Source: Zootoca vivipara
Lineage: Eukaryota
Direction: 5' to 3'
Length of the DNA: 64,000 nt
Assembly (NCBI RefSeq): GCF_963506605.1
Contig: NC_083279.1
Location: 79,360,001-79,424,000, forward strand
Part shown: positions 1-64,000 of the stretch, piece by piece
How the letters are laid out: the number at the start of each line of letters is the position of its first letter
How positions within the stretch are numbered: the stretch's first letter is position 1
Notes under the pieces: generated by a model
The model's input: only the letters and a program-made list of their open reading frames with translations
Told to the model about the DNA's origin: nothing
Databases searched by the model: none
Program-made: the position numbers and the translations under genes

Positions 1-2078
1 CCTCCTGTCTCTTTGTAGGAGAAGAAACTAGGGACTGAACTTGGGAGGATAAGCATGTAAATATGTTGTCTGCCAATGATCTCTACCATCCCTTTACACT
101 TAGACAAGATTAGTAACTTGCCTGTACGTAGTAATGGGAAGGAGACTTGTGCTACTGCTGGACAGAACTATACTTGCTTCTTCTGAAAGAATAAATCTCT
201 AACTCTTTTCCACAGGCTGGCCAAGTTTCTTGTCCAAGGCATAAGCTGAGCCAAAATTCTCTTTTATGTTGGGGAGGGGATGACCAAGGGCAGTAGTAGG
301 TTTTGGAAAGTGATTACACTTGTCAATTTCTTCCTGAAATCAGCATTGGCCATAGATGTTTTGCTGCTTTAAACAAGAGTCCAAATGGCACTAGAGACAA
401 GACTTTTAAAAGTCTTGCTGCACCATTCAGACACCAATTCTTGCTGTTGTGTTACCCCCCTCCCCAAACTTCTGTAACCGATTCACATTGCTGTATGGTA
501 GACCCTCACTTCTCTCACTTCTCCCAGAGTACCTGGGATCTGGCAAGCACAATCCCACAGTGTAAAAGGAGCTTGCTTTTTAATAGGGAGAATTTGAAAG
601 GACTGAATTGTCATAGCTTTGTGTATCTAGCTACAGTTGTAGCACAGACAAAAATAGCAGTGCCTAGTTGTTTGCAATAGTTGTCACTTGCCACTGATAC
701 TATCTATTAAGATGGAGCAGAACATGATAATAAAGTTCTGCGCGCTTCTAAATTGGAACCTTTATGAAACCAGCAATGGTTATATAACCATCATGCTACT
801 TCATTAAATGTGGATTAATGTCAATAACATTCTTTTTTGTAGGCTTCCTTCCAAAGTAGAACAGCGAGATTCTTAACAATCTGACACACAGCGGAAGGAA
901 CATAATTGCCTTTTTTCAAATTTAAATGAAGTGCAAATACATTTCCATTTTGGGCTTTTCACTGCTGTGTTTGAGCCAGCCTTTCTTCAAAAGGTTTTGA
1001 AAAACCTACCTGGGGGCATGTGGATTATTCTGAGTTTCAAAACTGTGCTGTGTTTCCTAGGTGCCTTTTGCAAATTTTCAGATTCTTTAATCAAAATCAG
1101 AATATTTAACAGTATATCCCAGGCTACATCTACCGTGTGCATGCATGTGTTTGCTTACCCTACAGCCCAGGTTACACTGGTGAATGCACATGGGTTTGTC
1201 TGAATTGCTCAACAAAACTTCAAGCTGGTTGCCTATTTAGTATTTTATGACCTATGTCAAAGAGTTGCAGTGAGGGTGGAGGAATCATGTCTCACCCAAA
1301 CTGGTTCTGGAAGGAGGTCAGGAGAACCCCCAGAACAGCATGCAAGGGGAGGAGATCCTTCTGGCTTGTATGTAGAAATGCATTGCAAAGCCCAATCTTT
1401 GTACTGGAGTCCCTTTTAGCTGGAAATGCCTGGAAACATCTGCCCTAAAAGCATGTATTGCCCCCACTACACTAGCCTCTGGCCTCTCCCCTTCATAAAT
1501 GCAGCAGGGGACTAATATTTTCAAAACTGTAGTGCTTGTAATATATAGGGGATGGATATGCACCAGAGCCGGGCCAAGTTAAGACATGTTGAGGCTCCAA
1601 ACTATGTCAAGTTTAAGAGGCCCATAAGCAATACAGAAAAGTGTATTAATCTAACAGAAAGGACAATGAAAATAGAAATAATAAAGTTTTATATGTGCAA
1701 ATAAGTGAGGATTCAACTAAAAACTAAATCTAACTGAAACATGTAACAATTAAAGATATTCTTTAGAGGCCTTGAGTAATCTGATGCCCTAAAAACTGTA
1801 GTTTATTTAGTTTATGCATAAATCCAGCACTAATTGGAGTTCTACCTTAACTACCCCTAGAATCCAGCAAAAATGGAGCTTTAGGGTCAGGTGTTCTAAC
1901 AGGTGTATACATCATTCAAGTTCATATTTGGTGTTTTGCATCTCCCTGTGTGGACAGATTCAACAGAAGAGTGCTGTACTTGAAATAATCCGCATATCAT
2001 CTCTGCAGAGTTTGATCTGTGTTGGCTGATTCAGACATGCAAGTCAGTGCTGTGGTGGTCAACTGCTGAACATGTGGG

Positions 2079-2221
2079 AAGGGGTGTGGCTCAGACCTAG
2101 AGCAATCAGTTTTGCATGCAGAAGGTCCTAGTTTCCCTCTCTGACATCTTCAGGTAGAGCTGTAAGGAATCAATACTGAGTTGGATGGGCCAGTATAATG
2201 CAGGTATAATGCAGCTTCCAA
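2079..2221 (+). mobile_element. Degenerate tRNA-derived squamate SINE with CR1-like tail (Squam2-like)
   Basis: gctcag..tagagc..ttgcatgcagaaggtcc head and caatactgag..gatgggcca..gcagcttcc tail; same family as 8640, 30097 and 37740. Confidence 0.6.
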
Positions 2222-3818
2222 TCCAAAAGCAGAGGAGATGACAGAGTGAATGCTCAATATTAACTTACAATGGTGACCAAGGATGCCATATCCACATCAC
2301 CGCCAGCAGGGTTCATTGATGATTTACAGGTGACATCATAATTGCATCCCTGCTAGGTGAGCTTATCTGTTCTTAGTACTATAGAGGAAGTACTGTGGGA
2401 GGAAGAAGTGTGTAGGATCTGGGAAGAAAGGATATAAAGGAGGTAGACAGAGAAAGCAAGGAAGGATGGAACTGAATGGCCTGAGGTGTAACAGCCCATG
2501 GATTTTCCCCAGGTATGACATGTTATTTTATAAGAATTAAAAAGGGAGTGGTGAATTTAATAGAATGCTAAACATAACATACTTCAAGCCATAAGCTTTC
2601 TTTCAGTTCATAAGCCTGAACTGAACCTGCAGTTGACACGCCTCATTTGAAAGCCGAACTACATTTTCCGGCAATAAAGTGGTCTGACTTTGCTCTATCA
2701 AGCCTGCTTTCTGAAGTGGAAAATATCAACAAGCCCTCAAGCTCAGTAATTTAGTGGAACTCCTTGAAGTGCTTACATTGTGCAGCCGGTGTGGTATGGT
2801 TGTGTGGAGTTATTGCATTGGGGAAAGAGATTCATTGCCCTTGCTCTCACATTTCCTCAGTTAGGCTTGGGAAGCTGAGAAACGGCATCTGTGTGATGAC
2901 TTCTTCATGGTGCTGCTATAATGTGTATGGGTGGAACTGACTTTGCTAGGTAGAGTTTCTATGCCAGAGTTTCCATGACATTCTCTTTTGGCTGGCAGCA
3001 ACAGCTACTGGCATGGAAACTTTTCCTTTTAAAGAGCAAGATCAACCATGGGATCAAATGCAGTGTGCTGCATAGTCATCACCTGGAGAATCTACCTAGT
3101 CTCTCCATGTGATAAGAAATAACACACCCATATGAAAGTTTCCATGTGGAGGAGCAGTTTCCCAGTACTACATTCTGGAGGTGTCCTGTGAAACAAGAGC
3201 AGAAGCATTGGACAATCAAGGTGTCTCCTACCCACCCTTTTTCAATTTCTGCAGCAGAAGTGAGTAGAGGATTGCCTCCACTCAGTCCAACACACAACCC
3301 CATAGCCCAGCATGACCAGGGGGTTGGATTGCAATCTGAAGCAGCTTCCATCCTAAACCCCAGCCAGAAGCCGTATTGAAATGGACATAAGTAATCTGGT
3401 TCATTCAAGAGTACTTTGAGCTGATTATACTACTTTAGCTTTGAAAGAAAGCTTCCTTCTTTCATGTGAGCTTCCCTAGAAATAATCAGTAGGGATTGAT
3501 GTGGTGAGGCATCACTGTGGAGCCACCCTCCCAATGTCAGTGTCACCACTGCTCACCTAGATAGCATGTGGGCGAGGCAGGGCAGTGGCAAGGTCAGGGC
3601 CGCGCTTCCGCTAATATGTCCATGCAGCCCCACCTCAGCGCCACCAAAGTAAGGTGCAGTGAAGCCAGTGTGGGGAGGACAGCTCCATGGCGTTGTTCCA
3701 CCATACCAGCTGCTACTGGAAATGCTTATTGAAGGCAATGAATTGATCTCTACCTTCCATTAAGCCATTTTGTAGTTTTTTTAAAAAAATATGTTCAATT
3801 ACCTTGAATTAATGTAAA

Positions 3819-4151
3819 TTAAACCACTGAGCCTCTTGGGCTTGCCGATCAGAAGGTCGGCGGTTTGATTCCCCACGACGGGGTGAGCTTCCATTGCTCG
3901 GCCCCAGCTCCTACCAACCTAGTAGTTCGAAAGCACACCCAAAAGTGCAAGTAGAAACGGCGTTTCCGTGCGCTGCTCTGGTTTTGGTGTTCCATTGCAC
4001 CAGAAACGGCTTAGTCATGCTGGCCACATGACCTGGAAAAACTGTCTGCGGACAAACGAAGGCTCCCTGGCCTGTAAAGCGAGATGAGCGCCGCAACCCC
4101 AGAGTCTTCTGCGACTGGACTTAACTGTCAGGGGTCCTTTACCTTTACCTT
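3819..4151 (+). mobile_element. Sauria SINE, 5'-truncated
   Basis: aaaccactgagcc..gatcagaaggtcggcggtt head, central gtcatgctggccacatgacc, (ACCTTT)n tail. Confidence 0.92.
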
Positions 4152-4898
4152 GAAATTACATACTTTATTAAACTTTTCATTGACAAACAAAGTGTATTTT
4201 TTGCAAAGGATAAACAGGCCTAAGAAACTTGTGAGAGGCACAAGGTTTTTGATATAGAGGGATTGGCGTACGGCATTTGGCATCTGAAGGTATGGGTGAC
4301 AGTGATTGAAATGAGTGTGTATAGATAAGATCTACCAAGATGAGGAGTATTTCTCTCACTAGAAGAATTCCAGAAAGAAAAAGAAAGCAAGCCATGAAGG
4401 TCATTCCGCATTTGAAGTACAAAGTGGGAAGTGCTGTCCTTTGTGGGATGAAAGGGGCCCACTAGATTCTTCCTCAGAGCGCTGGCGCATTAATTCCTCT
4501 GTTCCCATGTTTGATCTTTTCCTGTGCCTGTTTTAGCGGTGAGGATCTTAAAAAACAAATTTTCTATTCACAACACCCAGTATGCCACTATTCAATAAAG
4601 CCCTTTACTGAAATAAGCAGTAGGCAGGAATGAATTGATTATGTCAAGTATGCTATAGAATAATATAATAGGCTCTTCTGTACTAAAATTATCTGAATTC
4701 TCACTAGGGGCAAAGACTTCGTTAGCCTGTTCCCTTAAAAAAAAAATTCCTCAGAGCAAAGGGCATGATGAGTGTTTCTTTCATCACTCCTTCTGCACCT
4801 ATCTTGTGTGGTGTGGGTGGAAGCTTTCTCAAAAGGGATAACTTTCAGGTTGTGTTCTGCTGTGGAGGAATTGTGTATGGAAGATCTACAGCGTCTTG

Positions 4899-5286
4899 GT
4901 CGCCAAAGAATTGATGCTTTTGAATTATGGTGCTGGAGGAGACTCTTGAGAGTCCCATGGACTGCAAGAAGATCAAACCTATCCATTCTGAAGGAAATCA
5001 GCCCTGAGTGCTCACTGGAAGGACAGATCCTGAAGCTGAGGCTCCAATACTTTGGCCACCTCATGAGAAGAGAAGACTCCCTGGAGAGACCCTGATATTG
5101 GGAAAGATTGAGGGCACAAGGAGAAGGGGACGACAGAGGACGAGATGGTTAGACAGTGCTCTCGAAGCCACCAACATGAGTCTGACCAAACTGCGGGAGG
5201 CAGTGGAAAACAGGAGTGTCTGGTGTGCTCTGGTCCATGGGGTCATGAAGAGTCGGACACGACTAAACAACTGAACAACAACAACA
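4899..5286 (+). mobile_element. Bov-B (RTE clade) LINE 3' fragment
   Basis: Encodes RIDAFELWCWRRLLRVPWTARRSN.SILKEI...LQYFGHLMRREDSLE, then a frameshift to LILGKIEG.RRRGRQR.RWLD; (CAA)n tail. Confidence 0.95.
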
Positions 5287-5410
5287 TTTTGGCACCTGGT
5301 TAAACTCTTTTTATTTGTCCAGGCAATTCAAATTATTGTATTTTTTACTTATTTTTACTGGTTTTATTCCTACCATTAGACAGAGTGAGTCAAGTGTCCC
5401 TATTTTCCTG

Positions 5411-5761
5411 GTAAAGGTAAAGGGAGCCCTGACCATTAGGTCCAGTCGTGACCGACTCTGGGGTTGCGCGCTCATCTCGCATTATTGGCCGAGGGAGCCG
5501 GCGTATAGCTTCCAGGACATGTGGCCAGCATGACAAAGCCGCTTCTGGCAAACCAGAGCAGCACATGGAAACGCCGTTTACCTTCCCGCTGTAGCGGTTC
5601 CTATTTATCTACTTGCATTTCACCGTGCTTTCGAACTGCTAGGTTGGCAGGAGCTGGGACCAAGCAACGGGAGCTCACCCCGTCACAGGGATTCGAACCG
5701 CCGACCTTCTGATCAGCAAGCCCTAGGCTCAGTGGTTTAACCACAGCGCCACCTGGGTCCC
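5411..5761 (-). mobile_element. Sauria SINE, full length
   Basis: Reverse-complement head gggacccaggtggcgctgtgg and (ACCTTT) tail; TSD-like attttcc[t/a]ggta at 5402-5413 and 5762-5773. Confidence 0.95.
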
Positions 5762-6588
5762 ATTTTCCAGGTACAGTCCCGGAATTACAAAATCTATCCC
5801 AGCTTTTGATTTGATCCCGGAGTGTCAGGTCGTAATTTGCAGAGGAGAAGCAACTGCAGGGATTACTATTCCTTCCCCAGCTTACTACCCTACAATCCCC
5901 TCCACCAAAATCCTGCCCTCATTACTTCCCCTCGAGGCATGTGCATTCATTGCCAAGCCAGAGGAATCTCAGGGAATAGATTTTTTTCCTGCTTTGTTCA
6001 TGGGCAATTGGGTAGCAGGAAGCTGGGATTTATTTTTCAGAAGGGAGTGCTATGCGTTAACATTATTTTATGGGTGTGTTTATGTTTTGTGTTTGTTTTA
6101 AATACAACGGTTCATCAACCTTTTGAGGAACATGTGGATTTCTAAGATACAGTCACGGGCACTACAAAATATCAATTTTATGGATATAAAATTTCTAAAA
6201 TTCCCAGTGTACCGTATGAATAACACTGACGCAAAAATGCTTCTGAGGGCAATGCTCTTTCCAAATATAGTGCATTATTTAGCCTTGGGGTTGGTATATT
6301 TACTTTCTAGCTGATACTCATACGGTCAATTCTACACAGGGAGGGGAATTCTGTACCAGAATGTGACTTAATCACAAATTATGTACCATGTACACGATAC
6401 TGTATGTAATGTTTGCTGATAAAGATAAAGTTAACTTTGGCCCCAATACATTGCTTTAGCAGCTACCCACTCAGCTTATATTTTAAAGCAACCCACACAG
6501 GAAAATGAAACGCTTTGTCTTACAAAACAGTTGTTTCGAATTATTTTCTGTAGCAGTTTAGAATTTGTTCTGCAGGGTGGGACTCCAA

Positions 6589-6797
6589 AGATCCACTGGA
6601 TACATTTGAGACACATCCAATGCACATTTAAAACACAGGACTTACCCTCCAAAGTATTCTGGGAACTGGAGTTTGTTAAAGGTGCTGGGATTGTAGCGTT
6701 GTGAGGGGAAAAAACAGCTCCTGTGATTCTTTGGGGAAAGTCATAGAACCATATTTAAATGTGTGTTGGATGTGCTTTAAATGGATGGTGTGGTTCT
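6589..6797. mobile_element. Palindromic MITE (related copies at about 25160-25320, 30990-31075, 35500-35640, 49147-49310)
   Basis: Long imperfect terminal inverted repeats (ccac..tacattt..acacatccaa..cacatttaaa / tttaaatgtg..ttggatgtg..aaatg.atggtgtgg) with internal gggaactg.agttt motifs repeated elsewhere in the window. Confidence 0.7.
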
Positions 6798-6870
6798 GCC
6801 CTAAGGAAACAAAGTTTTTCTTTTTGTGCTGTGTGAAGTGGCTTTCTACTCAGTTTTGCTCTGTTGGTGA

Positions 6871-7231
6871 GTAAAGGTAAAGGGGCCCCTGACCATCAGG
6901 TCCAGTCGTGTCCGACTCTGGGGTTGCGGCGCTCATCTCGCTCTATAGGCCGAGGGAGCCGGCGTTTGTCCGCAGACAGCTTCCGGGTCATGTGGCCAGC
7001 ATGACAAAGCTGCTTCTGGCGAACCAGAGCAGCGCACGGAAACGCCGTTTACCTTCCCGCCGGAGCGGTCTCTATTTATCTACTTGCACTTTGATGTGCT
7101 TTCGAACTGCTAGGTGGGCAGGAGCTGGGACCGAGCAACGGGAGCTCACCCCATTGCAGGGATTCGAACCGCCAACCTTCTGATCGGCAAGCCCTAGGCT
7201 CAGTGGTTTAACCCACAGCGCCACCTGGGTC
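6871..7231 (-). mobile_element. Sauria SINE, full length
   Basis: Highly similar to 5411-5761; tgagta occurs at both flanks. Confidence 0.95.
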
Positions 7232-8639
7232 TACCTGAGTACAGATAGATAAATATGTGGCAACGTCTGGAGATTATTTATACCACTCTATGAGGATCAG
7301 GCCCTGCCTCCATCTGAACTGACTTCATTTCCATAAATGTACATTTCAACAGATCTAGAGCAAACAAGGTTATCTCGCACTAATAATTCTTCCAGTGGGG
7401 AAAGTCATCCTAGCAAAGTGCCCCAGGCTTCCTATAAATTATATTTTACTCAGTCTGCAGGTTAGACGGTTCCTTTCATGCAAACATCAAGAGATATTTG
7501 TAAAACAAGTCTGAAGCTTCCTACTAATGAAATATGGTGCTTAAGAAAGCAGGACTGTTTAATGAGTTTGTTTTTGTAAGATATATGCTGCCTTTTAGAT
7601 CAGGGTAGTGAGAATAAAATAACTCGCATGAAGATCTGGAGATTCGCAGTATTTTTTAAAAACGTATAACAAAATAGAAAATTTGAAAGAAACAGAAGAA
7701 TTAGAGAAAATATAGCATATTCTTGAAATTGTTGCTCAGACTAAAAGTTGCTACTACCGCCATAGCTGGGAGAGCAGCAAAGCAGCAGTGCCCCATCTTA
7801 CAAATACCACAATTGCTGTAAATTTATGTAAGTTTTCAAACCAATTTAATTTTCCAAAAAATTGTGGGGATTTTAGTTTGCCCACTGCAATACAGCTTCC
7901 TGCCCAACAGGGTAGTGCTGCAGCAGTGGGAACTCCTGCCTGCACTTAAGCACAGGAACTTAAAGATGCCACAGTCTCTAGGATGGTAGAGCAGTGAGGA
8001 GATCACTGACTGTACTGTATACAGTTTCCAGAAGCACATTGACTTCCTGTTACTTGGGTATACGTACGGTGTGTTGCATGTATGGCTTGGGCATCTGATT
8101 GGTGGCCTGCGTACTAACAAATTCTGACGAATGGCAGCTTCTAAAAACATCAGGGATTAAATAGCGTGCACGAGCCATTCACACTGAACTCATGTTGTCT
8201 GAACTCGCCTTTAGTCATTTAAAGGTGATAAAAGAACTGCATAAGCAAACAGTGTAATCGGGTACCCCTCAGAAGGAAATAATAAAATGGAAAGTAAACA
8301 GGGAAGTACCACGGAGCAAACTATAACATGAGTGAATATGTGTTCAGTACATTTCTATGATGAGCAGCGGGTGTGAACTGTGTTTCACTATGTTGGCTTT
8401 AGGCTAGATTGTATACTCCTCCTTTGCTTATGTTATACAATATTACACAATACACATTTATCACACTAATTAATAATAGGTAGCCTTCCCTTAAATAAAT
8501 ATCCACAATTTACTCATATCATGTGTTCCCTGCAGAAGAGCCCTGTGTAACTCAGAAGCTTGCAGAATTTCACAAACAGCGTGTCTTAGGTTAGCCTCAC
8601 AGTTTACTCTTTTTCTGGGGCCAGTGTGGCATAGCCTCT

Positions 8640-8763
8640 ACAGAAAGGGCTGAGAGACGCCCATGACTGAAAGTCTGAAGAGCCACTGCCAGGTAAGATA
8701 AACAATACAGGGACTAGGTGGACCAATATTTCAATTCTGTATAAGGCAGCTTCCTATGTTCCT
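8640..8763 (+). mobile_element. 3' half of Squam2-like SINE
   Basis: gagccactgccag..acaatac..ctag.tggaccaat..tataaggcagcttcctatgttcct. Confidence 0.65.
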
Positions 8764-8780
8764 TCTACCTTCTTTGATTG

Positions 8781-8811
8781 CACACACACACACACACACA
8801 GACACACACAC
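8781..8811. repeat. (CA)n microsatellite
   Basis: Direct reading, one interruption. Confidence 0.95.
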
Positions 8812-8869
8812 TGCAGAGTGGTCCTCCGTTAGGGAACACTTAGCAGCAGAGCCCTGTTGCACTCATTTC

Positions 8870-8970
8870 TTGCTTTTGGGCTTCCCATAGGCATCTGGTT
8901 GGCCATTGTGGAAGCAGAATGCTGGACTAAAATAAGGCTTTGGTCTGATCCCTCCGGGCTCTTATGTTCA
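8870..8970 (+). mobile_element. CR1-type LINE 3' end (similar pieces at 11395-11480, 14250-14420; reverse at 32005-32180, 36925-37060, 49318-49390)
   Basis: ggcatctggttggccattgtg..gaatgctggacta..ggtctgatcc..gctcttatgttc recurs several times. Confidence 0.6.
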
Positions 8971-11900
8971 TATCAAGAAGCAATCTTCTAACAATTAGTT
9001 CCCATTGAGAGATAGCACCTGAATATCTCAGGCTATTAACATTCCATTGCCAAGTCCAATATTATGGCCAGGCATTACCTTAAGGCAAACCCACAGTGGT
9101 AGTTCTATTAACAGAAATCTGATAACATAATAATATCCAGAGGCTGAGCCACGTTAGACTGTTGCACTAAAAACAATAAAGAGTCTTTTGACTCCTTAAA
9201 GGCTGAATTTTCTGGCAGAAACTTCCCTAGACGACACAGCCAATCAGATCCACAATCAATCAGAAATACTGTATGTAAATGGTGGCAAGCAGCAGCAGGA
9301 GTGGTAAGCAGTGAGATCAGGGAAAAATGAAATGCAAGAATTACAGACAGTGACAATTGAACCAGAGGTAGAATGCATGCAAAACACAGAAAGTGACCCC
9401 TTAAGAAAGTGTGATTGCTTTGCTGATTCAGTTAACATTTATAGTGGAAAACCTGCTTCTCTGTTCAGGCCAAGATGAATAGTTTAACTTCTTGATTGAT
9501 TGTAATTTTGCAGTCTCGCCCTGAAGCGTCCCTTTGAAATTCTTTTCCTCGAGTATGGCCACTTCATGTTCAGCAGCAGAGTGCCTAGGTAGATTGAAAA
9601 ATGTTGTTCTACTGGCTTATGAATATTGCCATTTTCATGTCAAATTTGGATTCATTGGTTCTTTAGAGTGTAGATTGGTCTTTTCCCCCTGTATACAACA
9701 CAGAAGGACATTGCTGAAAGATGATGATATACATTACACTTAAATACAGGAGTATATTTGCCTGCTTAATATATTGGGCATTCATATACTGGTATGTTGT
9801 CGGTTTTTTGTTTGGTCATTTCAGCACCAGTTAAAGTTTTACAATAGTTCAGGCTTTTGTTGGATATCAGTCCCATAAATGAGTCCATGTGTGGCTCCAA
9901 ACTATTTTTATAGATGGTAATTTTGAGGATTTGTCATGGGTTTTTTGTTGTTGTTCTTTTGATAGTATTGGAACTATTCAGATTTTAATTGCTTCTGCCC
10001 CTCTCTGGGTTCTTAGGATAAAGAGTGAGCTAAAATATAGTACAGTAGTACGAAGCTAAGTTGCAACCTGGCAGGCAGGGACCATCTTCTTGTTATGATC
10101 TTAATGTATGTTGCTGTGGGAGCCTTTTTGGCTGGACAGTGAAAACCCTTCAAATATGTAAATTAAATAGATACAGTAATGCAAACTATTTGTCTACTAG
10201 AATTATCTATTTTGACTGGCAATAGGTTGTCTCCATGGCTCAGGGGTTTGACATCACTTATTGCTTGATATTTAACTAGAAATGTCAAGGATTAAACCAG
10301 GGACCCTCTGCATATTGTCCTGTTTCATGTGACACTGAAGCCAGCTGTCCCAGAGCCAATCAGAAAGGCCAGGCCAGGCCATGGTCCAAAGTCAAATTCC
10401 AGGGGAACACAAAAAAGGCAGGTTTCAGGAGAAATCAGTGGTCAATGCAACTTTCCTACTTTTGATTAGGTATCTTTTTAGTGTTCACTGTGAGTCTTCA
10501 CATTAATTGTGCTTTTCATTTAGCCTTCTTTCACTTTCTCAAAAATATTTCTTTGAATGAATATTTACTTCTGCAGCAGCTTTTGTGCCCTGAAAAGCCT
10601 GATCAAAGTGCATGCATGCTGTCTGTTTGGAGAGAAAAATGTCTCTGCAATTCTCTTTGTCTGCAGTTATTTTGGTATGCTTGATGGGGCATCAACACCC
10701 ACACAACATCTCAGCAAAACGTGTATCATGTGCAGAGCTATTAGCCATGTATTAGTGCTTACCCATCCGCCTTCCACTGCTCCTGGCATGACTTTCCAGA
10801 TGGTCAGGCTACTAATGTGCTGCATGTACATAGCTAGAATGCTCTGCTGACAAGCAAGGAGGGCATACAAGATTAATATTGTTGGCTGCCTTCCACGGCT
10901 GTGCCAAGCAGGGCTGAGCTCAAGGGAGGAATCTCAATGGCTGTAATCAGGAGGTCCAAACTATTGACACTCTGGTTTTGCTCAAGAGTGTACATTCTTT
11001 AAAGATGCAAGAGGCATAAATCGAGTTCAACTACCGGTATCCATTCTAGCCAGGCAACAACACTTGGGGTGAGAAGCAGCAATAGTGAGGGGTGAGGCTT
11101 GGGGAGAGTTTTGAGGACCGGCAGAGATCCTCACATCTGAAGTTCCCCACCCCTACTGGATGAACTTGTCTTTAGAGAAATGAAGCCTTTAACAGTGCAT
11201 TCCTATCAATGTTTTCTCATAAATGTTACAGTGTGCAATGGGGTTTGCTCACTACTAGACTGCAGTCTTGTGAATCGTATCTCAGCTTTCTTCATGTTAC
11301 ATTCCAAAGCCATTTCTTGTATTGATTCATTGATTTTTACAATAATTTCTATACTGCTTTTCAATAGGAGAGATTGATCTGTCACTCGAATCCTGCAGGC
11401 ATCTGGTTGGCCACTGTGAGAAGAGGGAGCTGGACTAGGTGGGCCATTGGCCTGATCCATCAGGTCCCTCTTACGTTCTTAATTCAAATTCACAAAGTGC
11501 AGCATACAATAGACGCCTAATCAGCAAAGAGTAGAGTTTCCATTCCCTTTTTGCACATTGACCTTCAAGACAAATCCATCCTTCAAGGTTGAGCAAGAAG
11601 AGTAATTTAAACCGATACTTTAGGAGTTCCTCAAAAGTTTATGTGTCTATGACACTTGCATAGCCTGAGGCTGTTGTACCACTCATAAAAGTACACCACG
11701 TAGGCAGCTGAAGAATCCACAGAACAGATCTCTGATGGACTAAGTTGGCTTTTGAATTCCCAAGATGAGGGCTCTCCACAGAGAATGCCATGTCCCCAGC
11801 TGACTACGTTGCTATCAAATACGTATTTGCGAAACATGGAATGTGAATTATGCAAAGTACTTCTGCTACTTCAATGCTATGGTCATATCAATATATCTTC

Positions 11901-14900
11901 TGCTAGTGCTTGGTGAAGTGAGGGTGTTGAAATAATTCTGCAAAATAAATATTTCAGTGGTGATATTCATTAGAATATTCTACCTTGATTCTGTAAACTG
12001 CCCTGGAAGCTCCACTGAAGGGCAATTGTAATACAGTATTAGTTGAATCAGACAGTAGTATTTATATTTAAAAATCATTTAGTTGAATTTTTATTATTTT
12101 TGTACACTGCTTTGTAAACATGCATTGAAAAGCAGCATAGACATATTTCAAATGGATGGGGTAATTTTTTAAAAAAATTGAATACAAAGAAAGCTAAAAA
12201 GGGAATAAAAACCGTTTGGAATTTGTAGGAAATGATTATTTGCTCCCCATTTAAAATTCTCTACTGGTGTCAGCCCTCTTAAAGTGATAGGGACCTGTAG
12301 TAGTGACACATTCTTGAACATGACTCTTATTGTGGGGCGGGGAATAGCATATTTACATTACTGTTTGTATAAGTCTAACCTCCCAGACACATGTACATTC
12401 ATACAATTTGTTCAACCTCAGTCTTACAAATATATGTTCTGCATTGGCTCAACATCTCTGTGCAATGACCCTTTGCAATGAAGCCCACTACAACATAGCA
12501 CATCTGATCCAGTAGATCCATGTCTGCATTAGCTCCTGCTTTCTGTCGCTGTGCCACTTGGCTTGTTCCTTCCTCCACAGTATTGCCTCTGCTTTTCAGC
12601 ACTATTGAGATTACGCAGAAGTTGCCACTGCCAGCCTATGCTGCACTCTTGCCCTGAGAACTGTGCTTTTTCAGGGCCATGCAGGATCTAGACCCGAAAA
12701 AAATCACTGGAGGGGGGGGGGACAAGAGTGAAGTGCAGGTCACGGGACTCGCCTGGGAGCGCATCCTGATTGACGCGTGTCTCAGTTTGGGATGTATCTC
12801 AACTCACTTGGGGAAGTCCTTCTTTTGTGCATACTGAAGATGGGCCCTTCTCACTGAGAAGGAGACCACCTCCCCCCCCCATTTTTTTTAGCTTCCATCA
12901 CACAAATGCTTGAATCTTCTGCTTGAGCCATTTGAAAGGCCCTATGGTTTGACCCCAGTTTAGGAAGGATTCTAGCAAGGAAGAACATTTTTACACAAAT
13001 GATACGGCCCTCATAAGGTAATAATGGATCACAGCAGGATCTGCCTGGCAAACCGCACAATCTGAGAAAAAGCAGCTTTGCGGTGGCTGGTTTCAGTCAC
13101 AGTACGGACTTACTGGCAAAAGAAGACATTACAACCCACCAGCAAAACGAAACACAAACAGGTCCTACCACTTCTAAGGCCAACTAGGCAAGAGTCCCGG
13201 AGCATGAATGTTCCAGAAGAATAAAAGGGGATTTTTCTCTTTGTGAAGAGTCCAGACAACTCTCACATTCCATTAGCAAATTGAATATCTAGGATGAAAC
13301 CTACATATAATTCTTAGCTAAAGCATGACTTTCACAGGCAAACCAAGTCAAATGGAGCAGCTAGGTAATTTCCAGGATTTGGGTGACTTACATTTCTTTA
13401 AAAGTTTAAATCCCTTCATTGTTTTCAAGATGGCCCTTATGCATGTAGTATTTTCAGGTGCAATCCTAAAGGCTATCTCACATCCGACATCCTACCAGGC
13501 TCTTGCCCAGTACCTGCTTTTCCATCTATCCCAGTACCTGATGGGCAGAGGCTCCTCAGGATCTCAGACAAAGAGAGAGGTCTTTCACATCGCCTGCTGA
13601 ATATTTTTTAACAGGAGATTCCATGGATTGCAAACCCTTTATCTATATGCAGCTTTGTACTCTAGTGCTGTGGCCACTCTCCTTGCTCCACGTGGGGATA
13701 CTGCAGCGGCAAGGCCAAGTCTTGCATTAGGCGGCTTAATTTTCATCAAAAGGGTTCCTGCAAGGGCACAGGGAGGCTACAATGAGTGCCTCTGCACATA
13801 TCATGCAGAGAAGCAGCCCGTGGTCAGAAACACACACTCCAGGGAACCTCTTACATTATAGAATTTCTCCCACAACACCCCCGCCAAAACAGGTATTTTG
13901 CAGGGTCTATTTAGAAGTGAAAAGCAGCCGCTTGTTCAACAATTCCATATACCATTTAAAAAGGCAGCAAAATAAAATAAAATAGATGCTTCCCAAAGCA
14001 GTTCTTGGGTACAGTTATTTAATTATTAACACAGTTGCATTGCTAGAGTGGGGGTTGCAGAGGTGTTTTTTAAAGCACCCTTCAGACTTTGCCCTTAAGC
14101 CTTCAGCAAGCCAAAGTAAACACAGGTTCTGCTGTTTGGATGCTGTCATCAGGTCCTGTTTGATGACTGTGCTCACTAGCAGTGCTAATGCATTCTATCT
14201 TTTCTCTCACCACCACGGAGTCCCTGGGAACACGTGTCCTTCCGTGTATCTCTGAACACCAGTTGCTGGGAATCACAAGTGGAGAGAGAGCACTGTTGCG
14301 CTCAGGTCCTGCTTGCATACTTCTGATAGACATGAAGTTGGTCACTGTGTGAACAGGATGTTGGATGAAATGGTCCTTTGGTCTGATTCCGCAGAGATCT
14401 TCCTGTGCTGCTTGCCTGCATTGGCAAGTGGCATGGAAGGCAGACGTTTTCTGAATGCCTCAGCTACTACATATTTAACTCGGATGGCAATTTTACACAC
14501 ATTTACTTGGAAGTAAGCCCTGTTAAACATGGTAGAACATCCAAGTAAACGTGAACAAGATCAGCAGTCTCATGTTGACTTTAGAAAGTTTAGAGTGTTC
14601 AGTGATTTTACAGAACGGTGCTAAATTAGGTATGAAGGCCCATTTGCTACTTTCAAGAACAATGTAAAGTGTAATTAACTCTTTTATCCCGTGTTGTGTA
14701 TTTATTTAGGACGTTCCCATGCTACCCTTCAGTAGAAACTCTCAGGTTGGCGTAAAACAATACAGTGGAAACAAGTAAATGTGTAAAACATTAGAAGAGT
14801 AAAACAGCAGAAGTAGCAATTAAAATTAATTGTTATTTATGAAGGGCACAGTCCATTGCAATGTTCTGCGCAAGCATCATTAAAATTAATAGAAGTTGCA

Positions 14901-16087
14901 ATTAATAGAAGAGAGCATGGTGTATTGTGCCATTTAAATCACATGAGTAACAATGCTTTCCTTAAAATGAAAATAACAACCACCCCTAAATACCTAAGAC
15001 TAGAATGACTGTGAAAGGTCATTAAAATTATTTATTTCAGCACTAAATTTATTGACAGGAATAAGAAATTTAGGATGAGGCCAGCTCCGCCCATGAAAGT
15101 GGAAAGTGTGAGATGAAAGAGCTGAACATCTGTAATGTTCGCATTTTCATTTTGACATTTTGACAATTGACAATTGACATTTACTGAAGTATTCTCTGTT
15201 GGCACTTAATTACTGACAGGTATAATAATGACAATGTTGCTTTGTTGGTGGCACACACACAAAATAAAATAAAATAAAAGTAATTGTGCTTGTACTTAAG
15301 AAATTTAAGATTCCTGGGGCAAATAACTGTTTTTCTTCAAATACTGATGCAACCAAACTTACTTGAAGCTGCACAAAGAAGTCAGGGAGAAACAGGTTTG
15401 GCTCCCTTTGTTGCCCAGAAACTGCTAGGAGCAAACCTTCCTGGTGGCAGGTTATCAAGTTACAAGCATTACATCATCAGAATATGTTCTCATTTGCAGA
15501 ACTGTGGCCTGAAGCCATTTCACAGTTGGTTGCTGAGTGGCGCAAAGTTGTGCCCTTATAGCAGTTAACTCTTTCAAGGGATGTGATCCAGAAGAGCTGG
15601 TGTTAAGCCATAATAGGAGGAAGTGAGCCACAGTGAGGGGGCAACACACTTTAAAGGGAGCTTGTTTGTTCTTGAGGTGTGTGAACTTTTGTAGGCAATT
15701 GCCTTCTTCATAGGATTCATGCCATGGAAAAGGGAGTGTTAGCACATTAAGTTAAATAAATCACAAACTAAAACAGAGTGCACATGCCTCAAGCCTCCAA
15801 AAGCAGAAATTGGAGGGTTTCTACTCAGACACATGTGATTTGAGCTGCAGGTTCCTGCAATGTTCCATTTTTTCCCCACATCTAAATGTGAAATGTCCTC
15901 CTATGAGAGATATTCCGGGCACTGATATTGTATTATTTCTGGTGCCAGGTTAAAACTCTTAAAAAATTTGCCCAGACACTTTCAATTACAGGATTCTTTT
16001 ACCTAGTTGAATAGTTTAATCTTCTGAGTTTTATTGCTGTATTTCGTACGTATTTGTAGATTTAAACGAAACAATAAAATAAAATAA

Positions 16088-16170
16088 AAAATCCTTCCAG
16101 TAGCACCTTAGAGACAACTAAGTTTGTCATTGGTATGAGCTTTCATGTGCATGCACACTTCTTCAGATAC
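16088..16170. mobile_element. Penelope-like element terminal fragment
   Basis: ccagtagcaccttagagac.aactaag..gagctttc.tgtgcatgcacacttcttcagatac resembles recalled reptile Penelope termini. Confidence 0.6.
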
Positions 16171-16481
16171 CAAGTAGATTTCAAGTAGATTTAAAGTCAC
16201 GGTAGAACAGTTGCCACGGGCACAATACCACCTCACTGCTGCCCACTCCTCCAGCCACAACACTGCTTCCATTTCCACACAGGGGACATGGGTGTCTCCT
16301 CCTGCCTCTCTCCCTGCTCTGTGTGTGAGGTCTCACCTACCCACCCATGTGCCAATAGCAGACTTTTATAAGGTGCAGGTGCAGAAGGACAAGAGAGGAC
16401 ATGTGTCCACCTGTTGACCACTGCAGCGAGGAGCTTCCTGGCATGAAGCTTCCTGGTTCTCATGCTGAGAACCCTCATAAA

Positions 16482-16912
16482 TGTAGGATTGGGCTTTGAA
16501 TGCCAGTTGTCAGGGACCGGCAGGGCTTTGACGTGTGTGTGGCGGAGGGAAGGGACCTGGGGAGTGATCCAGGAGAAGGGTCCAGTAATTTATGGGGTTT
16601 GATGCAGGAGCCACTGCCCCACTGTCTCCTAGAACCAGGAGGGGCTTGAAAAGGGAAGTCTTAAGTTGTGGGTACGCAACACATCTGAGGATGGTATAAA
16701 AGCCAGAGGAGGTGAGGGACCCCCCTGCTGCTGCTACTGCTCCATAGGGCCCAGACCTGTGGATAAATGATTAGAGGTTAGAAGCACTTTATTTATCTGA
16801 AGCACTGTGGAAGCTGCTGTAAGTGTTTCTCTTGCCAATAAAGAGTTGACTATCTGACATGTGCCTTCCTTATCTGGGACCAGCTGGGATACCAGTGGAC
16901 CAATTACCTACA
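16482..16912 (+). mobile_element. Probable solo LTR
   Basis: TGTAGG...CCTACA inverted termini, TATAAAA at about 16695, AATAAA at about 16837, about 430 bp; no clear TSD. Confidence 0.5.
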
Positions 16913-16926
16913 TATTGGGACGTGTT

Positions 16927-16967
<41 letters not shown>
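16927..16967. repeat. (AAC)13 microsatellite
   Basis: Direct reading. Confidence 0.95.
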
Positions 16968-16968
<1 letters not shown>

Positions 16969-17007
16969 TTATTTATACCCCACCCATCTGGCTGGGTTTC
17001 CCCAGCC
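16966..17007 (-). mobile_element. LINE (L2-like) 3' terminus
   Basis: Reverse complement of ggctggggaaacccagccagatgggtggggtataaataaa, which is also at 31721-31762. Confidence 0.65.
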
Positions 17008-20000
17008 CATTGCAGAGGGATACATATATTTGGACTTTATGCAGCCTGCATAAAGTCTATAAGGCAACATTATTTAGAAGATTTATAAGGCAGAATTCAT
17101 ACATTCCCAAGACTTTATGTGGGTTTGTGTCTGATAAATATTCCCATTAATTTCTATATCTGTGATTCACCAAGCACTTAGCATATATTTAAATTCCATC
17201 CACTTCAAACTACATGGTAAAATGTTTTTGATTAATCCAGTTCTAAGTGTACAGTTTGGATTGATGAAACCATTGTTCAGATATTAAAGGCATTGGCCAC
17301 AATCCAGATAAGCATCCCCATGCCTGCAAGACAGACTTCCTCTTCGCTGGCAACAGAATGGGAAAGAGCCCCGGGGGCTCCCAGAGCACCATTTGGGAAA
17401 GCCAGCCATGGAAGCATATGGGGATCTGGATAGCAGCCATTACCTTTTAAATTGCATTCATATATCCCCACTCTTTTTTCATACTCACTGCTAGTATTGT
17501 CTTGGTCTGGCTTTCCATACATCATTCTTTTCTTCCTGGAGTAGCCAGGAAATCTTCCACTTGTTTTGTTCCTTAATGCAAAAGAGCCCAAGAAACACCG
17601 TCAGCCATGTTCTGTGAGCTTTGACCAAATAGGTTGCTTGCTTGAATTCATGACAATGCAAATAAGACTGTCCATTTAGGTCTACCTTTCCTATTTGGAC
17701 ATGCTTCTTTGGGCAGCTGCTTAGAAGCACTAGCTAGTGTATTTTTTAAAAAATGTTTAGGAGTTCTATTAAAGCAAAGTCCCATTAATTTCAGTGCTAG
17801 GATTAAGCACATAAAAGTGTTTTACTCATGACATATACAATTTTCAGTCTTGGTTTAATTTAGTTTATTAGTCAACCGAAAAGGTTTAAACTCTCAAGAA
17901 ACATTAACAACTTGGCACAAAACGTAATATAAAACAACAAGAAATTGTAGGACAGACCATCATTCTGGCCATCAGTCGTTTGAACCTCCATAAAAGTGTT
18001 TGAGCCTGGCAGTGAATCTAAACACAGTAACGATATTTTAATCAGAAAGTAATAACTTAATTGCCTGAGTGTCATCAACTCCCCTGACCTGAATTTAGCA
18101 ACCCCACAAGCATGTTTTTTAATTGGCAGTGGCACAGAACCATACAGCATATAGGCATGTGTTGCAGTTCAATTTTGTACCGTCCTTCTAGAAACTAGGC
18201 AAAATGTGAAAGTGGGGAAAGTTTGACGTGGTAGGACTATGAATGTTGTTGTTTGTATTTACTATGCTTTTTGGCCCAAAGGCCCCCAAAGTAATGACCA
18301 ACATTCAATAAGAACGACATGGAAGGATGGCGCTTGCAATATTTTTTGGCCTCTTGGGATTTTATAAGAATTGATTCAGTCCTGCACTCAAGATATGTTA
18401 AATCTTATATTTAAATACTAAGTGTATTCTAATTTATTGCAATATGTTCATAGGATAAAGTTTTTTCTATTTAAAAAGGAATTTGATTCAGTCCTGCAAG
18501 CTGTAAATTTTAGAAAATATATACTGGTACGTATATGCAAACATCTTTCCTCACCAGATTTCATGAAAGGTTTCCACAACTGGTCAGTAGATTCTTACTG
18601 ATATTTTATGGTTTTCATCATAGTACTAGGGATAGAGCATGAAATTGCTTCACTGAGTCATTTGCAAGATGCATATTCTTTAGTGCTCACATGAGTGAAG
18701 CCAAGATTTTTGTTGGGGGGGGTAGACCTTTTGTTAGGGGGGTAGGCCTTTTGTTAGGATGGAGGCAAAACCTCAGTTAGCTATGTATTTTTATTGATTT
18801 TTATTGATGGGGAGGCAGCTGCCCCTCCTTGCCCCCCTTTGGCTACGCCCATGGGTGCTCATAAGAAGAAAGTAAACATCCATAAGTACAATATTTTGGT
18901 TGAAACCTGCTCTAGATAAGCAAAACTAACATTGAGCGCATTCCCGGTATGTATTTTTCACTAGGAATGGTATGTTAAGCAGACCTAGTAGTATCTTATA
19001 AAATACAAGTCAGAGGAATTGCATTTGTTGTCTCACTTGGGCTATGTACACTTTAGCGGCTCAAAACGCAGTGAGGTTGCCCTCTCTCACCTGCTGCATT
19101 TCAACTCACATTCTTGTATTACTGTGCAAACCAGGGAGAGGGTGGGGATATATTCACTTGAAACCTAATTTGTTTCCCTACACCAAACTCCAATTCACTG
19201 AAGCTCTAATCTGCGCATGTGCTGTAATTTGTACCTGCGCAATGACTGCCTAAAATACCTCAGTTTAACCACGGCTTCTGTTTTCTAATCTGATGGAAGC
19301 TTGCTTAAGGGAAAGTGTATCAAACAGAAGTGATTTTCAATAAACTACAGGATAACTATGAATTGTGGCTAATCTCAGGTGGACTCAGCGTCAAATACCA
19401 GCAGCGGGAGCACAACAGACCAAGAATAAACAGTAATTGTGTACACAGTCTTGGTAAGAAAGTTAAATATGGATTTTGTTGAAATCATAATATAAATTGG
19501 AACAACCCAGCCAGAGTTAAATGGGGGATTGAGGCTGTGAAACACTCACTCACCTAAGTCCATCTAGTAAATTCATGGAACAGGGTGAGTTGCAAAGGAG
19601 AAGCTCCTGATTCATAAGTTGATCTTTTAGCCACTAGCTACACCAGTTCCTAATCTTTTCCCTTGACCTCAATGGAACTCAAAACTGTTTAACTGCTTGA
19701 TCATGCCCACCTAATAAATGGTGGACTAAAGGAAGATTATGAAGTTGCTATAACGATACTAGCAAAGCACTTGGAATATTTAAAGAGCTTCACATACATT
19801 ATCTTAATAATTATTGTTACAACTCTGCAAGGTGGGCCTATATAATCCCCATAATGTGGATGGAAGGGGTAGATAGGGTCTGAGAGATAGTGGCCTTCCT
19901 ATCACTGTCTAAAATGCCCACATAATAAAGAGGGATTCCAGACTCACAGCTCACACTTCCACCAACTGCACCAACATTCAACAACTGATTCGACCTGCAG

Positions 20001-20919
20001 TGACCACCAGCATGTAATTACACCCATTCGCAAACACACTTGACACCCTTTACAGAGGCAAATGGCTTTAATCTGAATCTGAAAGTGATCTAGAAGCAGT
20101 ATAATTTTAGCCCTTCATTCCTTGGAAGCACTCACATATCTGCATGACAGATGGGTGCTTCAAACAGGAGCTGGCAACTTTTCTTCAAATACATTTGGTG
20201 AGAGGAAGGCTTAATTGAGAGAGAAAAAGGAAATTGTTATTGCAGGGTGGACAGAATGTTCTGACTAGCTGAGATACGTAGAAGCACAAGAGTATCCAGA
20301 ATGAACTGCATAGATTTGTATCATTTGTGCCTTTATGCCTCTGATGGCACCCTACCTGTACCCCAGTGTTTCCTGAGGGTGTGCCGCACAAGTGCCGGAT
20401 GTATGTCACGCAAAAAATAATACTCTTCGTATTTGAATCATCTTTATAGGTGACTGCACATTGTAATGCAAGTGGATTCTATGCCCACAAGGTGCCTCAA
20501 TACATGCCAGGAAAATCCTGTGCAGCGTGGAGGCTGCAGTCTGCCCATATATGGGCTGAAACATCATCCCATATGAATATGCCAGGATTCTTCACGTTCA
20601 GCCAAGCCCCAGCCCAAGTAACTAGAAAAACCCAGAAGCAGGGGTGTTGCTAGGTGCCATAAAGTTCTTATGGCACACATTTGCATACCGTAGTTTATAT
20701 GAATAGATGCCTCTTGGTCACTTAAGATGGCTGGAGGATGGGGTTGTGCCAACAGTACACTTAGTGGTGTGTCCAATCACCTTATAAGGCAGCCTTTGCC
20801 AAAATGGGGAGACCAAGGTTGACAAAAGCTACTGTAAGCAAAGTAAACTATATTTAAAAAATAAGTTTAAATGGAGGGAAGGCAGCAGGGAAGATGGGTC
20901 CCAGCAAAAGATATATGAG

Positions 20920-21055
20920 CAGTGCTATTTTTCTAGAAAAAGAGGTGCCGGAACTCACCATGAATGCCTCCGTTGTTCCCTTATAATGGCAAAAGTGCCC
21001 ACCTGAGATGCGCTGGAACTGAGTTCTGGTGAGTTCCAGCTGAAAAAAAGTTCTG
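20920..21055. mobile_element. hAT-type MITE
   Basis: CAGTGCTATTTTT...AAAAAAGTTCTG termini; 8-bp TSD tatatgag/gatatgag. Confidence 0.85.
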
Positions 21056-22897
21056 GATATGAGAATATGCAGGCTAGCAAACACCACTCCTTTCCCCCTC
21101 CCTCATGTCTTAAGTCAACACCTGGAGGGAAGGTGAGAACAGGTCTATAGTGGGCATAAGAGTATGCTGCCCATTTTAATCCAGTAAAATGTTATTGTTG
21201 TTGTTGTAAATGCTGTTGAACCCACCAGACATCCTGCCATTGAAAAGAAACTAATCTGTTTACTTTTTTTGCTCAAGGACAAAAAGGTCCCATTATACAT
21301 AAGAAAATATGGCACATATTTTTGCGTTGTCCATTTTTGAGACCTGCCCTCTCTCTGCATCCACAAGGTTTGTTACATGCTTGAAGTCATTTGTGGAGAT
21401 TGGCAGAAATCTGTTAAATAAAATAGGGTTTAAGAATATTACCCCGAATGACTGAGCTCATGTGGCACTATTCCAAAACTGAATTGACTGTTTTTAGCAT
21501 CCAGCATCATCACAGAACTTTGTGGGCACCACCCCTCAATAGGTGCAGGAGATTACCCTATTTAGATTTGCAAATTATATTGCACTTGGGCCAAAGATGA
21601 CTAAATTCTGAGGATGAATGTAAAGTGGTTAGGGACACAGTCTTCCTAAGCAGCTAAAAAATTATGTTTAAGATCACATTCTGATCTTCACGTTAACTAG
21701 TTGAGAAGAACAGTCGCACACATGCACACATATCCGCTTTCATACTTACATTCGCCAGCGCGGATTAGGAAAAAATACCACTCTATGGGGAATAAATCAA
21801 GCCACCCTCAGGAGGAACCTGTGTGGGGAAACAGGATAAACCCACTTTTCATCTTGACTGTGAGTATAATGGTGGCTAAAGGGTATTAAGCAGCAAGTGA
21901 TCATACTTAACTGTTGCTAAGTATGTGATTTTGGAAAAGCACAGGCAGCAAACTTGACTTTCTCTTTTAAATTCAAATACAACAAAAAGTGTCTTAAAGT
22001 GAAGGGGAAAAAAAGAAAAAGGGGTATATTCCATCACAATAACAATTGTTAACAGTTAACAATTACAAATGTTAACCTGCTGTATTTGGTATAAATGGGT
22101 TCCAAATTTCATTTCGCACAACCTTGATTTTCATGATTAAAACTTATTTGAGCATGACATTTTAAGAGTTAACATGTATTCTTCTCCAAATCAGATGAAT
22201 TTGGCTGATGAACTTGGTTTTATCTGCTGGTGCTTATTCTGTTTTCTTTTGTAGTCTGTTTCTAAAGTTTATACTGTGTTCAATGGTGGCTTTGCCTTCA
22301 CAGAAAGCACTTCTACTCTCGACATGTAGGCACCCAATTTTCACTGATACTTCTTACCTACGGTATTGAACCCCGCTCCATGAAAAGCTCCTCCTGAGGG
22401 CAGGGAGACCCACTGAAACAATATGGGATATGGTGCAGAGGGCTTCAGTAGGCAGGAAGGATGAGCAAAAAGTGCATGAGTGGAAGCACTTTGCAGTAAG
22501 ACAAAGCCACCACTGGATATGACCCAATGTTTCTTAGTTTAAAATACAACTCTTGTAGAGTGGGGAGCAGAAGCGATTTTGGGGTAGTGTGACCAGTTCT
22601 GCCGCACTGGGTGCCGTCGCCACAGGAGGCACCACAACAATTATGTAAAACAAAGCGAGAGGTGGGGGTGCTGAATTTTAGCGTTGCACAGGGGGCCGCT
22701 GAAATTTGGGACCCCAAAGTTTCCCTTTGGGGAGGATTGTTATTATTTCTTAGAACCTACCCTTCCCCTCATGAGAAAAATTAAAATTGGTAAGGGGAGT
22801 ATTGACGTTGTTATAATTGTACTGGATGTTCTGCCAACTTCTGAGTTTTGGGTTGTGGTGGCCTATTAACAATACAATTGGTATTGGTATTCTGAAG

Positions 22898-23092
22898 TGG
22901 GAAGGTGTGCCTGTAAAGAAAGGCAAAAATAATTAAAATAAAATATTTGGCATGATTCTGGCATTTGAAATCTGGAAATTTGATTCTGGAATCTGAAAAT
23001 AAAATATTTGGCACGATTCTGGGAAGGTGTGCCTGTACAGAAAGGCAAAAATAATTAAAATTAAATATTTGGCATGATTCTGGAATTTGGGG
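22898..23092. repeat. Complex tandem repeat, 61-bp period
   Basis: Units starting at 22898 and 23020 are nearly identical; the middle unit shares only its 3' part. Confidence 0.85.
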
Positions 23093-23862
23093 AAGTAACG
23101 GCCTCTCCGATTCCCGGATAGGGATGTGGGGTTCTCTATGTCAAGTCTCCTCTGCCCCCTCATTAGGCTGGGGCGGAGGAGAATGTGAAGACACCTCAGG
23201 ATCCCTTGTCCCCACAGAAAATAATTGGGAGGGTTGGCATGGCCTAGCCTCCCGTAGTTCTCAGAAATGTGCCTTTTATTTCACTATGTTTTGCATGCAA
23301 CTACAGACTGCTACAGGCTGAGAGGCGTTCTTCCTTTCCATCGTGTTCATACAAAAAAGGAAGGGGAGGGGAACCAAAACAACCCAGGGGTGGTTACTAT
23401 GCCAACAAATTACGGGAACTGGGTCTATGATTCCTGAAGGAAAGAAGGCTGCAAGTCTTAAGATGGCAGAGGGAGGACAACAAAATTGAGAAGCGTGCTC
23501 AGTTCGTGCTTTCACACTCCGTTCCCAGTCCTGCCGCCGCCTACAGAGGAGCGAGGCGAGGGAGGCAGGACTGGGAGCGAAAGAGGGAGGAGAGGTCGGC
23601 TCCGAGGCCGCTGATTGGCGGAGGAAACGGGCTGCTGGAAACAGCGAGGTGCACTCCGTACTCAGAATCCATTTAAACAGCTCGAGATACCGACTGCACT
23701 TCGCCCAGGAAGAGTAAATATTAGCCACAGGACCCGAAAGCTTAGGTGGTGGTTTAGGGCTTGCGGGGGAGAGGAGAGGCTGAAACAGTAACTTTTATTG
23801 ATACGCTGCTGCGGAGGAAATAATTTGGGATCCGTTCCGTGTTCCTGTGAGGAACTTTGCAG

Positions 23863-23897
23863 ATGCCTGGGTTTTTTCCTGCCTTCTCCACAGACAG
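23863..23897 (+). CDS. SPATA13: Predicted coding part of distal first exon (MPGFFPAFSTD+AG, phase 2)
   Basis: First ATG after the inferred TSS; in-frame TGA at 23848-23850 upstream; CAG|gtaaga donor at 23897/8; 35 nt = 11 codons + 2, compatible with exon 44257. Kozak context is weak. Confidence 0.5.
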
Positions 23898-23936
23898 GTA
23901 AGAGAGGATTGTGATGTTTGCCCACCTCTAACTTCT

Positions 23937-23986
<50 letters not shown>

Positions 23987-23987
23987 G
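23937..23987. repeat. (TTG)17 microsatellite
   Basis: Perfect repeat 40 nt downstream of the donor at 23897. Confidence 0.97.
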
Positions 23988-25620
23988 CTTTTCTCCTATT
24001 CTCTGGAAGTGTGTTGCGGCCGTTTAAAGGCGTAGTGGGCTCACGGTGGCACGAGTCGTGGTTTAAGTGTGGCGATCAAGCTGCATCAGCCGGGTGCTTT
24101 CCCACCCAAACGCGTAGAGCTTTTTAAAAGTTCTGTTGCAATAGTGCGCTTGTGCCGCTGCTGCTGCATCTACAGCGGAGATGGATTAAAACTGAAACCC
24201 CGAGGGCGCTCAGTGGAAAGCAAGTCTTCGTGTCCTCGGTTAGCAGGGCTCGAGGGAAGGTGTGTGGTGCGGGTGCTGAATCTTTACAACAAATACAAGT
24301 TTTATTTAAAAAACCAACCAACAAACAAACCGAAAACTGGAAAGAGGCTTTAAAGGGCTGAAGCAGGCTTAGCTTGCAATGGTGTACTGTATTCGGGTCC
24401 AGATGCTTAATTTTGATCATTGATGCAGTTTGAAATCTTCCAAAAGCTCGGAATTTATGGATATACAAGGAATATGGATTTGTGGATTTGTATGTATGTC
24501 TGGGTGCCTGTGGCTACAATGCCATTACAGTACAGTACTCACTTATTTGGGAGTAACAATTTGATACACACACACACACTCCTTCTCCGGTGTTAATGAA
24601 TCCGAGGCAGTCAGGGTGTTTAGTTAATGTATTCAGGATTAGGGTGCAATGTCTCTAGTAACTTCTAAAATAACTCGATGGCATGTTCAATGACATGAGG
24701 AGAGTGTTATTTACTCAAGATTATTACCTTGATTTCATGGCTATAGGATGAATGGGCGGAAAGCGATTTGTGCAAATTTTATCATGGATGACTGAATATT
24801 TATGATGTGGATTATCTCATCTGTATGTACTGTACCTACTTGATAAAAACTGAACACACTGCCTGTGTGTTAGGCAAGCACTGATAATGTACATGCCCAG
24901 TATTCCCACTTCTCCTTTGACATTCATGTTTCATGTGGTGTTAAATTAGTGAAGTGGGAGAATGGATTGGCTGATGAACAACAAGGTGTAGGGAAAATAA
25001 GAACACTGCTTAAACATGTCGCTGAGTTTTAAAACAGGGCAGATCCATTCAATAGTCTCCCTTCTATCCCTCTTACTCCTCCCACCCACCTGTCTGCTCC
25101 TCCCTCCCTCCTGGAGTTAACTTCACAGCCCTTAGCTGAGCTTTCTGTTTAGACCAGGTAGGCTACACACCATACATTTAAGGGACACCCTGCTCTGGGA
25201 CTGTAGTTTGTTAAGGGTTGTCACTGTAGCTCTGTGAGGGGTAAACTACAGTTTCCAGGATTCTGTGGGGGTGGGAGGGAGTGGGAATGTACTTTAAATG
25301 TAGAGTGCATACGCAGCCTCTGTACCATCAAGCATGGCTCATGTGTCCCAAGAAATAACTGAAAATATTTATTAAAAGCTTGAGATGCAATCCATGCAAC
25401 CAGGTATCCTGCTTTTCCAGGCACATGTGCGCTGTATATACAGTTTAATTTGTATAGCCCTTGCAGACACTTTCATGAACATATGCAAGTTGGGAGCAGG
25501 GATAATGTACTGGTATTTGACCCTGTTTCTCTCAAGTGTATGGCATGTTGGAGGTAAGGGGTGCCAGAATATCTTTTGGTGCAAGACCCTCATGATTTTT
25601 AATTGGTGGTGTTTCCAATA

Positions 25621-25850
25621 CAGTGGTACCTCGGGTTACAAACACTTCAGGTTACAAACGCTTCAGGTTACAGACTCCGCCAACCCAGAAATAGTACCTC
25701 GGGTTAAGAACTTTGCTTCAGGATGAGAACAGAGATTGTGCTCCAGTGGCGCGGCGGCAGCAGGAGCCCCCATTAGCTAAAGTTAAGGACAATTTCAGGT
25801 TAAGAACGGACCTCCGGAACAAATTAAGTTCTTAACCAGAGGTACCACTG
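25621..25850. mobile_element. Tc1/mariner (Tigger-like) MITE
   Basis: TA|CAGTGGTACCTCGGGTTA...TAACCAGAGGTACCACTG|TA. Confidence 0.92.
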
Positions 25851-26324
25851 TAAAACAGAACAGCTAGCAGGGCAACACTGGTAAATGTTCCCAGCTAATT
25901 CTACAAATTGCAATATTATTTCTTCATGCTCAAGCTCCCCACATAAGAGGAATTGAGTGATGGGGCAGACAGCTCTCATGTGCTTTTGGGTAGTTCTCTT
26001 GTGAATTCTCAAGTTGATGAACAGGATAAGGACACAGTGGCTCCTTGCCTGTATTTCCACAGATCCTAGATTTTAAATTTTATGTGGCTTTTAGTGTGTG
26101 TGCGTGTATAGTTTTTGTAAACCACTTTGATCTTTTAAAAATGAAATTGCAGTATACAACTAATTAAATAAACAAAATAGAGGCCTGGTGAAATTGGCAG
26201 GTGATGTTCTCTCGCCTTTCTCTTCCTGTCTTCAACCAGTCATAACAACTGGGCCTCTTGGAGAGGGAACTCGACCTCCAGAATACTTCGCACCTCTCCT
26301 GCAGACATCATGAGAGAGACCACT

Positions 26325-26457
26325 TTGTTGTTGTTGTTGTTTAGTTGTTTAGTCGTTTAGTCGTGTCCGACTCTTCGTGACCCCATGGACCATAGCATGC
26401 CAGGCACTCCTGTCTTGCACTGCCTCCCGCAGTTTGGTCAAACTCATGTTTGTGGTT
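26325..26457 (-). mobile_element. Bov-B LINE extreme 3' end
   Basis: Reverse-complement match to 5165-5286, with (TTG)n tail. Confidence 0.9.
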
Positions 26458-26951
26458 TTATTTTTATGTTAGTTGGCTTAAGGCATGATGGTAAATGAAA
26501 GCTTGCTTTGTAGGAATTGTTCAGGAACAGTTTATCCATGTGAAAGTATAACTCCAGCAAACCTGCCAAGGCCAGTTAGACCTTAGGTGATCTCCTGTGC
26601 AATTGTTGGCAGGCTATACAATGTTAGGCTGTTTGGGTCTACTGTAATTCTTGCATCCAATTTATTCAGGATTTCAGAAATCCTGTGAGCAATGTAGCTT
26701 TCTACTTGGGCTCAGTTTCTTTTCCCTGGACTATAGGTACCGTATCAACAACCAAAGCTGTGTGCGTTCCTTATGCTCCATAATATACTACCTTTTCACT
26801 TTATCAGAGGCTGGAGGAATGTGCTGCTGAGAAGACACATTACTGTGTTTAAGACCTTATCTATTGATTTATATTTGGCTTGAATCGATTTGCCTCACTG
26901 AAATAATTAGGATACTACTGTAATTATTTTGCCAGCAGTATTCATTTAGAT

Positions 26952-27081
26952 CAGGGGTGGGAAACTTATGGTTCTTCAGATGTTGTTGGATTTGAGTTCC
27001 CATCAGCCACTGCCATTATGGCAAATGGTCAGAGATTGTAGTCTTAACAACATCTGGAGGGCCACAAATTCCCCATCCCTG
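26952..27081. mobile_element. hAT-type palindromic MITE (family also at 34411-34555, 47905-48035, 48990-49100, 49655-49737, 60481-60610)
   Basis: CAGGGGTGGGAAA..cagatgttgttgga...aacaacatctggagggccaca..CCCCATCCCTG. Confidence 0.8.
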
Positions 27082-27224
27082 GTTGACACGAATTAGGTAT
27101 TAGTTTGGGGGGGAGTGAGGGGTGAGGCAGCCTACATGTTACCACAAAGGCCTCTTCATTTCCAGTGAAGAACAGAAATTCCCAGTATCAGCCTCTGTGA
27201 AAGGTGGGCATGAAGAGTCTTGGG

Positions 27225-27475
27225 CAGGGGTCAGCAAACTTTTTCAGCAGGGGGCTGGTCCACTATCCCTCAGACCTTGTGGGGGGCCAGACTATATTTT
27301 GAAAAAAATATATGAATGAATTCCTATGCCCAACAAATAACCCAGAGATGCATTTTAAATAAAAGGACACATTCTACTCATGTAAAAACATGCTGGTTCC
27401 CGGACTGTACACGGGCTGGATTGAGAAGGCGGTTGGGACGCATCCGGCCCCCGGGCCTTAGTTTAGGGACCCCTG
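27225..27475. mobile_element. hAT MITE with perfect 8-bp TSD (fragment also at 47528-47587)
   Basis: CAGGGGTC..AAACT / AGTTT..GACCCCTG TIRs; TSD gtcttggg at 27217-27224 and 27476-27483. Confidence 0.93.
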
Positions 27476-27568
27476 GTCTTGGGGGTTGGCTAAATGTGGT
27501 GTAGTTAGAACTTTCTCCAGTAGCATAGATATGCCTTGCCTCTACTTGCTATAGAATATGTTCCAAGA

Positions 27569-28158
27569 CAACCAGAAGCACCATAACCAGACACTGGAAA
27601 GACCTGTCAGGAGTAAGCATGGACCAATGGTACCAAACAGTATGGGAAACAGCCTTACTAGAAAAATTAACCAATAAGTTGAAACTGACATGGGGACAAA
27701 TAGAAGAAGACGGCTTCACCCCAGTATGGTTCCCCTTTATCACATACACAGCCCAACAAGACAAAAATCCACCAACAGCATACAAATCAATATGGTTAAC
27801 CTGACCCAAAACACTCACCCACCCCACTCACACACAAAACAAAGACCACCACAGCCAACCACAAAGGAACAACTATATCCTAGGCCAACCCCAACATCTC
27901 TCACCATCAAAGGAACACAAGTGAACAGCAGAGAACCTACACAAGCGATGCTGACAAAAAAACCCCACACTTATTAAGCAAAATAGAAACATTGTCACCG
28001 ACCCCACCCCCACCCCCACCCCACACCCTCCCCCCATTACTTTCCTTCCCCTCTCCTCACCAATGTCTCAACAAATGAAACTGATTTATAAAAATGTTAA
28101 GAGAGACATTGCACCTATCTTTGTAAACAAAGAAAACCTTTAATAAGAAAAAGAAAAA
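27569..28158 (+). mobile_element. 5'-truncated L1-clade LINE with perfect 16-bp TSD
   Basis: ORF2 C-terminus-like TRSTITRHWKD...QWYQTVWETALLEKL...FTPVWFPFITY, stop at 27804, 3'UTR, A-rich tail; TSD agaatatgttccaaga at 27553-27568 and 28159-28174. Confidence 0.88.
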
Positions 28159-29033
28159 AGAATATGTTCCAAGAAGTACCCAACTTGTACATTCCCTCAG
28201 TTATCCCAGGCACAGGTCCACACTGTAAAGCTTTGTGCCTTAGCACACTTTCTTTTAACCCCAGAGCTTTCCCCCCACTAAAAATCCCCTCTTCAAACTG
28301 CAACAAATGGCAGGTCGGGTTCGGGCAGGTTTTCGCAGGGAAATATTCAAAGTGAAATCAGAGTGCTTGGAAATGCAGGCTGTGCTTTGGAAGCTCTAAT
28401 ATTCTAATTCAGGTTTATCCCTATCCAAACAACACCTGCCTTGTAAATCTAAGATCAGATAGACTCAGGGCTAGTCTTCACATACAACAGTTCTAGTAAG
28501 CGATGGATGGGTGATAAGTTAGTTAGAGATTACCACACCTTTATGAGATGAAGAGATGAAGTTCATTACTGATCATTATTTAATAACTGGGAGGGGAGAG
28601 GCCCTACTTACAAATCAGGCCTGCTTTTCAAATCGCCTCAACCCCTGTTTCTCTAAACACGAACATGGCCTCAAGGTGAGGAAGCTTTCTCTCCTCCTAA
28701 CCAAGAAGCTGTGTTCCCACTCCTCCCCTATGAATCCGACTTGTGTCTCAGAAAAATGTCACTGTGTCCCTTGAGTACAGGAAGAGGGGCATTGTTGCTC
28801 TCCCTTAGGATAATCCTGTTGATGCTCATGGCTATCACAACATTGTTCTCAACACTTGACTTTCCTCCATAGGAATAATCAGATACAACCCTTTGTGCTA
28901 ACATAAGATGTACGGTTTTATTTTCCAAAGAAATAACATCTCAAAAAAATAGCTCTTGGCCAAGAGGTGGCCTGCCATTATACCGGTAAGGAAAATGTGT
29001 AGAGACCAGGACTGCAATGCTTACAATTGACTT

Positions 29034-29181
29034 GCTGGTTAGCTCAGCTGGTTAGAGCAATAGTGCTGACAATGCCAAGGTCACGGGTTTGATCCCCATA
29101 TGGGTGCATATTCCTGCATTACAGGGTGTTGGACTAGATGATCCACAGGGTCCCTTCCAACACTATGTTTCTATGATTCTA
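29034..29181 (+). mobile_element. tRNA-Ile-derived SINE with CR1-type tail
   Basis: Head resembles tRNA-Ile(AAT) (ggttagctcag.tggttagagc..gtgct.a.aa.gccaaggtc.cgggtt.gatcccc); tail ttggactagatgatcc..ggtcccttccaac..tctatgattct. Confidence 0.8.
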
Positions 29182-30096
29182 CTGGGACAAAATGCAATGC
29201 TAAACATTGGTGCAGACCCACCTTAGAAACACGAGGAAAAGGGGAATTAGGCCTACAATTGTAAACATACACACTGGATAGTAAGTCCCATTGGACAGAG
29301 TGTGACTTGCTTTTAAATTAAATTTTAAAATAAATAAAAATGATCAACTGCTTATTGGTTAAAAAAATTCTCGAACAAATATGCACAGGATTGTGCTGTA
29401 CATTTTAAAAAAAGCACTGGTACAGACAAACTCTTAAATGCTGTGGTGATGAGGTTTAATTGATCTTAGCAATCTATGTGGTTATCCATACACAAAAATA
29501 TTCTAATCGTTGATTTGTCAGCATGGTGACAAAAGTCCAATTTTGTAAGATTAATCAACCTGTCACACCTACAAGAAACACTCGAATCAGCACACAGTGC
29601 AGTAATAAGAGATCACTTTTCCCTACCTTTTTTGCTTGACTCCACTGAACCGCCACTGCCCAGCTGTGTCAGGCATTTTGTTGAGAACTAAATTGGACCC
29701 TGCTGCCTTTAATAACATTTTAATGGCTCAAGCCGTGTATATCCGGCTCCTTGTAGTGTTTTTAAAAGGTCCCCACCTTGCTTTGAATGAATGCTTCGTC
29801 TTATAAAACAAAAGCTTGTGGGGGTGTGTGTGTGTTTTCAACTCTTTTTTAAAAAGGCTATTGCAGAATTCACACTGGTTTCCCTAAAATAAAAATGAGC
29901 TTCTGGTGTCTTTTCTACACTTCAGACTTCTTTATACTCTGATTCTGGCAATAATTATAAAGAAAATGTAGTAATGTATATCTATTTTAAAAAGAGCACC
30001 AACATTTTGCCTATACTTTCCCATGTGCGGTGCAGTTTTAAAAATACCCAGAGATTCACAGGTCACCTTTTCTCCTTTATCCTATGGGAACTATCA

Positions 30097-30425
30097 TAGG
30101 AACATATAAAGCTGCCTTGTATGGTGACAGACCATTGGTTAAACTAGCTCAGTACTGCCTGCACTGACTGGCAGTTGGCTCTCCAGGATTTGACAGAGTT
30201 CTCTCTCATGCTCACCTGAAGATGCTGGGGAGTGAACCTGGGACCCTCTACATTCAAAGCATAGACGAAGACATAGATTTGTAGAGTTGGAAGCATCATT
30301 AGTCCAACCCCCTGCAGTGCATGAATCTTTGGCCCACTGTGAGGCTCGAATCCATAACCCTGAGATTAAGCGTCTCATGGTCTACCGACTCAACAGATGC
30401 TTTTCAACTGAGCTACAATCCTCCC
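30097..30425 (-). mobile_element. Squam2-like SINE interrupted by a second SINE
   Basis: Host runs 30097-30266 and resumes at 30394 (cagatgct...actgagctac). Confidence 0.75.
30272..30390 (-). mobile_element. tRNA-Lys-derived SINE with CR1-type tail (nested)
   Basis: Reverse complement agtcggtaga.catgagac.cttaatctcagggt..tgg.ttcgagcc.cac..tgggc matches tRNA-Lys(CTT), followed by ctgcagggggttggacta..ttccaactct. Confidence 0.82.
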
Positions 30426-30764
30426 TATGGCCTATACCTCTGCTAAGTAATTTTTTTTACCCATTTTCACTGATCAGAGAAAAGAGAAGAACCCCGAAAA
30501 ATATAGATAACAACTTTGTCATTTGCTGCCCAGTACAGCCTGAAATATCATTCATGTGCAGCAGCAGAAACATGCCAAGCCCATCTGAGAAGTAGGCGTC
30601 CTCCTACATCTCATGTCAGATACAGACAGCACTTTTCACAAGATTTCCTGTCCTTCAGGGCTGTGGTTCAATTAATTACTAAGTTGGGAAGGTATGAACC
30701 ACTTCAGCTCCATAAAGCTATGATTTAAACAAACAAGCACGAAATTTTTTCCCATATGTATATA

Positions 30765-30953
30765 CAGTGGTACCTCGGTTTACAAACAGTCCCGTTTTCG
30801 AACGCCTTCGTTTACTAATGCTGCGGTCCCGGAAGTGTTTACATCCGGGTTCTGCGGCATTGGATGCGCAGACGCGTGCCTTCGGGGAGCGAATGCCTCT
30901 GTTTACGAACACCTCCGTGGAACAGATTGCGTTCGTAAACCGAGGTTCCACTG
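30765..30953. mobile_element. Tigger-like MITE
   Basis: TA|CAGTGGTACCTCGGTTTAC...GTAAACCGAGGTTCCACTG|TA. Confidence 0.92.
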
Positions 30954-31689
30954 TACTATATATGAAGATCGGTTCTTAACATTCCGTCCTACAGCATACA
31001 TTTAAAGCTCATTTTAGGCATATGACTTGCCCCAAAGAATCCTGGGGAACTCTAGTTTACCCCACTATAAGGAGTTAGGTGTCTTCTAGTAGGAAATGTT
31101 GTATGGGCTGACTTGTCCATGTAGAGTTAAAAAAAAAGAAAAAGTGGAGAAAGAATGGTTGGATAATGATAAATTTAGGAAGGAAAGAACAGGAATCCCC
31201 AATCGTTTGGGCCTTGAGTACAGCTAATAAACGCTTGTGGGCACCATAAAGTACCCATTTCACAGAATTAAATCTGGTGATACACACACTCACACTTCTT
31301 GGGCACCTTGTGGGGGACTCCTGCTCTAAGATGTAGGCCCAAGCATGCATGAGAAACATTGTATGAGGGTATCTGATAGGGGATAACTTTTCTTCTATAG
31401 AGAAAGTTTTGATACAGTAGAAAGGACACAGCATGGTATGGACTATTAACAGTTATCAACAGTACATTCAGGTGCAAACCAAATGCAAAACAGCTAATGC
31501 AGACAAATTTTCTATATGTCAGTCACGGAGAGTCCCACCAACAGAGCTGGGGAAGATGTCATGTGAATGAATTGTTTCCAGCTCTTTACCTTTTCTCTTT
31601 GCCCACTTTAATGCTGTGTAATAGTAGTGTGCATAATCACTAGCTGTTCAAATGCTGGCCTCCCCAGTTAATGTTTAATAGATTATTTT

Positions 31690-31799
31690 ATTTTATTTTT
31701 CTGTTGGAAGCTGCCCAGAGTGGCTGGGGAAACCCAGCCAGATGGGTGGGGTATAAATAAAAATTATTATTATTATGATTATTATTATTATTATTATTA
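31690..31799 (+). mobile_element. LINE (L2-like) 3' terminus with (ATT)n tail
   Basis: gaagctgcccagagtggctggggaaacccagccagatgggtggggtataaataaa followed by ATT repeats. Confidence 0.7.
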
Positions 31800-32263
31800 A
31801 AAGGATCTTGCTGTCACAATCTGTACAATGCAACATGCAATGAGAAGCATTGTGGTTTACAAAAACGTAGATAAAGCTAACTCAAATTTTCAGTGTGAAT
31901 CATTGAAATTATGTTGTTTTAGTACTGCTTTGGGTGTTTAGTACAATGTTGACAACATATTTACAGATTTAATGCTGAAAGGCTGTTTGCATTGACATTA
32001 GGGGAACATAAGGAGGTCAGACCAAAGGCCTATCTACTCCAAGATCATCTTGTTCTTGGCCAACCAGTTGCCCATGAGAAGCCTACAAGCAGCACCTATG
32101 TGAAATAAATAGCACTTTACCTACTTGTGATTCCCAGAAACTGGTATTCAGAGGCATATTTCCTCTGACAGTGGAGGGGTATGTGTATATTCATTCAGTG
32201 ATAGAGTAATGGGAAAGAAAAGAAAGTAGAAACAAAGAATTGAAATTGTGATAAAATAGAGTA

Positions 32264-32536
32264 CAGTGGAACCTCGACTTACGAATTTAATCCGTTCCGA
32301 ATGCACACTCGTAGGTCGAAAACTTCGTAAGTCGAGTTTCCCATAGGAAAAGCGGTTTCCCATAGGAATGCATTGGAAACGGAAAAATTTGTAAGTCGAG
32401 GAAACCGCATCTAGCCGCGAACTGGTTTTTCGTTTGGATGTTGAAAAAATTGTAAGCTCACGGCCACTTTTTCTGCTCGTAAGTCGAAAACGTCGGATGT
32501 CGGATGTCGAGTACTTCGTAAGTCGAGGTCCCACTG
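32264..32536. mobile_element. Tigger-like MITE
   Basis: TA|CAGTGGAACCTCGACTTACGAA...TTCGTAAGTCGAGGTCCCACTG|TA; CpG-rich interior suggests a young copy. Confidence 0.93.
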
Positions 32537-33099
32537 TATATGGGTATAATCAGCAGTTTTCTATTAAATGTAAAATTATTAACAAGACATTATACTTTTT
32601 ATAAATAGATTCCAAATATAATTATACTTATCCCTACACAATCTGTGTCTAAAAGCAATCTGTTGTATGTTGCCAGAGTTGTCATGTCTTCTATTCATTA
32701 ATTGAAGGGGAACATGGTATTATCTTTCAATTGAATTAATATCAGTCTTTTAGCAGAAGTAAGGGCACAGAGAGTCTATCGACGTTGAACTGTGGTCAAA
32801 CCCCGTATAGTTGATATATAGTTTAAAACAATGTTATTCTCTGAAAATATTTTATATTTTCCCCCCAAAACAGTATTCATGCATCTTAGTACTTTTCTCC
32901 AAAAAGGTAAAACATAACCATCATGGCTAGTAGTCATTGAATTGTGTCCAAGTGAGGACTTTTAAAGTGTGAATGTATTTAAATTAGGGCTTCAAACCTT
33001 GATTAACAGTACAAGCCTATGCATATTGACGCAGCACTGTGATGAAATGGAGCTTACTCTCAGAAAAGTGTGTTTGAAAAAAAGGAAGTCTCGAGCAGG

Positions 33100-33218
33100 T
33101 TGGGCGCCCTCGCAGGGTGCAGTATGGTTTCCGCGCGGCTTTGCCGCGCAGCGCCCTGCCTACCGGCCCAGCGCCCTGCCACACCGCGCCACCGGGGCTC
33201 TACCTAAAGCCGGCCCTG
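33100..33218. mobile_element. GC-rich MITE end (TIR ...GCCGGCCCTG)
   Basis: Terminus is complementary to the CAGGGCCGG starts at 38989 and 39457. Confidence 0.55.
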
Positions 33219-35245
33219 GATGCCTGAACAACTAAATGATCTTTCTTTGATTGACAGCTTTATTTTTAAATGCTAAAAGATGAAGCTAATAGGTTTGTGT
33301 TAGGGACGTGCAGGAGTTTGACACTGCTTAATGTACAAAAATACTACTCTTCTGCACATGTATACTTCCCGAAAGGTGTTTGCATTAGCCAGAGCTCCCT
33401 TAATGAGTTCCATTGTAGTTAAGAAAGATTGTCTATCACTGACTGATATGCCGCTTACAAGTGAGTATGAGTGTTAATGAAAGGCAGATTGGAACAGATG
33501 GTCTGTGCAATACAAAAAGTGCCACCTTATCTGCACGAAGTTGTTCTTGCTGGCAAGCAGCACCAGTTTAGGGAGGAAAATATGTGCATCATTACCAAGT
33601 ATTACATGCCTCGCTTGATGAGGGTACAGTATTGCCTTGAAAGTTCTGTTTTGACTAGGGAGGAAAAACAATAGCTTCTGCAAATCTTGCAGTGTGACCT
33701 CAAGGTAAGCATAATTTTCCTGGAACTGATGCATAAACAGATTTTCTGCAGTTTTGCATAAGTGGAGTTTCACATTGTATATGATGACCCAAATTCTGCA
33801 GCAGGTATCTTCCATTTTCAGTTTAGCCCCACAGGTTTCTAGAGCTTACTGAAACTATATAGGAATATAGGATACAGGAAACTACATCAATATTGTTCAG
33901 GTATTTGAAGCACTCACTACTTAGAGAAGTAATAAAGAGCAGTGTTAATCATGCTAATTACTACGGTCTCCCAGAAAACTCCAGAATCCAGTCCTTTCTA
34001 GAAGCATGCCAGATATGATTTGTGAGCCCCTTCTCCCAACAGCACACACTTGACAAAAGAGTCATCTTGACTTCTGGAAACTTGTGACCTGCATGGGATT
34101 GCCATCTTTTGTTTACAAAAATATTGGCATCTAACATGGAATGCCTCAGAGCCAGTGTAAAATTCCTTTGCAATAGATAAACAAGCTTTCAGAAAGACAA
34201 AAGTGCCTCTGAGCATGTGCAGATTGCCTTTTATTTGCAAAGACCTGTCAAGAAACTGTAGAAACTGGTGCCTTGTGCTTCAACTGCCAACAGAGAATGG
34301 TAGTAGTGACCCACCAGACACAAAACTGCCTGAGAAGTGGCCTTGGATGACATGGCAAGCAGTACCAGCGAATTTCAGATATAGGAGTGAGATCAAAGAG
34401 TAGTTTGGGTCAGGGTTGGGAAACATATGACCCTCCAGGTATTACTGGACTCCAGCTTGCATCAGTCCCAGCCAACATGGTGAATTGTCATGGATGGTGG
34501 GAGTTGGAGTCCAGCAAACACCTGGGGTGTGTGTGTGACACATTTCCTCACCAGAGTCTAGGAGGGTCTCTGTCCTCTGTCTCTGTGTAATTGAGTTATG
34601 CAGAATCTGCAAGCTTACTCCATGCTGTGATAGAAATAGCAACTGGTCATCTTTCCCAGCATAGAAAAGAGAGTGGATAGAAAAAATGCTTACTTTCTTG
34701 CTGTTTAGAAGCGCCATGACATAAGGTGGTTAATGCTTCCTTGAGTAAATAATTATTAGGCTATTAGTTAAATTGGCCTCAGAGGGCCAAGGGCTACCAA
34801 TGAGAAACCCAATAACATGAAGCATTAGTTCTTTCCATTGAGCCACATTCTAGCTTCCAGAGTAATGGTGCTGTTAATTAAAGGGGAAACGTTTCTATGG
34901 ATTTTAAGGTGCATACTAATGAAGGGTTATAAGAGGGTGCCAACCTTACTAATAGAATACGATGTTTGACAGCAATATGCAATGTTGTGAACTCTATTGA
35001 GAAAACTTTCAGATCTTATTCCTGAGGCTACCGTTGTGACTTTGTGAGAAAACTCTAAGTCCCAAAAAATGTTTGCACACAGCAAAGAAGGAATATTTTT
35101 TTACCTCTAGAATACAGACATACAAACGTTTGCAACATCTACTGAACTTTGCTCATTTGTTGTGACAAGTACTCGTAAACAGTTTATGGTTAAAGTTACT
35201 ACAATACTTCCTTTTCAGTGTTTAGTATTAGGCTGCTATTATATA

Positions 35246-35325
35246 GGGACCCAGGTGGCTCTGTGGGTTAAACCACAGTCAGTCACGACTGGATCTAATG
35301 GTCAGGGGTCCCTTTACCTTTACCT
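35246..35325 (+). mobile_element. Internally deleted Sauria SINE (head fused to tail)
   Basis: gggacccaggtggctctgtgggttaaaccacag joined to cacgactggatctaatggtcaggggtccctttacctttacct. Confidence 0.9.
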
Positions 35326-36346
35326 ATTACTATTATTATCCACCTTTTTCTCAGATGGGACTCAAGGTGGAGATAAAAATAAGAACCGCTAAAAACCTAG
35401 AAAAAAATCATTAAAAACAATTAAGCTAACTACTGTACTGTACATACATATATAAAATCTATTAAAATCTTACTAGTAAAAACAGCTCTGCACCAGAGTA
35501 CTTACACACCATACATTTAAAGCACATTATTTCTCCTCCCCCCCAGAAATGTGGTAGCTGTAGTTTGCTAAAGGTGCTGGGAATTGTACTTTTGAGAAGT
35601 AAATTAGCGTTCCCATGTTCTTTGCATATATGTCTTTTTAAACCAGACAAACCTTTTTTGTTCAAACCAGTGTCCAAGACTTTTTTGGACACACCCCAAC
35701 CTGGGCTAGCTCCCAAAGAGGATTCTGTCTGTACCATGTTTGCAGGTACTTCTGAGAAGAAACATTCTTTTTGTAGGCTGTTATCAGACACTACTTTGTC
35801 CACAGAGAGCCTCAAATTGGTCTCTTGGTGGCATGTAATAGATAGAGAGCCGTTTGTTAAGACAAGGCTCCACAACAGTGGGCCAAAGTCTTGCCTTCCT
35901 CACTCAGTCATCTAAGTAGTGCTATCAGATACCGCAGACTACTCTGTTTATAAAAAGGAAGGCTAGGCTTAGCTCCCCACAACTGCTTGTTGTGATACAG
36001 AATAAGTGACAAGAACATTTGTTGTTATTACAAGTTGTTGCCTTAATTTAAAAAAAATTCCCAGTAAATTTGAGGAGTAGAAGGTTTCATAGTTAAAGCT
36101 ATTCCAATTAGGATTTTAGCCTTCCTTTAAAGTCCTTGGAGGGGCAGTACTTTTCTGCCTTGCCTAAATATTTCTGCAGCATCCCCCAAGTGTTTATCTT
36201 TCATCTGTCTCAGCAGTTAAGTCCCACAGCTGCTAAGATGAGTAGATAAAGGATGTTATTAAAAATGGGAGAGCAGCACATTGCACATAATCAGATGTAT
36301 CTAGGAAAAATGGAAATAGCACATGTAAGCAGTTGCAAGCCAGGTA

Positions 36347-36581
36347 CCGTGTTTCTCATATTATAAGACATGTCTTATATTTATTTTTTCCTCAAAAAAA
36401 CACACTATGGCTTATTTTCAAGGGATGTCTTATTTTTTTCCTCCTCCTCCTGCCGTGGCCAGCATTGCTGCTGCGCCTATCACTATGTCTTATTTTCGGG
36501 GTATGGCTTATATTCCTTGAATGCTTAAAAATCCTGCTATGGCTTATTTTATGGGTATGTCTTAAAATATGAGAAACAGGG
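36347..36581. mobile_element. Tc1/mariner (pogo-like) MITE
   Basis: TA|CCGTGTTTCTCATATTATAAGACAT...ATGTCTTAAAATATGAGAAACAGGG|TA. Confidence 0.9.
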
Positions 36582-37739
36582 TAGAGAGGAGCAAACAGGT
36601 GCTGGAATATTGGAGAACAAGGATTGTCAGGTCCCATTCCTTTTGTAAGTATTAATTTGTCAAAACCATGAGCCGTAACAGGTCCAAACCTATAAGAAGA
36701 AACTTCATTTACGATTCCCTAGACATGCTACCATTCCATAAACCATACTATCATGTACCACAAGAAAACCAAAGTCTCTGATTCTGTTAGGAAGTAAGTG
36801 TTCTAATATTGAGAACTGAAACTGTAGGAAAGGTGTATTGTTGAAATAAAAAGACCATATAAAATCATTGCCCTCAAAGAAGACTTGTTTGTCAGGGTGA
36901 ACGATGCAGATACCATATAGGAGCACAAGAAGACCCTGCTGCGTCAGGTCCCATCTAATTCAGCATCTGAGCATAACAGCACTTTCCCGCCCTGGGGTTT
37001 TCAGGAACCGATATTCAGAAGTGTATTGGCTTTGTGTGTGGAAGTAGAACATAGTGTCATGAGTTTGTGGATGCTAGACACCCTAAATTCCTGGATTCAG
37101 TAAATGTTACTATTTAATCAATGCTTGGAGTGTTATCTTGATGCCATTTCATTATCTAATGAAATCCTAAGAAAGGCTACTTCTCCACTTAGAAGTTAAA
37201 CTTCAATATTTATTTCTTCATCAAATGAATGAGTTTGTGGTACCGATTCCCATCTGCTTTAGGAAATATATTGCATTGTTTCACCTTCTTAAACTGCATG
37301 TCTCAGAGAGAAGTCAACCCTTTGTAGAGGAAACCAACCACTTCGACATCCGAGTTGGCCTTTGGCATTCTGGCTCCTTGGTCTGTTAATGGTAGAATTT
37401 GTACAGTACTTTCTTCCCACTGTAGATAGAAGACAACCTAGCAAAGCAACAGCAACAAAATCTCTAGTGGTCTCATGCTAAAACATTCTCCCCAGTTAGA
37501 ATCTTCACTAGGGTGAATGTCTCCTCAGTTTGTTTGGGTACTACTGTTTACCCCATCATCACTTAAGAGACTGGTTTGCCCATTCAAACTGGTCTAGTAG
37601 TTGTGTGGTCGTAATTCTCAGGTGTCTGGAGTTCTTTTGGAAGGGTTAACTGAAAATGGACCCAGCTAGAATATTTTGTAATTCCTATCCAACTAAGCAA
37701 TTTTACCTGCTCATTCACACTCCTGCAGCGACAATGCCA

Positions 37740-37915
37740 GAGCGCAAGTGGAGAAGGTCCAAGGTTCAATCTCTCGTATTTCCAGATAAAAGGATATGGT
37801 AGCAAGTTGTGGGAAATACTTTTCTGCCTAAGATCCTAGAAAGCCATTCCCAGTCTGAGTAGGCTTTACTGGGCTAGGTGGACAAGTTGTCTAGAAGGCA
37901 GCTTCTAATATTCTC
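37740..37915 (+). mobile_element. Degenerate Squam2-like SINE
   Basis: gaaggtccaaggttcaatc..., gccattcccagtctgagtag..tactgggctag.tggac..aaggcagctt. Confidence 0.55.
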
Positions 37916-38769
37916 TATGTAGCTCTTCATAATTAGTATATAATCCCATCCCTGCCTGAGCCACTCACTCACAACTTGCATAATATTTAACTAGGCATCT
38001 GGAGGCAACAAATCCCTTTAATTAAATGAATTGGTTGGTTCACCCCCTCCTTTCCTGTGGATTTAATTTAATGTGTACAACAATGTGTTCTGCCCTCTTG
38101 TATGTGATACTAGCGTAAAAATAATAATTTATGAAATAGAATCCTAAATTATGCTGTCCTTCGCCTTTCTTTGTTTTGGATGTCGCGATTTTGTAAGTAT
38201 ATATTTAACTTGGTGATCTAATACACCGGTTTGAACTAATGTGTTACGCATTAACTCAGGCTTCACCTCTACGCAGGGCTACTGCTAGAAACGACAGGCT
38301 CTCGACTCCTGTGTCCTCATCACCTTGTAAGTTTCAGCCAGTGAATACCCAGGCAACGGTGGGCATTTAATGATCAGAAGACAAACAAAACAAAATTTGT
38401 GCTCCCAGTGGAGAAGGGTTCGTTTTGCAGCTGTGAGATACTTCCATGTCCTGAGGAAATCAGTACTTTCACTCCAATGCTGTCTTGAAGATATAAAAAA
38501 TGTTATGTAAAGCATAACTTAATGACTTTCAGAGCTTTACTATTTTCTTCTCAGTCGTTCTGTTTTAATTTCTTTCTTTCTTTCTTTTTACTTTTTCTAG
38601 CAGTGTGTGGTTTGGGTTTTGGGTTTTGTTTTTTAGCTATGTATGTGCCAAAGTTCTGCTTTCGGAGGGGGGACGTGCTTTGGAGTTCCCATTCTTGCCC
38701 CTGTTTCTAGGGAGAGGGTTGCAAATATCTCCCTTTCAGGCTTTCCTGGCAATAGGCGTCTCTTGGGCT

Positions 38770-39278
38770 ATGTGTGCGGAACGGCTTCATATATGCCAAG
38801 TTTCAGGCAAGTTCCTGGATGCTCTGGTTGTGTTGTACAAAAGTCAGAGGTTCCTGCATACACTGTCACTGCCCATACACATCTCTCTGTCCTCCAGCCA
38901 GCCAAGCAAGAGGCAGAATCACAGTGCAAAGACATATTCCAGCTGGCAAAAGCACTCAAGGGGGATTGTAGTGCTGGGCCACTGCAGGCAGGGCCGGCGC
39001 GTCCATTTAGGCAAACTAGGCAGGTGCCTAGGGCGCCAAAATGGAGGGGGCGCTGACCAGCCTGCCCACCGCCCCCGGTGCTGCCTGGGGCCGCCTCCAC
39101 TGCGCCTGTCACCTGTTGAGCGGCTTCAGGCCACTATCCTGAGGCGCGTGTGCATACCTAGCTGGGCATCATTTAGCAGAAGCTCTCCCCATCACTGCAT
39201 ACCCATGCTGGGGGAAAGGTTCATCAGTAGGAATTATCATGCTGCTGTCAAAAGGCAAAAGAGCCTTCTCTGTACCAG
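38770..39278 (+). other. Candidate alternative 5' coding exon (phase-2 donor), partly MITE-derived
   Basis: The 225-codon open frame 38605-39282 ends at a strong donor CAG|gtgagc (39278/9) in phase 2; in-frame ATGs at 38770 and 39205. Confidence 0.35.
38989..39158. mobile_element. Truncated GC-rich MITE (left end CAGGGCCGG)
   Basis: Shares terminus and internal module with 39457-39898. Confidence 0.65.
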
Positions 39279-39456
39279 GTGAGCAATTATATATTGTACA
39301 TGATATTGTTGGATCACGTACATGCACTCGTACATGTGGAGAACCCCAGGCTCAGAGTCAATTGTGGCCCTCTAGGGCTGTCTGGCCCTTGGGACCCTTC
39401 CCAGGTCACACTGCTTTCCAGGCCAAGCTCCCTCTCCCCATGCTACAACCTGCAGT

Positions 39457-39898
39457 CAGGGCCGGTGCTAGGGTTTTTTGCACCCTTCTGGCGCCCCCCC
39501 CCATTAATAAAAAATAGAAAATAAAATAATAAATAAATAAAAATAAAAAATAGAAAAAATAAAAAGTAGAATAAATAAAAATAGAAAATAGAAAAAATAA
39601 AAATAAGATAAAAAATAAAATAAAAAACAGCTGAGAGGAGCGGCGAGATGGCCCCAGGCTCGCGCTCCCTGCGCGCCTCTGGAGCTTTGCGCGGGGAGCG
39701 CAAGCCTGGGGCCGCCTCCACCGCGGCTGTCAGCTGTTGAGCGGCTTCAGGCCGCTCTCCGGAGGCATGCACACACCTCGGGATAGCGGCCTGAAGCTGC
39801 TCACGGAGGAAGCAGCCCCAGGCTCACGCGCGCCTCGGGAGCTTCGCTCAGCCTCTACTGCGGCTGTCAGCTGTTGAGCGGCTTCAGGCCGCTCTCCT
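39457..39898. mobile_element. Truncated GC-rich MITE with A-rich tract (39505-39628) and repeated palindromic modules
   Basis: CAGGGCCGG terminus; gctgtcagctgttgagcggcttcaggccgctctcc occurs twice plus one inverted copy. Confidence 0.7.
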
Positions 39899-40215
39899 TA
39901 AAAAAACAAACAAGAAACAAATCAACTTATTTCATGCAGTGGTAGTATCTGCTACAGGAATAAATACCAGTGTGGTATTTCTTACAATGCACATGTAGAG
40001 TGTGAAGGACCGTCCTTAAATCAGCGGAAGGGGGACCTCAGTTTAGTGGCTCAAATGTGGTCCTCTAGCCTTCTCTATCTGTCCCTAGCGACTCTTCCCA
40101 GGCCACACCGCTCTCTGGCCTTGTGTCACATACCCTGTGAGTGCTTTAGCCTGGTTGTAATATGTCCTTGAACTCTGATGATGATGACTGTTGCTTGTCT
40201 GGATGGAGGATAGAG

Positions 40216-40219
40216 GTGT

Positions 40220-40269
<50 letters not shown>
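40216..40269. repeat. (TG)n microsatellite inside an old MITE (about 40022-40408)
   Basis: Direct reading. Confidence 0.95.
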
Positions 40270-40273
<4 letters not shown>

Positions 40274-41566
40274 ACTAGCCTACTGGTCAAAAGGTAAATA
40301 TTATATTCACTCCTCCATCCACTTTTGCCCCTAGCCCCACCTACTGCTGGAATCTGGCCCCCAAAAGGGAGTGTGGTCCTTGAGCTGAAAAAGGTTTCCC
40401 AACTCTGCCTCAAATGCTTGAATTTCTTACTTGGTTTAGGGTCCCTGATGTCTGGCCATGAGTATTTAACAAGTGCATATATTTCCCTATGATGTTTGGA
40501 TATTTGCTGCAGGAAACAAGCACGATTACCACACAAAGTTCTCTCAGTTTTGTGCCCAACTTACCGTAAGTCAAGGGAACTTGGGTACTGCCACAATTTG
40601 CTCCCTTATTCCACATTTGAAAGTTGGAAATTGGAATGTTTAAAAGGTCAGCATTACGAAATAGTTCTTAAAAAAACAGATGCACTGTTTCACTTGCAGG
40701 AAAACAAAGCAGTAAAGTGAATTTCAACCACCCCACTTACTTTAATCGGTCCAGAAGTGGTAGTGGGGTGTTAATGTGCTCCTTCTATTCTGAAGCTCCT
40801 CTAGAAGATTGTTTTGCTGCTCGGTGTTGCAGCAATATTAGAGCTATATAAGAGGGAGAAAAGCCTCTCTCAATCCACTTTCTCCACACTCTGCACAAAT
40901 TTTGTAAACCTCCTTCATGTAAACCAGGAATAGAGAATAGCCTTTAGGTGATGGTGAGGCAGGTGGATGTGAATTGGGTGAGTTTAGGTATTTAGATGAT
41001 GTTTTCACTTAATGTTGCACTGGATTTTTACGAGCGTAAAATAGATAATTGGTTTATCTCCATGCTCTCAGTAGATTGGTGGCATACAAATGTGATAAAA
41101 TAAATGAATCAAGACTTACCTGTTGTAGGAATGTGAAATTATGCACAGTTATGTTTGTAGGATCCACTTATGAATTATGAAAATAGAGTACAGTTTGGAA
41201 TGAGCCATGTCAAATGATGGAATCTTCATTGAAAAGGTGCGTTCAGTGTAGCATGGTTAGGGATGGGAGCTGAAAATGAGAGAAAATTAAAAGGTGGCTA
41301 AAGCTTCAGTTGGCTAGTCTAGCAACTGTAGTCCTTTTTATCCATAGGAAGTTAGATTTGCTGGGCTGTGGCTTAAAAGAAGCCAAGGATATAGGTGGAA
41401 GTTCGTATAAACAGCGGAGGCTCTTAGTAACAAAGAAAGGCATGTCACAATATTTTTACTGTAAGATTAGAGCAAACACTACGTAGTTTCCATACATGAG
41501 TATGTAGGAAACAACTTTTCCCTATTAGCCAATAATCTATTTGGGATGGCAGTAGCTAATGGAATC

Positions 41567-41796
41567 CAGTTCCCAACATGGGGCACACACCCCACAGGGT
41601 GGGCAATTTGATTTTTAGGGGGGGGCAATTCGAAAATGAGTTATTAACAGTTAATGGCCTTTCAGGCTTTCTCCATGTGAATAGGAGTTCACTTTTTGAA
41701 TAATAAGAATTATATGTCACTGGGGGTGGGGGGTGGGGATCAGGATTTTAGAGATGCTTAGGTGGGGCATGGCCAAAAAAAGGTTGGGAACCACGG
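41567..41796. mobile_element. hAT-type MITE
   Basis: cagttcccaac ... gttgggaaccac termini. Confidence 0.7.
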
Positions 41797-42928
41797 TTCT
41801 ATACCGTAAAAAAGTTTGTAACAATGACAAGCAGAAATGTAGCCGATTGGACATTTCTCTGCATGAATCTGCCATAGCGGAATAAAAACCCAGCTGCTAA
41901 ATTGCCTATTATTATCGTTATTATTTATTAAATTTATATACTGCCCTTCATCCTGATTGTGCGTCGTAGGGAATGCATATCATGCAAGGTCTTTTTTTTT
42001 TTTTACTTGTGACATATCCTAATGTGAGTGACTACTCTGTGTGGCATTATCAGTCTTGCTCTAGTTATCCCATGCTACCTATATGGAACATGTTGGATTT
42101 CTAGGTTGCAACATGTTACAGGGGGGAAACTTGTTTTTAGGATTACCGGTTTGCGACCCAGAAAGCTAAAACTACCTGCATCCAAGCAAAGAAAGCTGCA
42201 AATACCCCCATCTGGGAATTAGTAAATCTATATGGTAGTTCCCTGACAACCCTAAGAGCAAATTAACACAGTGTTATATACTGGAGGGTACATAAAATTT
42301 CCCTAGTTCCATTTACCTTTAGACTTCGGTACAGCAGGCATTTGGAAAGACTACAGCATGGTGCTGAAATGTAATTATTTCCCAAATCATAAATTTACTA
42401 GGACTACAGACATACTGTTCCTCAGTAGCATTCGTAATTCCAAACATCAGAGCGTTATGAATATAGACTGCTGAGGCGACTATTTAGTGTGACTTGTTGA
42501 GCTGCAATATAAGTGATGGGAAGTGTTGATCTGCCACCCAGACTGACTACTCGATTGTAATACCTAATCCTCTAAATTGCAAAGGGCTTTTGAACATATT
42601 AAGCGTATTTTTCTTGGTTTGATGCTTTTGGAATATTGTCTCTGTCATCTGGGGCCGCTTGTTACAATGGTCCACTTTTTACTCTCCTGTTTGCTGGACT
42701 TCTGCTCTTTTGTGGGAAAAGCAGCAATGCTTCCAATACGGTCTGTGAAAAAAGATTTTTCCCACTGTTTTATAATGAAAGCCTTTTTATACAAGCCTCG
42801 TCTGTGCTATGAAAAGTTACCCAGATCTGACAAGAGGCACAATCTGCCAAGCATTGCTTCTCAACGGATCTGGTTCATTTCTTTGGAGCAAACGTGGGAT
42901 CCACCGTATGTAAGGCATTCCTGTAGCA

Positions 42929-43232
42929 CAGGGGTGGCCAACTCCCAAGAGACTGTGATCTACTCACAGAGTTAAAAACTGGCACTGATCTACCCCCCTT
43001 TTGGGGGTTAAGGTCAAAGTTGTTGGGCTTTTTTTTAGGAAGGAGGAAGGCCCATTTTGAGGGGGTTTGGGTCAAAGTTGTTGAGTTTTTTCAGGGACGA
43101 GGTAAAATAGCTTTTTTTAGGGGAGCCACAGTTGTTCAGCTTCTTTGGAGGGAGCCAATGATCTACCAGTGATCTACCGCAGACGTCCAGTGATCTACCG
43201 GTAGATCACGATCTACCTGTTGGACATGCCTG
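42929..43232. mobile_element. hAT MITE with GATCTAC subterminal repeats
   Basis: CAGGGGTGGCCAAC / GTTGGACATGCCTG TIRs; TSD ctgtagca/ctatagca. Confidence 0.9.
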
Positions 43233-44256
43233 CTATAGCACATAGAGCTAAAAAGGTGGGGTGGGAGCACCTGTACCTTTAGAATGAGATGAATCAGGAT
43301 TTCCTTTCTGTCTGAAAACAGGTTTTACAAGTACTTGCCATTAAGGTTCTAACAAAGGTTTCAGTGCCAGTTGTGCTGTTAAAACATAGCTAATTGCCTT
43401 TTATTGCCAATGTAGAGAATGGGTGGGTGGGTGGGTGTGCTCGCATGCACACATGCATGCTTAGCGCCTGTGCACATCAAAGCTCCTACTGATGGGCCTG
43501 GTTAGGTGACTCCCACCCATACTGTTTTTGCATCACAGTCAATAAAGGATAATATTCCAACCATCTCAGGAGCCAAGTACAGCACCGGGAGTTTACATAT
43601 AATTCCCAGCAAAAACATCACAGATCAGCCTGTGTATCACTCTGTGGCAGCAGAAAGCCCCATGTCTGCAGAACTGCAGTTATTAAAGTGCACAAGGAGG
43701 AATTCTTTGGATGGGGAACTCCAGCGGAAGGGAGTACTCTGCAAGAAGGAACACTTTGCTAATTGTGCAAACAGCCGTGGGGCAGATGGATAATGTTTGT
43801 CACATCTCAAGACCCTTACAGGTGTACTGCTGCAGGACACGATGCAGATATCCTATGGAATTGCAATTCTACTACAACAGTGACTGCAAGGACCGGCTAC
43901 TCCATACAGGTAAGCAAGAGGGTCTTGGCCAGTTTCCTGAACTTCTTCCATCTCCCTCTCCTTGCTTCAAAGTATGCCGAGCACTCAAATATGTATCAGA
44001 GTGTCTCCTCCCATACCCTTTGCCTTGCAGTGTGGGGAAACTGCACTGGTTTAACAAGCCTTCCTTGCTCAAAGGGACGCAAGGCATATAAGTGCTGTGT
44101 GGACATGGGAGAGGGGGCTGCTAGCCACAACTCAGGGAATACAACTTACATGTGTTAGGGTGGGTTGTGGGGAACACATTGGTAGTGAACTCCATGCATT
44201 CCCTTCTTCTTAATGGAATTGTTGGCCAGTCACTCACGACTCTTTCTTCCTTACAG

Positions 44257-44335
44257 GATCAGAGCCAGGGCACATGAAGCAGAAAAAGCTTTCGCTGGAG
44301 AAGGGGGTACCAGTGCAGCTCATTATATTGCATGG
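44257..44335 (+). CDS. SPATA13: Predicted 79-nt internal exon of SPATA13 (phase 2 in, phase 0 out; (R)IRARAHEAEKAFAGEGGTSAAHYIAW)
   Basis: Branch-like cactcac, then tctttcttccttacag|G acceptor and TGG|gtgagt donor; no stop in the frame that joins exon 57668 in phase 0. Confidence 0.65.
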
Positions 44336-46029
44336 GTGAGTATTGGCTCAGTTGCTATATTGTGTCTCCCAGCAGGCTGAATTTCCAAAATCTGAGGTGT
44401 AGCCAATGAAGTCCTACTCTGTAGACCCATTGAAATTAATGGAACTGAGTGAGTCATGCCCATTAATTTTAGTGAGTCTGCTCTCAGCAGGACTAGTATT
44501 CCATGCAGCCCACTGATAGCTGTGGTGGTGGTGGGGGTGCCAATAGGAGAATGGGGGCTGGGGAATGTGGAGCAGAAGAGCACAGAGATGTCACACTCCT
44601 TCTTGAAGATGCATTTGCCAAATGAGCACCCACTCATTCATCTGTTGCAATAGCTATTCGTTCCTCTGCCCATGTCTGTCTTGTCTTGTCTCTTCACAGG
44701 CCACCAAGTAGCCACAGGGGACTGAACATGCACAGGGGAAAGGATGTTTCTTACCGCTACCAGTGCAGAACACCAGGCCTCCAGCAGCAGCAACCAGTGG
44801 GAAGCCTGTGTTCCTATGTGGGGTTGCTGCCTTTTAAATATCCCTGGGCTTCTGTGCCTCTCAGAAGCACATGACAGACAGAAATGCAGCAGGAGCAGCA
44901 GTGCAACAAATGCACTGAGCTGCACTTGTTGCTTAGCTGCCCGTCGTGTCACCCACAGAGTGGCAGGAAACCTATAGCCAGTAGCAACCTCACGTTGCTA
45001 GGATGCTGTCCCTTCAACACTGAAACTGTTCAATAAAAGCTTGTGCCAGTGTCCGCTGTGTTTTTGTCCTGTTGATGGCTGTCCAGCATCTTCACTGTGG
45101 GAACCTCGCAATAGGAGGAGGAGGGCACTGGGCTTTCCATCATCACAGCCCTTCTAGGCTGGCTGGCTGGCTGTGCGGGAATCAGATCCACACCTCTCCT
45201 TTTACACTGCACTGCTCTGTGCTACTGCATTGCTAAGTGGCTGGATGTGTTTCCTTCTGTGAGCTTGCTTTTGTAATGTGTACGCTTCCCTATCCAAACG
45301 GCTCTCTCTCATTCCCCATTGCAAAATGGTTGTTTCCTAAACATAGACACCAACATACACTTATTGTGTGAAATGTTACAAAAAATATTTGCACATTCTC
45401 AGAGCTGGCCCACCCCTGAGGCTGGGTGAGGTGGCCGCTGCAGGTGTCACCCTCCCGGAGCAGTGGCATCCTGTTTCGCTGCCCAGAGTTACCACTGGTT
45501 CCCCCGGCCTTTGGGGGCAGAGAGGGACTGGTGACGAAGCTATGCGGAATGCCTCCCCTCCTGCTGAGTCGGTGAGAGGGGAGGCACTCTGCCACTCGGC
45601 TTTGCCACTAGGCAGGAGGTCTCCAACCAATCCCCTGCCTGAATGGAGGAGCTCAAACAAAGCCCCACTGGGAGGTAGGAGGGGAGGGGGGATTGGGAAT
45701 AAATCTCCCCACCACTGCCCGTTGGGGAAGTCTCCTTATGGAGTTTGCGCCCCGTGGGGCATTTCACTTCAGGTACTGAACTGTCGTGGGCTCCCTCGAC
45801 CTGGGATCTTGTTGTGAATAAATTGGCACTCCTTCCTTTGGTCCTAGCTATTTTCCTGACCAAAGCAGGGGTGGTCCATATTTTTCAGCCCAAGGGTTAC
45901 ATTCTGTTGCAGAAATGTCCACAGGGCCACATGCCAGTGGAGGGTGGGGCCAGGTGTAAAAATGAGTGATGCAATGTAGGTGATGCTTACCTTTCTACAC
46001 TGCGTTACATATACATATACCTCTCTCCA

Positions 46030-46275
46030 TCTGAGAGGACTTTTTCAGTGGCTGCTCCCAGATTGTGGAACTCCCTTCCACCTCTCTGCTTTCCTTTTGC
46101 CAGGAGGCAAATACATTTCTGTTCCAACAGGCCTTTGGCCACCAACTGGCTGTTGCAGCAGGGTCTTCTGAGGATGTTGTACTTTGTGTGCGCACGCATG
46201 TGCTTCTAAATGGTTTAATGTGTTTTCAGTGTTGTTTATAATAGGGTTACCATTTGTTTTAATATTTATACTGTA

Positions 46276-46315
<40 letters not shown>

Positions 46316-46392
46316 TGTGTGGTTTGCATCTGCCTTAATTTATGCTGTGAGCTGCCCTGCACTGAGAGAAGGGTCGGGTATAAAATAAATAA
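46030..46392 (+). mobile_element. L2-type LINE 3' fragment with (CT)n(GT)n, inserted in an old MITE (about 45865-46580)
   Basis: Encodes FSVAAPRLWNSLP, typical of L2 ORF2 C-termini; ends gtgagctgccc..gggtataaaataaataa. Confidence 0.7.
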
Positions 46393-47597
46393 GTCTAGAC
46401 AAGCTAGAGGCAGCACCAGAGTTCAATGACATATACCAGTCAGGCAAAAACAATCAAGGAGGACACAGATCACGGGTGGGGTCTGAAAGTAAGGGGTGGA
46501 GCCTGGGGGACTCTTGAGGGCCCAATAGAGAGGCTTGCAAAGGCACACTTGACCCCTGAGTCTAAGATTCTGCACACCTGCATTTAAAGGGGTATCCCAG
46601 GGCATACCAAGGAATTTGAACCCCCATCAGAGGAGAGCCCTGGAACCTGTGGTTGGTTTTCTCCTAATGCCTAGGACACAGGAGTCTTGTGGTAAGGTGA
46701 GCCCTTATTGGCTTTTTTCTCCTGAGGGCATCCCATGGGTATGGGAGGAACTGTAGAATGGGTTCTGTGACACCAAGTGTCATACTTAACCATGGTGCCA
46801 CCTAGGTGTCACCTAGGTATTTCTGCCTTCCCTGCTTGGTGTGAGTAGAGGGCAATGTCATGAGTGGTGGACAATGGTAGAGTCACTAGTCGTAGTGTGG
46901 ATTGGTGGGAAGTATTGCTGCATTGTTTCTTCATCACATTGGCATTGTCTTGCTTTCTTCTTTGCTGCTTGGAGTGCATACGGTTGTAACTCGTACTATG
47001 GCAACGCAACATTGGCATAGCCATGGCACACTGGCTGGCCATGTAGAGTCTGTGAGAAATCAGAGGCGTGAGATGGAGCCATCTGCAAAGCTAGAGAAGC
47101 TAAGCAGAGGAGCCTTTAAAAAATGCAAGTGTGGGATTAATCTCACAACATTGAATGCTTGAGAAATATGTGCTGAATTAGTCATTTGGACATCAAAGAG
47201 AGTTTTAATGAGATTGACATTTAAACCATTTCAGATCATTGTACAAAAGAGATTTTAGTCTTTTTTAAAAAAAGAAACCAATAGTTAATGAACATAGAAT
47301 GGAATAATGGTTTTCCAGCACTGTTCTGGGAAACACCAGGTTCCTTGGAAGCTCATGGGAGATTCCTCAGTGAGAAGGAGTGGTGGACAAGCTTGCTGGA
47401 GATGTATCTTCCCCTGATATGTAGATTCACATACGGTGCAAGCTCAATATGTACATAGCCATGGTGAGGTCAAACGGGCCTGTTCTGGGCCTTCCATGAA
47501 CTGAGTGCACTCCCTAGACTGAGTGCACTTTTTCAGCAGGGGGCCAGTCCACTGTCCCTCAGACCTTGTGGGAGGTCGGACTATATTCTACGAACTT

Positions 47598-47713
47598 GGG
47601 GTGGTATTCAACTAAGTTTTACTTGGTGTAGACCCACTGAAATTAATGAATATGGCTAAGTTCATTATTTTCCATGGCTCTGCTCTGAGTAAAACTTAAT
47701 TGAATACCACCCC
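47598..47713. mobile_element. Palindromic MITE (related at 44395-44510 and 61335-61562)
   Basis: ggggtggtattcaactaagttttact ... agtaaaacttaattgaataccacccc inverted arms. Confidence 0.8.
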
Positions 47714-49406
47714 AAGTGTGTAGAATGAGCAAGAATGCTAGCTTACCTTATTTTTAAGTCACATTACACATTACTATCTGAAAAATCCCTCCCTCTGTAA
47801 AACCATATTAAGTGAAGTAACACATATTGATTACCATCTAAAGTGCCACCCTTAAGACCATTAAATCCAATGTGTGTGTTCTGGAATACTTTAAGACTAG
47901 AGTAGTCTTTCCCAACCTTGGGTTCCCAGATGATGTTGGACTACAATTCCCATAATCCCTGATCATTGCGTCATACGTCTGGAACTCATTGGAATTGTAG
48001 TGAATCAACTTGTGGGGACCCAAGATTGGGAAAGACTGGAAGAGTGTAACATTACCCCATTGCACCACTATTCTCATGAAGGGGTTTCTCAACAGACAAG
48101 TCAAGGTAGGAAAGATTCCTTGAAACTTGAAAGTTTGGAAACTTCCATAATAGAGGAGAGAGACTACTGGCTGAATTTTCCAAGTCTTCCTTGTGAATGG
48201 CTTTGGATGTTATATTGGGGCAAAGGGAACAGGAAATATTCCCTTTGTCACACTTTAGTGTGACTGTGTCACACTTCCTGTGCCTTTGCATTTCCATCTT
48301 GGGCCAAAACAGTTGTTTTGCATATTCCATGCTGAGGGGACTGCACGTGATCCTGATGCAGGGGCAGCTTGTCCATCTCTCTGTTAGGTTGCAGTCCCAT
48401 GCTCACTGACCAGGAAGTAAGTCTTATTGAACTTCTGGGATTTAGCCCATGCCTAGGATTGCACTGTAAAAGCTGTTTCACACCAGATGGAGATACAGGG
48501 CAACAAGCTATGAGAAGCTCTTACATTTCCTGTTCCCTTTGCAAAAGCCAAAGAGGCTTAGAGGGAGAGATGATGAACATACTATGCATGACTAGAGCTA
48601 CCCCACCTACAAGGGCTGCTCCATCCAGTGACAAAGCTCAGGTCAAGGAAAACAGAAGAAATATAAACCCCTGTTGAAAATATCCCTGCATCTGTAAATG
48701 GGACTCAAAGTGCACAGTTAAGCACTTGATTTTGGTGGGATTTAACCTTTGCTGTATCTTTTCGTACACATCTAATTGTTCAGAGCCTTTCAACATAGCA
48801 ACCGCAGAGGCAGCTAAGGTAACCAGCTTCTTACCAAATTCATTGGGGTATTTTTGTTGCATCATGCAACAAGAGCAGTTATGATGTTGCAAAATGCTTG
48901 TGTTGCTGCAATGTTCTTCTCTTGCTGCAATATTGCAAGAAAAGAAACTCTGCAAATCTTTCAGCAAGCACTCATTGTATGCAATTTTGAGCAGCCTTTC
49001 AGACTGCAACTCTCATCAGCTCCAACCATTATGACTAAAGGTCAGGGATGATGGGAGCTGCAGTGCAACAGCACCTGGAGTATGTCAGGTTGGGAAAGAC
49101 TGAGTTAGAGAAAAATTTGTTAGTTAAGCATAAGAATGGCTCATTAAGGCTACATACATGCTGTACCTTTAAAGCACATTTGAAACATTCTTTCCCTCAA
49201 AGAATGATGGGCTACAGTTTGCTAAGGGTTTCTGGGAATCATACCTCTGGAGGGCTAAACTATAGTGCCCAGAATTCATTGAGGGAATGAATATGTTTCA
49301 AATGTGTTGTAAAGGTAGGAAGAGCCTACTGGATCAGGCCAATGACTCATCTAGTCCACCATCCTGTTCTCATAATGACCAACCAGACCATGCTGATTGT
49401 ATATAG

Positions 49407-49541
49407 CAGGCATCCCCAAACTTCGGCCCTCCAGATGTTTTGGACTACAATTCCCATCTTCCCCGACCACTGGTCCTGTTAGCTAGGGATCGTGGGAGTT
49501 GTAGGCCAAATATCTGGAGGGCCGCAATTTGGGGGTGCCTG
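49407..49541. mobile_element. hAT MITE with perfect 8-bp TSD
   Basis: CAGGCATCCCCAAA / TTTGGGGGTGCCTG; TSD gtatatag at 49399-49406 and 49542-49549. Confidence 0.93.
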
Positions 49542-49869
49542 GTATATAGTGTGTATACAACCTAAGAAATGTGTTTGCTGGACAAAAGATAACCACCTTC
49601 AAAATGTGGGGACTTTACAAATGATTCCACACATACATAGTATAGTGCAACTTTTGCCAGTCTGGTGCCCCCAGATGTTTTGGATCACAACAATATTTGT
49701 CCCAAACATCTGGAAAGCACCAGGTTGGCAAAGGCTGGTATGGATGAACACTTAGAATGGAAGGCTATGGGCATTCAAGATAGGAACCTGCCTTATATGC
49801 CCCCTCTTCCTTCACTTGGAACATTGTTTCAAATCCTGGGATTGGACAAGTTTTAAACTAAAACAAATA

Positions 49870-50050
49870 CTGTATATTCCAGCGTATAAAACGACTGGGC
49901 ATACAAGACGACCCCAACTTTTCCACTTAAAATATAGAGTTTGGGATATACTCGCCGTATAAGAAATACGACCCGGCATATAAGATGACCCCCGACTTTT
50001 GAGAATATTTTCCTGAGTTAAAAAGTAGTCTTATACGCAGGAATATACAG
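49870..50050. mobile_element. Tc1/mariner (pogo-like) MITE
   Basis: TA|CTGTATATTCC.GCGTATAA...TTATACGC.GGAATATACAG|TA. Confidence 0.9.
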
Positions 50051-53000
50051 TACTTAGAAATATAACTTTGCTAGATTAGACCAAAACTCCATGTCAATCA
50101 GAAAGAGGCAGTTACTATTGTTCTTTATATATCTTTCCATCTATAACATGATTCCCCATGATCTGAAAATGCTTTTCATTTAGCATGAAACCTATTAGCC
50201 ATAATTGCTTTTAAAACCCGGTTATGGAAAACCAATCTGTGAGATTAAAAATGGAAGAAACTTGACCACTTCCATTTATCTGATTCTTTTCTTCTTTTAC
50301 ATGCATGGTTTCTCTTCTCTGTTTTTTAAACATTAAGTCATTAGTTGAGACAAAAATAAAGGTAGAGTTGCAGCCTGCTTAATTAGAAACAGGAAGTTTT
50401 CTTTATATTTGAGACACAATGATCTATTTATTAGAAACTGCTCTTCTGTAATATGGACTGTTTCTTCATGTCATGCCGGCTGAATAATGCCTGTTGAGGA
50501 TGGGAGAACAATAATAGTGTCACAAGCAAACTCATTGAGGGTATAAATAGCTTTCTTCCAGACTGAAAGGCTGAATCTACCATTAAGTTGCATGCAGCTG
50601 CACGGGTGAAGGTGGGTGGGTAAGAGCAGCTCCGACAATATAATCGTAACCTGGTACACAGAGGTCCTGTTTCTCAGATTGCGTCACTCCACAAGGCCTT
50701 TGTTCCCCAACCTAAATTGCAACTCTGTGCCCAATGGAGTGGGGTGCAATAAGCTCTTGGCAAATGTGAAGAAGGATGGTACTGATAAAGGATGAAATCT
50801 CTATTTCACTTCAACCATTAGTTCTCGGGGACAAGTTAGTTTCTAACCTTGAGTTCATGGATGTTGTTAATTGAGAGACCATTTGGGAATCTTTAGCAAA
50901 GAGTTAGTAAGTTATTTTTACACGCTTCTTTCAAATTAAAAGGGCAATCGGGCAATTTCATATAGGCTGATTATTAACTCATTTTTCACATTCACCCATT
51001 CCTCAGCAATTGAACAGGTGGCCTATTAAGAGATGGGGTTATGAAAAATATCTGCTTTTAATGACTGCATTTGGACATAGCAAAAAAATGTTTTAATCGC
51101 AAAAAAAGCATAGACAAGGAGATCAGAAGCCTTCATTTCTGTTTTTAACTATCTGCTGCTTAGCTTTATGTGCAAACCCAGACAAACTGTGATTAGTCTT
51201 AACTATGGCTTAGTGCAAGGATGGGGAAAGTGGATGCAAGGAGCTGGAGTCAATACTTGAAGGGCCATGGGTTCCAAATCTGAAAGGAGACGTTTTTGTA
51301 CTGTGGTTCATGAAGCTAGCTTGCTTTAATAAACCATATGTGAGGAGGCACTTTCACAGGAATTGTCTTGCACACAGTCATGTTCCCACACTCCATTTTG
51401 CCTAGTTCAGTATACTTTACCACCTGTCTCCTTTTCCATCTTCTCTCCTATCCAAACATCTTCATTCTGTTTCTCATCCCCAACCCATCAGTGTCATCTC
51501 ATTTCACTTTATGGGACAGACTCCAAGCTGTTGATCTTCACAGCAGGCTAGGTAGCTTTCTTGCAAGTAAATGCAGAAGTGAGGAAGGCATAAATCAGCT
51601 TTGTGGCAGATCAACTCCAGAAGAATCTCACCAGCTGGGGTTGTTTTTATTCCATCCTCCTTGGAGATGTGAGAATGGCCTCTGTTACCTGTTTCAAGAA
51701 TGTTGGGAGTGGGCCTGGACATTCTCAGCTGTGGTGCTGAGGGAAAGTCCTGAAGTTTTCTCCCCGAGTGGGCATTTTCTGACCCCAAACCTATTTTTCT
51801 GCAAACGTCTGGAGCTTTGAGGACTGTATCAAACCCTAAATCAATTATATTCATCCAGAGGTCGTGATTCTTAGCATACCTACTGTCAGTTTGGTATCCC
51901 ATTTTTTCTCCGTCACACATGGGCTCCCAAAGAGAGAAGACTAATACTGAACTTTGTTGAAGGAACTTAGATGAAAGTGCCTAGAGCAAAAGCAAATACG
52001 CAAATGGAAGAAAAGATGAAGAAGTGGTAAGAAAGCATATTAGCTGTAGGGAGGGGAGGCAGTTTACTGTTCAGAGTGGAATAATGTGCAAGACTGGGAT
52101 TATTGAGCCAGTTCAAGCAGATTTATGTATAGTTCTGCTCTACCACAGATATATAGCCTTTTGGTAAATTACGGCCTGCCAGACTCTGGTCTCTCGCTGT
52201 GAAATGGGAATAATAAAGATTTATTGCAACAGGGTTTTGAAAGGCGAACACAATAAAAGCTAAACAGTACATTGCAAATTAGAAGTGCTATATAAAGTAT
52301 TTACGGTGCTAGGGATTAATATTAATTGCTAATATCCAAACACATTTGCATTTTTAAAATTATTTTTTTCTTTTAGAGAGAATCCCCCTCAGTATAACTT
52401 GTTTCCTGTCACCTTTCTGTAATCATTTCACACACTGCTTCAGTTTGTAATCCTCTTCACTCCTTGTCACATGCATATTAAACCTTCTTTAAATCGGAGA
52501 TTTAAAAATTTAAAACATGCCTTTCATTTTGTTGCTATAAATACCAGAGACCATCATCAACACACACTAACAGCTCTTTTGCCCTTTACCAATCAGGATT
52601 TTGTTCTCCAAACGTGTTCTGTTTTTTAATGTCTACGCTTGATTCTCCCACACTTTATGATGTTTGCAGAAGGGTTTATTGAATTACATATGTTATTGTT
52701 CAGCTGGGGACAAATGAACAGGTTTCAAATAATAAGAATGAACTGCAGCTTTTTAGAACAACATACAAAAAGTGATTGCTCAGGTTCTTGTACCTCCATT
52801 GGTTAGGCACAATGCTAGCATAACCCTCCTGACATTACTTAACCATGCTTAAATAGTTGTGAACTGTCTGGGGTATCACACATTCTTTCCCTGCCTCCTG
52901 CTTAAGGAGATGCCTAGCCTCAGTTAAACAGTGGCTAACAGAAATTCCCATTCCAGAAGGGAGAGGTGGAAGAAGGGAATGTGCAGTCCTGCAACCTGTG

Positions 53001-53354
53001 TCCAGTTGCCAAACCATGGTTTGGTGATGGCGAGTGCTCCTAGACTCACACCTTCCTCTGCTTCTCATGTCTTTTCCTCCCCACCCCCCCGGTTAGCTTC
53101 AACTTAAATTTGAACCATTATAACCATGGTTACCACTAACCATAGTTTGCTTCTAAAATCAGAGACTGAAACCAGGATCAGAAATTGGTTTCAATCTCTG
53201 GTTTGAAAGCAAACTACTGTACAGTAAACGATTATGTTAATGCATGTGTAATCTGGCACTGTAGTTAACACTAGTGAGGAAAGAGACAGGGTTTCAGAGT
53301 GCTGATTCCCAAGCCATGGTATATTACAGGTTCCCAATAGCATGTGCAGAGCCT

Positions 53355-53486
53355 GAATCATAGAAGAGAAGGGATCCTGAGGATAATCTAGTCCAAATCC
53401 CCTGCAATGCAGGACTATGCCGCTGTCCCTTACCTTGAACCTGCAACCTCGGTGTTATCAGCACCACTCTCTAACCAACTGAGCTA
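53355..53486 (-). mobile_element. tRNA-Ile-derived SINE with CR1-type tail
   Basis: Reverse complement tagctcagttggttagaga..ggtgctgataacaccgaggttgcaggttc, then the tail shared with 29034. Confidence 0.78.
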
Positions 53487-53669
53487 GTCTGCACGAATTG
53501 ATTGTATGTATGATATAGGTACCGGTATATATACAATATATATTGTTTCTGAAGTTACCCTGAATGTGTGCAAAGAGAGGGCGGTTTCAACATGCATGAG
53601 CAAGACTCCCCACCATGTACATGTATAGAAACTTTGCATATTCACCAATGTCTTGACTACCCTTTAGAA

Positions 53670-53890
53670 CACGGGTTTTCAAACTGTGGTCTGTGGACCA
53701 CCAGTGGTCCATGAACTTCATTCAGCTTGTCCTGCAGCATGTCTGTGGATTTGTCATTGAACACAACACATCAGCTGCATTAAATACACATAATGGTTTT
53801 GAACAGTACGTTATTGGTTCTTTTATTTTTTACATTTTATTCCATAGAATTCAGATTGTGATGCAGAAAATACTATAATATGACAATTGC
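53670..53890. mobile_element. Old hAT-type MITE (left part)
   Basis: cacgggttttcaaactgtggtc.gtggaccaccagtggtcc start. Confidence 0.55.
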
Positions 53891-54539
53891 TAAAACAGGT
53901 AGGGAAACCCATCAGTTGCCTGCCATTAGATAGGCTCCTTTGCAATTATCAAGTGGTTGGTTGGGGTGGGGATATGAGAGCCTGCATTAGAACATGTGAA
54001 ATTTTATAACTCAGAACAGGCTATTTAATTTTCAGGTTTTAAGTAAAACATTTCTGCAAATGAGAATACAAAGTTCTCAATTGTGCAGCTGACAGTACAT
54101 GGGCAATTAACAGCAGGTAATTTATATGTTAAAATATCTTCAGTTTCCTCTTCCTCCAGCTCTTTCTTAAGCCACAAACAACCAGCTTGAATTGACTCAG
54201 CAGGAACTGCGATGATAAGGGCAAGATTTTACAGGGGGATTATTTTTTCAAAGTGCAATCGTATAAAAGTCTCCACAGAAGTAAATTTCGTTAATTTTAG
54301 TGAAGCTTACTCTTAGGTAAGTGGGTATAGGATTGCACTCTTAGGCTGCTGCTTTTTCAAAAGAATTTTTTTTTTAAATAGGTCTAGCGATTTTGCAGGG
54401 GGAAACTTGATAATATGAACCACTCAACACTCTTGAGTTGTTTGTTTTATTTTTAAAGAAGCTTCGCAAAATTCATTTTCGAGATGATTTAAAATAAAAC
54501 CTTGTAATGTTGCTAGATTCTGAGGGTATCTTAAAAACG

Positions 54540-56280
54540 AAACAAAGCACCGTTCCCCGACCCCCACCAGGGAAAAACCTGGCTGTCCTGGTTCACTTTT
54601 TGTCATTTATATTGGCTGGGCTGCTACTCTTGTTATCGGCTGTTCAATTGATAATGAAATCCAAACGGAGAGCCAAACAGCCTCCCTTTGTCTCTGGCAG
54701 AGTCGGAAGAAAGGCGGGGTGGTTGGGGGGAAGGGGCACTTAATGAGTGTTTGCCCAAATGTAAATCATCTTGTTTTAAGTCAGATGCGTGATTATTTTA
54801 TCCCGTGCCCCCAGCCCTCCCCTCCGGGTCAACTTTCGTTGTATCGTTATAGATAAAGGGGCATGGACTGTGCCTCCAGGGTGAAGGGGCCACTGGACGG
54901 GCATCGGCTCCTCTTTCACTGAGGAGACAAGGATAATTTCTCTCACCAAGAGGGGGGGAAATTGATGGGAAAGAATAGAGATGCGACGAGCATTGGGCAG
55001 ATCGGGCAAGGTTTTCTGACACCACTCCACTTGATTGATTTAACATTGGTTTTAGTGGTGGCCTTTAAGATACCGTTTTAAGGTTGCCATCCTATGTCGG
55101 GGAGTTTTAAGTCCCATTCAAGTCCACGGGACTGGACTTCTAAGGTGACTCGTATAGGATCGCACCATGCGTGCTGCGCTTAATAGTCTGCAAACCGGCC
55201 AGAGTCGTCGGTTATATGGGTAGTATAAAATTGCAAAGTTGTTTTTACAGCTGCTACTGCTGCTGCTAGGGTAACTCGGAGTGGACTTTGGTGCTGAAGG
55301 GGCGCGAGCTCCGTTCAGCCCTGCTGCTAAAAACAAGCTCTTCGGTTAAGAATCCTTTTGCACCAGACTCGTCGGTAGATTTCCAGAACCTAGTAGAACA
55401 AAGACAGCCCGCTAAGGGACTATCCGCACATCCCTGGGGGAGAGGGTCCCCAGGGGCCACTTTGGTAACGTGGCTCCTTGAGCGAGGACAAAATTCTGCG
55501 GACATTTATTTTCACACCAATTCCTTTTGGTGCAGTTGGCCTTTCATTGATCTTCTCGGCAGCTATCCGTATAAATACACCGGAGGTAGTGGTAGTTGTT
55601 TGTTATTTTGCGCCCCCCTGGCGCCCCAGCCCGTGCGCTTAGGCTAGCCGGGCACCCCCAGCCTGCCAATACTGGTCAGGTCCCTGCCCTGATCTTGCTG
55701 CTAAGGTCTTTCCTCTCCCTCTCCGCCTCTCGCTCTCTGTTCCGGTTGCTGCCATAGTGATGCTTGGGAGCAGATTAGCCGCCTATACCAGGGGTGGGGG
55801 TGGGGAGGCAGCCGCCGCCACCACAGCGACTAGGAGGCGTGTTTATGGGGGAGGTTTCTGTCGCTGCTCCACATTCATTTTTCCGTCCTCTTCTTCCCTC
55901 CGGTGTAAGGGGGGCGGGGAGAGGCCACCTTAGAGGATCAGAGGTGATCCAGCTCCCCCGCCTCTCGATCCTGGCTGTGATCTGCTGTCCGGGGTGCAGC
56001 GTCGGCGGAAAAGTTTAGTCCGGTCCTCCTTGCCAGGTAACAGCAGCTGCCGGAGGGAGGGAGGGATGGAGGGACGGCGAGCGCATGGCTTTCCCCAGCT
56101 TCCTTAGCGATAGGAGCCCATCTGCTCTGTTGGGGGTTCTCTTTTTTCTTCCTTTCCTCGGATTAGAAAGAAAAGGAGAGCCTAGCAGGTGCCCCTGCCA
56201 CAGCTATAGGAACTGGAAGCTAAGAGGGAGAAAGACTAGGCGGACTCGTTATCTTTTGCAGGCCAGTGAGGGAAGCGATT
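54540..56280 (+). promoter_or_regulatory. SPATA13: CpG island / proximal promoter
   Basis: CpG-rich about 1.7-kb block; GC box GGGGCGGGG 55911-55919; donor CAG|gtaaca at 56036/7, 1.6 kb upstream of the large exon. Confidence 0.8.
55930..56036 (+). other. SPATA13: Predicted non-coding proximal first exon (5' end approximate)
   Basis: Donor at 56036/7 inside the CpG island; TAG at 56016-56018 is in frame with exon 57668, so it cannot extend the CDS. Confidence 0.6.
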
Positions 56281-57667
56281 CCTTGAAAGCATTTTTTTAA
56301 AACCATCCTCTTCAGTGGCAATTGTTATGTGCATTTGTTTTTTCTCTGCATTTTCTTCTCATAGTGTTTCTTTTTTAAAAAAGAAAAAGAAAATATGACT
56401 TTGCAGCACAACTTTAGACATGTTTATTCAGAAGTCAGCCCCACTGTTTTCAATGGAGCTTACTCCCTAGGGTGTCTAGGACTGCACATTTAAAAACAAT
56501 TGTCATGTTTTGCTGTGAGAGTCCTTGACTTAATCCAGCCCCCCAACCCCCCCATTTTTATTTTTAAATATAAGAACTAGAAGGATGCTGAGAAGGGAAT
56601 CCTTGTTCTGAACTCCCTCTAAAGTTATTTGAAAAATTGTTCCAACCCCTTTTAAAGCAGCTCTTTGTAAATATTTATGTTCAAGCATGTAAATTACCCT
56701 TTATGCAGTATGATCAGTTAAGCTGTGAATATGGGAATAGGGTAACAGGGAAAGATGGAATTGCAAGAGTTGTTAAAACATCTCCTGGGAGCCCACACTT
56801 AAACTCCCACTACTCCTACTGTGACAAGATTTAAATAAAAGAAAATAAAACTCCTACATAAGGAAAAGATGGACTTAACAAGGCAGGGATAAGTTTGAGG
56901 AGGAGGGTTCCAGGAATTTCCAGGTTACCTTATGAAGCGTGTACTAGATAATGCTTATGTGATGTATTTTTCTTCTAAGGGAGAAATTAAAAGTAGACGG
57001 AAAAACTTACTGGGTGTTTTGAATTTCCAGTAATCCACACAGAAGCTGAATTGGTTGTTTGTGTATGTAGGCTGAGGCATGTTTCATATTTTTCACTCTC
57101 TTTAATATTTATTAAGCTCTGAATTCTGAATGTGTTAGTTAAATTTATTTTATTATTTTAATTTTAGGATTCTTTATCTTATCCTTTCAACAAGTCTCAG
57201 TGGTCAGAGTCCCAAACATCTTTTTGGCGGGCACAGGTCCCTTCAGCAGGTGCTTTTGGGGAAATACCGCAAGGAGTGCTGTGGGGCAAAGATAGGAATC
57301 TTGAGAAATAGATCTTCTAGGAAAAACTGACTACAGAATTAGGCCCCATTGATACAGCAGCATGAAGGAAATCCAGTGGGAGCTTGAGCTGGATCCTGAG
57401 CCATGAAAAAATTACATTGATGGACCCTCTTTTGGCCCTTTGGATTCTTTCTAATATCAGTATCCCAAGCCTGCAGAGCAAATGTCCCCCTTATAATATA
57501 ATAGATATAATTAATAACTCAGATAATGTTTGTGTACTTCTCAAAAAGTATTTCTCAATTCTACGAGAGAGCCTTGTTTAAGAAATCCTTGCATTTTACA
57601 CAAAAGAATCCCTTTTTTTCTGTGGAGAAAAAAAATACTAAATGCTGGCTTTGTTTTCTTGGTGCAG

Positions 57668-59470
57668 GCAGTGCAGACTACTGGAGAACTAAATCCACAC
57701 CACAGATGTGAAAACAACAACCCCAAAAGATGCACCACTGAAGAAAAGCTTTGGTTTGGTGAGAATGAAGGAGACAAGGTTTCGGATGTGAGATATAACC
57801 CCATATATCCTGATGCTTATACAGAAAATATGACAACATATCAGAATGGCTGTGGAAACGGCACCTCCGTTACCTGTATAGTGATGGATAATAAGGAATC
57901 GAAGCACTGCAATACCTCCTTAGGTCAGAGTGGTGACACAAGCCACAGCTATGAAAATGAAGGCCAGGATGATAAAGTCAGCCCTTCCAAACTCATGCAC
58001 TTTTTCTCCACTCCTCGGAAAAGATCCGGCTCCAATGTGGAAAGGCCTCGTTCTCTGATAGTCATGGGGAACCCCTCAACATGGAATGCTCTGTCTTCCA
58101 TTAGGAAAATAGGATCTTTCAAGAAGTTAAAATCCTCCGTTCTCCAAGGAATGCCAGCCAAGGACGACTCTGACACCTTAAATGGTAGCGTGTTGGAGAA
58201 TAATATCAGAAAGCGTGTCCCAAACAATACGTTGGTGAGAGTTGAAACAAACAGGTATTCTTATTCAGGGCCACTACATGACTTGCCGAGCACAACAGAT
58301 AATGCTTTTGCATCTGATCATTCCGACGGGGAGGAAGGCGACGATTCCTTCCTGAGGAACACTCACAGGTCACGCAGCATCAGGCGTGCCTATGGGATTG
58401 GCCGTATAAATTTATTAGACACTGATAAAATTCAGGGCCATCAGGACACTACCAGGACGGTATCCCCTGTCATACAGGAGGCCCAGATTTGCGAAATAGT
58501 AGTGAAAGATTCCGAAAGCAGCAAAGTCATCTACCGGAGGAGCAAAAGCACAGATAACCTGAACTTCCTGAAAAAGAGCTCATTCAAAAGGAAGTCGACC
58601 TCAAACCTCACCGACCTCAAAGTAGTGAACGAAAAGCAAACTCCACAGAGAACAACAAGTATTTCTTCAGCGGACTCTGACAAAGCCAGCAGGAACTCAG
58701 AGCGCCAGTCGAAACGCTGGAAGAGCCCAATCAGGGCGAAGGATTTCGACAGAGTTTTGAAACTTGTCAGCAACGTTGCTGATGTTGCGTTGAAGAAAGA
58801 CAGTCCCAAGAACGAAATCCCATCCTCTAATGAGCCGAACCAGAGGACTAGATCAAACAGTCGGTTGCATGATGATTACTCACGTCGGGTTTCCAGCAAC
58901 ACTGAGAAAGACAGGCGGAGGTGTGCACCCCCCAGGAGCAGCCCAGACTCTACCGTTTCCGCATCGAGTGTCCAGAGTTCTGAGGATGACAATGCTGGAG
59001 CCAATACATTAACCCTCGAAGACAGCAGCCTCAGGATGTCGTCCTGTGACCTTCCAGATTCGGTGTCTTCGCCGCCTCCACTTCAGGACGCTGGGACAAT
59101 CGCGAACGAAGTGTTTTACGAAGACTCTGATGAGCCAAGAAGTTCTCGCCAGTTTACATGCAGCAGCACTGAGCATCCTGCCACCCCTGCTAGACCCGTC
59201 ATCCCCAAGCCTCAGAGCCCTTGTGCCGAAAACCTCGAGTGCAATATGGATCTCCGTTGTCCTGACAGGAACAGCACCTTGTCACTCAGCTCTGTGGGAA
59301 GCGAGGGAAGAGGGGATGGGCCTTCTGCCAAGCTAGGGAAGAGCCCTGTTTGCTTCCAGGATTCAGTGCAAGCTGTGTTCTTTGATGACACAAATGAAGA
59401 CAGTGGCATCAGCAGCCACTCTCAGCTGAGTCTCAATTTAGCTGCGAGTGTTGATGAAAAGAAGGAGGAG
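57668..59470 (+). CDS. SPATA13: SPATA13 (ASEF2) large N-terminal coding exon, 1803 nt, phase 0-0; conserved Met at 57830
   Basis: 660-aa ORF containing motifs I recall from the long human SPATA13 isoform: ENMTT, SPSKLMHFFST.RKR, STWNAL..IRKIGSFKKLKSSVL, THRSRSIRRAYGIGRI, YRRSKSTDNL.FLKKSSFKRKSTSNL, KRWKSPIRAKDFDRV.KLVSNV, SRLHDDYSRRVS, PKPQSP, EKKEE. Acceptor ttgttttcttggtgcag|G at 57667/8; donor GAG|gtaagg at 59470/1. The GEF domains (ABR/SH3/DH/PH) lie downstream, outside the window. Confidence 0.95.
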
Positions 59471-61167
59471 GTAAGGAGGAAAGCAAGCCCTGGGCCTGTA
59501 AGGAAGGAGTAGTACTCCACTTCTGGGGTTAACTAAGTATTGACTACTACTCATGTAATGTCAGGTGGCTTAGATAACTTGTGTGTGTGTGTTTTAACCA
59601 CTCTTGCAGTTATATTCTCTGCATATTTTACTCAGAAGTAAGTAAGTGTGCGAAGAAGTGTGTAAACAATTCCATTCCGAAGGTGAAACTGGAGTAGTTT
59701 GCCCTCCTGTGCACATTAATAAAGAAAGCCACGGAAGGGAAATGGCTTGTGTACATTTCCGAGGGCAGCGCTGTTGCAGTTTTCCACCTTGCCACCTTGT
59801 GACAGGATCAAGACCAAGCAGGGTCCAGCTAGGTGAGTCCATGGCTGGAGCCCTGACAAAAGACACTTAGTGTAAGCCACATGGTAGTGGCCGTGGTGCT
59901 GAACAGTTAAGGGACCTTGAAGTCGCTCCCAAACATGCTAAAATTATACAGAAGGCTTCATGATGACAGGAGCTGCATTCACAGATCTTAACAGTTTGTT
60001 GCAGTTTTACTGTGTTTGAATGGTGGTATGTGCTGGCACATTATTTAAATGCGCAGTTAGGGGCATATTTCAAAAAGAATCCATTTTTTTTACTGAGCTG
60101 TGTTTATAAAATGGCAGCTGTGGGTAACATATGATTCCAATAATTAAGAGTGATCCCATGGATTGATTTCCACTTTATTAACCATTTCAGGTGTATTCCT
60201 CATCTGTAATCCTGGTCTCAACAGCCCTGTTCTGTATAGCGCTTGAATGTCATAGCAGTCATTATTATAGTTGTTAAGATATGCACATAACATGCAGGCG
60301 TCTAGTCCTGTTGGTTTGGAGAGAATAACTTATAAGAAAGTTCAAAACTTATGGTGGGTCGGTCAGAATTTCGATACAGAAAGGATTTAAGTGTCCTGCA
60401 ATAGAACATTGTTCCGTTTATTTTGTCCACCAATCCCTATCTCTCTTTTCATATGCTCATTGGTCTTTGACACTGTATACCAGGAGTGGCTAACCTGTCG
60501 CCATCCAGATGTTGGAATCTAACTCCCATCACCTCACCCAGCATGGCCAATAGGGATGATGGGAGTTGTAGCCCAACAACATCTGGAGGGCTAAAGGTAT
60601 TCTCCCCCAACACCCACCCTGTTATATACTGGTACCATTCCTGGAATTTTGAAAGCATTTTAAAGAAGTAAATCTTGGGAGCAGAACTATGTTAAGTAAA
60701 TACATCAGTGTGTTAAATTACCAGCGCATCCCAATAGCACAAATATACCTGTAATTGTGTGAGATATTGAGGCACAGAAGTGCTATATCTTTAGGAAAAG
60801 CTGAGAACAGAATTTGTGGAGCAGCAGGGAAGGAACCACTTCTATGTGGCTTTCTGCTGCACTCAGGTTCCATGCTTTTTCTTTATTTTGCTTCCTGTTT
60901 CTTAACTTGCAACATAACATCACTGCAATAGTGCAAGGAAGTTAATTAGGTAACACTCCTATATCTCTTTCTGGTGTAAATATAAAGCAGCTGTTGGTGT
61001 TCTGAAGGTCTATGTCAAACCTTTCCAGTGCATCTATGATACATACTTCACAATACAATTTAGGCTAAAACTTCCTATGAGTGAATGGAATGGTGTAAAA
61101 ATAATGCAGAAATGTTGTGGCTCAGCAAGACTGACCTACTTGCTGTAAGTAGCAGTTAATAAAACCA

Positions 61168-61170
<3 letters not shown>

Positions 61171-61218
<48 letters not shown>
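61171..61218. repeat. (AG)24 microsatellite
   Basis: Perfect repeat. Confidence 0.97.
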
Positions 61219-61222
<4 letters not shown>

Positions 61223-61437
61223 ACTTTCTCAGGCTACTTCTATTTGCTTAATTTGTTATGTTGTAGTTTTGCATAACTTCATTAATTCTACAAATCACAT
61301 TCCATTCTGTGGCCACTACTGTAGAATCTGAAAGGTGGTATTCAACTCAGCTTTACTCAAAGATGACACGCTGAAATTAATGAACATAACTAAATTAGGT
61401 CCATTAATTTCAATGTGTCTGCTGTGAGTAAAACTTA

Positions 61438-61540
61438 CGTATTTTCCGGCATATAAGACGACTGGGCGTATAAGATGATCCCCGACTTTTGAGAAGATTT
61501 TCCTGGGTTAAAAAGTAGTCTTATACGCAGGAAAATACAG
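61438..61540. mobile_element. Short pogo-like MITE (same family as 49870) nested in a palindromic MITE
   Basis: cgtattttccggcatataagacgac...gtcttatacgcaggaaaatacag; the host arms flank it. Confidence 0.8.
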
Positions 61541-61920
61541 CAAGTCTAATACTGTACCACCCAATGTTTTCCATCGCTTAGGCTTCCTGTATTTTGTAAT
61601 ACTTACCTGTAACTGGTTAGATACTTTTATTCTTTTGGAACAACATGTATCTAAAATGTTATATTGCAGATGTGCGAAGGGAAGAGCCACCTCTAGCACG
61701 ATAGCTGAATCATATGGTGACAGGCAAAGAGGAATAAAAACAGTCCATATTTCACCTCTTGCAAACAGCTCCACTGTGTGGAAGGATGAAAGAATGTCAG
61801 GGCTTCAGAATAGTTCTAGTTGTTAAGTACGGTAATAAAGCTTCAAAATGCACTGCAAATCCTACACAGATTCTGTCATTGAAATAAACTGTAGAGATGT
61901 GCATTAGAACATTTATGTGA

Positions 61921-62150
61921 AGAGAGCCAGTGTGGTGTGGAGCATTACTTGGGACACCAGGGTTACAAGTCCCCACTCAGCCATGAAGCCCAGCAGGCGA
62001 TCTTGGGTTATGTCACTGCCTTTTAGCCTAACCTACGTAGCCCAGGGTTGTTGTAAAGATAAATAAGGAGAGAACTATGTACATACGTCACCTTGAGCTC
62101 CTTGAGGAAGCAAGGGAAATAAATGTGATAATAAAATGAATAAATAAAAA
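61921..62150 (+). mobile_element. CORE/MIR-like squamate SINE
   Basis: gagagccagtgtggtgt head, ccccactcagccatgaagc..atcttggg..tcact..agcctaacctac..agggttgttgt core, AT-rich tail. Confidence 0.75.
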
Positions 62151-62347
62151 CTAAGTATGTAAATACAGTCCCTTGGGCACAGGGGAGGCCCATGCATTAG
62201 GCAAGGTGAAGCCGTTTGCTTCAGGCTGTGGATCTGACCCTTTCCTCACAGCTGCATGGGTGCAATGGTGGGAGCAGGGAGGGAGACCTGGGAAGGAGGT
62301 TATCATGAGGGCAGCGGAAGGGCGTTTTGCTTGACATTGCACAGTGG

Positions 62348-62421
62348 TAGAATCATAGAATTATAGAGTTGGAAGGTACCCCAAGGGTCATCTTGTCCAA
62401 CCCCCTGCAATGCAGGAATCT
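62348..62421 (-). mobile_element. CR1-type SINE tail fragment
   Basis: tagaatcatagaattatagagttggaagg.acccc.agggtcatct.gtccaaccccctgcaatgcaggaatc. Confidence 0.75.
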
Positions 62422-62971
62422 CAGTTTGCACCCAGTAGGTCCAAATTTCAGTCCCTGGCATTACAACCACAAAAAGGATAGCAAGTAGCAGGGTCAGGAT
62501 TGGGCTCTGTACAAGACTTGGCTAGCAAATAAAGTAGATAGAAATGCACTTCACATCCATCCATCCCCACCCCACCCCAAAATGCTTTGCTGTGACCCAG
62601 AACCTGCTCTGTACCAAATATTTGGGTTGTAAGTCTTTGCATCATTACTGATATGGTTGCTTAATTGGCTGGAAGAGAGTTTGCATGTTCTGCCTTCCTG
62701 AGAGCTACTGTAGTAACGTCTGAATGAAAGCTTGTAAGTCTTGTCTCCTGATTCTGAAGCAAAGTACCTATGTCGGCACAGGAAAACACAGAAGGCTTGA
62801 GTTGCAGCCTTTTGAGGCTGCTGGATTATTATGCAGTTATCATACTTGGTGAACGTGTGAAGTCATGCTTTGAAACGGATAGGAAAACCAAGATAAATGA
62901 AAACAACACTGCACCTTTTCTTCCATGTACTGTACCAGGGCCCTTCGAAACAGTCTGTTTGTGTTCTCAAC

Positions 62972-62985
62972 CTGCCATCTAGTGG
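62972..62985 (-). promoter_or_regulatory. CTCF-like motif (CCACTAGATGGCAG)
   Basis: Exact match to the CTCF core consensus CCASYAGRKGGCRS. Confidence 0.45.
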
Positions 62986-64000
62986 TGAGATACTTTAAAG
63001 CAGAACTTGCCATGCATATTTGACAGGTTTGGTTTTCAGTTCGGAGTTTTATCAGCCATCCTGAAAACTCCCTTAGATATGCGCAACATCATGCTTTGCT
63101 TTTGTAATTTGAGACTCCAGTGCAGAATTTTGAAACTCCCCATAACTTGATACGAAGCATCTGGAGTAGCTGCTCAGGTTTTATTTTTGTCTAAAATCCT
63201 CCTGGATGAGTCGCATTTATGTAGTTCTCAGAATTACAGCCAAAGATTGGAGAAATAATTTTAGTTCCTTCCCTCCTTTTGCTGCTTCCTCATTGGTGAA
63301 ATCTAGATGGAAGAGTCATTGAGAGCTTTATCCCAATGTGTCTGCTTCCATTTGAAAGCTGTCCAAGTTAGCGGCTATTGCTATATTGTCTGGAAGCAAA
63401 TTCCATCATTTGATTGTGTGCTATGTGAAGAAGTACTTCATATTGTTTGTCTTGAACCCCCCACCATACAGTTTCATTGGATGAATCTGGGGTCTGGTAT
63501 TTAGGGGGCAGAATTCATGGTTATCAGTTCAGAGAGTGACAATCCAACTTCATTCTGTTCTCCTTTCATGGGTTGCAGGATTGCAAGCTCGCAACATCAG
63601 CAGCAAAAAATCCAGGTACTATTGTGATATGGTAGCAAGAACATAACCTTCCTTATGGCCACCATGCTTCTGTTTTTTTATCACCCCACAATTGGGTGTT
63701 TATGTCTACAAAAAGAGAAGTAAAAATTTACACAGGAAACGTTTACCTTTCTAGAATGTAATTTGTAAATGAATGTGTAACTGGCTAGGACTTTGTCCTA
63801 AAAGGTACAATATGCATAGTTAAAATAAAATAAATAATAGAATAGGTCTTGAATCTTCCTATTTCATTTTGAGAATTTCAAATAGCGTATTGGCTTATTT
63901 GGGTTTATTATTTTGTTTTCTTTTTTCTTTTTCCCCACACAGTGAGTCAAAGACTTTATTAGATTTCAAGGAATGTGATACGTCATGACATAAACAGCTA

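Follow-up and report, generated by a model that had tools for sequence, protein, structure and literature searches.

A probable lacertid alternative 5′ end of SPATA13 in frame with the large N-terminal exon in Zootoca vivipara

We analysed a window of 64,000 nucleotides from the genome of Zootoca vivipara (NC_083279.1, positions 79,360,001 to 79,424,000 of the forward strand), in which two small exons, here called e1 and e2, had been predicted to add 92 amino acids to the N-terminus of SPATA13. On balance, we favour the view that e1 and e2 are real exons of a lacertid alternative SPATA13 promoter which are in frame with the big exon, and that the 38-aa peptide they encode is an unselected passenger. 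They would add to the many alternative 5′ ends known for this gene, and the small exons are already modelled in a sister species. The open spacer behind the shared acceptor would show how young exons turn into N-terminal extensions.

The SPATA13 locus and the joined frame

From its conserved Met onward, the big exon is identical to Z. vivipara SPATA13 XP_034970169.2 in 547/547 residues, and the whole exon shares 577/601 residues with SPATA13 of Lacerta agilis and Podarcis muralis. Judged by the orthology of this N-terminal exon, the gene is SPATA13/ASEF2, a member of the Asef-collybistin Rho GEFs. The L. agilis protein contains SH3, RhoGEF and PH domains in this order. Its remaining exons, which encode SH3, DH and PH, could be placed one by one and in order beyond the window's 3′ end, between +71.7 and +99.4 kb (window coordinates). 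Pfam returned no family for the big exon, for e2 or for the conserved 26-aa leader described below, and PDB gave no significant match for the big exon from the conserved Met. The features of the locus are collected in Table 1.

Table 1. Positions of SPATA13 5′ features in window coordinates
Feature	Positions	Strand	Basis
Other leader exon, coding end, 5 aa, phase 0 donor	2498..2512	+	Pattern match with GT donor
CpG-rich promoter-like region and putative e1 5′ UTR	23500..23862	+	CpG o/e 0.69-0.75, motifs
Coding portion of e1 (11 codons + 2 nt)	23863..23897	+	Strong donor, weak AUG context
Counterpart of the 99-nt phase 2-2 cassette in the L. agilis model, broken here	43811..43909	+	Mapping of the L. 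agilis peptide
e2, internal exon, phase 2 to 0	44257..44335	+	Splice sites, L. agilis match
54 open codons, spacer at the head of the big exon, common to all in-frame leaders	57668..57829	+	
Big SPATA13 exon, conserved Met to end (547 aa)	57830..59470	+	547/547 to XP_034970169.2

The three exons join as predicted (35 + 79 + 1803 nt) into 639 stop-free codons, and the conserved Met is residue 93 of the joined frame, which confirms the length of the extension. The 54 codons between the big-exon acceptor and the conserved Met contain no stop. An in-frame TGA lies upstream of the e1 ATG at 23848, and no + strand ATG occurs within 23464-23862, in agreement with the claim that the e1 ATG is the first after the presumed transcription start. 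All four splice sites are GT/AG and belong to the top 0.1-1.3% of window sites, when scored with approximate frequency tables against all GT and AG of the window. The phase 2 donor of e1 (CAG/GTAAGA) was equalled or surpassed by 3/3631 window GT and the e2 donor (TGG/GTGAGT) by 46/3631. For the acceptors of e2 (TTACAG/) and of the big exon (GTGCAG/) these numbers were 5/4497 and 14/4497 window AG. The big exon ends with the donor GAG/GTAAGG. Skipping of e2, with e1 spliced directly to the big exon, is out of frame.

An open frame alone is cheap and common by chance. In the window, 17% of 37-codon and 8% of 54-codon stretches are stop-free, and of 97 strong upstream donors, 34 lie within 300 nt of an ATG that is open to them in phase 0. 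The e1/e2 exons are more than chance because the L. agilis model independently shows the same peptides and boundaries. A transposon origin of e1, e2 and the 44.7-kb region was also considered and rejected, as each was found at a single genomic place in a search that skips common words.

The promoter-like region upstream of e1, likewise found at one place in the genome by that search, contains a reverse CCAAT (23614), a GC-box-like motif (23617) and TTTAAA (23672). From these letters we infer a transcription start near e1. Use of e1 as an internal exon was rejected because the AG just 5′ of its ATG is a poor acceptor (666/4497 window AG score as well). The context of the e1 AUG is weak, with C at -3 and C at +4. 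Between it and the conserved Met there are seven out-of-frame AUGs, two of them with A at -3, and five lie inside the 54-codon spacer. On an mRNA of e1, e2 and the big exon, the weak e1 AUG would be used by some ribosomes, whose product of ~1363 aa would keep the SH3-DH-PH core unchanged, and the remaining ones would scan into the seven out-of-frame AUGs before reaching the conserved Met. With such a start and such AUGs, the long protein may carry the 92 residues at a low yield. The promoter and the mRNA level would matter, the peptide would not.

The sister-species model, RNA depth and change of the leader

The RefSeq automated gene model XP_033002229.1 (L. agilis SPATA13 isoform X2, 1396 aa) runs from e1 through a 33-aa cassette and e2 to the big exon. 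It has the same first coding exon, e2 and join to the big exon as the window. The e1 residues match in 11/12 positions, 6/26 full codons of e2 differ in residue, and 31/38 leader residues are identical. Unlike the form proposed here, that model has the cassette placed between its e1 and e2, which brings its leader to 125 aa. In the window, the in-frame acceptor of this cassette is AA instead of AG and the cassette contains an in-frame TGA, with a donor that is still strong; so only the cassette-skipping e1-e2 form can be open here.

Whether the form was already annotated had been left undecided by the original prediction, and it largely is: e1 and e2 are present in the RefSeq model of L. agilis, whereas the direct 23897>44257 junction is in none of the records listed. 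Among the matches listed, the Zootoca long isoform X2 (two versions) begins at the conserved Met, as do four P. muralis accessions for the 1271-aa form. The lacertid cluster listing covered 15 of 25 members, with Zootoca X1, L. agilis X1 and P. muralis X4 outside it, and isoforms beyond these 15, including Zootoca X1, may carry the e1+e2 leader.

The RNA stretch examined in same-species runs had e2 inside and the big exon outside, spanned neither junction and came without a positive control. The e2 bin had a depth of 0 in 3/3 raw RNA runs, of each of which ~6% was read, again without a positive control. In one contig run its depth was 0.61, which would correspond to 3.4 with coverage confined to the 79 nt. 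None of the 15 listed joints (47 more were hidden) was an e2 joint, in tables that were filled with repeats and lacked a positive control. The loose ends (24 listed, 629 more) likewise came from repeat-filled tables.

The zero depth of the e2 bin in the raw runs and the frequency of open leaders by chance are what one would expect if e1 and e2 were unused in this species and the joined frame were a coincidence of good-looking splice sites. We regard this as very improbable: the same exons are present in the independent sister-species model, the splice sites and the CpG-rich promoter-like region are intact, and the RNA depth comes from ~6% of each run with no positive control.

Clearly less probable than our preferred reading, though worth serious attention, is that e1 and e2 are in practice non-coding here. 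Either a cassette with a shifted acceptor would break the frame, or e2 would be spliced to 44700 and the transcript would end at the AATAAA at 45032, so that the 92-aa form is made rarely or never. The first route is suggested by the inclusion of the cassette in the L. agilis model and by its donor at 43909, which is among the 4 best of 3631. The remaining AG sites of the cassette give 98 or 88 nt, both frame-breaking, but they score poorly as acceptors, and the contig run had a depth of 0 in the cassette bin versus 0.61 in the e2 bin. For the second route, the acceptor at 44700 is matched by 2/4497 window AG, the AATAAA is followed by a GT-rich tract, and the e1-e2-44700 frame closes after 41 aa. 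A depth of ~4 reads was seen at 44784-45229 in 2/3 raw RNA runs; however, only few reads fall at 44.8-45.2 kb, and in the two runs they have opposite mate strands. The four P. muralis accessions for the form starting at the conserved Met also fit a non-coding role, whereas in L. agilis e2 is modelled as spliced to the big exon.

Frame preservation in a close relative had been proposed as a check, and the ATG and frame of e1/e2 are intact in L. agilis, the one species compared. The e1+e2 leader differs from that of L. agilis in 7/38 residues, compared with 24/601 for the big exon (Fisher p = 0.0014), and these values fit neutral drift of the leader. Its excess over the 54-codon spacer (3/54) was not significant (p = 0.086), nor did it stand out from the stop-bearing cassette (4/32, p = 0.53). 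The conserved 26-aa leader showed no difference (0/26, p = 0.035 versus e1+e2), and the C-terminal part of SPATA13 differed in 4/606 residues. Six of the seven leader changes are clustered in residues 18-26.

In simulations with neutral drift of 5-10%, 3.8-7.4 changes were expected and ATG plus frame survived in 55-75% of runs. Since neutral drift often keeps both, a shared open frame is weak evidence. If drift were 3%, seven changes would exceed the neutral expectation (p = 0.007) and point to positive selection. All these drift levels were assumed, constraint was tested at the protein level in one species pair, and our literature search found no usable synonymous distance between Zootoca and Lacerta. 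We observed no signal of purifying selection on the 38-aa peptide at the protein level in this pair, with 7/38 at or above the neutral expectation. One study describes coding exons of alternative isoforms as less constrained (PMC13429693).

Other leaders and the open spacer

We fetched 324 proteins and kept 258 with the conserved-Met motif in the first 200 residues; the 66 left out were short isoforms, fragments, unrelated cluster members and motif variants. Among the N-termini kept, 90 begin at the conserved Met, 71 have the shared 26-aa leader, 96 have other leaders (with 68 different starts) and one has e1+e2. Birds are strongly represented in the set, and a search aimed at the conserved leader contributed 8 of the 71 proteins that carry it. 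The comparison with other lineages that had been suggested thus gave a negative outcome: in this set, drawn from partial cluster listings, the only e1+e2 leader is that of L. agilis (1/258). L. agilis was also the sole match in a local comparison of the leader with 229 N-termini. The L. agilis leader as a query matched 0/25 candidates, a weak null result since only cluster representatives were searched. With a promoter-like region of its own, a canonical donor, a narrow distribution and near-neutral change, e1 is probably a lineage-specific alternative first exon under relaxed constraint.

This distribution bears on whether the 92-aa extension is translated and has a function of its own, newborn in lacertids and fast-adapting, which we find unlikely. 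The ATG and frame are intact in two genera, changes are concentrated within residues 18-26 (6/7), and, with seven out-of-frame AUGs ahead of the conserved Met, full-length protein would more readily come from the e1 AUG. On the other side, the leader peptide gave no constraint signal, e2 has no Pfam match, and no match was found among cluster representatives. The leader is also absent from the 12 Podarcis long isoforms listed, where the longest leaders have 85 aa and come from another exon. It is just as doubtful that e1/e2 represent an N-terminus born from non-coding DNA in lacertids, which uses the frame held open by the ancient 26-aa leader, owes its translation to the seven decoy AUGs that obstruct the usual start, and evolves rapidly under selection. 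If true, the newborn N-terminus would give ASEF2 a new location or partner.

The original prediction that a distal promoter yields a longer isoform stood only in part. These are SPATA13 5′ exons and could give ~1363 aa (92 + 1271), whereas e1 is not the most distal start, because three annotated leader exons lie further upstream, at 2498, -38622 and -57845 in window coordinates. The leader exon at 2498 is annotated in P. muralis X5, P. raffonei X4, L. agilis X4 and P. lilfordi.

The conserved 26-aa leader exon is located here at 79321378-79321455, 38.6 kb upstream of the window, and has a perfect donor and an A at -3 of its AUG. Its mean identity in the 71 lizard, bird and turtle proteins is 93% (minimum 85%), and 15/26 positions are invariant in 77 sequences. 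Behind it, in the same 71 proteins, the spacer has a length of 51-59 aa and a mean identity of 38%, compared with 70% over the 100 aa that follow, so the spacer drifts in sequence but holds its frame. Coding annotation of the 54 open codons extends to lizards, snakes, birds, turtles and crocodilians. Since many annotated leaders read them in frame, their openness is explained by leaders other than e1+e2.

Returning to the reading we prefer, a phase-0 acceptor stands at the start of the big exon, followed by 54 codons without a stop, and gene models splice a series of alternative 5′ exons to this acceptor, which several promoters would thus feed. The near-invariant 26-aa leader probably keeps the 54 codons open. 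With the acceptor shared and the spacer open, a younger 5′ exon would become an N-terminal extension at no cost whenever it carries an in-frame AUG.

The better lead is the conserved 26-aa SPATA13 leader, which is annotated and apparently unstudied. HMMER with this leader (32-aa query) against 1.84 billion representatives gave six matches. Three of them are unnamed proteins that read through the same exon, two are repeat proteins unrelated to it, and one is a further entry. Among these representatives, this single 32-aa query brought up no recognisable form from mammals, amphibians or fish. The predicted AlphaFold structure of the Anolis short isoform with the conserved leader was uninformative (mean pLDDT 31.6). 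We found no paper on this leader in the literature on SPATA13 in lizard and chicken and on Asef2 splice variants, and no study of reptile SPATA13 leaders or the N-terminus in a literature search with subscription journals mostly outside its scope.

Comparison with known SPATA13 forms

The sauropsid isoforms with the conserved leader, such as P. muralis XP_028582184.2, Gallus gallus XP_015134602.2 and Pelodiscus sinensis XP_006138943.1, resemble the e1+e2 form in using the same phase-0 acceptor and reading through the spacer, with an extension of ~80 aa. Unlike e1+e2, their leader is near-invariant and comes from a separate exon, the one 38.6 kb upstream of the window, and the two leader sequences are unrelated.

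In human, NM_001286792 is presumably a still longer SPATA13 form from a distal promoter. One report describes human SPATA13 transcripts with different 5′ ends, ASEF2a-d, and the forms SP-1277 and SP-652, and mentions primers for a third RefSeq form (PMC7233598). According to the same report, the long form has 1277 aa, is nuclear and has 625 additional N-terminal residues (PMC7233598). By description, the lizard gene resembles human SPATA13/ASEF2, in which a single Rho GEF core with SH3, DH and PH domains is likewise combined with several 5′ ends (PMC7233598).

Leader and first exons of SPATA13

The 26-aa SPATA13 leader, an N-terminal peptide from an alternative 5' exon, is present in lizards, birds and a turtle. 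In the 77 sequences compared, 15 of its 26 positions were invariant. Its exon joins both the long isoform and a short isoform (Anolis X4). The leader was not seen among the snake or crocodilian SPATA13 isoforms listed and had no match in Pfam. Two further annotated first exons, one for the long form and one for the ~747-aa form, are both intact in the genome of the window. The CpG-rich region is a candidate proximal promoter and candidate non-coding first exon; its depth in the raw RNA runs was zero.

Positions of SPATA13-related features and repeats (window coordinates; negative values lie upstream of the window)
Feature	Position	Remark
26-aa leader exon	-38622 to -38545	G000:C4:79321378-79321455 (genome of the window); L001:1501-1578 (local stretch)
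First exon, 20-aa lacertid leader of long form	-57845 to -57786	annotated; G000 C4
First exon, ~747-aa form	+68925 to +68996	annotated; G000 C4
CpG-rich region	55000-56100	moderate donor at 56036
Candidate terminal exon region	44700-45060	acceptor, AATAAA and GT-rich tract, a few RNA reads
Cassette exon	43811-43909	coding in L. agilis model
High-copy repeats	49405-49545; 49910-50050	RNA read mapping
(TTG)n microsatellite	23936-23990	~40 nt downstream of donor of e1 (first small upstream exon)

Cassette, candidate terminal exon and repeats between e1 and the large coding exon

The acceptor at 44700 is very strong, and the region behind it resembles the leader of Rhineura floridana X1/X3 (17/21 residues match); on visual comparison, so do the leaders of Varanus and Elgaria. 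The frame is broken in the window. Since an AATAAA at 45032 is accompanied by a GT-rich tract, the sequence suggests a terminal exon here. A few RNA reads were found, in two of the three runs.

The 99-nt cassette (33 aa), which lies between e1 and e2 in the Lacerta agilis model XP_033002229.1, has AA as its acceptor in the window and an in-frame TGA, and its donor is intact. This is exon turnover between sister genera.

The high-copy repeats, probably short interspersed elements, attract thousands of RNA reads with numerous inverted joints.

Single-Met models in other sauropsids

Some SPATA13 models of geckos, Anolis, a turtle, an alligator and birds (stored proteins P0010, P0020, P0083, P0170, P0180, P0237 and P0294) carry a single Met immediately before the spacer, the 54 open codons preceding the conserved Met; their upstream exon therefore ends in ATG. 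The second small exon, e2 (44257-44335), ends in ATG plus one base.
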